64,000 nt of DNA from Protoeuglena noctilucae (GCA_958009085.1 OY253681.1:1-64000); one strand, 5' to 3'; shown: positions 1 to 64,000, counted from the stretch's first letter. Made by a program: numbers and translations. The notes: a model not told the origin generated them from the sequence alone.

Positions 1-255
1 CCTAACCCTAACCCTAACCCTAACCCTAACCCTAACCCTAACCCTAACCCTAACCCTAACCCTAACCCTAACCCTAACCCTAACCCTAACCCTAACCCTA
101 ACCCTAACCCTAACCCTAACCCTACCCTAACCCTAACCCTAACCCAAACCTAACCTACCTGACCTCCTGGCCTGACCTAACCTAACCCTAACCTGACCCT
201 AACCTAAACCTAACCCCTAAAAAACTAACCTAACCTAGCCTAACCCTAACCCTAA
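1..255. repeat. Telomere, (CCCTAA)n = TTAGGG type; variant repeats in the proximal half
   Basis: Perfect CCCTAA units from 1 to ~120, then degenerate units (CCCTA, CCTGA, CCTAG, CTAAAAAA) to ~255, at the start of the sequence. Confidence 0.99.
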
Positions 256-256
256 G

Positions 257-2190
257 ATGGCTTCGCCAGGTGCCTCATCACAGCGGCTGGCGCAGGTCGC
301 CGTGGCGCAACGCGGGTCCCACAGCTCACCTGCACCGCAATGCACCAGTCACACCCTGACCCAACGCATCCAGATACACCGCCACTCGGATGTGCTGGAC
401 GGTGCGCCGCTTTCACACCTCACCACATCGGCGCTCCCGTGCCACCGCCCCGACCACCGTGCTGCGAGAGCCAAGCCACTTGCATCAGAACGTACAAAGC
501 AGCATCAGAAACGAAGCAACATTACCGCAGCTCTCGCTCTGCGCCTCTGCCGCGCCTGGCGCCTGCTAGTCCATGCGCCACATCGCTCAACGACAGCGTC
601 GCAGCCCGTGTGCCAACGCCCCGCGCCCGCGCCCATCGCAACTCCCCTGAGCAGCGACTGCAGCTGACGCAGACGCCTATCACGTCTTTTCGTAAAAGCA
701 CTTACCTGACATTTCACAGCCAGCCTACTGCCCCACAGCAGTCCCCGAGGTCTCGCAACACGCACGCATCACAGCCGCCCTCGCCTGGCAACCAGGACAT
801 GCGATAGACCGCCATGCCAATCGCTCACCTTGTGGCAGCCTCACGGAAGCGTCTCTGACGCCACCCAACGCCGGCAGCCTCCCTGCGCTTGGCAATCCAA
901 TGACCAGCGCACGCTCCAGCACATGCAGCGCCCTTTGCCCCTGCCAGGTGACACCCTGGTGTACATGGCGAGTGCGCTTGTCCCCTCCTATGCCGACCCA
1001 GAGGCTGCCAAGACGGCCTCGCCTTATCGCAGGGGCAGGCGCAGGTCGCCGACACGCCGCGTGGGCACCGGAGCTCATCTGGGCTGCCCAGCACAGCACT
1101 TGTCACCCCGCATGCGGACACAGCCATACCCGCCGCCGCTTGAATGAATGTCCCGCACGGTGCGCATCTTCACTGCCTCACCGCATCGGGGCTCCCACCA
1201 TCCCGACTTGCGCGGTGCTGCGAAAGCCCAGCCCCCTGCAGCAGGCCGCATAAAGCAGTGTCGAATGCGCAGGAACATGGTGACGCCTTGACGCCGAGGC
1301 AGTGCCACGCCTGGAATCGGCCAGCCCATCCGGCGCATCGGACAGCGACGTCGACGCAGCCCATGTGCCCACTTCCATGCCCACACCCATCGCGGCTCCC
1401 CACGCAGCGACTGCAGCAGACGAGAACGCCTATAACCCGTTCCCATGACGGAACCTACCTCGAAATCTACAGCCGGCCCCTTCCTTCCCCTAAGACAAAC
1501 CATGAGGTGTAGCTACACACACGCCCCCACCCGACCTCACCTGGTCAGCGGCAGGTACAGCAGGGTGCCTGCGATGCGTTGCTGCCATCCACGCAGCCAT
1601 ATGGAAGCGTCACTGACGCCCTCCAACGACGCTGGCAGCCACCCCGAACTTGGCCAACCCATCACCAGTGCTCGCTCCGGCAGGCGCAGCGCTCTTTGTC
1701 CAGATTAGATGACGCCATCGTGTACATTGCGAATGCATCCTCGCTCCCTCGTGAGTTGGCACCAATGGCTTCTCCAGCTTCCTCGTCGCAGCGTCAGGCG
1801 CAGGTCGCCGTGGCGTGTCGGTGGTGCAGCGGCTCACCTGGCACCTGCCACCCTTCGACCCGGACGCAGCCACACATACACCACCGTCCGGTTGTTTAGC
1901 ACGTTGCATCGCCCACGCACCTCACCGCATCAGCGCTCCATGCACCCCCGCCGCCCCGACCTGCACGCTGCTGCGACGGCCCAGCCGCCTGCAGCAAACC
2001 GTACAAAGCAACAACAAGACAGCATCCCTCACACCAAGCCACTGCCACGCCTGGACTCGGCCAGCCCATCCGCCGCATTCCACAGCGACAGCGACGCTGG
2101 CTGCGGCGATCCCGCACCGTCGACGCTAGCCTGAGCCACTGCAGCAAAACCAAGCCACCTCCTTTTCGTCACACACCCCGACGCCTGGCC
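257..2190. repeat. Subtelomeric degenerate tandem repeat, ~755-bp unit, about 2.6 copies
   Basis: Units start at ~257, ~1012 and ~1765. Shared anchors: ggcgcaggtcgccg in all three units; cgtacaaagca in units 1 and 3; gcagcgactgcagc and ggaagcgtc(t/a)ctgacgcc in units 1 and 2. Confidence 0.85.
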
Positions 2191-2335
2191 TCTGCCCACG
2201 CTAAGCTTTCACCCCACAGCGGCTGTCCTTCGACGCGTGCGCGCCCCACTGCGCTCCGCATACCTCAGCAGCGAAGCACTGCTGCCAACGAGCGCACTCG
2301 CCATTGCTACCGTCCGCTGCACTCAGCCTCTCGCT

Positions 2336-2832
2336 TCAGCACGCGCGGGGGCAGCAGCCAGCCAAGCCTAGCCACGGCCACGCCTCGCGCGGCACCACCA
2401 GCCCCACGCTCGCCCAGCCTAAACCGCCCAGACGGCCACCCCTCCGGCGCTGAACTCCACACCAGGGTCGCCGCAACCCCATTCCATGGCCATGACGTGC
2501 GGCAGGCGCTTCTGCGGAGAGCGCTGCGTCCATCGCCCCCGCCCTAGCAGCCAGGGCACGCGCAGGGTCGGCCGCGATCGGCTCCTTGTCGTCCATGATC
2601 GTCTTCACCTCTGCGGCACGTCGAACGTACGTTCGCAGCTCCCGATTTCCCGCCAACAAATGCTGCCGTGACGCACAGCAGAGCCCGCCAATTACAGCGC
2701 TCCCCGCCACCTCCCCGCCCTCTTCTCCTACCCGTTAGCGACACGCGACTCCCTCCGTGCCTCCTCGTGAACCAGCACGGCGTCGCTGACTGACAGCGTG
2801 TAAGAAACGGCGCTGTCGTCAGAGAAAAGCAT
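2336..2832 (-). CDS. Possible small spliced hypothetical gene pointing toward the telomere
   Basis: Two protein-like segments (MLFSDDSAVSYTLSVSDAVLVHEE...; HLLAGNRELRTYVRRAAEVKTIMDDKEP...) separated by an intron-like stretch, head-to-head with PIBF1. Splice phase not resolved. Confidence 0.25.
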
Positions 2833-3037
2833 CGGCGCGGGCTGCAATTGCCACGACGTCTTCCTGAACTGTCTCCGCGGCGGCCACGTGGATTCGCGCA
2901 GGGAGCGGTGGCGAGACCTTTGAACGCGTGGACCCGGCGCCATCGGCGGGCCTTTGGCGCGGTTTTCCTGACTCGCTCTCACTTGAGGCTTTCGATATTC
3001 CGCGCGCCCCGCGCTGTGACATCACGCCGGCCGCGTG

Positions 3038-6000
3038 ATGAGCAGCCGGACGAGCACCGGCGGGGAAACGCGTGACACCCGGGACGCGGAGGGGGACAGC
3101 GGCGCGTCCGAGGGCTCGGGACGGCACGAGTACCAGTCCTGGACCTTCAGTTCCCTGGATGTGTCGAGGTAGGGCGCGAGGCTTGCGTTTCCGGTGGCCC
3201 CCGTCGCCCGGCGGCCAAGAAATTCGCGCGCTTCCGATGCACGCACAGCGAATTCCCGGACGCCGACCTTCCGCTGCTGGACCAGCTGCGCATGCGTCAG
3301 AAGACACGACGAGATGTGCGTCTGCGCGAGACGGAGATCCTCGGGCACCTGGAGCGGACGTACCGGTCGCGCATCGCGCAGCTGGAGCAGCAGGTGGCGT
3401 CCCTGCAGGAGCAGGGCAAGGTCCAGCGGCGCCTGCACGAGCAGGAGCTGCGACAGAAGCAGGCGGACGCGGACAAGATGCGGGAAGTGGTGAGCGGGCA
3501 GGGAGGACGCGCGGCTGCGGCTGCGCGTGACCGCCCTCCGTGGTCCAGCCACGCACGTGCCCTCCCCATATCCTCCCGCAGCTGCACCGGGAGCTGACGG
3601 AGCTTCAGCGGAGGCAGGAGACCCTGGAGGCGGCGGGGCCCGCGTTCCACGCGCAGCTGCAGGCGGCCCGTGACCAGCTGCGGGACGTGCACGTGAGCGA
3701 CGCCATGTATGCGGAGCTGTCGAGGATCCCGGAGGACGACCGCCTGCTGGCGGACGCGGTGCGGCTGACGGTGTACGAGGCGCTGCGGGACCTGCGGGCG
3801 GAGAACGAGCGGCTGCGGAGGGCCAGCGAGGGCGACCGGGAGGCGGCGGCGAGGGCGGAGGAGGAGCGGGAGCGGCACCGGAGGGCGGCAGCGGCGGCGG
3901 AGGCGCGGGCGGCGGAGCGGACGAGGGAGGCGGCACGCGAGGTCGATACCCTGTCGGCGCGCCTCGAGGTGGGGGAAGGGGTGGCCGGGTATGGAGCGGT
4001 GGGCGGCGTGGCGTGGGTGGCTAGCTGACCCTGACCACCCCCCTTTCCCTGCGCGCAGCGGGTGGAGAACGAGCTGAGCGAGGCGCTGCTTCGGTGCGAG
4101 GTGCTGGGCGCCAAGGGGTCCATGTTCGACGAGGTCAAGGGGGAGCTGGACGCGCTGCGGCAGGCGCACGAGGGGGCGCTGGCGGAGATGGCAGCACTGC
4201 GGCGCATGCAGTGAGGGGGGGGGGGGGGGGGGGGGTGGCTGGCCATGACGCAGCGTGCACCTGCAGACGGGCTTGCCCCCCACGCTGCCTTGGCTGCCCT
4301 CCCTCGCAGGGACGACTTCCAGGACCTCCGCACGCAGCACCGCGATGCCACGCACCGCCTGGAGCTCCTCGCCCAGGACCGGGCGCACGTGGTCCGGCAG
4401 GCGGAGCTGCTGCAGCACCAGGTGCAGCGCCTGGAGGAGGAGGGCGCCGCCAAGGACGCGCGGGTGGCGGAGCTGAAGGCGGCAAGGGACCGGCTGCAGG
4501 AGCGGCTCATGGCGGGCGCGACGGGTGAGGGGGATCAGATCCGTGGGGTGCATGGCGAGTTGGATGCGGGCCCGCATGCCGTGGCTGTGCGTGACCCAGA
4601 CCCTCCGCCTGCTCTCACGCCCTCCCCACCGTCTGCTGTGTCCCCAGACTCGCGGGCCGAGTACGAGGCGCGCGTGCAGGGGGAGATCGCGCAGATCCGC
4701 GCCGAGAGCGAGCGTGAGGTGGACCGCGTGCGTCGGGAGATGGAGCACGGGTACGACCGCGAGCTGCGGGTGGTGCGGGAGCTGCGGGATGCGGCAGTGC
4801 AGGACGCGCGGAGGGCGGAGGAGAAGCTGGAGCAGGCGAGGGATGGGGGATAAGAGAGGGAGCCTGTTTGGATCGGGAAGCACCCCCGGTGCGGCTCACG
4901 AGACATGGCTGGTTGTCGTGTCGCGCCCTCAGGTGCGCCAGCAGCTGGAGGCATCTGTGGCGGACCACCAGGCGCGGTCCAAGGCGGCGGACGTGCGGGA
5001 GGCGCAGCTGCTGGGCCGCGTGGAGGTGCTGCTGCTGGAGCGTCAGCAGCTGCAGGCCACGGCCGACGAGCGGGGGGCGCGGTGCGCGGCGCTGCAGGCA
5101 GAGGCGGACCAGGCGGCGGAGAGGGCGCGGCACCTGAGGGAGCGGCTGCACGCGATGGAGCACGAGATGGCGCGGCGGACGGCCGACCTGGGTGAGGGGG
5201 TGACACGGGGACGCTGCGAGTGTGCGACGCGTTGGCCGCTGGGGCGTGGTCGACGGTTGCTTCCCCCTTCACCGCAGAGGCGCGGCTGGAGGGGGCGGAG
5301 GACAAGCTGCGGCACTACGAGTTGCTGGAGAGCCAGATGGACCAGGCCATCCTGAGCGCGGGGGCGGCCGTGGCTGGGGCGGGGGAGACGCCGGGGGCCG
5401 TGGCGGCGGCGGCGGGGGACGAGGGCGGGGGCGGCGTGGTCGCTGCTTGGCCCGAGGGCGGCGGCCGGGGAGTGGTGGCGCCCCGCAGCGCCGCCGCGGT
5501 GATCCAGGCGCTGGAGGGCGCCGTGCCGATGGCGGTGCGCCGCCGCGTCAAGCAGGCGCTGGTGCTGGCGGCGCGGTGCAGCGATCTGGAGGTGTCGCTG
5601 GGGCGCGCGGAGGCGCAGGCGAGGGAGGCGGAGGAGCGGGCGCGGTCGCTGGAGGCGGAGCTGCAGGTGGCGCGCAGCCGCGCCGACCGCGTGGGCCAGC
5701 CCCAGAGCTTCGTGCTGGACGAGATGGACCGGCTGGAGGTGCGGGCGATGAGGGCGGAGCGGCGGGCGAAGCAGCTGACGGAGAGTCTGCGGCAGGCGGG
5801 GGAGGAGCGGGGGCAGCTGCGGAGGGACCTGGAGGCGCTGCTGGAGGACCAGGCGTCGTTGGATGCGCTGAGGGAGGCGGTGGCTGCGGGGGCGGCTAGG
5901 GGAGCAGGGGGGGCGGGGCCTGCGGGGCCGAGGACCACGCCCCCCCGGCCGACTCGGTTCGGCCCCAGCGCGGCCAGCGGGACAGTGGCTGGCCCTGCGC

Positions 6001-6218
6001 AAGCCGCGTCCCGCCCTGGCTCCCGCCCCCTGTCGCGGCAGCCGTCCGCAGGGGGCGCAGTAACCAAGGACGCCGAGGTTTCCGCCGGGTCCAACGCCGG
6101 CAGTGGGGGTGGGCGGGCCCCGCTGCCCCGGGCGGGCGCCGCCGCAATTGCGCCGAGGGTGGCAGCACGGCCGGGCGTGGGCCGGTCCAAGACCATGGCG
6201 GTCATCTCTGTTCGTTAG
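3038..6218 (+). CDS. PIBF1: PIBF1/CEP90-like centriolar coiled-coil protein (multi-exon)
   Basis: Coiled-coil exons. The segments SRAEYEARVQGEIAQIRAESEREVDRVR, KLRHYELLESQMDQAI, VPMAVRRRVKQALVLAARCSDLE, QPQSFVLD and DLEALL match the PIBF1 C-terminal half (PTTAKRRLKQSVHLARR, QPYRYLIE, DLEQLL). Confidence 0.85.
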
Positions 6219-6476
6219 TTGTATGCCATCGCTTGCGCTTGACTGTGCGACGCGTGGCGTGATTGGCCTTAGCTTCCCCAGTGCGCGACATTCAATGCAT
6301 GGAGCGCAACCTAGAGTGAGTTCACGGATCGTCGACAAAGTGTGTGAAACGAAAGCGGCTTTCGTCCTAACCTCCCATCCCAATTTCGACTCTAACCACC
6401 TCTTCCAAGCGCTTGCTAGAGTTCCTGCTAGTATCCCATTCCCAACGATCCTTTCAGTAGCTAGTGCGACGCAGCA

Positions 6477-9400
6477 TCACATGGCCAGGGCCACCGCCGC
6501 CCCCAGGGCCCCCACGATGCCGGCCAGGATGGCGCTGGCCCTGGCAGACGCGGTGCCGGAGACGATGACGAGGGAGCTGGGGGTGGAGGGCGGCGTGGGG
6601 GTCGCGGGGGGCGCGGGGGTGGTGGGCCCCGGCGTGGGCAGCGCCCCAAAGACGGTGGAGGTGCTGATGGAGACGGCGGGGGCGGTGAAGGCGTAGAGGG
6701 GGGAGGTGGCGTCGGTGGCCGCGGCGGAGAGGGAGGCGGCCACCTGGTCCCGCAGACCGACGCCGGAGCTGAGGGCGTACTGTGCCACGTTGGCCCAGGA
6801 GGTGTTGGACGTGCGCAGCGTGAGGTTGAGGGTGAGCGTGAACTGCGGGGGGAGAAGAGAGGAGGGCGGCGTGCTGCAGGTTCTTTGCGCACGGCGCGAG
6901 CGTGGACAGGGACAGGGCGCCTGGCTGCAGGTAAGCTGCATCACTCACGTCCGAAAGTGCCCTGCGCGACTGTGCCTGGGTGACGATGACGTCGCTGAGG
7001 GCGATGCCGGCCACGTTGCCGGCCACGAAGAAGCTGTACGCCGTCTTCTGCACCACCGAGATGACGCCGGCGACGACGGCGGGCGTGGGCTGCTGGGCGT
7101 ACGTGACCGCGAGGGTGAACTTGAGCCCGGCGAGGAGGGGCGCGGGCGTGACGACGGGCGGCACCGTGTCGTCGATGGTGATGTTGACGGAGAAGGTGTC
7201 CGAGGTGGAGTAGCCGTTGCTGGCGGTAGTCGGGCTGCACTGGACGGCGATGGTGACGGGGGCACCCGTCACCTGGGGCATGGCGCTCAGGTACAGGCCC
7301 GTGGGGGAGGCCGAGGTGGCCTTGAGGGTGGAGCCGCCCGTCGCCGACGCCTGCACCGACAGCTGGGGCCCCGACCCGGGGGTGGCGCATGTGATCTGCA
7401 CCGTCTGGTCGAGCGCCTGCACCTGCAGCAGGTCCCCCACCGCGTACTGCGTGCCCTCGATGGCCTTGATGGCCGTCACCACGGCGCCGGGGGTGGCGGG
7501 CGTGCCCTGCAGGGTGAGGGCCTTGGGCCCGGCCAGGAACACCACTGCCTGGTTGCGGACGAGGACGTCGAAGGACGCCTGCTGGGCGCTGGTGTAGGTG
7601 CCGGCGGACGCCGTGGGGGCGCACTTGTACGTGACGAGCGTGTCCTTGGGGACGGCCAGGGAGGTGGGGATGGCCACGCCCACCGCCTGGCCCCCGAGGA
7701 TGCTGCTGCCGGTGCCGAGGAGAATGGAGGGGATGTCGGGGAGCACGGCGGTGTTGGAGGAGGCGCAGGCGACGGCGACGGAGGCGGTGGGGGGCACGGT
7801 GGTGTAGAGGGACGCCAGGGTGCCGGGCAGGGTGGTGCTGAGCTCCATGACGCGCACGGTGGCCGAGAGCGTGCCGGTGGCCAGCAGCTGGCCGGGCTGC
7901 AGGGGCGAGGTGCCGTCCGCCGCCGTGCCGGGGCTGGACCCCGCCGCGGCCAGGATGCCCCGGGCGAGGACCTTGACGGTGAACTGCACCGACTCGGTGC
8001 CCGTGTAGGGGCTGACGGGGCACTGCGGGGGGGAGATGGGGGGGAAGTGGGCAGTGACGGCAGTTAGTAGGCGAGTTGAGAGCATTTGCAATGAGGTGGG
8101 CAGCATATAGTGGGAGCATGTCAGCGTCGGCATCAGCAGTTGGGCAGACAGGCCGAGGGCAGAGCGCCAGGGCGCACTCGCCTGCACGGTGCAAGTGTAG
8201 GTGACGGAGGTGTCTGCCGTGACGGGCGCCGAGGCGGGGATGGCCGCGACGACCCCGGCGTTGGTGAGGGAGAGGACGTTGAAGTTGGCGAGGATGGCGG
8301 CGTTGGACGACATGCAGTTGACGTCGACTGCGACGGCGGCCGTCTTGGCCTGGAGCTGGACGGCGGAGGACGAGGCCGTCTCGGACAGAAGGGTGGGGAC
8401 GAGGGTGGCGGGGCCGGGGGCGGAGAAGCCGACGTTGGTGGCGGCGGTGACGGGGAGGATGGTGGCGGAGTTGACGGAGGAGGCGCCGGCGAGGGCGAGG
8501 ATGCCGTGGTAGAGGACCAGGACGTCGAACTTGGCCGTGTCCGAGGCGGGGAGGCCCGAGGCGAGGGAGGTGGGGGCGCAGGTGTAGGTGACGACCGTGT
8601 CCTTGGAGAGGGTGCCGGCGGGGGTGGGGATGGGGAGGGCCACGAGGGAGCCGGAGGGGACGGAGAGGCTCGTCATGTCCTGGAGCACCGTGCTATTCGA
8701 GGAGGTGCAGGCGAAGGGGACAGAGGCCGAGGCGGCGCTGTTGAGGCGCAGGGTGGCCACGTCGCCCGGCTGCGTGGCCTGGCCGTAGCTGACGGTGGGG
8801 GTCAGGGTTAGTGACCCGCCCCCGGTGATGTCGGTGACCTTGCCGAAGGCCACGAGGGTGCTGGCGCGGCGGGCGGACGCGGAGGCCTCGACGATCGGGT
8901 ACAGGCGCTGCACGAGGACGTCGAAGGCGACGGTGGCGGTGACGGCCGTCTTGGGCACCTCGGGGGTCCCGGTGGGCGTGGGCGTGGGGGAGGGCGTGGG
9001 GGAGGGGGTAGGCGACGGCGTGGGGGAAGGGGTGGGGGAGGAGCCGGGGGAGGCGGCGGGGGCGGCGGTGGCGATGGCGGGAGGGGGCGTGGTGGCCGCC
9101 TGCGGGGAGGGGAGGGCCGGGAGGTCAAGTCAGTTTACTCACAGCAAGGGCACGGTCTGCGGCAGTGGGCAGTGGGCAACACAGGGCACGCCTGGGCAGG
9201 TGGAGCCAAAACACACAGCAGGCATCCGCCCACGCACTCGCCTGCAAGGTGCACGTGTAGGTGACGACGGTGTCGGTGGCGACGTTCCCCGCCGCGGGCA
9301 GCGGGACGGCGACGGCCGTGGACCCGCCTGCCGGGATGACGATCCCCGGGATGTCCGGGAGGAGGCTGGCGTTGCTGGATGCGCACGCGTAGGTGGTGCT

Positions 9401-12400
9401 GGACTGGGGCGGCGCGGACGGCAGCAGGGCGACGCGCGTGGAGCTGGCCACGGTTCCCTGCGGCACCACGAGGGTGCGCGCGCGGCTGCCGGTGCCCGTG
9501 AGGACCGTGCCGGGGGAGAGGCGCGTGGCCCCGTCCGCGGCCGTGCCCGCCGACTGCCCCGCGACGGCGTCGAGGGAGAGCCGCGCCACGAGGACGCCGA
9601 AGGTGACGGAGACGGAGTGGTCGTAGCCGCCCGCCGTGGACAGGGGGGCGCAGGTGTAGGTGACGAGCGTGTTGGTGAGGACGGGGAGGGCGCGCGGGAT
9701 CTGGAGCGCCACGGGGGTCACGTTGTTGACGGTGACGTTCTGGATGTCGGCGAGGAGCGCCGAGCTCGAGACGCAGCTGATGGGGACGGGCGCCGTGGGG
9801 GCGACGTTGACGAGGAGCGACACCTCGGCGCCCAGGAGGTTGTCTGCGCCCTCGTAGACGACGACGGCGCGGGAGAGGGGCCCGGCCCCGGAGATGTCGC
9901 TGCCCTGGGTGATGGTGGTGGTGCCGTCCGCGGCGGTGAGGGACACAGCGGCCACGGCGCGCAGGGTGCGGGGGAGCACGGCCACGTCGAAGGCCACGGC
10001 CTGGGTGGACTTGAAGCCGGACACCACGGGGGCGCACGTGTAGGTAACGACGGTCCGGGCCGACACGCTGGCGGGGGCTGGGAGGTTAATGGGGTTGGCG
10101 GCGGCGCTGGTGATGTCGATGCCCTTGACGTCCGTCATGACGGCGGGGTTGCTGGAGGCGCAGGTGAAGGAGACGGTGGCGCCCGGGGTGCCGTTGGACT
10201 TGAGGGTGGCCACGGTGCCCGGGTTGGGCGCGACGGTGGTGAGGAGGACCGGGGTTAGGGTCGCGTCGCCCACGGCGAGCGTGGCGTCGACGACGATCTG
10301 CTTGCCGGCGAGGGAGGGCTGGGCGCTGGCGGAGAGGACGGTGGCGGCGAGGGGCACGACACGGACATCGAAAGAGACGGTCTGCGTGGTGAGGAACCCG
10401 CCGGTGTTGGAGGTGGGGGCGCAGGTGTAGGTGACGAGCACCGGGCTGTCGATGGGCGCCGACTGGGGCATGGGCACGGGCAGGGGGGAGCCGGACGAGA
10501 GGGAGAGCCCGGAGACGTCGGCGAGGATGGTCGGCTGGGATGATGCGCAGCGGAAGGGGACGATGGCCGAGGGCGTGGCGTTGGGGGTCAGCTGCACGAC
10601 CTGGGTGGAGGAGCCGGCCAGCTCAATGATCGACACCGACTTGGCCAGGTTGCCGGAGACGAGCGTGGTGTTTGGGGCGAGGGTGGTCGTGCCGTCGGCC
10701 GCCAGCTGCCCCGAGACCACCGACTGGGGCGTCACGGTCAGGTTGAGGACCTGAATAACGAACTTGAGCGTGTCGGTCTTCTTGAGGCCGCCGACGTCCG
10801 CGGTCGGCGCGCACGTGTACGTGACGGTGGCGTCGGCGGCCACGGCCCCGGGCGCCGGCAGGGTGACGGCCACGGGGGAGTTGTTGGACACGACCACGCT
10901 CTTGATGTCGGCCATGACGGCGGGGGTGTCCGAGGTGCAGGCGAAGGTGACGGGCGAGGAGGGCGCCGCGTTGGCCTTGAGGGCCACCGTGCCGCTGCTC
11001 TGGGCCTGCAGCTCGTACGCCCGCATGGTCTTGCCGGCGCCGCCCCCCGTCACGACCGTGCCCACCACGAGGTTGCTGCCGTCCGCGGCCGTCTGGGTGG
11101 TGGCGGCCACGGCGTCGACCGCCAGCGCCACCACGCGCACGAAGAACTGCACGCTGTCCGTGGTGGCCAGGTTGCCGAAGGAGGTGGTGGGGGCGCACGT
11201 GTAGGAGACGTCGGCGCTGGCGTCGACGGGGAGCGGCGAGGGCAGCGGCAGGAAGACGGCGGCGGCCGAGTTCTGGATCTGCACACCCGTGATGGGCGCC
11301 ATGACCTGGGCATTGCTGGAGGCGCAGGCCACGGTGCCGGCCGCGCCCGGGGCCACGTTGGGCACCAGCTGGACCTTGCCCGCGTTGGTGGCGTCCGTCT
11401 CGTACACCACCACCTCGAGCGCCGGGTTGAGGGCGGTGGCCAGCAGCACGGTGCTGGAGGCCAGCGCGGCCCCCTGGGCGCTGACGGCCCCGACCCCAGC
11501 CTCAGGGGTCAGCTGGGCGGGGATGACGTAGAGGTCGAACTTGGCGCTGTGGTTGGCGCTGGTGGGGTTGTAGCCGCCGGCGCTTGCGGTGGGGCTGCAG
11601 GTGAAGGTGATGGTGGTGGGGGCGCTGATGCCGACGATGCTGGGGACCGTGAAGGGCACCGCGAACGTGGAGGTGGCCTTGATGCCCGTGATGCTCGTGG
11701 CCTTGGTGGCGTCGCTGGACGTGCACGTGAAGGTCACCTGCGCGCTGGGGGCCACCAACAGCTGCAGCGCCACCAGCGTGGCGTTGGCGGGCGCCCCCTC
11801 GTACACCACGAGCGTCTTGCGGTCGCTGGGGGTGGTGCTGTAGCCGATGGAGGTGCCGGGGGACACCGTGGCGCCGTCCAGCTTGCGCGTGGCGGACCCC
11901 GTGCCCACCACCACGTCCACGCCCAGGGGCGCCACCACGACGTCGAACTTGGCGGTGAGGCCGGCCGTGACGTTGACGGGCGCGGGGGTGGAGGCGACGG
12001 TGCACGTGTAGGTGATGGTCTTGGTGCCCGAGGCGAGGGGCGCGGGGGCCGGGAGGGGCATGTTGAGGGTGGCGGAGGACGAGACGGCCAGCCCCTGCAT
12101 GTTGCCCATGGCCGCGGTGTCGCTGCTGGTGCAGCTGAGGGTGGCGGACGAGGCCTGGCTGAAGGTGAGGACGACGGACGTGGCGTTGGCAATGCCCTCG
12201 TACACCAGCACCGTCTGGCACAGCTGCCCGCTGACCAGCCGCGCCCCGGGCGCCAGGGCCGACCGCGTGGGGGTGGCCTGGATGGCCGCGCTGCCTGCCA
12301 CAGCATACATCTCGTAGCGGTAGGGGGGGGGGGTGCCGACGAGGATGCCCTGGGGGGTGGTACCGTTGCTGGCGGTGAAGGTGACGGCGGTGCCCGTGGA

Positions 12401-15400
12401 GGGGTTGGAGATGGCGGCCGTGGTTGTGGACAGGCACTGCACCGTGACGGACGCGCCCGGCTGCCCGGACAGCACCACCTGCACCAAATCGCCCGCGGAC
12501 GTGGACGCCCCGGCCACCACCCGCACCACGTCCTGCGCCGCCAGGGCTGTGCCGGCCGCCACGGGGAACGCCCCCGCGCCCAGGGTGGCGGAGGCGCCGG
12601 CGAGGATCTGGATGGCCAGGGGCACGGCGTCGACGTAGAAGACGGTGGTGTCGGTGGTCGCCATGCCTCCCCCCGCGGTGGGGGTGCATATGAGGGCCAC
12701 GGGGATAGGCGTGCGCACGATGCCGGTGCTGGTGGTGACGGTGCCCAGGCGGATGCCCTGGGGCTGCGTGCCGTTGGCGGGGGAGAAGGTGACGGTGTAG
12801 TCGCTGGCCGTGAGGGAGTCGGGGAGCACGCCCGTCGACTGCGACTGGCATGTCACCGTCACGGACGCCGTGGGGTTGCCGTTGAGCGCCACCTGCACGC
12901 TGGCGCCCGCTGTGTCGGACGCCCCCTCCTGCCGTCGCACCTCGAGCCCCGCGGCGTTGGCCTGCGTCAGGCCCGGGGCCGACAGCACCGTGCCCTTGGT
13001 CAAGGCAACCCCGCTCTCATTCACGGCCGCCGACCCCGCCTGCACCTGGATTGTCAGCGGCACGGCGCGCACCGTGGCCGACCCCGCGTCCGCCGCCAGC
13101 AGCCCCCCCGTGGGCGTGGGCGTGCACGTGACCACCACGTCCTGCGCCGCACCGAGCGTGTCGACCACCGCAGGCAGCAGCAGGTCCTGGGCCACCGTGC
13201 CTGTCAGCGCCGTGAACTTGACCGAGGCGGCGGGGTTGGGCAGCACGGCCGGGGCGGAGCTGGTGCACGTGACCGTCACGTCCGCGGTGGGGTTGCCCGT
13301 CAGCACCACGCGCAGGGACGCGCCGGGGGAGTCGCTCTGCGCCTCCACGCGCCGCACCTTGCCCGTGAGGCTCGTGGCACCCACGGCGTACTTGGCGCCC
13401 GTGGCGTCGTTGATGGCGCTCGACCCGGCCACCATGACCACGTACAGGTGGCGGAGCAGGATGGTGGCTGAGGCGGGCTCGTCCGTGCCGATGCCGCCCA
13501 GGCCGTCCGCCGTGCAGGTGAGCGTCACGGTGGTGTCGGCCGTAACGTCCGCGGCCAGGGCCGGCAGCGTCACATTCTGGGGGGTCGCGCCGTCCGTCGT
13601 GGTGAAGCCGAAGGAGGAGGCCGGGCTCGGCAGCAGGGCCGTGTTGTTGGAGGCGCACGTGACGGTCGTGCCGGCCGAGGGATTGCCGTTCAGGGCCAGC
13701 TTGAGCGTCAGGCCCGGGCCGTCGGTGGTCCCCTCCACGAACAGCACCGTCTGGTTTGGGCCCAGGGCCGTGCCCGCCGTCAGCGCGCGCCCGTCCGCCG
13801 CCCGCGCCGCCGTCCCCGCCTGGATGACGATGGCCAGGCACAGGGCGCGCACGGTGACGCTCTGCGTTTCGCTGGCCCCCACGCCCCCCTGCCCGTCCGC
13901 GGAGCACACCACGCTCACGTCCGTGTCGTGGCGCACGTCCCCCACCGTGCCCAGCTTGATGTCTTTGGCCGTGGCGTCCATCAGCGTCACGGTGTAGTCC
14001 GACGCAACGCCGTCCGACAGGTAGGCGGGGGTGGCCGAGCGGCACGCCACCACGGTGGCCGCGGTGGGGATGCCGTTGAGGCCCACGGAGAGGGTCTGGC
14101 CGAGGGTGTCCGCGGCCCCCTCCAGGCGCGCCACTGCGTCCGACGGCCCCAGCGCCACTCCCTTGGCCCATGCGGCGCCCCCGGGCTGCACGGCACCCGA
14201 ACCGGCGCGGATGACGATCTTCAAGGGCGTGGCCGCGACGGTGACGGTGGCCGCGTCCCCGGCCGCCAGCCCCCCCGCGGCCGTGACGGCGGCGCACGTG
14301 ACCACGACGTCCTGCTCCGCGCTGATGGAGGCCACGGTGCCCAGGCGCACGCCCTGGGACGCCGCGCTCGTCGAGAAGGTCACTTGGTAGTCGGCGGCGG
14401 TGGTCGAGTCGGGGAGGGCCGACTGCCCCGAGGCCACCTTGCACGCCACGGTGACGGAGGTGGTGGGGACGGCGTTGAGCGCCACCTGCAGCGTGGCGCC
14501 CCGCGAGTCGGCCTGGGCCTCCACGCGCTGGACCTGCGAGCGAGGGCGGGGATGGGGCTGTCAAGGCCAGCAGGGAACATCCGTGCTCATGACGTGCGAG
14601 AGGGTGGGGCACGGGAGCATGACCCAAGGGCAAACGAGTTACCCGCGATGCACAGAGCGCAGGAGGACGCTAAAAAGAGAGACAGCGGCGCAATCAACGA
14701 ACAGCAGGCCCTGCTGGCTCGCCTTGTTGGTGATGGCTGCCCCGACCGCATAGGCCGTCCCACCCGCGTCGACGGCGCTGGTGCCGGCCGTGATGAGGAT
14801 GCTGAGCTTGACTGCCTGGACGTAGAAGGACTGCGTCTCGGTGGCCGCGAACCCCCCCGCGGCCAGTGGGGCGCACCGCACCTCCACGACCGTGTCGGCG
14901 GAGATGTCCGCCACCGTGCCCAGGCGGATGGGCTGGGGGGTGCGGCCGTTGGTGCCGGTGAAGGTGAGGACGTAGTCGGTGGCGTTGGCCGAGTCGGGGA
15001 GGGTGGTGGGCGCCTGGGACGTGCACGTGACGCTGACGGACCCCGTGGGGTTGCCGTTCAGCCGCACCTGGGCCGACGCGCCCAGAGAGTCGGGGACGCC
15101 CTCCACGCGGCGCACCTCGCGGCCCGCGCCGCCGCCCGTGATGGCGGTGCCCTTGGCCAGCGCGGCGCCCGCGTCGCTCACGGCGCTGGACCCCGCCTCG
15201 ATGACGATGGCGATGGGCACGGCGTGCACGACGGTCGTGGCCGTGGCGGGCAGCAGGCCGGAGAGGCCCCGCCCGATGCAGGTGAGCGTCACGTCCGCGG
15301 GGGCCGAGATGGACCCCACGGCCGGGAAGGTGAGGTTCTGCGGCGTGGCCCCGTTGGCGGTGCTGAAGGAGAGCGTGTAGTCGCTGGCGGACGAGGACTG

Positions 15401-18400
15401 GGTCAGCACGGCCGTCTGCGCGGAGTCCAGCGTGCACGTGACCGTGACCGCCTCGGGGGGGTTCCCCGACAGCGCCACCTGGAAGAGCCCCCCCGCGCCG
15501 TACAGCGTGCCCTCGACGGCCTCGGTCTTGTCGGTGGGGTACATGCGGGTGCCCGAGGTGCGGAGGGCGCTTGAGGCGTCGCGGTTGGCCGTCCCCGCCG
15601 TGATGACCACGCGCAGGTCGGCCACCAGCGCCGTCACGGTCGCCACGTCCGTCGCCGCCGTCTGCGCTGGCTCGAGGCCCGAGTTGGCGCCCGTGCCCGA
15701 CTGCACCCCGCACTGCAGCGTGGAGGTGGCCGACCCGGTCATGATGACCACGTACGCGTTCACGGCCGCCTTGTCGAACACCATGCCGTCCCCCACGCAC
15801 TGCACGTGCACCGTCGTCTGGTCCGCGGCCACGATGGCCTTGAAGGAAGCCCAGGGGGGGAGGACAGAGCCCGCGGCCTCCACGGCGCCCTTGCTGCTGT
15901 AGGAGATGGTTGCCTGCGCCACGGACAGCACGCTCGTCCCCACCTCGGCGCACGTGATGGTGCCGGCGCCGTCCGCCACGTCCCCCGCCACGCTGGCCCG
16001 CAGCACCAGCTCCCCCTGGTCCATGCCCGTGGGGGAGGAGGAGGACGTGGACAGCGCGCGGCCGGTGCCCGAGACGAGGGAGTAGGCCACGGCGGTGTTC
16101 TTGCCCTGCACGTACACGGTGGCGGACCCCTTGAGGGGCGAGGGGGACGCCCCGGCCGAGCACGTGAGGGCGAGGGGACCCGTGTCGGCGGACAGCTGCC
16201 CCATCACAAAGTTGGCCGAGTCGGGGAGCACGTCCCCGGGCATCTCGACCCCCGAGGAGGTGCCGGAGATGGTGTTGTCTGGGGTGGCTGCGCTGGCCAG
16301 GGGGCTGGTGGGCACGCACGTGATGGTGTAGGCGGCGTTGTAGACGTCCCCCGACACCTTGGCGAAGACCTGGAGGGTGGCGCCCTCCGACAGCACCAGG
16401 GCCTGCGCCGCCGTCGTGGGCAGCGCCTGGGTGCCTGCCGCGTCGGCGTAGAGGGTGAAGGTGGCGGCGGCCACGACGCGGACGGACGCGGTGGTGGACT
16501 GGCCCACCTGCACGCCCGCCGCGGCCGTGGAGGGCGCGCAGCTGACGATCACCGTCTGGTCGGTGGAGGTGGCCGGGACGGGGCCCAGCGACACGCCGGC
16601 CGCGGACGTGGTGGCCGACACGTTCGCCGTCACGTCTAAGGGGAGCGCCACCGGGTCGCTCGCCCCGCAGTGCACGGTGGCGGCCGCCGCGGACACCACC
16701 GCCACGACGGCCGCGGTGGCCCCTGTGCCCTCGAGGACCGCGGGGATGGATGCCGGCAGCGTCTGGCTCAGGGCCGCCCCGGCCACCAGGGAGGCCCCCG
16801 AGGCCGAGACGCCTGTAGCCGCCGCCTGGAGCACCAGCGCCGTGCCCGTGGCCGCGGTGGGGGCGACGCTGATAGGCTGCGAGTAGAGGGCGGCCGCCAC
16901 GGCCGACGAGGTGCACGTGACCGTGTGGGCGGTCGTCTGGCTCTGCCCCGTGCCGGGCAGCACCCGGCAGGGGACGTACCCGCCCTGTGCCGTGCCGCCG
17001 GGCACCACGCACGTGAAGTCCGTCACCACGGCGTTGCTGGGGGAGGAGGCGCACGTGACCGTGTACCCGGTGGCGGCGGTGGCCCCCGTGTTGCGGACGC
17101 GCACGGCCAGGCCGCCGTAGTACTCGCTACCCGCCACGACCTGGAGGGTGTTGGCGGCGGCGGTGGTCAGCACCGTGTTGACGGCGAGGGGGTTGCCGGC
17201 CTGGTTGGCCACCGAGGGCCCCGCCACGACTTGGAAGGGCTGCAGGAGGGCCAGCACGTGCACGGACGCCGTCTGCCCGAGGGTGAGCTCGGTGCCGTCG
17301 GCCGTGGTGGCCGCGCACGTGAGGGTCACCGTGGTGGTGGCCGAGGCGGACCCGACCTCGAAGGCCGGCAGCGACAGCGCCTGCGACCCCTGCATGGGCC
17401 CCGTTTCAGCGACGTCGGGGACGACCGAGGGGGCGGTGCTTTTGCACGAGACCTTGCTGGTGGTGGCGGTGCCCGAGGCGGCCTTGGCGTCCAGGTACAC
17501 GGCCGACGCGCTGCCGTCGCCGTTGCGCATGTAGAGGCCCAGGGTGGTGGCCGACGCCTGGCCCAGCACGGTGCCGGCCATCAGGGGCGTCGCCGCGTCG
17601 CCCTGCAGGGCCGCCGCGTGGGCCAGGACCTGCAGCGTCTTGATACCCGCCGGCCCCAGGGAGAGCAGCAGCGTGTGGGCGTCGGTGGCGGCCAGGTTGA
17701 CGGTGGCCGTCACGCCCGTCACGGCCGCCGCGGCCTGGCACGTGATGGACTGGAGCTGCCCGGTGGCGGTGCCCGTCATGCTCACGGCCTTGACCGCGCA
17801 GGGCACCGCAGTGGCAGCGGCCGTGCCCTGGGGCACGTCGCACGTTGTGTCGGCAATGTAACCCGACACGGCCGCACACTTGACCTGCAGGGAGGGGGAG
17901 GGAGAGGCGCGTGAGTGACGGAAGACGGCGAGAGATGGCGCAGCGCTGGTGGCAGTTAACGCACCTGGTAGTCAACTGCAGTTGGCCCAGCCACGTTGAT
18001 GATCTCCAGCCACCCGACCACGTCCTGGGCGGCCGAGACGGCCACGGCGCGGCCAGTGTGGGAGACCGAGTCGAGGGCCGTGCCGGCGGCCAGCAGCGCG
18101 TTGCCTGCGTTGTTGGTCAGGAGCCCCCCCGCGGCCACCTGAAAAACCGCGTTGGTCTTGCTGGGCACGATGTAGGCGCGGAAGGAGAGGGTGTCGGCGC
18201 TGTTGGCGGAGACGTTGGTGGAGACCGTCATGGACGTGTTGCCGAAGTTGGTGAAGCTGAAGGTGCAGGTGACGGTGACCAGGGCCCCGTTAAGCGTGGT
18301 AGGGGTGGCCACCGTGCCGCCCACCGTCAGCGCAGAGGTGTTGGCGGTGGGGGCGCCGCCGGATGCCAGCGCCAGCGTCATTGTCGTTCCTTGTTGCGCC

Positions 18401-18750
18401 CCGCACGTCACCGTCGCCTGGATGGCCGTGGTGCTGCCCAGGTTCACCGTGGCCACCACGTCCAGCAGGCTGGACAGGCTGGCGCCCTCGTAGAGCACCA
18501 CCGTCTGGCTCGGCGTGGCGTTGGCCAGGTTCGCTGTCGTGTCTTGCAGCGGCGTCGACCCGTCGCCGGCCGCCCCGTTCAGCAGGAGCGCCTGCGGCTT
18601 GGCCACCAGCTTGATGTTGGACGTCGACACGAACTCGGCAGCACGCGTCCCCGCCGCGAACAGGGTGCAGGCCAGGCAGACAGTAGCTAGAAGGCGCCAC
18701 CATCGGCCCTGCGGGGGCGGAGGAGCCAGCGGCATTGCACGCTTCCCCAT
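6477..18750 (-). CDS. Giant secreted/GPI-anchored repeat surface protein (~3,865 aa, 6 exons)
   Basis: Exons 18750-17965, 17884-14723, 14533-9242, 9099-8182, 8022-6949 and 6842-6477 join in phase 0. N-terminal signal peptide (LLATVCLACTLFAAGTRA). About 30 repeats of ~105 aa with CxSS...T(Y/V)TC. SPTP linker. Hydrophobic C-terminus (AILAGIVGALGAAVALAM*). Confidence 0.9.
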
Positions 18751-19392
18751 CCGACGCGTGCGCGGTGAGCCTGGCGCGCCCCGCGAGCCGCACCTCCTGA
18801 AGACCCGAACCCCCGCGCATGGCCTAACTTGGGGCTCTGAGGCCCTCAACGTCCGGAGCCCACAATGTCCACGCACCCTGCGCAGGCGGCACGCATGCAG
18901 GTTGCAGGTGCCGGCCTGTCCCAGCGGAAAGGGAAGCGCCGGCATCAGGCACAGACGGCCAGACGCCAACATTCTATGAGGAGCGTCGCGCGCGGGTGCC
19001 CAGCGCGCAAGCGGTGCGCCGCGGGGGTCGCTAACACATGCACACGCTTCGCACCCTGCTTCCTCCGGCCGGCGAGGCGCGCGAGACGATGTTCGGCCAG
19101 AGAATGGCTTGACTATCGCGTATGTAGTTGCTATGAGATCGCAAGGTCCTCAGGCGCGGCGCTAGAGGAGAAGGGAGGTTTTCTTGACAGCTTCCCCCAG
19201 ACCTACCCTTCCGCGATGTCCTTTGTGCTAAGACTAAACAACAGTAGCCACAGGCGGGCCGCCGGGCCCCCGTCGACTCGCAGCTGACGTCCCGCGGCCA
19301 TGGAGTCAGGTCTGTCATGCGAGCCCGATCGTTTTCATTGGACAAACCGCCGAGTCGCTTCACTCCGTTGATCCACGCATTGCCTGAAACCC

Positions 19393-22635
<3,243 letters not shown>

Positions 22636-22849
22636 CCACTGCAGTCGGTGGGTGCGTGCGGGCCGACGTCCGACGCTCTTTAGGACCTCTTCTTCACTCC
22701 CTCAGGGGTCTCTCTGATCTCTGCTTAAAGTCCCGAGCCCTGCTTGCAAGACAGACGCTGTAGCAACGAGTGCAAATGGTACTTTGTCACTTGGGGCTTC
22801 AATGACGGCCAACTAACCACGTCAGGGCTCGCAAGTCGCAGCACGTTTC

Positions 22850-23530
22850 TCACTTTGCGTTGACAATGTCATCACAGACCTGCTTGAGGACTCGGAACAC
22901 CTGCCCACGCATGGAGTTCGCCGCCTGCTGGAACTTGTCTGCCTCCGCTCCCCTGGTCTTGACGACGCTCTCATACGCCCAGTCGTCTTCATCGTTTTCA
23001 CTCGCGAACTCCCGCACGCGGATCTCCCCCTTCGTCGTGGCCCCCTCCCCCGCGGGGCGCCCCTCCCACTCCAGGGTCGCCTTCAGGTCATACATGCACA
23101 GCTTGCGCGTCGCCTTGCGCGTGGAGACGGACGCATCACCCTCGCACGACACCTGCACAGAGGGCGTCCACGGCACAGCGTCACCCCTGCGAGCGCATGT
23201 TCGCAAAGTTACGGAGTCCTGTCGCGCTGCCTCACCATGTTGGTGATGCACACCACTCCACCATCGTCGAGCGCCTCCTCCAGCCCCACCAGCCGCTGGT
23301 TCAGCTGACTCACCACCCACGGCAGGCAATTCCGCTCCTGCAAAGGGCAGATTGCGGCACCATGACGACATCATGACCCTGTTGCGGTTCCTGTCTCCGT
23401 TAACACCGCTGATACTCTGCACGGCAGCTCAACGCAGGCTGCGCACCTCCCAGTGCCACGCATTGACGTTCGCGCCGTCTTTCCGGTCTTCTACGATCCA
23501 ACGCTCGTCCCTCTTATCCCACTCAGCCAT
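22850..23530 (-). CDS. Activator of Hsp90 ATPase N-terminal (Aha1_N) domain protein
   Basis: RDERWIVEDRKDGANVNAWHWE (NxNxWHW motif), CEGDASVSTRK and YDLKATLEWEG. No C-terminal AHSA1 domain seen. Confidence 0.9.
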
Positions 23531-23873
23531 GCTGCGCAGGACGGTCGCGAGTAAGACAGTCTGGGCGTCGAGCCGAGGAAACCGGACCCTTCCGATGCAA
23601 GGGTGGGCGATAAGAGCCGTTCGAGGAGGCGCTGCGGGTCGCTTGCGATGCAATACAGTGACATCGACCGATTCGGGCAGGCGTGTGCAAATCGCCGCGT
23701 CGACTGCGCAGATAAATACGCTGGCGTAGCGCTGGCGTGACGCCTGCACGTCAGAGGCGCCTGAGCGTGTTCGTAGAAGGCGATCCGAGTCAGCGGACCT
23801 CGGTCATCTCCCGCGCCCCCGTGGCGCATTCAAAGCCCCCGCGGATGGCTGCCTCCAGAGTTTCCGGGTAAAA

Positions 23874-25638
23874 ATGGGGAGGCCGAAGCGTGCGTCCGCA
23901 CAGCGCGCGACTCGCTTCATGGAGGCCGTAGTGGGGGACGAGTATGAGGAGGAGGAGAGGCGGGAGGAGAAGCGGGAGGTCGTGGTCGCGCCTCCCGGCC
24001 CAGCACGCTCCAAGGGCCGCACGGAGCCCTCCGGCACGGAGCCCTCCCGCACGCAGCCGCCCTCCCGCACGGAGCCGCCCTCCCGCACGGAGCCGCCCTC
24101 CCGAACGGTGCCTTCCCGCATAAAGCCTCCCCACGTAGCTCTCCCAGAGGGAGGGCGTGGCACCAAGCATGGGCGTCTGAGCGCGCGTCCCTGGGACGAC
24201 GACGACGACGACGATGCCGAAGTTGTGGTGCTGCAAGCCAGGCCTGCGGAACCTGCACCGAGAAGTCGGGTGGGTGTTCCAACCGGTCTGGGCTTGGAAA
24301 GGGTCGGCGTTGCCGTTTGGAAAGCGATGCAGCGCCCATCTGTCCTTCCTGGCGTAGGGATTGAAGGCCGAGAAGCGCGTGGACGCGGCGGGGCGGACGG
24401 TGAAGACGCGGTCCTTCTGCCCGCAACCGCTCCTGGAGCGCATCGCGCGGGCCAAGCCCAACAGTGGCCACCGGTGGGGCGGCATGGGCACCGCGCAATG
24501 ACTGATGCCCCGCAAGTGCTTGTGCGACATCAGAGTGACCCTGACCGCATACGCAGGCTCTTCCTGGTGGACAGGCGCGTGGTGCGGCAGATGGACGACC
24601 CCGAAGGACCCGCCGAGCAGTACGCGGTGCTGGGGGCGACGGGCAACGTGTACAGCGTGTCTGTGGACCGGCAGCCATCGTGCACGTGTCCCGACCACGC
24701 ACGCCGTGGGGACCTGTGCAAGCACATCCTGGTAAGGGATGCGCTGGCAGGCTGCAAACCCCTTTGTTCGCATAATCATGCCTCACGCCATCTTACCATG
24801 ACCACTGCAGTTCGTCTACATGCGAGTGCTCCGCCTGAGCTCCGAGGACCCCTGCGTGTACCAGAAGGCATTGCTGAGCTCCGAGGTGGGGGGCCTGTGA
24901 TGACCAGCAGTGCAAGTGCCGGCGTCGCTACCCGCCATGGATATTCATCCCATCCATCTCTCCCCCGCAGCTCCGCGAGATGATGTCCGGGGCGAGGAGC
25001 GTGCTGCTGTTCGGGGACGACCACGCCGTGGCGGAGGAGGGGGTGCGCGCCGCGTACCACCAGGCCATGACGGGGCAGGCCGCCCCGTCGGAGGGACCGC
25101 GTGACGACCCCGAGTGCTGCATCTGCTTTGACGACCAGGTCCCGGCGCAGGAGAGCTACTGGCGAGTGGGCGCGAGCAAGCGGGAGGCGGAGGTGGGGAC
25201 GGGGCTGTCCATGCGCGGCGACCCTTATGGACTTCCTGTGCCCCGCGCATCCCTCGCAGCGCTTCCTGCAAGCACGCCTGCCACACCGAGTGCATGCGCA
25301 TGTGGCACGGGGAGAAGATGCGGACGGTCGGGCAAGTGACGTGCCCCATGTGCCGCGCCCCGTGGGTGGACGCGGCTGGCAAGGTCGGGGGGGCGGCGGC
25401 CGGGGCGCGTGGGGCAGGTGAGGCGGCGACTGCGATGCAGTGCGGTGCCTGGGAACCCGCACTTGCCTTCGTGTGCCAACTCGACAGCCCCTCTCGCCCC
25501 GCAGCGGCAGGGTCGGGCCAGCCGCTCAACCTCGCCCAGTACAGCGCGGCCCACCGCGGCGCCGACCTGTCGATCCACGCCCTGTACGGGGAGCGGGCCC
25601 GGTGGATTGGCGGGGGCAAGAAGCGGCGCAGGTGGTAG
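23874..25638 (+). CDS. SWIM zinc finger plus RING finger protein (MEKK1/ZSWIM2 N-terminal-like putative E3 ligase)
   Basis: VLGATGNVYSV, CTCPDHARRGDLCKHIL (SWIM), ECCICFD...CASCKHACHTECMRMW...CPMCRAPW (RING). Confidence 0.9.
24016..24120 (+). repeat. Coding 18-bp minisatellite (TEPPSR-like, about 5 copies)
   Basis: cgcacggagccgccctcc and variants repeated in tandem inside exon 1 of the SWIM-RING gene. Confidence 0.85.
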
Positions 25639-25870
25639 GCGAGGGGGTTGTTGTCTAAGAGCGGCGCTCGTTGAGTTTCATCTGTCTGTCTACGGCACCT
25701 TCTATACCAGCTAGGGTTGGTTGCCCTACCAGCATTGTGCCAGGATTTCGCTGCCGGCTTTTGAACTTACGCTTCCGGATAAGTTCTGCTTTGGCTGTCT
25801 TCCAAGCATCCGCGTGCCGCAAACGATCGGCGGCCGGGTGCCCGGCGCGGCGCGAGGGGCGCGGCGCGTC

Positions 25871-27604
25871 ATGCACCTCGCGACTGCCCTGTTTGCGCTC
25901 ACCCTCTTCGCCAGCGGAGTCCACGGGAGCCGGCGCAGCATTTGCGGGAAGGAGGGTTGCAGCATTTCGGATATTCCAGCCTTAGAGGACAGGTCCGGCG
26001 ATGGCAGTTCGCGAACAAGCGCAGCACCCAAGAAAAACGAGCCGGGGGCCTGACTGGGTGTGCTGTCGCGCCGCGAAACGACGGCGAGTGTAAGTATTCG
26101 CAAGCCTCGCGCCTCGCACGCAGGAGTGCCTGCGGGCTCGCGGCCGACCTCGACCCAGCCATCGCGTTGTGCGACCCAGACCGATTGCTCGCGGAGGACG
26201 AGGCTGCGACGCTGGCGATCACATTGGCGAATATAAGATATCGAAGAAATGAGTTTGCGGACTCCATCCCGAGCCTGTGCACGGGGCAGGCCCGGCTGGG
26301 GTACCAGGTGTGCGGATGCGCGTCCTCGTTTTTGCTGTAATGCTGTGGGATTTCGCTCGGGCGCTTTGGGCGATCCACATCCACGGCTTGACTCTCCTGC
26401 GTTTCCCGCAGGTTGGGCTGCTGGTTGTGAGCCGGCTTGCGAGGGAGGAGGTGCGGAGCGCGCGTGCCTGGCCGCTGCTCCGGTTGGGTGCGGCCGTTGT
26501 GACTCAGCCCCTCTGTGCATCGCAGAAGGGCACGAGTCACCCCGCGCACGAGGTCTCGCGCGGCCTCGCTCGCGACTTGATGGGCCACTGGGCGCTGGGG
26601 GACGAGGGGTGCGATGATGGCGTGGTGTGGGTGCTGGAGGCACGGCCTGAGGGGCTGCCCCGCCCGGCCATGACGTCCGTCGCGGGGGAGGGTGCGGCCG
26701 CGCATCTGCTGGAGAGGGAGCTGGCGGGCATCTCGGACGCATTCGACCAGGACCTGCAGGCGAGTGCGTGGGTGCATGGGTGCGGTGTCTGACACGCGCC
26801 CTGCATGCGACCAAGACCTGCAGGCGAGTGCATGGGTGCGATGGCTCACATGCACGCAGCACCCGGCATTTAGCGACAGCTTCAAGCGACGCCTGCCTTC
26901 CCACCACGTCGCAGGCGGGCAAGTCTCTGGGCCGCGCGGCGCTCCTGGCCCTGCAGCGGACGGCGCGGTGTCTCTCCCAGGACTGCCACCGCAGCCGCGG
27001 CCACGGGTGGCGGCTGCCGGATGACCCGGGGCCCTTCCGCGTCCCTCCCATGCTCCTGGCCCTGGGATCCCTCGCCCTCGGGGCCGCGATGGCACTGGTG
27101 GCCATGAACCGCCCCGTCAAGCCTCCCCGCGCGCCCCGAGCCCCGGTCTTTAAAATTGCAGTGCGGGAAGGTGACGAGGCACGCGATGACTTTGTTGTGC
27201 GAATGGCGATGACTGACGGCCATGCTTGCCGTCCCTGCCTGGGTCACATCTGCTAGGGGAACCCTGGGTTCTGCCCACCCCGCTCCATGCTGCCCATGCT
27301 GCCATGCTGCCCATGGCGTCCATGTTCTCCATGCTGCCCAGAGTCGGTGCGCGAGGAGGTGGACCGTGCCATCGCGAGGGACGTGGAGGGGGGAGGGTCG
27401 CGGAGGAAGATTGTGGTGGAAGAAGAAGCCGAGGGGGCCGAAGGGGCGGCGGGGGCGGGGCGGGCGTCGGGCACGGCCAGCCCCGCGCATGGAGGGGCGG
27501 AGCGCGGGCGGGAGGGGGCTGTCGAGGAGCAGGGGGCGCGGGTGCAGAGGGGCGGGAGGAAGGGGGCGACGGGGGAGCTGAGACTCAGGGCCGCGGCGGA
27601 GTGA
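25871..27604 (+). CDS. MOLO-1/TPM-domain type I membrane protein
   Basis: Signal peptide MHLATALFALTLFASGVHG; LCDPDRLL, GYQ|VGLLVVSRL and LARDLMGHWALGDEGCDDGVVWVL resemble MOLO-1/TPM motifs; single TM LLALGSLALGAAMALVAM. Confidence 0.7.
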
Positions 27605-27687
27605 CAGAGTGGCATGACGTGAGTTGCGTAACGATTTCATTCTTAGACATTCGTAGAGTACTGCACTAAGACAATGCGTTGAAGGCA

Positions 27688-30600
27688 TCATGGTGTCTGC
27701 CCCGCGCGGTCGCTGCCGCTGAGGTCGGCCACGCGTTCTGCGCCCATGGCCTCGTAGATGCGCACGGTCACGTGGGCGTCGAGGGCCGCATAGTGCACCT
27801 GCCGGGCCGACAGGGGGCGGCGGTCCCAGTCGGACACCTGCGGGGACGTGAGGGGTGCCAGCAAGCATCGATGCTGTGCACTGACAAGCTTGCGATCGAT
27901 CGTGAGGGATCGCGAGGCGTGGGTGCTTGCCTGCATGGCTTTGTCCAGTGGCTTCCCCAGCACCGCCTCCGCCACCGCCGACAGCCCCATGGGCACGGCC
28001 CTCCTGCGCCCCGTCTCACGCCGGCACTTCTCTGCCCACACCGCGCCCAGATCAGTCACTGCGTGACAGAGGGTGCAAACATTGTAATGACATGGAATGA
28101 AAGCTAGCTGAGCTGCTCGACTACCATTTGGAGGCAATCATGTCGAGAGCGCACATGCGTCTCAGGAAGATGCCAGCGGCTCACCAGGGGCGACGTGGTG
28201 AAAGGCCGTCTGGTTCGGGAACCCCTGCCTGAGTCTCTGCAGGTCCCCGGCAATGCCGAGTCCGAGCTTGGCCACGCGGGGGGACGACAGCAGAGGCCTG
28301 GCAAGCGCAGGAGAGTGTCAAGATGAAGCATGTGTCAGCCACCGCAGCTCGACGGACCCGATGCACCTCACGAGCGATCGTCTCTGTACCCAATAACCCT
28401 CCCCCACTCACCCGAGGGCGCCTGACAGTGCGGTGTCCTCCCCCAACGCGTGGAGGTCGAAGAGGAGGCATGCATCGCCCGTGGCGACCTGCAGCAGACT
28501 GGCACGGCCACGCTCGGTCCGTTTACCACCCCTCGCTCCCGCGACTGCCGCGTCCAGGGCTCTGTCCACCGCCTCCTCCGTGGCAGCCGCCCTGGCACCC
28601 CTGGGAGCCGCCAGCCCCTCAGGGCGCCACTCCACGTCCAGTCCCACGGCAGCACCGGGCGCAGCGCTGGCCAGGAATGCGGCGATGGTCTCCTCTGCTG
28701 ATCGCAGTGTCTCTTCGCTGTCGACCACCGTCACTCGGCTGGGGTCGAGGTCCAGGTCGAGGAAGCGCTCCTGGCGACGGCGGAGCTCAGAGGCAACTGA
28801 CGCCTCGTCCATCTGTGTGGGAGGGGAGTGGCATGACATGGGGAGATAGAGAGAGGAACGGTGTGGGACGGGCGTGGCGAGTGCCGACGTGGGGTGCATG
28901 CAGCGCACGAAGTGAGAGTGCCCCACCCACTCTCGCCTCTGGCACGAGGTCCTCGATGCCAAAGAGCGTCCGGTGTTCCTGGGCCAGCGACAGCTCCCCC
29001 GCTGCGACCATGTCCATCACCAGGCGACGCTGCAGGGACCTGGGGAGATGCGCGAGCGGGCGTTGGCAGTGGTGGGGCTGTCCATGCCGCAGCCAGCCAG
29101 GTAGCCTTTGCCTCACAGAGACTCTGACAGAGACACCCTGCCTCACCGAAACTCAGGCTCCATGCCGCTCCCCGCCACAGCCGCCGCCAGGGGCCACAGC
29201 CCCACCTCCACCAGCCTCTCCACCACGTGAGCCTTGTAATCCATCTCCAGGCGAGGGTACCTGAAATGCCAAACGCAAAGGGCGATCCGCGTTTGCATGC
29301 ACCCGCAGCGACACAGCTAAGGGCGTCGACCGCACACGCGTGCTGGGGATGGCCGCGCTAGTGTGGATGCCCTGCCTAGAGCACAGGCCCCATAACCTCG
29401 CCTGTCGTGGAGTTGGAACTCCCGCACGTACAGCAGCGCCGCTTTCAGGCGCCCCGCCCCCAGGCACGCATCCACCAGGGCACAGCGCTCCGCGTCGCCC
29501 ATCGATGCGGCCAGCGAGTGACCCGCCCCGTCCTGGCCGGCCTCGACTGCGCCGGTGATCAGGTCTCGCGCCGGCATCTGCGAGAGGGCGCCAGTTGCGC
29601 TGCATGGTCAACCTCATGGCACTGCATAGCCCATCACATGCCCAGCCATCGCCGTCGCAAGCCATTCATAACAGCCACAGCGCCCCTGCACCTGTCGCAG
29701 CACGTCCGGGAAGTGCCCCGCCAGCGCCAGGGCGGGCGTGAAGGCCCCCTCCCCCACCAGCACCCGCACCAGCGCCGTCGCCAGCGCTGCCCCCGCGGCT
29801 TCGTCCGCCAACGACGGCGCCCACCCCTCCAGCACAGTCCCCAGCCCCGCACCTGTTTGAGGCCAGCCAAGCGCACGCCCAACTCCCGCAGCGCTCTCCT
29901 GGGGCGGCGGCGGCATGGCAGGCGTGGCTGCACGGTGGGACGCCCTCCCGCACACCAGCATCCACGCTCTTGCACCCCGCACCTGCAGCAGACCCATGTC
30001 CCGCGCCGCTGCGCCCAGGTCGGCGGCTATCACGCGGAATGACACCGCCGCCCGCGCCGCCACGCGCCCCATCCGCGGCGCAGCGCAGCGCAGCACTGCC
30101 CGGCCACCCAGCATCCCCGCTGCAGGCGAGGGCAGCTGCAATGTCCAGCAGGCGTCGCAGCATGCCCTTTTGTAATCAGTCAAGGGCATCACAGCCATCC
30201 AGGTCGCCTGCCGATTGCATTGCGTCAACCACTCACCCCCGCCCCTGCCTGCCCCACCCCCGGTCCCCGCTGCCAAGTCGAGGAGAAGGAAGGCGGCCTG
30301 AGATGCCCCGGCGTCGGGAAGGGGGCCCGCATCCGCCGCCCCCTCCCCTGCCGCGACCTCACTGAGGAAAGCCGAAACCAGGGTCTGCATGCGAGGGGCA
30401 GGGGTGGCGAAGGTGCCATGCGCGATGCAGGGCGCGTGACAGAGGGAGGGGCGCTGCGGTCGCTGGGGTTGTGCGCGATGCAGGGCGCATGAGAGAGACA
30501 CGGGCGCAGGGGTGGTGAGCCTCGGAGGCACCTGTGGGGCGGTGGGGGAGCCCGCCAGGGCGTCCGTGAGGTGACTGCGCGCCACGCGGTAGTTCGCAGT

Positions 30601-30705
30601 CGCCAGGGCGTCCCGGACGGCAGCGGCGAGCGCGGGCCCGTCCCCGCGGGCCGCGGCAGAGATCACTGCATCCCAGTCCGGCGCAGGGACGCGACCAGGG
30701 CTCAT
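27688..30705 (-). CDS. MUT-7/EXD3-like DEDDy 3'-5' exonuclease (multi-exon)
   Basis: VGLDVEWRP (ExoI), ASLLQVAT, GLSAVAEAVLGKPLDKAMQ|VSDWDRRPLSARQVHYAALDAH (ExoIII). Long helical N-terminal region. Start approximate. Confidence 0.88.
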
Positions 30706-31184
30706 TGGCTCGACACTGCGCAGGGACACCGGGAGTCTGAGTTCCACCACAGCCTCCGATCATCGTGCCGAAGAAAACGCATGCGCATGCTCACCGGAAA
30801 CCAAGCCCGGGGGGAGCGCGCCTCCTCTGGGGCTGCGATAGCGCATCGGGGCGCGCCCAGAGCGCGTGGACTTGCGAGCACGACCGTCGCACGCAAGGCG
30901 CGCGGAGCCCGCGCATGTGCCCGGCAGGATCAGTGATGCGCTAGATCGTGTCGGAGATCCTGAATGCGACATCTGGCGAAAGCGCGCGCACCTCAATTGC
31001 GCGCAACGCCGTCAGTGATCGGGTGCCAGCAGGGCAGTTCACCAGGCTTGCCGAGATCTCCGCCGACAGCTTCTTTTGACTCAGACTGCGCGCTCTGGCC
31101 TCCAAGGAAGACCCTACCGTCTTCAAACCCTTGAATCCTCAGTGGCAAAAAGAATTCCTGCCCAGCAAAGCCACAGGCAATATC

Positions 31185-31982
31185 ATGGAGCTTGACCTGG
31201 GAGGGTTGACGCAGAGCGTGCGAATAAGGAAGACTTGGCGACCCAAGGACGACGTCGAGGTATGTGGGTGAAGAGGGGACGTGATGGCCACGTTGATACG
31301 CCGTGCTTCCAGCCAGCGCGGCTGGTGTTCCGCGTCCGCAGTTGACGCTTGGGATCGATCACGACTTGCAAACACACGTCAGCAGCGGACGGTTCAGCAT
31401 CCTGCACCGACGCTCGTGAGTATGGGACGCGCCGAGCCTGGCAGGAACGGCACCCAACGTGCAGATGCGTTCGTCCGATGCCGATGCGCACCTCGCGCTG
31501 TGCAGGCTCCCGCACGTGGGTCCGGTGGAGCTGGAACTCAGCGACAACCAGGCGCTGATGGGGAAGACGATTCATGTGACGCGGGGGGACGCCTTCCGTG
31601 CCGTTGTCACCGTTAAGGCGGGGGCCAAGTGGTCGGATCCCCGCAACGGCGTCGCGCCTGAGATCACGGCGAGTCATTGCAACATGCAGCGTCCGCATGC
31701 GGAAGGCGCCATGGCCGCAGGGCCCAGCGTTGCATCCGTGCTGCACTCGACCTCTTCCCGCAGTTTGGCATGGATGAGATTGAGCCGTGGCAGACGGTGG
31801 CAGCGGTGGGGGCGGCGATCGTGGCGGTGGGGCGCGGGCTGACGGTGCGGCGGCAGGTGCCGGTGCTGAGGCGGCCAGATGGGGCGGTGAGCGCGGAGGT
31901 GGAGGTCTGCGGGACGGTGCGGCGGCAGGGGAAGCGGCTCAAGGCGTCCCTCCACGAGACGCACTTGCAGCTGCATTTGTGA
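31185..31982 (+). CDS. Hypothetical ~180-aa protein rich in amphipathic beta-strands (4 exons)
   Basis: In-phase exons MELDLGGLTQSVRIRKTWRPKDDVE|LTLGIDHDLQ...|...APEIT|FGMDEIEPW...KASLHETHLQLHL* with GT or GC donors and CAG acceptors. Confidence 0.7.
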
Positions 31983-32116
31983 ATGCATGGCTTGCTTCAA
32001 GAGACCACTTGCAGCTGCATCTGTGAGAGCCTGTAGCATGGCCCGGATTGCACCATCGCAGCTGCATTTGTAAGAGCATAGCCAGTTCCTTGGCTGGATC
32101 GCAGCTGCATCTTTCA
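31956..32116 (+). repeat. Short regularly spaced repeat with GCAGCTGCAT core, 4 copies
   Basis: Core at 31967, 32011, 32058 and 32101 (spacing 44, 47, 43 bp). Confidence 0.75.
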
Positions 32117-32744
32117 AGGGTTACTTGCGCTGCCGCGTGGCATGCAGAGGGCAGGCCGTGCAAAGACGCGGCCATGTCACCCCCAACTGTCTGCGCGCGC
32201 TACCAGCATGGGGCCGCAGTGCAGGGCTGCCACGAATCGCTAGAAGGGACTAGAACAGGTCGAATTAGGCCGCAAAAAGGGATCGGGACGAGGATCCGCG
32301 AGCCGGGGTCCGGCGTCGCGCGTCGTCGCACAGGCAATGCTCGGGTGGCAGCTGCTGCAACGGCCGTTGGGACGGGAACGGGGCAAGGGTCGTCGACATG
32401 GGGACCCTCATGCCCATGCCATGGGCTCATGTCGGGCAGCCTGATGAAGCGAGAACAGGCAAGGGACGGGACAAGCGCCCACGCAAATGGCGGGGAACGA
32501 TGCGCACCGGGCAGGCCGCCGCTATGCGGGGCGGCGGGCGATAACGAGGGATGGCAGCGACGGCGGCAGAGTCAACGGTGCCATCGAGTGTGGCGGGCAG
32601 CGGGCCATGGGCACTGCACAGCCACGTTCGCACCCACAGCAGTGTGTTGGAAAGTGCTACAGGAATGAATGGTGATTGGAGGAAAGAAGGAAGCTAAGGA
32701 TCACGGCGGCGGCCGGGTGGTGCGGGGACGCATTCCCCTGCGCG

Positions 32745-35700
32745 CTACCCCGGGCCGGACACATTGCCGCCGCGCGTCTGGGCGCGGGAGAGGGGGACGG
32801 GGCTGGGGATCCCAGAGGCGTGGGGGTCGAGGGGCGGCTCGGCATGGCCGGCCGACTGCGCCTGCGTTAGTGCGGGGGCCGTGAGGGACAGGGACCCGGG
32901 GTCGCGCCGGGACATGGGCAGGGGGAGGTGGCGATCGCGCCGCAGCGTGGAGACGAGGGCAGAGTCGGTGTCGCGGCGGGTGGCGCCGGTGCCCGGGGGA
33001 GGGCCCCAGTCCCCCGCGCTGGGGCGGCGCGGGCGGCGGTTCCACGCCCCCAGCGGGGCGGTGAGGCTGGCGGCGAGGGCGAGGGCGTCGGGGTCCATGG
33101 CGGGGTCATAGGGGGAGTACTGGGAAGGCAAGGAGCCAAGGTCGGAGGGGGAGAGGAGGGCCTGGCGCATGGCCGCGTCCACCTGGGGAGCAGGGAGCGG
33201 GGGTGGGTCAGAGAGGTGCTTGGGTGAGTGGCACCGCACCAGGGCACATCACATCATGGCCCTGGCCCCTCGCCTGCGCCATGTGGGTGACCATGGGCCC
33301 CTTCCCCTTGACGTTGACGTTGCGTGCGGCGAAGAGGCGCTGCAGTGGGGCGCTGAGGTGCGCAAAGGTCGCGTCGGTCATCTGCACGTGGCCGGCCTTG
33401 CCGAGGCTCTCCATGCGGCTGGCCACGTTGAGGGTGTCGCCTGGGGAGGAAGAACGACGGTGGATTAGTGTTGAGTAAAGTCTGTTTCAAGTTATCGAGT
33501 CATCATGCATCACATCGACAAGGATGGCCGATGCTGCGCCTCACCCACGAGGGTCATGACGTTGCGCGTCTTGCCGAGCACGCCTGCCACCACGGGCCCC
33601 GTGTGCATGCCCACCCTCACGCGCATGCGCTCGGCACCGTTGGTGCCTGGCAGGGACACGCGGCTGGCTGTGTCGACAATGGCGGCTGCGACCCTGGTGG
33701 GGAGAAGACAGAGAGAAAGAGTAAGGGTGGGGGTGGGACAAGGGAAGAGAGAGAGAGGGTGAGGGTGGGAGGAGAGGGGAGGAGAGAGAGGAGAGGAGAG
33801 AGCGTAGAGGTGGTGTGGCTCCATGGTGCATGGCCCAACACTGACGAGGGGCAGTCGCGTGTCGTGCAGCCGCCTCACTTGAGAGCCGTGATGGCGTGCA
33901 TAGGGTCCGGCTTGTCCAGGTTGACCGCCACCACGTACGCATCGCCCACCGTCTCATACTGCGGGGGCAAGCGTAGCATAGGCCATCCGCACAGCTGCTC
34001 CGTGGCTTTGCTCACAGTCGAAACCACAGCATAGTTGAACCATTGGCCATCCAGCCATTCCATCCAAGCATCGATTCCTTGCCTTGTAGGCGCCCACGGA
34101 TTTGACAAAGTCGTCCAGGCTGGTGAAGTAGGTGTGCAGCATGGTAAGGACGTCGCGGGGGTTACTATTGGAGGATATGTCAGTGAAAGAAACCACGTCG
34201 CTGCGGGGAGGGGTCGGGTTGGGGAGCACATGTCAGCATGGGGAATAAAACGCGCTTGCTCCGCGCAACCCCGACGTCGGTCTCGCCACCGTCGTCGCCC
34301 CATCCCCGCGGCCCTCGCCTAAACACCATGGTCACGCACTCGTATTCCTTCAGGAACACGATCTTCTGGGGCGGGATGAGGTCGGTGGTGGAAGAGGACA
34401 CGAAGCTGGCCAGGGGGCTGCCACCCCGGGGGGCGCGGGGGGAGGAGCCGCCGGGGCCCACGCCCGCCGCGGACGCGCGGCGCAGGCGAGCCCCGAGCGC
34501 AGCGCCGGATCCCTCGCCCGGGCCGCAGCCCGCGGGGGCGGAGGGGTCCGGGGGTCCCAGGATGGCCGCGCGTGCGCTGGAGGCGGTGCGGGACTCGAGG
34601 CGCCGCACGCGGTCCTCGCCGTCGCTGACGCCGGCGGGGCGCAGGCGGGGGCTGCCCTTTGCGGAGGGGGCGTCCGCGCGGGAGGCGCTCGTGCGTGGCA
34701 GGGCGGGGCCCCCGGGCCCAGCCCACGCCGCTCCTTGTGTTGGGGCGTCCGCAGCCTGGCCGGGCGCGCCGGGTGTCAGGCCGCGCACCGAGCTCCGCGA
34801 GTCGCTCGACGCCCCGCTCGGGCGCACCCCGCGGACCCGGGCAGGCGCCTCGCCGGCCGAGGGGGCGGGCGCCTGGGGTGCCGACCCCCTCCGCTGCGAC
34901 ACCCATGTGCCGAATCGCAGGAAGGAGCGCGCCGCGTCCAGCAGCGGCCCCGCGGTGCCCCCCCTGGACCGCTGCGGCGGCGTGGGGCCCTCGGGGTGCG
35001 CCGTGTTGGGCTCCGTGACCGCCCCTGCCCCCTCCGCGTCCCCGGGCGGCTCCGGGACCACCTTGGCCCCCCTGGGCCCCTTCCCCGCGCCCTCGTCGCC
35101 CGTCTCGCTCTCGAGGCCCTCGCTGCGCCGCCGCAGCCACCGCCGGCCCCGCCTGCTCGACCCGGCAGGCACAGAGGCCCCCTCGGCCACATCCGCCCCA
35201 GGCGGGACATAACGAGACCGAGACCGGCCGGGCTCCCCCACGCTGCCCCACACGCTCGCGCGGGGGTTGCTGGCGCGGTGCCCGGCCGACACCTCCACCC
35301 CGAAGTTCCCCGCCCACCGCGCGGCGGCCGACTCCTTGAGCAGGGCGTCGGCCACCTCGTCAGGGACGATGTTGCGCAGGACGCGCTCCCGGGCGTGGTT
35401 GCCCTCCCTGCGCGTCGTCTGCATGGCCCAGTACCTGCGGTGCAGGAGGAGTGGTCGCTAGGTCAGGTGCGGGCGTGCGTCATGCACCACGCTGCCACGG
35501 TTGCACCATCCGCCATGCGTAGTAGTCTCTGTCAAGGAATGCGGCGGTCACCCTAGGAGGACGTAGGTGGCGATGATCTCGGGTCCGAGGGAGACGGTGA
35601 GCTCCGTGACGAAGGAGAAGACCACCAGGCACGTGGCAGCCAGGAGGGAGGCCCAGAAGAAGAGGTGCAGGGCGAGGGAGTCGGCAGCCACGGCCGTGAC

Positions 35701-38700
35701 CCTGCGGGGATAATCAGACATAGTCACACAAACTGACGCAGCGGGTGCTGGGGCAGCGGGGGCACAGGGGGGTTGCCGCGGCGCACCATCGCTTGACGCC
35801 GTCGCCGCTCGTCCAATAGCAGAAGACCTGGACGGCGTGCAGGGCGCGGGCCAGCCAACCGCCCGAGCGGGGCGGAGATGGCTGCCGGGCGCGTTCGGGC
35901 TCTGCGGGGATCGACCGATGAGGCGGCGGGCATAGGTGCATGGAGGGAGCAGCATGCCCCAACCAGGCTGGCGACAGGATTAGAAACGATGCTCAGCTTA
36001 CCTTGGTCCCAGAAGAACCCCAGGATGGGCGGTAGGAAAATCATAGTCACCCCGCCAGCCAGCGCGGCCGCGGGCAGGGCGGCGGCAGGCACGTTGTGGG
36101 CGTGGTTGACTGCGACCGGGCCGGCGGTGTTGCAGGTGCTGGCCATCCAGACGTAGATGGTGCCGAGGCCGCAGATCCACTCCAGCTGCGGGGGAGGGGC
36201 AGGCGGTGAGGCGGTGAGGCGGGGAGGGGGTGAGGGGGCCGGGCATGCGTGGGCGGCATGGGGTGCAGTTGGCGCAGAGACCCACCAGGGGCGCGCGCCA
36301 CCAGGGCCCGCGGTTGAGTCCGCGCGTGTGCGACGCCCAGGACAGGCTTATGGCCAGCCCCGCGATGAAGCCCGCCTGCTTGCCCAGCGTGAGGCACATG
36401 CCCGACTGCGGCCACGAGAGGGAAACAGACGCGTGAGGTTTTGCGTGCCAACACATGCCTGCGCTTGCAAGCTGCGCGCCGCATGGCAGCCACGGTCGGT
36501 CACCGGTGGCACGAGGTATGCGAGGAGGACGTTGATGGCGGCGGTGAGGGACACGATGGTGAAGATGATGGGGCGCCGAAAGGCAATGACGCGGCTCCAC
36601 AGCTGCGTGGAGGGCGAGGGGGACGCGTGAGGGAACGAGGCGGCGAGGAATTAAAGCGAGACCCGGCCTGGCCAGGCAGCCGTGGCGAGTGCGTGGGTGC
36701 GTGGGTGGTGCGCAAGAGCGTGGGTGCGTGGGTCACCGGGGAGAGGATGCCGAGGACGCACATGGCGATGAGGGCGGCCGTGGCGAGCAGGGCGGTCCAG
36801 AGGGCTGCCACAGCCGCGCCAGTGGCCAGGGGGAGAGCCCGCCATGAGAACCCGTCGTCGAGCATGCCGGTGATGTTTGTTGCCATGTCAGGGCCCACGG
36901 ACGGGTGCGCCATGAGGGGCAGGCCGGGCACGGAGTCGAGCGATGTGTTGCTGTCCACCGCGAAGTCGCGCAGGCCCCGCGTGACGTTGTACAGGTGCCA
37001 GTCGAGCACGCCCAGCCTGGGGGCGAACAGCAAGGGGGTCGGTCAGGCAGGGCGGGAGGTGGCGCCGAGAGGGGCGTCGCCTGGCCCGCTGGTCACCCGT
37101 AGTGGTCGATGATGCACAGGTCGAGGACGAGGGAGAAGAGGAGGAGGACGAGGAAGCTGAACCGCTTGTCGAAGCGCCACTCGAATCCCTTGGTGACCAT
37201 CACCACCGCGAAGTGGCCCATCATCTTGCGCAGCCACAGGGGCAGCCACCACATGCGGCCCTGCGGCGAAGACTACGCTGCGATCAGCGCAAGCGAGGAA
37301 CGCAACACACGCAACGCAGCGATGCGAGGGGCAAAGGCCTGCCCCCGGCACCCACACCCGTCCCATGCATGGCAGCCCTCACCCCGTGCCCGAGTACCGG
37401 GGCCCTGTCTTCGCGCCCCTCCCCCCAGAAAATGCCGTCGCAGTCGCCCTCTCGCTCCCGCGTCACGCTCCTGGCGTCGGCAAACACCGCCAGCTCGGCC
37501 GTCTTCTCGGTGTCGCTGATGCGCGTGCGGCTGAGGTTCACCCGCGCCTGCTGCACCTCCGCGTCCACCTTGCTGCTCCTCTGCGCCCCCCTCTGCGGGC
37601 GCGACAGGGCAGACATCAGCCGATCCCCAGGCGCATGCACACGAAGCGACGCAGCTGGTGACGGAGGTACCCTTACCGTCTCGATGGTGCTCTGGAAGTC
37701 GCGGCGGGAGGTGCACTGCAGCGACGCCCCGTGGCTCCTGGCCCCGCAGTGGTCGGCGTCGTAGCTGCCGGGCACCACCCACAGCAGGCCGCGACTGGGG
37801 CCGGCCGCGGGGAGCCCCCCGGGCATGCCGGACAGCGCGTGCGGCGGGCCGCCCTCCTTCCTGCCCCCCGGCATGTTCGCATGCGAGCGAGGCCTCTGGG
37901 GCAGGCTGGTCGCGCGCGCGTCGGGGGCGGATGCGCCCTCCTGGATGGGCCCCAGCATCGCGCACGCGCTGTCCCCGCTGCCTGCCAGGGCGTTGACGTC
38001 CCCGGGCGTCGCCTCCCTCCACAGCGCGTGCGCCCCCGACCGCTGGCTGCCGAGTGGCTGCACCCGCACCGACCGCTGGGGACCCAGGGGCGCCGGGGCC
38101 CTCCCCACCACGGCCGCGTCGGCAGTAGAGCGGCGCGCCGGCCATGGCGCCTGCGCCGCCGGCTGCGAGGTCCCCTCAAACGCGGCGCTGTGCCGCCCCT
38201 GCGCCGCCTCGACCAGGCGATGGCGCGAGTGCTCCCCGGACCGGGGCTGGGGCACGGCGCCGACATCCTCGTCGTCGGGGCGGGTGACATGGGCGTTGCG
38301 CGAGGGACCCCTCGTCACCAGGGCCTCTCTGAGGGCCCGGCTGGAGGCAAAGCGAGCCGTCCTGCAGGCACCAGGCCGAGGTGGGATGTTGGCGATGTGC
38401 GGGGTCGCCTGGGACCAGCGCCGCTGCGTGATGCGAGCCGAACCGCGTCACCTGGCATGGCTGACGACGCCCCTCGGTGGCTCCGGAGAGCGTGACGTTC
38501 CCCTGTCCGGGGGGTCCACGGGTCCAGGGCCGCTTGCGAGGCTGTCCTGGCCCTCCTTCGCCAACCCCGAGACGGCTCCTGCTTCCCCATGGGGCAGCGA
38601 CGTCTGGCGCTGCCTCTCCGGGCCGCCGGCGCGGGACCGGGAGCGCTCGGGACGCCTGCGGGGGTCGTGTCGGCAGCAGCGCGTCTTGCGCGTCGCGGGA

Positions 38701-38869
38701 ATCCAAATCTTAGCAATTGGAGGCCGATGGACGGTAGCCTAATTGCCAGCAGAGCAGCTGTAAGGGCACGCGGGGGCGGAGGCGAGCCCGGCGCGGGAAC
38801 CTTGCACGGGGGCGGCAGGTCTCCCCGTCCCGCCGGCAGGAAGGGCATCATGCCCCTGTGAGAGGCCAT
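32745..38869 (-). CDS. Multi-pass membrane class III adenylate/guanylate cyclase (multi-exon)
   Basis: VTMVFS|DVVSFTDIS, AYK|YETVGDAYVV, RVRVGMHTGPVVAGVLG and GDTLNVASRMESLG; signalling helix RERVLRNIVPDEVADAL; several upstream hydrophobic helices. Start inferred. Confidence 0.9.
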
Positions 38870-39478
38870 GCGGCGAGACACATATACGAATAGAGCAGAG
38901 AGCATCTAAATTTGCCAAATCGGGGGCTCAGCTGGTCCCGAGTCGGCGACAAAGAGCAGGACCTCCCAGACGTCCGCCTGCCGCGCAGGGACGTGCATTT
39001 CCGAAGAAACGTAGACCAGTCGCTAAATTATTTCATGTAAGGTGCTCTTATGAGCTTCCGGCAGAGCGGGAGGCGTCCTGAAAATAACCTCACCCGCTGG
39101 CCTCGACGACGTGGACCATGGCCTCCGCGGCCGCCCTACTGACCCATTGTTATGCACAACATGGATGCACCACTTTGTCCCGGCGCAAGGCTCGGCGGAG
39201 CCTTGCAGAAGCGACAAAAAAGCGGGGCACACGAGATATTGGAGTCCACACACTTTGAGGGTATGGATTTGCGAATCATGCCCGCCTCGCGTCGCGTTCC
39301 TGCGCCGGGTGGCACCTTAGTCAGGTCAGACTGGGTGCGAACCGGTCAGCTTAAATTTCTGCAGACTTTCTTTGCTAAAGGGCTCGGATGTCATCTGGAT
39401 GAACGATTGGACGCACCGGGCAGCATTGCTTTTGTACCCCGACGCGTCACTGGTGCATCTGCTTCCCTGCGGGCCCGC

Positions 39479-42084
39479 ATGACGCCCATGAATCCCGCAA
39501 TTTTTGATGCGACGATGATCATACAGTATCACATTCAGGCAAGTGGACGACGATGATGGTGCATTTGACGCAAGCGGAGCCAGGGGCCCCACGAAGAACC
39601 CGTCCGCTTCCCCGCAGGCCAGCGGATGCTTTGCTGACAGCAAGGACGCAGCAGACTTGATTCCCCGAGGACTGCAGCCTCTAGATGACGTGCTGAAAGC
39701 ATTGGAAGACGCCTTTACGGCAGAGGGAGCTGGGGATGGTGAGCCACGCTGCAACTGTCGTATGGGCTACCCAGGATGCCCGCCATGTGTGACAACGCCG
39801 CCTCCCGTCGCCCCTGCAGTGGCGGGCCCACCTCTTCCGGCGGAGCGCATGGCGGCGTTCGTGCGGGAACACTTCTCTGCGCCCGCCGATGGCCCGCACC
39901 CGGCGATGAGAAGCGCCCGCCCCCCCGGCTTTGGAGGAGACGGCATGTCGCGCTTCCTGGCCCAGCTCCCCGACGGCCCACCTCGGTGAGTGATGGCGCA
40001 CGACTCCTGGGCGGTTGTGGTACTTCAGACCCGGCTGCAATTGGCAGCGCTACTCATGCACTGGAGCTATGGTGGGGGTGCCCACATACCAGAGCTGCAT
40101 GCCTGCCTATAACGTGGCTTCCCCGCAGTGGGGCGACGGCGGCGCTGTGCAGCGTGTGGCCGCTGCTGTTCTGCGAGCCCGCACCCGAGGCCGCCCCGTT
40201 GCTGCACGGGGACACCCTGGTCCCTCCCCCGGGCCCCGTCGTGGTGCCCGGGCAGCGCTTCCGCGAGTGGTACTACTGGGACTCTCTGTGGAGCGCCCGG
40301 GGTCTGCGCGCCGCGGGGATGCCCGAGGCTGCCACGGCCGTGGCGCGGACCATGCTGCAAGTGGCGGACGCCCGGGGCTTCGTCCTTAATGGGGCCCGCA
40401 CGAACTACCTCTCCCGCAGCCAGCCGCCCGTCCTGGCGGTGCTCGCTGCCGACACGCTCTGCGACGGGGGCGGAGATGCCGAGGGGTCGGGGCTGGTGGA
40501 CCTGGCAGCGAGGGCGCTGGCCAAGGAGGCCGCCTTTTGGTCCAGCGCACCCCGAGGGCTCGAACTTATGCCGAACGCGGACGGGGCCCCATGGCATGTC
40601 CGCTTGGCTGACCACGCCCCTGGGGGCGCGGCCAAGACTTCTACTGCAATCATGGCCCTGTCACGGTACTGCGCGGGGTCGCGGGTTCCGCGCCCGGAGT
40701 CGTTTCGGGAAGACATGGCCCTGGCGCTGGAGATGGTGGGGGCGGCGGCAGTGGGGGAGGGCATGCGCGCACTGGGGCGGTGGCCGGCGCGCGCCGCCGC
40801 CGAGGTCCTGGGCCGGCCGGCGGTGCAGGGGCTGATGGCGGAGGTGGCGACGGCGGCCGAGAGCGGGTGGGACTTCTCCAGCCGGTGGATGGTCGGGGAG
40901 GCACGGGCCGACGCGCCCGCGTGGTGGCTGGGATGCACGGCTGCCCGCCGCGTGGTGCCCGTGGACCTCAACGTTCTGGTGGCAAGGCTGGAGTGGACAG
41001 CGGGGCTGTTTCGGGGCATGGCGGGCGACGGGGCGGGGGCCGCGGAGTGGGTGGGGAGGGCGCAGCGACGCGTGGCGGCGATCCACGAAGCGATGTGGGA
41101 CGCGGGGGCTGGAAGGTGGGGACGATGGCATAGCAGGTGCGGGTGACTGCGGCGCATGGATAGCGTGTGTGACGCCCTGCCCTTCCCTGGCTGCAGGTGG
41201 AGGGACCTGGTGATGGATGGGGACCTGGGGGACACAGGCGAGGCTGGCGAGGGCGGGCGCGTCGTGGGTGCACGGCGGCGGGAGGGCGTCGAGGTGTACG
41301 CGAGTGACTGGATGCCACTGTGGCTCCTCTGCTGCCCGGCCATCCCCGGAGAGGCGCCGCTGGCAGAACCGGGGTGAGCCTGGGGAAATGGGGTGTCGCT
41401 GTGACACTCCGTCTGGGCTGTGAGCAGCAACGACCTTCGGATAGCCGTCGTCCGCCTTAGGATTGCGGGCAGTTCGTTTGCGCAGGGACCCCCGCTTCGT
41501 CGCAGCGGCCGCGTCTCTGCGGGCGTCGGATCTGTGGGGCCCGGGGGGCGTGGCGGCATCCAATATAAAGACTGGCCAGCAGGCGAGGGCCGGTGCGACA
41601 CGCGTGGGACGGTGCATGACATCGCAGCTGATGCGACGCGACGCATGCGTCCCCTCCTCCTCAGTGGGACTTCCCCAACGCATGGCCGCCCCTCCAATCG
41701 GTGCTGGTCGAGGCGCTGGAGGCGCTGGGCAGGGCAGACCTCGCCTCGGAGCTGGCGTGCAACGTGCTGGCGTCCATGGCTGCGGGGATGAAGGCGAGTC
41801 GTGCGCGTGGCTGTGGAGTCGCATGGCTGCAGAGGTGCACCCCAACACAGCACCGCAACACACACTGGCTTGCGTCACCCCCGCAGCGTGACGAGTGCTG
41901 CCGCGTGGTCAGGCCCGGCACGCTCTTTGAGAAATACCGCAGTGACCGAAGAGGCAGCCCCGGGGGAGGGGGGGAGTACCCCCCGCAAGTGGGGTTCGGG
42001 TGGTCGGTGGGGGTCGCCCTGGAGCTGCTGGCCAAGCAGGGGCTCTGGGCTGAGCGTGAGGAGGACGTCTTTGAAGTTCCGTGA
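39479..42084 (+). CDS. Trehalase, glycoside hydrolase family 37 (multi-exon)
   Basis: FADSK, VPGQRFREWYYWDS, NGARTNYLSRSQPP, PRPESFRED, AAESGWDFSSRW, PVDLN, WDFPNAWPP, FEKY and GGGGEYPPQVGFGW. Confidence 0.96.
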
Positions 42085-42575
42085 GCTCAAAAGTCAGCGT
42101 TGTTCAACAGGCGGACAGGAGACAGAGTGAGCCTCGTGAAAATGGCTCAGAGTACGGGGGGACAGGTGCGGATGCGCGGAGGTGCGAGCGCAGGAAAACA
42201 GCTCGCATCGAGGGGGAGGGTCAAAGGATCTGACGCAGGGAAAGAAAGGTTGCTGTAGCGCAAAGAGTGGCGGTGCTGGGACCACCAGTGACGCTGGCAA
42301 GAGTGGGAGAGGGTCGAGGCGTGTGCCGGGCGGCCGACGCTCGACCAGAGGAAAAAGGGCTCCCCGCGACCGTGTGTGGTAAAATGCCAGGCCGCGCTGC
42401 CCCACGGAGGGAGGGGCGCGTCAGCTCACGTGGCCGGTGCGGGGAGAGTGCCAGCGTCGACTGGGTCCGCTACGAGGCAAGGGGATGAGAGATGAAAAGC
42501 GGGCGACAAGGGAGACGTCTTGCGTCATGGCATGCGACACTCGGAAGGCGTCCACGGCTCGGATGTCGGGGAGAG

Positions 42576-43050
42576 TCACTGGGGCCGGCCGAGGGCCTCG
42601 TCGCCCTCACACGTGCTCACGCGGGGGGTGGGGCAGGCGTCCTCCAGGAGAAGCCCATGGTCGAACTCCGTCTCCTGCCGCAGTCGGCGGCAGGGCAAGC
42701 CCGCCTCTTGCGGCCCTGGGGGCCCACCCGTGGGGCCGCCCAAGCCCCGGTCCTTGCCGCCCCTTGCCACCTTGCCGGCCCTTGCCGGCGAGGCGGCGGC
42801 GCGGGCGGCGGCCTCTCGCGCCATGGACTCGTGCAAGAGCCGCGCCTCGGCCGGGAGCGCCGCGACGTCCCAGGGGTCGCACGATGTGCCCCACGCCTGC
42901 AATATAGTGACGGCGGGGGGTCAGAAAGCGCGTCCTCGGCCGCCCGTCGATGCTCCCTAGCTTCTCAAGTCAGGCGATGCTCACCACAGGCCACAACTCG
43001 TGGCACTTGACTCGCTCGGGGGGCGAGGCTCGCTCGCGGGGCTCGTACAT
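42576..43050 (-). CDS. Small hypothetical protein (2 exons, ~128 aa)
   Basis: MYEPRERASPPERVKCHELWPV joins in phase 0 to AWGTSCDPWDVAAL... across a GT-AG intron (42984-42897) with a ctgac branch site. No homology recognised. Confidence 0.4.
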
Positions 43051-43224
43051 TCGCGCGCAACTGCGTCGGAGGGAACCACATCATAAATCACATCGAAACC
43101 GCGCAGGAGTGAGCCGCAGAGCATCGATGCAGGCGCAGCCACTCCAGAAAGTGTGGCCGGAGTCCCCGAGAGCGGCGCGCAAGGAGCTGACCCAATGGAG
43201 AGACAATTGAGACCTAGTTTTGCA

Positions 43225-43482
43225 ATGCCAGCCAAGGTCATCGGCCTGCCGGGGGCAGAGGAGCGCGCGCAGACCGGGACCTTTTTTCGAGGAGGGCCCG
43301 CGCCCTCGGCGAAAAACGAGCCCCGGGCGGCGCATGGCTATCTCGATGATGGCACATTGAAACCAGGTGAACGCGAGCGGGCTCCCTGCAGCGACTCACC
43401 GCCCTTGTCCCGCGCCCTTTACAGCGTAGGCTTCGGTCCGATGCACTCTTCGCACCAGCGCCCTCGATTCGGTATTTGGTGA
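43225..43482 (+). CDS. Possible small hypothetical protein
   Basis: MPAKVIGLPGAEERAQ...DDGTLKP followed by a GT donor, ctcac branch site and AG acceptor. Head-to-head with the previous gene. Confidence 0.3.
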   Translation: MPAKVIGLPGAEERAQTGTFFRGGPAPSAKNEPRAAHGYLDDGTLKPGERERAPCSDSPPLSRALYSVGFGPMHSSHQRPRFGIW

Positions 43483-44109
43483 AGAGCGACTGATGCGACA
43501 ACGCGCGCGCGTGGCCGGATGAGGACGAGCGAAGCGGATGTCTCGTGCCAGGAAACCACGTGTTCTGGCGGCTGCTGAACGCGCGTTCCAGGCCCTGCGC
43601 CTCCTCCCAGGCTTCTCATGGGGCGTTTTGGACGGGGTAGGGACGCGGGTTACACACAGCCCAGCCCAGTCTGGCTCGATGTGACAGCAGCGTGCGGGGC
43701 GGCACAGGCGGCAGAGGGCATGTGTCTGCAGCGTGGGTTTGACACCGATGGCATCTTCAAAACCCCCCCTTGTCCATCTTCAATCCCTCCCTTGCCATGG
43801 CGTGCACACCTCTCATGCACTCGCCTACGAGCATGCACGGTACCACGCGCCCCCATGTCGGCACTCCCGCCATCTACGGAGTGTGATGCACGTCCCCGTG
43901 GCTGGGGTGGAGGAGAGGGGCGGGGTGGTCAGGGCTGGGTGAGGGAAGCTGAGTGAGGGGACGGGCTGTGCGGGAGCGGCAGATGAGGCATGGACGATGG
44001 CAGGGCAGCCAATGCCCCGACCCTCTCACCTGCCGCACCCACGTGCACGCTGCGGCACACATCACACACTATGCTCCACCTGACATGCGCTAGAACGCCG
44101 CCCACGCCC

Positions 44110-45818
44110 TCACCTGGCAAGTGCGATCATCCAACCGGGCAAACTGCGTCTGCTCCAGCCCCGCAGCTTCTCCACGCAGCGCTTCACCAGCCCCGGCTCC
44201 CCGCCCGTGTTGACCAGGTTCGCGCCGCGGGCGGCCATCCGCAGCAGCAGCTCGGATTTATGCGGCAAGTCGCTTGCAGCGGCGGCGGCGCCAATGGGCG
44301 TCCTGCCCTCCCAGTCCCGCGCCTCCAAGTCTGCCCCGGCGTCCAGCAGCAGGTCCACGCACGGCGCGTGGGAGACTAAGTGCAGGGGCGTTTGGCCATT
44401 TTCATCAACGACCCTGACGTCCGCCCCCGCCGCCAGCAGCAGCTGCGTTATCTGCACCGCGTCTCTTTCATCCTCACATTCCACCGCGTATTGGAGAACA
44501 CCTTCCCCGTGCCAGTAATGGACGTCTGCCCCCAGCTCGATGAGAGCGCGGACGGCTTTGACGCGGCCACGAGTGCATACTCGCTGGAGTGGGGACTCGT
44601 TCTCTCCGTCACCCTGGATGCTTAGCCCACGCGCCGCCAGCCACCGCACCACTTCCCCCGTCCCCGCCTCGTGCATCGCTGTGCGCCCATTGTTGCTGGT
44701 GGCAGTCACCTCAGCCCCCAAATGCACCAAAGTCTTTATAATGGCCTTCTTGCCGTCGAATGCTGCAACATGGAAGGCCGTGCAACCGTCGTCATCCACT
44801 GCGTTCACGTCTGCACCGGCCTCAGCCAGCCGACGCAAGACGCCCGGCGTCGGCAGCCCTCGCACACCCATGGCAACGTGTGGTCCCACCCATCCCGCCC
44901 GACCTTGGCCGACGCCCCCGCCTTCAGCAGCGCCTCCACCACCGCCTCGTGACCCTCAAGCCCGGCACGCACCAACGCCGTCTCCCAGTCATAAGGAGCT
45001 CCACCACGTGCATCCACCTCCGCCCCTGCTGCCAGACATGCCTTCACTGCCTCCACGCAGCCCCTCGCTGCGCAGTACGACATCAGCGGCCACGCTCCCT
45101 GCAGCCGCCGGTTGACGTCCGCCCCCATTGCCACCGCCACCCGCACCATCCGCGCCACCTCCTCGTCCCCCAGCGCGTGCGCCCACTCCACCCTGCCGTT
45201 CGCCCTGCGCCCCACCGGCCGCCGTGCCCGCACCGCCACTACCAGCGGCGACTGATCGACGTCCGGCTCATCGCCCACGGCCCAAGACATGCCGTTCATG
45301 TCCGGCTCCTCCGCCACCAGCAGGGCCAGCCACCACAGCCCCATGCTCGCCAGGTGGTGCGCGTGGGACCCGTTATGCACGCACACCACCAGCGGGGAGA
45401 CGTTGAGCAGACAATCTCTTCGCAGGAGATATCTGGCATCACTGCGTATGTCTTTTTGCCTGTCCTCCTCCGTGGCCCGGATGCCCCACGCCCTCCACAC
45501 CTCGTCCACCTCGTCCCGCATCTCCCGCGACACCCCCCGCGCCGCCTTCGCGTCGCTCAGGGGCACCAGCCGCAGGATCTCGCGATGCAGCTCCCCGGGC
45601 AGGTCGCCCCACCCTGCGAGAGCGACCGGCCGATGCGGGGTGCCGTCACGACCCAGCCAAATGCAACGCAACTGCAGACGGTGAGCCTCGCTGCTGCGCC
45701 TCACCCACGGTGGTCGCCTCAGCCGACTCTGACATACCCACTCGCTCCACAAATCGACTTCTGCCGCCGTTCCGCCGGCCGCCTCCGTGCCCCATCTGCA
45801 CATGCACGCACCAAGCAT
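44110..45818 (-). pseudogene. F-box plus ankyrin-repeat protein, split by one frameshift near 44857 (pseudogene or assembly error)
   Basis: F-box WGDLPGELHREILRLVPLSDAKAARGVSREMR. About 8 ANK repeats (GADVNAVDDDGCTAFHVAA, GADLEARDWEGRTPIGAA). The two overlapping ORFs join if one base is added in gagggctg. Confidence 0.8.
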
Positions 45819-46314
45819 GCGTTAACGCTGTCCACCACGCACGGCACCCGCCTTAGGCGCGCGGACGCCCCTCGCAATTGGCCACTGCAGTCTCACCCGT
45901 CAGGTGCCCTGCGCGCTCGCCTCGCGCGTCTTGTCCGCGCCAAAGCGGGTCCGATTGCCTGGCGGGTCCGATTGCCTGGAGGGCTGGAGGGTGGTGTATC
46001 AAGCCCCGTCGAGACGTTGCGGCCTCGCTCAGCGCCAGTGCCTGTGCCTAGGTATGGTCCGAATCGCATGCATGGGGTGCCACACATCAGCGAAGGGCCG
46101 CAACTGCAGATCCGGCGGGTATGGCCTCCGCCAGAGGTCCCTGCCAGCTGTGTGCCGTCCGCAGCCTGGCGCGAGGCCCGGCTTCACGTGCGCATTGACA
46201 GCTGGTTCTCGACAATCGCACTCCTCCAATTCTTGCATTCCATTAAGGCAAGTCTGCTTTCAACAGAGCGCGCGCATACACGTGCCGCGTTTCCTGGCAC
46301 CCGCGCGTGCTGCC

Positions 46315-49300
46315 CTAGAACAGGGACGGCGACGTGGGGTAGGTCACGCGGCTCTGCCCCGCGCCAGGCGTGGCCGCCGACCCGAAGGGCCCCTCCAGGA
46401 AGCGCGCCAGGGGCCCGGGCGTGGCGCCGTGGGTCATCCCGAGCGTGGAGGCATTGACGCCGCGCGGGGGCGACGGCGAGTGGCGCGAGAGGGCGCGCAT
46501 GCGCGAGGCCTCCACGATGTGGTCGAGGCGGCCGCGGTGGAGCTGGCCCTCGACCTCGATCCTGCAGCGGTCGTGGCAGGGGCAGCCGCGGTCATGGATG
46601 CGACCAGAGGAGACGGGAGCATGCGGGGCGTGATGCCTGCCTGGTCTACCCCGCGTTTGTAGAAACTCAGCACACACCCCACGCCACCCCATGCGCCCGC
46701 GTCGGTAAGCACACACCCACCCCAAGCCCCCTCGCCTGAGCCGGTTCGCCTCTGCCTTGTCCTGCATGGCGCGCTCGAGGTCCTGCTCCAGCGCCCGCAG
46801 CTGAGCCGACTGGGACGCCAGGGACAGGCGGGCCTGCTCCAGCTCCACGCGCAGGGACGCCGCCTCGCGCTGGGCCCTGGGAGGCACGGAGAGGCTCACG
46901 GGGGTGAGGGGAAGGGTGCCACTGCTGGGGGTGCCTGTGTGCCACCGGCGCCACAGCCCAGCCATACAGGGGCGGGGAGCTGAGACATCGCTTGCCTGTC
47001 CGCCTGCTCCTGCGCCCTCTGCCGCTCGCGCCTCGCCGCCTCGGTCGTCTCCTCCAGGGCACGCGCCTGCCGCGCCGACGCCCGCGCCTCCGCCTCGGCC
47101 GCGCGCGCCCCGGGGCTGCCGCGCAGGGCACGCGCCTCGGCATCCCTGGGAGCAACGCAGTCGAATGCGCGGTGGTGAGCGCGGGGACAGCGACGGAGGC
47201 CACGCATGCTGTTCGGTGTCGTGAGCGCTGCCAGCGGTCGCCAAGCCACTTCTGCTCTCACACCCCGCGCCCGCGACACCCTCCCTCACCTGAGCCGCGC
47301 CTCCACCTGCCGCGCGCGCCTCTCCTCCTCCGCCAGCCTCCTCCGCAGCTCCGCCGCCTCCTCCGCCGTGGCGCCCGCCGAGGCAGCTGCCACGTCCGCC
47401 TCCAGCTGGGACACGCGGCGCTGCGGGGGAGAAGCGGAGCGGGGCGCGCGGTCCGCGCTGCGCATGCACGCGGGCTGCCAGGCGATGCGTGCGGCCCTTC
47501 AAGCGTCCCCTCGCGCAGGCGCCCTCTCCCGCCGCCCGTCACCTGCAGCCCCTCGCACTTGCGCCGCCACTCGTCGATGCGCTGCTCGGCCTCCCTCGCC
47601 GCGCGCGTCTGCTGCGAGATGGCCGCCTCCAGCCGCGCCTCCAGCTCCCGCGTCGCCTGCTGCCCCGCCTCCCCGGCCTGCCGCCCCGCCGCCCGCGCCC
47701 GGGCCGTCACGTCGCGGCACTGCCGCACGACCATCTCGGACACCACGGGGGACGCAAAGTCGCTCTGCACGCCCACGCCCTCCACCGACAGCAGCAGCGA
47801 CAGCTCGGCCAGCAGCCGGCGGTGGGCGCGCGCACGGTCCTCCAGGGCGCGGCGCTCGTTCTGCGCAGCGCAGAGGACGATCGCGGTCGTTGCATCAAGA
47901 AGCGAGCCGCGAATACCCCACCCCACCTCTCGCCGCAGCCCATGCCATCCATCCCGCTCTCACGTCGAGGGCGGCGATGGCGTCGGCGCTCTCCCGCTCC
48001 AGCTGGGCCTTGGCGTCGCGCACCGCCTCGCACTCGGACACCTTGGCCTCGTGGCGGCCCGACAGCGCCGCCAGCTCCTGGCGCAGAGCCTCGCCCTCGG
48101 CCAGGGCCTCGTCCAGCCGCGCCGCCAGGGCCCTGGGCAGCGGAAAGGGGGGGGCAGATGCGACACCAGCCACCCCTTGCCCCTACGGTCATCCACATGC
48201 ACGCACCGGGTCTCTGCCAGTGCCACAGTCCACCACCCCCCTCCCCCCGCACGCACCGGCTCTCCTGGTGTGCGGCGGCCAGCCGCTCGTGGAGGTCGGC
48301 GCACTCCTCGGACCGGTCCTGCAGGCGCCGCTGCATGTCCAGGCACTGCGCCTCGGCCTCGCCCAGCTGCGTCTCGAGCGCGTCGCCCCGGGCCCCCGCC
48401 TCCCGCAGCTCGGCCGAGAGGTCCTCGGCGCGCGCCTCGGCCGCCGCGCGCATCTCCGCCTCGTGGCGGGCCTCGGCGCGGGCGTCCCGGGCGTCCCNNN
48501 NNNNNNNNNNNNNNNNNNNNNNNNNNNNNNNNNNNNNNNNNNNNNNNNNNNNNNNNNNNNNNNNNNNNNNNNNNNNNNNNNNNNNNNNNNNNNNNNNNNN
48601 NNNNNNNNNNNNNNNNNNNNNNNNNNNNNNNNNNNNNNNNNNNNNNNNNNNNNNNNNNNNNNNNNNNNNNNNNNNNNNNNNNNNNNNNNNNNNNNNNGGG
48701 GGGGGGGGTTGTGAATTTGTGAGCACCCTGCCACCCTTAACAGCTTCCACCCACCCACACACGCGCCGACCCTTGCGAGGGTGCTGGCATGCACGGACAG
48801 TTCGCTAATGACAGGTATGCACATGTGTGGCAGGATTGGGCTTTGGTGGGATTGGCCCACCCCTGCCAACCCCGCATGCATGCGCGGGCCTCGCCTTGGC
48901 GATGGCCAGCGACCGCCGCAGCTCCCCGACCGTCTCTGCCAGGCGCTGGAGGACGGCCTGGCCGCGGAGGACGCGGGGGGCGGGGAGGCCCGACTGGCGG
49001 ATGATCTCCAGGAGCTCAGACACCTGGGGAGAGGGGACGAGCAGGTCAGGCGTGAAATGCATGTGGACGAGGCGACAACTCACCAGAAGTTGTGGAAAGC
49101 CAGGATGCTGCGTCGACCCGGCGGCGGCCCCAGCGCTGCCCTCCTTGCCTTCTCCATGTCGAGCTCGGCCGCCCTGGCGAGGGCGCCGCCTCCCATGGTG
49201 GCCCCGGGGCTGCCGCTGTCGGCCAGGTCGGCCATGGCCAGGCTGCGCGCCAGGGCGCCGGGGCTGGTGGAAAGCTCCAGGCCCGGGCGGGTGGGCGACG

Positions 49301-51073
49301 AGGACGCGGGGAGGGCCAGGGCCGTGTGGGAGTCCTGCGGGTGCGGATGCGGGCAATGGCGGGTGGCGCGGTCGCTGATGGGGGTGTGCGATGACACCCC
49401 GCGCCAGCGCAACTGTGGCCCCTCACGTAGCTGGCGCGCTGTGCCGCGGGTATGGCCTTGCTGGGGGTGTACCCCCAGTCCTCGAGGGTGCGCAGCTGCC
49501 GCGTGGAGGCGGCCGCATTGCCCCAGGTGGGCGTGACCATCACGCCCTTGCCGTTCGAGGCGGGGCGGAGGCGCGAGGCCCAGGAGAGGGTGGCGATGGT
49601 GTCGTTGGCGTGCTCCGACGTGGCGTGGATGCAGGCCAGGACCGCCACGTGGGCGGCCGAGAAGAGCGCGTCCTTGAGCCACACCGTGAGGGGGGAGTCG
49701 CGCCAGGGGATGTGCGAGAACTCGGGGCGTTTGGACGGGGCGCCGGGGCCACGCGCGGCCTTGCTCGACGCCTCGTGCACGCTCTTCAGCACCGCGCTGC
49801 AGGGGGGGGGGCAGAGCGGGAGCGTAAACCCCGCGCGAGGCGGTGGGCGCTTCCTGAGGCTGAGCGGGTGCCTCGCCGCTCATCACAGCCCTCGAGCCGC
49901 TCGCCTGAGTGCCTGGAATGCCGTGGCCTTGGCCCTCGCGGCGGCGGGGGTGTTGCGCGCGGCCCCCTCCTCCCGGGACTCGGGGCCCGCCAGGTCCACG
50001 AACGCGACGCGGGCCACCGACACCTTGCTGCCGGCGCTGCGGCGCTCCAGGTGCAGCGTCAGGGCCAGGTGCACGCCCTCGTCCAGCCTGCGGGGAGAGG
50101 GGCAGCGGTGGCGGATCAGGGCTGGGCCAGGGACCCGACTTGGCGCTTACCGTCACACCACGGCAGCGCTGGGCGTGGCAAGGCATGGCAGCTGCTCACC
50201 GGTAGCCCCCGGCGGGCCTCGTGGCCTCGGCGGCGAGCGTCTGCGCGACCTGCCCGACCCGCAGGACCTCGGAGATGTCGGCGGGGCCGTCCAGGGCGAA
50301 GAGCGTGGCGGCGTCCATGGCCTGCTGGGCGCGGCTGTCCTTGATCGACACGGGGGGGGCGCCGGGGGTGAGGAGGTCGAAGAGGAAGCCGCCGTCCGAG
50401 CCGGCTGCAAGGGAGGGGAGACCCTGTGAGTGCATGCGTGCGCAAGACATGGGTGTGTGCGTCGGGTCAGGGGAGACCATGCGACGGCCTCACCCGTGAG
50501 CGCGGTGTAGGAGGCCTTGAGGGCGAGGTTCTCGTGCGGGAGGCGCCCGATCATGCGGAAGGCCGCGGCGACGGCCTGCTGCACGAGGCCCTCGGTGGGG
50601 GAGCCCGTGGTGGTGCCCTTGGGGCCCACCAGCGTGTGGGTCTTGCCGGCCCCGGGGGCGCCGTACACCAGCACGGCCGAGTCCATCCCCTGCTCCATCG
50701 CGTCCACTGCGGGGGAGACACGCAATGCCACGTTACTTAGGCTGCACCGCCGCCAGGGGAGCTGCGGGGCACCAGTCGGCCCCTGGCGCGCACCTAGGGG
50801 CTGCACGGCGGCGTGGAAGACCTCGCGCTGGCTGGACTGCTCATCGAAGACGGCGTCGAACTCGTAGTGCGGGTACTGCCCCTTGACGTAAGACACGGCG
50901 CGGTCTGAGTCCCCGGGGCGCCGCGGCCGGACACGCACGTGGACCTGGGCGGGGAGAGAGGGTTGACGGTAGGAGAGGGAGGCGCCAAAGCAGCGAATCC
51001 CGCAAAGGGTCCGCGGTCCCCGGCGCCGCGCGGCGCTCTGAAGCACCTGCATCTTGACGCCCACGTCCGACAT
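46315..51073 (-). CDS. Divergent N-terminal-motor kinesin with coiled-coil stalk (multi-exon, spans assembly gap)
   Basis: VHVRVRP, YEFDAVF, YGAPGAGKTHT (P-loop), FVDLAGPE, HIPWRDSPLTVWLKDAL and TIATLSWASR, then heptad-rich exons. Confidence 0.9.
48498..48697. other. Assembly gap (200 N)
   Basis: Run of N next to a poly-G tract inside the kinesin gene. Confidence 1.
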
Positions 51074-52365
51074 GCTGCCTGGCGGGATCGCGGCCTGGCA
51101 AGCGGCACGCTGTCGCGAGACGCCGGAGATACGACGCAGGTGCGAGGTGGCGGGGGCGTCGCCGTGTTCGGCGCCTGCAGTCTGCGGGGGCGGGCGGGGG
51201 AGGGGCGTGTGATCTGGAGGGCCCTGATCGCAGCGATGCCGGCTAACCGGGCCCCCGGGGCTTCCTAAAGAACGCTGATCAGCAAGAAGAAAGCTCTGGC
51301 GCCCGGGCAGTCGGGATCGCCCGCGAGTCGGGCTCGGAGAGGGTGGGCCGGGGGCACGCATGCGGGCCCCGCTGCCGAGGTCGGTGGCGCCGCTGAGCGG
51401 CCCACACTGGCCCCAACGCAAGCACGTCAGAGCATCCAACTGCCCGTGCGGGAACGGAGCGCTTTCCGCGTTGGGGCTCCGGGTGGAGGGAAACGCGCAA
51501 AGTCACTGCACAGGCCTGTTAATGGTGTCCTGATGCCGCCCAAGGACATTTGTAACGACAATTAAGCCGGGGAGCATGACATCGCGGGGCCACCTAGCCC
51601 CAGCGCGGAGAACACCGTGCTGTGCCGGTTACGCGAAGCCCTCCGGGCAAGAGCGCCGCCGCCAGTAAAATCACGACATGGGAAAGGCATTGCTGCCGAC
51701 GGCCGACCTTTCTCGGCAGCATCGGGGCGCATCTGGGCGCGATCGTAGAGCGCACGCACCTGGCGCTGGCTCGCAGGCACGTCCAGGGAGCCACACACGA
51801 ACACTGGGCGAGACCTGGGTGGAATCGCGTAAGTGGCTCGCGCGCAGGCTTTTTCTGACAAGAAAACGTCAGGTTTGGCAAGGGTCCGCCTTGCAGCGTG
51901 TGCGACGCATGTCCTCGGCGTAAAATCGCATGTCTGGCCAGCGAGGATGCGGAGATAGACGGTGGTTGGCATTCGGTGGAGTTCTCTGCACAAGTGGCGA
52001 GTTCTCTTGGCAAAGGGCGGATTTTGTGGCGCGAAGTCCTTTTTCATCAATGACGAACAACGTGGGTCGAAACTCGGGCGGCTGATTCCGCTGTCGCTGG
52101 GCGCTTGCGCTGCAGCCTCGTCCCACCGTCCAGCTCCCTCGCTGCTGCGCACAGGTGTTTCTACTTGTTCGCGTTGCTCGTGGCTGGCAGGAGGTCTGAG
52201 GGCGGGACGAGCCGAGCAGCTGCTCGGCCGCGTGGTTATCCCACGAATTGACCCTTCGCCGGTGACGGCCCCCAATGGCCACCGCGGTGGATTCTGCCTA
52301 CAACAGCATTCCGGATGGCAGGTGAGAGGCCCGGTGGGCCCGGCGTGGTGCCAGGCCTCAGGTAG

Positions 52366-55300
52366 ATGAAAGCGCGCGTGCTGGTAGCGTGCTTGCCGCC
52401 CTCCGCGGGGCGTGGGACAGATCCATACGTAATATCGAGTAGCATGGGGGGCAGGAGAGGCGCTAACGCGCGCGCCTTCGGCCCAGGGACGCGAGGAGCG
52501 TGGGTCGTCACCTTATCCCCGCAGCTCCGCGAGGCAGGACCCGCGGCGGCGAGAGCGGCGTTCGGAGGACACCCTCGGGACGTATTCCGCATTCGGCGGT
52601 GACCCGGACGGCCCCGTGCCCGCGCTGTCGGCGGGGGGCGTGAGCCCGCAAGGCGTGCCCGAGGCGTGGGGCACGCCCGGCATGCGGGGCCTGGAAGCAG
52701 AGGCCCTCTCCCGGCGCTCCGTGCCGCTCGCCATGCACCGCCGCGCGCGGGGCCCGCTGGCCTCCGTCGGCGACGGCGACGGGTACGGGTCCGGGTCCGG
52801 CTCGGGCACCGGCCGCCCCGTGGCGCCCCTGGGAGGCCTGGTGCTGAGCAGCCACGGCCCCGCGCACGGCTCCGACGGGCACTCTGCGCTGCACGGCTAC
52901 TTCGCCATGGGTGAGGGCCAGGTTGCAGTGTGGAGCGAGGGCGTGAGACCCCAACCACACATCGCGACGCACCGCGTCTCGTCTTCACGCAGGCAACTTG
53001 CTGGAGATGTGGGACGAGCGCGACGTCGTCCGCGCCGTGGAGCAGCCCGAGGGTTCCGAGCCGGGTCTCTTCCGAGCAGGGTCGCCGGGGGTCTCGGACC
53101 ACGACGCTTCACGGCCGGTCCTGCGGAGGGGCGAGGTGTACAGCCAGGCGAACGCGCTGGGCGGCACCCCGCGCGCCCGCCTGCGCGACGCGTCGGCTGC
53201 GTGGGTGGCGGCGCGGGACAGCGACGGGTCCGAGGCAGTACACGGAATGGGGATGGGGATGGGGATGGGCGGCCACGAGGGCCTCGTGCGACTGACGCGG
53301 GGGGAGGAGGAAATCCTCAATGTGGCAGACAGCTGGGGTGAGAATGGGGAAGAGAGGATTTTATGAATATGGGGTTGAGGCAGTGGGCAGTGGTGGGGGT
53401 CTGGACGCATGGCCCTTCCCTTGCAAACCACTGCCTTGTGTGGCGCTTGCATGGACGCCTGCTTTGCACCCGCTGGCACCTCTGCCATCGTTCAATGCCT
53501 GCCCGCAGGCCCCGCGTCCCCTTCCGCCCCCCAGCGCCTGTTCTGGCGCCCCATGTACGGTGTGGCGTGCCCGGCTGACCTGGTCCGTCCCTCGTGGTCC
53601 ATCGCATCCGTCAAGGTCGTCCGCTCCCTCGGCAGCAACGAGGTGAAGCACTAGCAAGATGCATCCAGTCTCGTCCACTTGCTCTAAGTTACCAGCTGTC
53701 GCTGCGTGTGTGGGTGCTGACCGTGCGAACAGTGCCCGGTGTTCGTGTCTGCAGGAGCTGGGCAGCATGGTGCGGAAGGTGCGCGACCGCGCGACGGGGA
53801 TGCTGATGGCGATGAAGAGCTACGACAAGGAGACGGTGGAGCGGCAGGGGACGCGGCGGCAGGTGCTGCGGGAGGTGGCGCTGCACTCGAGCATCGACCA
53901 CCCCCACGTGGTGCGCTTCTACGTGGCATTCGAGGACGACACCCATTTTCATCTATGCACCGAGGCGAGTTACAAGATATGCATGACACCCACTATGAAT
54001 AAGATGAATGACACCCACTCCCACCTATGCACTGAGGCACTCGGCATGCAATGTGCGGCTGGCCACCCAAGGGCTGCTCTCCCTAGGTGGCTCAGTCGAC
54101 GAACTCTGCTCTGTCGTGGATCTACTAACATTCCCAGTCACTCTCCACCGCAGTACCTGGGCGAGAAGGACCTGGCCGCGGCCCTGTCTGACGCGGGCGG
54201 TCGCATGCGGGAGCGCGAGGTGGCTCACCTGGAGGCGGCCCCTTTAGTGAAGCTGCTGTCGCTGCTGCACGTGCGGGGCATCATCCACCGTGACATCAAG
54301 CCGGCGAACGTCATGATGGCGGGGGCGGACGGCACCCGCGCCACGCTCATCGACTTTGGGGCGGCCATCAACGCCGAGAGGGAGAGGCCGCGCACGGTGG
54401 GGGGCACCGTGGGGCACATGGCACCGGAGATCGCAGCGCCGGTCGACAAGTTCAGGCGAGGCATGGCACAAGGGGCGGTTGTTGTCAGGGAGCGAGAGGG
54501 GTCGTGCATTCATGTTGTGTCACGCCTCGCTCCCTTGTTTCCCCCCTGCTTTCGCCTAAGCGTGTTTGCTCTCTCCCGGACGTGCCTGTCACATGGATCT
54601 ATACAGCAACCCACCCTGGCAGGTCCATGACACTTGTGGCAACCATTCTGACCCTCCCTCGCAGGGACTCGTATGGCCCGGAAGTGGACATCTACTCCCT
54701 GGGCGTCCTCGTCTACCTCTTGCTGACGGGGTCACTGCCCCCATGGCCAGGCGCCCCGGACACCGCCACGGAAGGGTCAGGGACGACAGACGGGGTGCCA
54801 CCCCACACTCCCCGCCAAGACCGCACCCCCCGCGCGTCCCTGTCGCTCCCCGGCGTGTCGCCCCACGTGGCACGCGAGCTGGCGTCGCATGGGGTGTCGG
54901 ACCTGGCTGCCGAGTGGCTGTCGCAGTGTCTGGCGGAGAGCCCCTCGTCCCGTGCCACCCCCCTGCAGCTGGCGTGGCACCCGTGGCTGCGCCCCCTTTG
55001 TGAGGCGCATGTGCAGGCGTGCCTGCATGTCGTGGCACTGCGGGGGTCCCACTCCTCCTTCGCCATGAGCCAGGACTCGTGGAGGTCCCAGGCAAAGGAT
55101 GCCGTGACTGGACACTCCAGTCACGCGCCCCATGCGTTTGCAAGTGTCGCGGGTGCGGGTGCAGAGGCGGGGGTGCGGGGGTCGTCGTGACTGGGCCTGC
55201 AGGGTCCCGGGGTGGCGAGTGGGCCTGGCGGGGCACCTGTGAATGCTTCCTCGACTGACCGCGCCAATGCATCGGGGGCGGGGAGCATGGTGGTAGCCGC

Positions 55301-58300
55301 AGCGCATGTGAGGCCGGGGCATGCGGGGGCGACTGGGGGGGGGGGGGTGGGCAGGGGCCGCCCCGGGATGCGCAACACGGCGGGCGCGGCCGCCATGAGT
55401 CTCTACGCTTTCCGCCTCCAGCAGCTGGCCACGGACGCGGTGGTGCTGGGGGTGCGTGTGGGCAGCCGACGAGAGGTGAGTGATGGGGCAGGGTGGGCAG
55501 GGCGGAGAGAGATGGGGTGGGGACGTGGTGTGACGTGAAAGCACACAGTGTGTCTGGACGATGCTTGGACTTGCTGTGAAGTGTGGGTGAGAATAGGAGT
55601 GAATGTTTGCAGGGGTTGTCATACTTAGTTCTCACCCTGCCCCTTCCACCGCTCCCACGCAGCCCCTGTCTGCCAGTCCCTTCGACAACGGCGGCGTGTC
55701 GACGGCAGAGACGGAGAGGGCGCAGAGTCGCACCATGGCCAGGACTGGGCCACGCGGGGGGGGCGGCGGGGGACTGAGGGGCCGACTGCCCAACAGCACG
55801 CGCCTGGACCTGTCGGCTCCCTCACTCAGCGCGGCACTGGCACAGAGGTGAGGCGGGGAGTGGGGTTGGGTTAGGTGGTGGCAGTACGAGCAGGGTCGTT
55901 TTGCTGATGAGAAAATGCGACGTGCACTCGGCCAACATCCCTGTCACCCACCCTCGCACTCTCCCCCGTCACAGACAAGCATTTATCGCAGACTATCACA
56001 TAATCACTCACTCCCCTTCTCGCAGCTCCCATTCGTCCCTGGAGCACCGCATGGGCGCCACGGCCGCGTTCCCGAGCCCCCCCGCGCGCCCCTTCCCGCG
56101 CCCCTCCTCGACCATCGCCGCGGAGTCGGAGGCGGGGAGCCGGGGCAGGCGGTCGGGGGTACCGCAGGGCTCAGAGGGACGGTACTCCGCGTCTCAGTCC
56201 GAAGAGCGGGGGGTGGTGGCGGGGGCGGCGCGGGGTGGCGCGAGTGCGGGCGCGGGGCTGCGGAGGGCGTCGAGTGGGACGGGGGCTGTGGCGTGGCCGG
56301 AGGGGCCTGGCATGGGGTGGGTGGAGGTGGGAGATGCGTGGGGGTTGCCGCGCAGGGTGGGTGGTCCCTTGGATGAGGCCATGCAGGCCATCGAGGAGCA
56401 GGACGAGCGAGGAGCGGGTGAGGGGATGGATGAGAAGTGGTTGATACATGTCGGTGGTTGATTTTGATACAATTGATTGCCGGTCACATTGGCACCGTCG
56501 GTAACCTGTGGTGCGTAACACAACTGTGACGTTCCTGTCACGCCCTTCCCCCGTCGCAGGCGAGCGCACCTCCAACGCCCGTCCCTCCATGCACGCGCCC
56601 CCCCTCCCCCTCCCCGCCTCCCCGAGCGCTAAAGGCCTGCCATCACCCACCACGCCCTTGGCACGGGCAGTCACGTCTGCTGAAGAAGCCCCGGGTGCGA
56701 GAGGCAACCGGACGCTGCGGGAGGCGTCGTCGCGTGCCGTGGCGGTCGAAGTGACGGTGCCCGACACCGCCCCGCGTGCCGCGAGAGGGGCAGCCGTGGC
56801 AGTGTCGGTGGCAGCTGCGCGTGGGCAGGGCGTGAATGGCCACGCGCTGCCGGCGTCGTCTTTGTCCTTCAAGGGCGGCATGGTGATGGCGTCGCTGGGG
56901 AGCGTGGATGGGTCCGACACGGGCGCTGAGGGCGACGAAGAAGGGCTGGGGTCCACGCGGGGACAGGGCGGCACGCCTGGGCCGGACCGGCGACGCACCC
57001 GCAGCCGCTTCCTGTCGCTGGGGAGGAGGGAGCCGAGGGTGGCGGTGGGCGACGAGGGGGCGGCGCGCATGGCGCCCGTCGTCAAGGCGAGCGCATGGGC
57101 ATGGATCAGTTAGATGGTAATGAATTTATCTATCTCTGATGCCCCGTGGCTGAGGATGCCTCATCTACTCTCTTGCATACCAGTTGCGGACTCAACTCTC
57201 CCGTGCCTGCACCGCATCATCACTCGCCTCTCCTCACTCAACCCCCCGCAGATCCCCTCTCGCCGCTCCCGCGCTGTGGTGGTGGATGAGGGAGCGGCGG
57301 ACTGGTCCGCGTCGCCTCTGGCGTCCCCAGCTGAAAGGCGTGCCGTGGCTCAAGGGGCGCCTGGCCCATCCTCGCCCCCCCAGCGCGAGAGCGGGGCTCA
57401 GTCGGGGGAGGGCAGCGAGGGATTGAGCGCGCCCGGGGCAGATGCGCAGGCGGGGGCGCGGGGGGTGCGGTCACGTGCGGCGTCGCTCGCGCAGGGGACT
57501 GTGCCCGGGAGCGACAGCGCCACTCGGCGTGGGAGTGGGGGCACGGTGGGCCGGGAGGAGGAGGTGGGGAAGGGTGCGCGGCCGAGGGCGACCAAGGTGC
57601 TCTGCGATGGGGTGGCCGTGAATGTGGACGTGTGCGGGGAGGGGCGGGGGAGGCGGCCGGGCCTGGTGTCGCGGCTGAGCCGCAAGCTGCTGCTGGTGAG
57701 GGGGAGTGGGGAGGGGTGGGGTTGTCTTGGTCTTGTTGGTTGCCTTGCAGCACATCTGTACTACCAGTACTACTGCGGACATGACATGCGCTGTGTGACA
57801 CGTGTGACATGTGCTGTGCGCTGTGTGTGAAATGTAAATTTTACACTGGTAACACCCATCCCATCTTCCCCCCGCAGTTGACGACGAGTGCCGCCCCCAG
57901 TCAGCTGTCCACGCAAGTGCTGTCCACCCCGTCCGACGGGGGCAATACCCTGCGAAGGGACGACCCTAGACTGGCACATCCCGAGGCGTCGCAGCCGGCG
58001 CTGGGGGAGTCGCGGGCGCGCACCGAGGGCCGCCACGCACCGGCAGAGGCGCATGTGTCATCAACGAGGAATGTGAGGAAGGTACTGACGGACTCGGCGG
58101 CGGATGAGGGGGGCCGAGGGCGGCCGGCCGAGGGGGGGTGGCTGGCCAAGGTCGCCAGGACGCTCTCGCTGAGGAGACAGCTCAGCAACGGTGAGGGGCG
58201 AAATGCGGAGATACGCTTGCCACTCTGTGCGGTGTCCATCAGTACAGCAGGCAGCAGGAGTGTCAATACATCGTCACACGACCCCATGCCTCACCTCTGA

Positions 58301-58811
58301 AGTACCACCAGCTGCTCACCACTGCTTACTAACCACCCCCCCCTCTGCGTCCCCCATTGCAGCGGAGGCCCCTCCCCGCCGCGACAGCGACGCGCACTCG
58401 AGTCAGGGCGCAGGCAGGGCAGCACCGGCACCTGGCGCGACGTCGCTGGTGGGCACACCCGAGAAGGGACGGCCACCCCGGGCATCCCGGCGCAGTGGGA
58501 GCTCCGTGGTGCGACCCGAGTCGCCCCGGGCTAACGGCAGCGGCAGCAGCAACCACGGCGCTTGGCGGTCGGGAGAGGTGGCGGTGACGGCAGGGGTGGG
58601 GCCAGCGACACGCGCCCCCCGCCGCCTTTTCTCCCGGAGTAAGTGGGCCAGCGCGGGGCTGCAGTGGGGCCGCACCAGCCACGACAGCCAGCGCAGCCGG
58701 GGACCCTCGGAGGGAGAAGGGGCGGGGAAGGCTGGGTCTGAGGGGCGGCCGTCCGATCGCAAGGTGGCAGAGGAGGGGGCACGGGGCGTGGGGGTGCCGC
58801 TCGCTAGTTGA
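52366..58811 (+). CDS. Aurora-like Ser/Thr kinase with long low-complexity N- and C-terminal extensions (multi-exon)
   Basis: MAMKSY (VAIK lysine), QVLREVALHSSIDHPHVV, HRDIKPAN, DFG, GTVGHMAPE and YGPEVDIYSLGV. The C-terminal exons are chained by splice signals; the ends are less certain than the kinase domain (~53590-55000). Confidence 0.82.
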
Positions 58812-59570
58812 TCATTGGCATGGAGGGAGCGAGGGGGTTGTCGTTGCTCGTTTTGCTCTATGCGATGTGTGATGTGTGGGATGCATGCGATGTGTTGTCA
58901 TGGGGAGGATCATCGGTTGCGTTGTTATGCGTGGACTGTTGCCCTTGTTACTACCGTATGCTATCTGCGACTCTTTCGTAGCCGCCCTTTTGCGCCCGCG
59001 TGTCGTCGCGCGATGTCCGCCCCCATTCCCCAGTCCCCTTGCTCCCTTTCTCGACAGCGCCGTCGATCTGCCTAGCGGCGAGGGCAGCGCCGCAACACCG
59101 GGCGCCCCTCTGCCGCCGCATGCCTTTCTGTTCGCCACCCAGCCCCACGCCCCCACCGCGTGTGGAGAGTGCGAGGAGTGCCGATTAGCTGTAGATGCAG
59201 TGACGTGCCGTGAGCCTGACACCCCGTCTGACTGACACCCGGATCAGTATCGCCGATTGGGATGTAACTAGGGTGTGATGACTGGTGACGGCGCTCGTAA
59301 GCGATTGCGTAGTGATAGGTCGAATCTCGTTTTCCGATGCGCCGCTGCTACCCCGCCGCTGCGCGGCGCGTTGAAGGGTCGATGCCAATGTCACATGGCG
59401 ACGGGCTAAGGGCTAAGCAAAGGGCAAACCAGAATGGGGGGAAAGTGGCAAGCACGCCCGTTACTACATGATCATGGCCCCTTTACAAAGAGAAGCCTCG
59501 CTACATGGGACGCTGCTTCGGCACAACTTTGCTCGCGCCCTCTCGCATGCCTGTTATGTTACACTTTGCC

Positions 59571-61974
59571 TCACTTGCGCTTCCCCCGGCCGCGCTTGGA
59601 CAGGTGCTCGTCCAGAGCGCGGTTGGTCGCCCCGGCAATCGCGGCCCCCAAGTCATCCCCAAGCTCACCCCCACCGCCCTTGTTAACCCCATCGCCATCG
59701 CCGCCCTCCCTCTTGGCCCCATCCGCAGCCGCATCCGTCACCGGTGCCAGGACCACTGCCCCACCCAGGGCCGCGTGCAGCCCCGCGGCGTCCTCCCAAG
59801 GCAGCAGCCCCACTCCAGGCAGCCCGGCAGTGCTGGCGAACGCGGTTGGCTTTCCCAGGAGGGACGACCCCGGTCGCCCCTCTACCGCCCGCGCCCCCCG
59901 CGCCGCCTCCCTCCGCTTCCCCCGCCGCAGCATCGCTCGCACGAAGGCGTCCAGCACAGCGTGCCGCACCCGCACCCCCCGCAGCGCCACCACGGCCCCC
60001 ACCGCCGCCCACTCCGCCCCGGCTGACAGCGCGTCCAATCGGTCCACCCCCCACGCCTGCCACGCCCCCGCCTCGCGTCGCCAGGACTGCGCCCACGCCA
60101 CGCATCGGTCCCCCTGAGCCACGGCCCACCCCGATGCCGCCTGCACTCCCCTGTCCACCCACGTCACCACCACCCCCCGCCACCGGCGCACCGTGCCCAC
60201 CCCCCACGCCCGCACCATCCCCGGCCACTCCCGCGCGTCTCTCGGTAGCGATCGCATATGCGCGACGGCTTTCTGTGCGCGCTGCAGCCCCCACCAGGCC
60301 AGATACGCTCCCCTGCGCCCCAGGTCCCACATCATAACAGCCGGGTTACCCTCGAGCCATCCCCCAAGCACCTCCGGTGCGTCGTGATAGTCCGAGGGAA
60401 GCAGGTGATCGTCCACCGGGGCGCGGAGAGGGCGGGAGGCAGGCAACGGGGCAGCGGGGCGCGTGGCGGGGGTGACAGGTGGGGGGGGTGGGTCGGTGGG
60501 GAAGCGTGACGTCACGAATCGGTGGAGGGAGCGGGCGCGGCGGAAGTTGGAGCCGAAATCGAGGGGGAGGAGTCGGGAGGAGCTCTGCGGGAATGTGGGG
60601 GTGTGGGTGTGGGTGCGGGTGTAAGTGTGGGTGGGGGAGTAAGCGTGGGTGTGGGTAGCAGCGTGGGTGTGGTTGCACGCATGCCGGTGCTTGCAATGCA
60701 CCATGCGCAATGCATTATGTGCATTCACTACTACATCGACCTCCACATCCACATCCCCATCCACTCCTCATGCTAAGCTCCCTCGCCTGGAACTCGACGC
60801 GGCATCCGCCCTCCTGCAACGGCACGACACGCAGTGCGACGTCGGTGGGGATGCCAAGAAAGGACACGGATCGTGCAATAGCAGTGAGGGGCTCCGAGGA
60901 GGCCCCCGTGGCGAGGGTGCTGGCGGAGTCGGGGCCAGACGTGAGGATGACGGCGCCCATTCGCCAGGTCAGGAAGGGGAGCAGGGCCGAGAAGACGTCA
61001 TGGGCGGGGGCCTTGGCGACGGGGGGCCAGACGCGGCGGGCGTGGGGGTCGTAGATGACGTGGGGGCGGTCGGTGGCGAGGCGGGTGCAGCTGCGGGGGG
61101 GGTGGGAGGGGGGGAAGTTGGGGGGAGAGCAAGGGCGTCCGGGTAAAGGGGGGCGTGAGGGTGAAGATGGGTGTGAGGGTGAACGAAGGAAGGTGTGCGG
61201 GTGACGAGAGGGTGTGAGGGTGCACAAGGGCACTCACCTGAACCATCGCCCCTTGGGGCAGCGTGTGGGGAAGGGCAGGGTGCGTTTGGTGCGGGGACGG
61301 GGAGGGTCGGGGGCACGCATCCGCACGGCAATCTGTGAGAAAGGGGGCGCGGGGAGCCGTGGCGTTGCGCCGGTATGGCAACGTGCTGTCAGCTGGATCA
61401 CAGTCATAGTCACAGTTGCATTACAAGGGACCCAGCAACTCCTCACCATGATGGAGCAGATAATCAACAGCACCCATATCCACTGGGTCTGTCGGGCGAG
61501 GGGCAAGGCGCGCGCCCAGCCGAGGGCCAGGTGCAGCGCGGGCCGCACGACCCACATCACCAGGCGGAGTGCCGCGCGCGTCAGGAGGCAGGCCAGGCTC
61601 AGCGGGATGTAGAGGAAGAATTGCAGGAGACTGACGAGGACTCTGATGAGGAAGAAACGGCGCAGCGCGGCCCCCGCGGCAGACGCAACGCTGCGGTGGC
61701 GAGGGGCCAAGTGCGGTGAACGCGGGGCGAGATGCCGCGAGCCGAGCCGCGCGATGTCTGCAAAAATTATTGCACACCTGACGAGGATGGGCCAGAGAGC
61801 CTCATCGTCGCTGGCTGGCCCGTCAAAGACGGGCGACAGGCCCGGGTTGTTGTAGTGCTGCCGCGCGGGGAGGACGAGCGTGAGGAGGCCGATGGCGACG
61901 CCAACTGCGATATGAGGAAATATCGAAGATTGTGCAATGCCCGGCTTTGACGAAGAGATTCCCTGGGAGCGCAT
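59571..61974 (-). CDS. Membrane protein with DUF1499-like domain
   Basis: Hydrophobic N-terminal helices. SFLGIPTDVALRV...RVEFQ|SSSRLLPLDFGSNFRRAR resembles the DUF1499 motif F.DDV...RSxSRxGxxDxGxNxxR. Confidence 0.6.
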
Positions 61975-62717
61975 CGGGTTACAAGATGCACACGAGCATC
62001 TCGCCTGGGTGCCGCCATCTCAGCGCGCCATATGTTTGCCAGGCACCCAGCGCGACGGACAAGGGAATGAGGTAGATCGAGCACAGGCCAGACGCTTCCA
62101 TCGCGTGGGCCCGCGAGTGCACGCGCACACTCGGTTGGTCCACGATGCACGCCACTGAATCACGGCGTCTTCATAGATCTGGGCGAGTTTTTTGTACGCA
62201 TGTGTATGTCATCTAGCTCGCCCCAGCCACGCGGCTTCTCGGCAACTTTAGCCCCTTCCTTTGCCCTGAATTGGCGTCAGTGGCACCGGCTTTGCTCAGA
62301 TAACCGCTGAAAGTGGCCGTTCCCGACAGCAAATCCTGCATCGAGACCTATTCAATCCATCACAGAGAGTTGTCCTCTCTACTCCCCACGATAGCGGTCG
62401 AGATCCGGGACCCTAAGTCACGGGTTCCCGGCCCAAAGCGTGCCCCGCCGGGGCAGGCTCGCGTGCCTCAAGTGCGCGGATCAGAACATGGAGCAGTCAA
62501 TCAAAGACCAGGTCGAGTCGCTGGTGAGTTTTCGGCTTAGGGGAGGAAGGAATTCGCGAGCGCACACGAGTGCCGTGGGTACGCGTCTCGCACGCGACGC
62601 CTGTTGACCGGGAGTCTAAGACGCCCTCGCGAAAACATTTATGTTGATACACACATCCCATTCAGTGCTAGTATCTTTCACATCACTCCGTCACTCGACC
62701 CGGGACCTGCTTACGCG

Positions 62718-64000
62718 ATGTCGCTCGCCTCTCCCAGCGGAAGCGGACGCCCCCCGCCGCCCGCGCAGGACCGCGTGCTCACGCGCCTGGCCGTGACGTC
62801 GGATGATGCGCTGGAGACGGTGGTCGGCCGGCTGCTCCCGCTCCTGCTGCCGCAGCTGGCGGTCGAGGCCCCGCCCGTCCGCAACAAGGTGCGACCGCGA
62901 AAGAGAGAATCGAATGGAACAGTTCTCTCTGTTGTATCAATACCAATATTGTGACACATCTCGCGCGACCATTTTTGTTCCCCGCAGATCATGGAGATCC
63001 TGGCCCACGCCAACAAGCGCATCAAGAGCCGCCCCTCCATGCCCCTTCCCCTGCGCGCCCTCGCCGACCTCTACGCCCGCCACGCCCCGGGGGACTCCTC
63101 GAGCGCCGAGTGCCACCCCATGGTGCGCAACTTCGCTCTGATTTACCTGGAGATGGCCATGGAGAGGGCGAATGCCGAGGAGCGACTGGACGTGCTGCCC
63201 ACCGTCGTCAGGGTGAGTGAGGGACGAAAGGGGCTGGGTGGATAGAAGAGTGGAGTGATAATAGAGGAAGCATGACGTGGCAAAGTGGAGCGTGGGAACT
63301 GCTCGAGATCATCCCCTTGTGTTCCTGACCGTACCCACACCTCTCACCTCCACTTTACAGTAACCCCGCACCCCCACAGCTCATCCCCCGCCTGTCTCGC
63401 AGAACGTGTCTTGCGCGTCGTCTCAGCAGCGCGACCTGGCCCTGCGCCTGGCCATGCGGGCGCTGCAGGGACTGGCGGGGGCGTCAGCGCACCCCGACGA
63501 GCGATTGCAAGAGCGGTTCGGCCTTCGCTTGGCTAATACCGATATTGGGATCACTGGCTCGTGCTGGCTGCCCACGCATGCGCCTGCCCGTGACCTGCGC
63601 GCGCTGTTGGCGCGGGGGCGCGTGCTGCTGCTGTACCAGCCACCCTCGATTGACACCGCCGCTGTTGCTGCCGAGGAGCGTGGGAGTGCGCAAGATGCGG
63701 CGCCGGTGTCGATTGGCCCGTCGGCGTCTGCGGGGGATGTGGCCAGGGCGGTGCGGGTGGCGAGGGAGGTTATGCGGGCGCTGGAGGAGGCAGCGCCACG
63801 TGAGTGTGTAGGGGTGGGGTGTGGGGTTGCACTGGAGATGTGTTGATAGCATTTCCTTTAATGCTCATATCATGGGATTGTTTGTATTGCTGCCTTGGTT
63901 GCCTGCCGCACCCCCGCACTCGCACCCATCACCCACCTGCCCCTCCCCCCCAGGCACTACCAACTGGCCCCCCCCCGGCCTGTCTTTGAATGAGGCCGAC
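62718..64000 (+). CDS. ECM29: Proteasome adapter/scaffold ECM29, 5' part (runs off the window)
   Basis: DRVLTRLAVTSDDALETVVGRLLP, VRNK|IMEILAHANKRIKSRPSMPLP, MVRNFALIYLEMAMER, LLYQP and PPPGLS. Confidence 0.9.

Follow-up and report, generated by a model that had tools for sequence, protein, structure and literature searches.

Genes and listed donors

The window, the whole 64-kb stretch of DNA that was analysed, carries a giant repeat protein gene, a coiled-coil gene, genes for a RING-finger protein, trehalase, TRM6/Gcd10p and a protein kinase, and coding sequence for a class III cyclase domain, a 3′-5′ exonuclease domain and a kinesin motor domain. Its G+C content of 69.1% lies within the ~63–70% nuclear G+C of marine algae rich in GC donors. 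Around three in ten introns of this very GC-rich marine microbial eukaryote begin with GC, confirming the observation of a first-pass annotation in which 22 GC donors had been listed. All 22 read G/GCGAG or G/GCAAG on the expected strand (slashes mark the exon end), with GC followed by GAG at 18 sites and by AAG at four (39539, 27930, 34082, and 46995). G occupies position −1 at 22/22, and 20/22 follow an exonic AG, as had been claimed for most; the exceptions are 25162 (CTG) and 31669 (ACG). Four of these sites have RNA support, six are placed by homology, two by partial homology and nine by frame, periodicity and consensus, and one (48894) is bound by a gap. At the RNA-supported sites the GC..AG segments are missing from RNA contigs, and others interrupt conserved domains exactly at the proposed bases.

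Introns supported by RNA

The RNA sample consists of contigs, not reads, from four marine metatranscriptome runs of one study, compared with positions 24500–44499, where nine listed sites fall; contig joints, paired contig pieces or a mapped loose end were counted as support. On the plus strand, joints in X1, X3, and X4 define the GC-AG intron of the RING-finger gene (25162..25259, 98 nt, CTG/GCGAGT) and a second one at 31669..31763 (95 nt, ACG/GCGAGT), and paired contig pieces (26524–26755 and 26911–27168, contiguous in the X3 and X4 records) define 26760..26914 (155 nt, CAG/GCGAGT). The trehalase gene, also on the plus strand, contributes two GC-AG introns with joints in X1 and X4. One of them, 41583..41664 (82 nt, CAG/GCGAGG), was absent from the earlier list and is matched on both flanks by trehalase homologues, and the other, 41794..41886 (93 nt, AAG/GCGAGT), is in frame and stop-free and has trehalase profile positions 463 to 469 on either side. 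At all five sites GC..AG is the sole GY..AG reading of the RNA joints or paired pieces.

The RNA-supported GT-AG comparators lie at 24474..24556, 24732–24810, 24886–24970, 25418–25504, 25993–26123, 26308–26411, 31260–31341, 31416–31505, and 41374–41485 on the plus strand and at 42897–42984 and 43061–43399 on the minus strand. Among the joints listed, the 16 RNA-supported introns thus comprise five GC-AG and 11 GT-AG (Wilson interval for the GC share 14–56%, for a single 20 kb stretch rather than genome-wide), all 16 with an AG acceptor. The joints table itself holds 15 listed joints, of which four are GC-AG, ten GT-AG and one unresolvable (4/14 resolvable); the listed joint 33960/34183 matches no splice rule. 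The first-pass rate of more than 20 in roughly 100 introns is, if anything, low by these counts, and its claim that GC donors in this lineage far exceed the ~1% of model eukaryotes is upheld by 5/16. GT is excluded by RNA at 25162, 26760, 31669, and 41794. No joint at 27930, 29401, or 39539 is present among those listed. Genes covered by RNA contain at least 3–5 introns each.

Introns placed by homology

The trehalase gene has a further GC-AG intron close to its 5′ end, at 39539..39617 on the plus strand (79 nt, CAG/GCAAGT, acceptor CCGCAG), and residues 46–82 of the trehalase homologue P0002 begin exactly at 39618 (tblastn, E = 0.001). In the TRM6/Gcd10p gene, the intron 21760..21848 on the minus strand (89 nt, CAG/GCGAGC) separates an exon that stops at position 144 of the Gcd10p profile from one that opens at 145 (Pfam). 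Several GC donors had been placed inside catalytic motifs, among them TEFSQ/EKY; this motif is indeed conserved, but it is not catalytic, since it sits in the non-catalytic TRM6/Gcd10p subunit.

Two further minus-strand introns interrupt the cyclase gene. The first, 33959..34082 (124 nt, AAG/GCAAGG), splits AYK/YETVGD in the class III cyclase domain, with Guanylate_cyc positions 53 and 55 on either side of 34082 (Pfam). The second, 34201..34318 (118 nt, TAG/GCGAGG, phase 2), splits VFS/DVV and is followed by an exon opening at Guanylate_cyc position 14/15 (Pfam). RNA contigs of a near relative have a loose end at 33960, preceded by ...TACA, which is compatible with the 34082 junction, and a loose end at 34203 is compatible with the acceptor proposed for 34318.

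The protein kinase gene contains two GC-AG introns on the plus strand. Although 53965..54153 (189 nt, GAG/GCGAGT) is in frame and stop-free, Pkinase profile positions 78 and 79 join exactly at 53965 (Pfam), the 63 residues that 53965–54153 would encode are precisely those missing from the homologous kinase P0122, and no frame-keeping GT occurs within 21 nt. The phase 2 intron 54456..54664 (209 nt, CAG/GCGAGG) is bracketed by Pkinase positions 168 to 173 (Pfam), and the sole nearby GT alternative, GTTCAG, has no G at +5.

Partial homology points to two probable GC-AG introns on the minus strand. In the 3′-5′ exonuclease domain, the exon downstream of 27838..27930 (93 nt, CAG/GCAAGC) matches DNA_pol_A_exo1 from its first residue, at position 138; the upstream exon has no Pfam match, and no GT alternative was found at 27930. 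In the kinesin motor domain, 49797..49904 (108 nt, CAG/GCGAGC) is loosely bracketed by Kinesin profile positions 203–242 before and 274–325 after, and reading through it meets two stops.

Introns placed by frame, periodicity and consensus

The giant repeat protein gene on the minus strand contains three probable GC-AG introns. Removal of the in-frame, stop-free segment 8023..8181 (159 nt, CAG/GCGAGT) recovers the repeat spacing, in that F follows VTYTC at position 22, as it does in seven other repeats, and GC3 falls from 0.93–1.0 in the flanks to 0.74 in the intron. At the equivalent place of a repeat, 9100..9241 (142 nt, CAG/GCGAGT) is required to connect two long frames and has no GT within 21 nt. 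The third, 14534..14722 (189 nt, AAG/GCGAGC), meets two stops on read-through, and a GT alternative was not found. In the coiled-coil gene, 4836..4932 on the plus strand (97 nt, CAG/GCGAGG) is probable from frame and loss of GC3 periodicity, and again no GT alternative was found.

Frame and periodicity suggest candidate introns on the minus strand at 29261..29401 (141 nt, CAG/GCGAGG), 46877..46995 (119 nt, CAG/GCAAGC), and 60585..60786 (202 nt, CAG/GCGAGG), and frame suggests one on the plus strand at 57087..57383 (AAG/GCGAGC), where the acceptor is 57251 or 57383. The weakest of the set is the minus-strand candidate 46562..46735 (174 nt, CAG/GCGAGG), which is in frame and stop-free, is indicated by periodicity, and has GT alternatives with G at +5 at +15 and +19. 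The donor-like AAG/GCGAGG at 48894 opens intron-looking sequence (48698..48894, minus strand) that enters an N gap at 48498–48697. Beyond the cyclase domain, the gene finder proposes a further candidate outside the earlier list, 33183..33273 on the minus strand (CAG/GCGAGG); an RNA contig piece stops at 33181, at the acceptor of this candidate. Loss of GC3 periodicity is seen in 21/21 proposed introns, with values of 0.77–1.0 in the flanks and 0.46–0.78 in the introns. Because several of the GC-AG introns keep the frame and contain no stop, reading through them escapes notice.

Splice signals and intron class

Across 24 GC donors, G is found at −1 in 24/24, A at −2 in 22/24, G or A at +3 in 24/24, A at +4 in 24/24, and G at +5 in 24/24. 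The invariance of GC[GA]AG in this set is partly circular, as nine of the sites had been picked for consensus in the first place. Among RNA-supported introns, all five GC donors read GCGAG after G, whereas [GA]AG occupies +3 to +5 in 7/13 GT donors; with these small numbers the contrast is not significant (Fisher p = 0.09). G at +5 is found in 10/10 GT donors, and the acceptor CGCAG is common to GC and GT introns. The first-pass annotation had called donor recognition relaxed, a description that does not fit, because the GC donors keep a strict G/GC[GA]AG and recognition therefore looks compensated. Judged from sequence, and on small numbers, the strong remaining donor resembles the compensation commonly seen in GC-AG introns. 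Neither a U12-type donor ([AG]TATCC) nor a U12-type branch motif (TCCTTRAY) is found in any of 34 introns, and by their sequence signals the introns are classed as ordinary U2-type GC-AG introns.

GC donors in other lineages

The trait is already known from other GC-rich marine algae. In Emiliania huxleyi, a marine alga with 65% G+C, GC donors make up about 56–64%, with 56% of 241 manually examined junctions and a GC/GT ratio of about 60/40 in ESTs and RNA-seq; gene models based on GT-AG were wrong, and the GC donors were attributed to the GC content of the genome (Feldmesser et al., 2014, PMC4028052). The organism studied here shares with E. huxleyi the GC-rich marine setting, a large share of GC donors and a fixed AG acceptor, but retains a GT majority (11/16 RNA-supported introns among the joints listed) where E. 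huxleyi has a GC majority. Among pelagophytes, GC-AG introns reach about 14–17% in Aureococcus anophagefferens and about 14% in Pelagomonas calceolata, and this raised share was likewise ascribed to GC content (bioRxiv 10.1101/2024.10.30.620910). High G+C and short introns (means of 103–177 nt there, 79–339 nt here) are common to both, whereas pelagophytes have 0.2–0.9 introns per gene and the RNA-covered genes here at least 3–5. The GC share here appears higher than that of pelagophytes, although the interval of 14–56% includes theirs. In animals, fungi, and plants, U2-type GC-AG introns amount to about 1% (Pucker and Brockington, 2018, PMC6310983; Frey and Pucker, 2020, PMC7072748) and have the same terminal dinucleotides, major-spliceosome signals and strong residual donor consensus, but the frequency found here is some 20–30 times higher.

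The closest named relatives of the trehalase are mostly green algae and plants, at only 32–39% identity, and nothing therefore puts this DNA in the haptophytes. In a tree the branch of the window is very long and its position is not resolved, and two other searches turned up no relative with a name.

Origin of the GC donors

The most probable reading is that these are major-spliceosome U2-type introns in a ~69% GC genome, in which T has changed to C at +2 in about three of ten, and that the donors are compensated while the machinery is unaltered. Mutational or conversion pressure towards G+C would turn GT donors into GC where compensation exists. U1 and U6, assumed to be unaltered, would tolerate a lone C at +2 because the remainder of the donor fits the consensus, with G at −1 and mostly A at −2 on the exon side and R, A, and G at +3, +4, and +5 of the intron. 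Such pressure, combined with compensation, would give a frequency of GC donors intermediate between those of pelagophytes and E. huxleyi. GC-biased conversion of GT to GC, which had been proposed as a possible cause, fits the 69% G+C as well as the published explanation for E. huxleyi and pelagophytes, and the earlier interpretation is thus partly supported.

A change in the splicing machinery itself, the other cause proposed earlier, is an improbable alternative, in which C would be made equal to T at +2 by a variant U6 or by a variant U1 5′ arm, such as one with a base opposite +2 that can pair with C and form a wobble with U. The share of ~30% GC donors, far over the usual ~1%, speaks for such a change, and the 16/16 RNA-supported donors with G at +5 and 15/16 with G at −1 among the joints listed hint at recognition weighted away from +2; a 2024 survey also considers that splicing may be more flexible in E. 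huxleyi and in Aureococcus. However, GC occurs in 0/6 RNA-supported donors with weak +3 to +5 compared with 5/12 strong ones, which, in small numbers, argues against full equivalence, and no snRNA gene lies within the 64-kb window. It is similarly doubtful that +2 goes unread and that recognition proceeds via G on both sides of the splice site (−1 and +1) and the invariant G at +5, with an altered U1 5′ arm or U1/U6 balance; GT and GC would then be interchangeable, their ratio drifting with genomic GC. On this doubtful reading, should the DNA also belong to the green lineage, at which trehalase and TRM6 weakly hint, the GC-donor trait would have arisen independently outside haptophytes and stramenopiles.

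It is very unlikely that annotation mistakes account for many of the GC donors in the earlier list, with true donors at nearby GTs or with coding segments in place of introns. Reading frames and motifs had been said to join best with GC donors, and for frame-joining alone this does not hold, as a crude gene finder then picks decoy dinucleotides about as often as GC and cannot tell them apart. Moreover, the segments at 8181, 27930, 41794, 46735, and 53965 are in frame and stop-free, and a frame-keeping GT lies within 21 nt at 15/21 sites examined. The claim is nevertheless borne out at several sites once the extended donor consensus, RNA and profile contiguity are added. With the extended consensus, GC[GA]AG is used at 18/471 occurrences compared with 27/2960 for 14 decoys (p = 1e-5), and the score gain is 179 for GC and at most 95 for any decoy, for a donor matrix built from only 10 RNA-supported GT introns and a gene finder that recovers exactly only 3/15 RNA-supported introns. 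GT is ruled out by RNA at five covered sites, read-through and shifted donors are ruled out at 21848, 34082, and 53965 by profile contiguity and P0122, and most GT alternatives do not have the G at +5 that is present in all 16 RNA-supported donors. Of the nine sites placed by frame and consensus, no more than a few could fall.

Copies of a mobile introner element with its own GC donor are scarcely credible: introner elements occur in GC-rich marine algae and the introns at 8181 and 9241 open with nine identical bases, but all-against-all blastn of 34 introns reveals no sequence family, only matches of 13–17 nt that lie nearly all at splice signals, and the GC-AG introns vary from 79 to 297 nt in length.

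Implications

Gene finders restricted to GT-AG will get roughly one in three of this genome's introns wrong. The ORF P0121, which begins inside the intron 53965–54153 and continues through the next one, is an example of the outcome. A new question would be raised only if U1 or U6 were altered. With a GC share that falls between those published for pelagophytes and for E. huxleyi, the organism adds one more case in which extreme genomic GC accompanies the conversion of GT to GC donors while the acceptor stays fixed.

Evidence from RNA

Contigs of four marine metatranscriptome runs, all from one study, were mapped on positions 24500-44499, and 15 of the 43 resulting joints were listed, with alignment ambiguity resolved for each joint. 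Between 30 and 44% of the sampled words of 25000-34999 are present in these runs, as expected of runs which carry exons only. GT..AG is the sole possible reading at 10 of the 15 listed joints and GC..AG at four, which correspond to introns on the plus strand at 25162-25259, 31669-31763, 41794-41886 and 41583-41664. The last of these was absent from the 22 GC donors proposed by the first-pass annotation. One further joint (33960/34183), one side of which has 21 letters, matches no splice rule and is read as a contig of a near relative. Paired contig pieces support a fifth GC-AG intron (26760-26914, plus strand), while a loose contig end at 24556, mapping to 24443-24472, supports a GT-AG intron (24474-24556, plus strand). 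In total, five GC-AG and 11 GT-AG introns are supported by RNA, a GC share of 31% (Wilson interval 14-56%); at a rate of 2%, five or more GC donors in 16 introns would be expected with a probability of about 1e-5. Including two more contig-piece ends which lie on GT donors (28411, minus strand; 27171, plus strand), GC accounts for 5 of 18 donors. The earlier estimate that more than one fifth of the introns are of the GC-AG type is upheld, and the actual rate is if anything above it.

All 22 proposed donors read GC on the respective strand, and four of the nine located within 24500-44499 are confirmed directly by RNA. For 34082 and 34318, the proposed acceptors coincide exactly with contig loose ends, whose overhanging letters run on into a closely related upstream exon; the other three have no row among the joints listed. 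Mapping of three RNA loose-end strings within the window gave no placement for two of them.

Contigs containing the downstream exons of the cyclase gene have slightly different upstream exons (33960, 34203; for example ...MIFS versus ...MVFS), an observation suggesting that introns occupy the same positions in a close paralogue or in a second strain. Furthermore, one of the four runs (X2), and only this one, yielded very deep contigs on short purine-rich, GAGGAG-like tracts (33769-33800 and 37123-37154). Depth in the bin 33171-33837 is 383, and loose ends and chimeric joints are numerous. Low-complexity sequence of other organisms is the most likely source of these matches.

Homology across the proposed junctions

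Each proposed exon was translated on its own and Pfam profile coordinates were compared across the junctions. Two Pfam scans identified Trehalase, Pkinase, Guanylate_cyc, Gcd10p, Kinesin (weak), DNA_pol_A_exo1, Ank, ECM29_N and, again weakly, RING, a set small enough that most genes of the window cannot be pinned by homology. Where profiles do span a junction, Gcd10p 107-144 runs up to the residue directly preceding 21848, and 145-215 begins at the first residue past the intron. Guanylate_cyc positions 53 and 55 lie on either side of 34082-33959, and the exon 3' of 34318 begins at position 14/15 of the same profile. DNA_pol_A_exo1 position 138 is the first residue past 27930, and Kinesin 242 and 274 form a loose bracket around 49904.

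In the kinase gene, Pkinase 13-78 stops at 53965 and position 79 resumes at 54154, which delimits a 189-nt intron, stop-free and in frame (53965-54153); positions 168 and 173 flank 54456-54664. P0122, a kinase homologue of a public assembly with approximately 50% identity to the unspliced read-through query, has ...HLCTEYLHGKS... here; the 63 residues of 53965-54153 are missing from it, and there is no insertion at this position. Within this intron, chiefly at 54011-54040, the final ~27 nt of the upstream exon recur in diverged form, with the GAG/GC junction included, a sequence pattern which would fit intron birth through a tandem duplication at the end of that exon.

The trehalase gene contains three GC and two GT introns. 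The donor at 39539, doubtful at first, is paired with a CCGCAG acceptor at 39617/39618 to give a 79-nt intron, and the alignment of a pedinophyte trehalase (P0002) starts precisely at 39618 (E = 0.001). The next intron uses GT (39986-40128) and is fixed by frame, with two RNA contigs beginning at 40128.

A giant gene on the minus strand (6457-17971), whose four long exons total no fewer than 3,675 codons, has a GC3 of 0.95-0.99. It encodes repeats of ~130 residues, which share the conserved motif ...VTYTCAPT...F.V.V and a linker rich in Pro, Thr and Ser, and matches no Pfam family. Excising 8181-8023 places F at position 22 after VTYTC, the same as in seven uninterrupted repeats, and reading through would add 53 unrelated residues to the repeat protein.

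Donor composition and chance control

The G+C content of the window is 69.1%, with a single 200-N gap at 48498-48697. Positions +3 to +5 of the proposed donors read GAG in 18 cases and AAG in four, G occupies position -1 in 22 of 22, and AG lies directly 5' in 20 of 22. In such a composition the motif AGGCGAG is frequent (39 occurrences on both strands of the window) and is by itself no proof of an intron.

The role of chance was assessed with a simple home-made Viterbi gene finder allowing as donor GT and a second dinucleotide, either GC or one of 14 decoys. Without signal matrices, or with matrices derived from its own GT predictions, 29-36 GC donors were chosen as opposed to 7-37 for the decoys, which are not separable. 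Decoys are picked as often as GC, so that a frame join made possible by a nearby GC is weak evidence when taken alone, and the nine sites which depend on it (4836, 8181, 9241, 14722, 29401, 46735, 46995, 57087 and 60786) should be read with caution. Given the short exons, a score for the content drop around donors was of no help. In another run, donor and acceptor matrices were taken solely from the 10 GT introns supported by RNA joints. Here, the gain in total score from admitting GC was 179, as opposed to 95 for the best decoy (GG) and 22-73 for the others, and the chosen donors carried [GA]AG at +3 to +5 in 18 cases for GC versus 0-4 per decoy. GG[GA]AG and GC[GA]AG are similarly frequent in the window (492 versus 471), and the fraction of motif occurrences used as donor was 18/471 for GC versus 27/2960 for the 14 decoys (p = 1e-5). 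Since the gene finder placed both ends correctly in only 3 of 15 RNA-supported introns, it served for the decoy contrast only, never for intron counts. It also suggested three candidate donors on the minus strand, CAA/GCGAGC at 20881 (20597-20881), GTG/GCGAGG at 20439 (18709-20439) and AAG/GCAAGG at 49148 (49024-49148).

Splice signals and intron class

Codon periodicity is lost in 21 of 21 proposed introns (GC3 of 0.77-1.0 in the 90-nt flanks versus 0.46-0.78 inside), all of which end in a C-rich tract and CAG. At 48894, intron-like sequence downstream reaches the assembly gap with a run of C, leaving a donor-like site without a visible acceptor. No frame-keeping GT lies within 21 nt at 4836, 9241, 14722, 27930, 41794 and 53965, and at the other sites most GT alternatives lack the +5 G which is present in all RNA-supported donors. 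Acceptors of 15 RNA-supported introns (24500-44499) follow a G+C-rich consensus, CGCAG, which is kept with unusual strictness: all 15 have C at -3, 14 have G at -4 and 12 have C at -5. This acceptor is common to the GC-AG and GT-AG classes, as is the invariant +5 G of the donor. A U12-type donor or branch motif was found in none of 34 introns. An introner family was rejected, as an all-against-all blastn of these 34 introns gave only matches of 13-17 nt, nearly all at splice signals.

In GC-AG introns, a strong remaining match to U1 usually offsets the C at +2. GC[GA]AG occurs in 24 of 24 GC donors, a set partly picked for that motif; among RNA-supported donors only, [GA]AG at +3 to +5 is found in 5/5 GC versus 7/13 GT donors (p = 0.09), and C at +2 in 5/12 strong-consensus versus 0/6 weak donors. 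While not proof, these donor strengths point towards the usual compensation and away from the "relaxed" recognition proposed in the first-pass annotation, which finds no support here. GC pressure, one of the two causes suggested there alongside a variant U1 or U6 snRNA, is plausible in a genome of 69% GC.

Origin and significance of the GC-AG introns

GC..AG segments are removed from RNA, with the signals of the major spliceosome. In strong donors, canonical U1 and U6 would accept the C at +2, and a bias of mutation or conversion towards G+C may account for the change from T to C there. An Rfam scan of the window returned no families and hence no U1 or U6 among its 64,000 nt.

In animals, fungi and plants, GC-AG introns are reported at ~1% (PMC7072748, PMC6310983). 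In Emiliania huxleyi, GC donors were described at 56% of 241 junctions mapped by hand and at ~60% of those from ESTs and RNA-seq, with AG acceptors throughout, which the authors attributed to the 65% GC genome (PMC4028052). GC-AG introns predicted in pelagophytes (~14-17% in Aureococcus, ~14% in Pelagomonas) were likewise ascribed to GC content (bioRxiv 10.1101/2024.10.30.620910), and a 2024 survey noted many non-canonical introns in both lineages and raised flexible splicing as a possibility (PMC11347168). The introns of the window are of the same kind, and the trait itself is known.

The affinity of the organism was approached through its genes. The best relatives of a trehalase exon share 32-39% identity, the named ones being mostly green algae and plants, and in a quick tree (44 chosen rows of 120 matches) the window sits on a branch of 2.9 units with its placement not fixed by the tree. 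A kinase search gave three matches, none named, and the N-terminal cyclase exon gave no match in a search against longer proteins. In one metagenome scan, at least 80 loci were recovered, with identities of 29-37%; most lie on long prokaryotic-looking contigs, and none is close enough for a comparison of orthologous introns. The G+C content is near the published 69.8% of Prasinoderma coloniale, a coincidence of one number and no evidence of kinship.

The chief practical consequence of GC-AG introns concerns gene prediction. Five proposed ones (8023-8181, 27838-27930, 41794-41886, 46562-46735 and 53965-54153) are stop-free and have lengths that are multiples of three, so that callers relying on ORFs translate straight across them; the ORF stored for the kinase gene (P0121) begins within 53965-54153 and runs on into the following intron. 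If the organism is a haptophyte or pelagophyte, the trait is one already known there; if it is neither, the window would represent a further independent case of the GC-donor habit.
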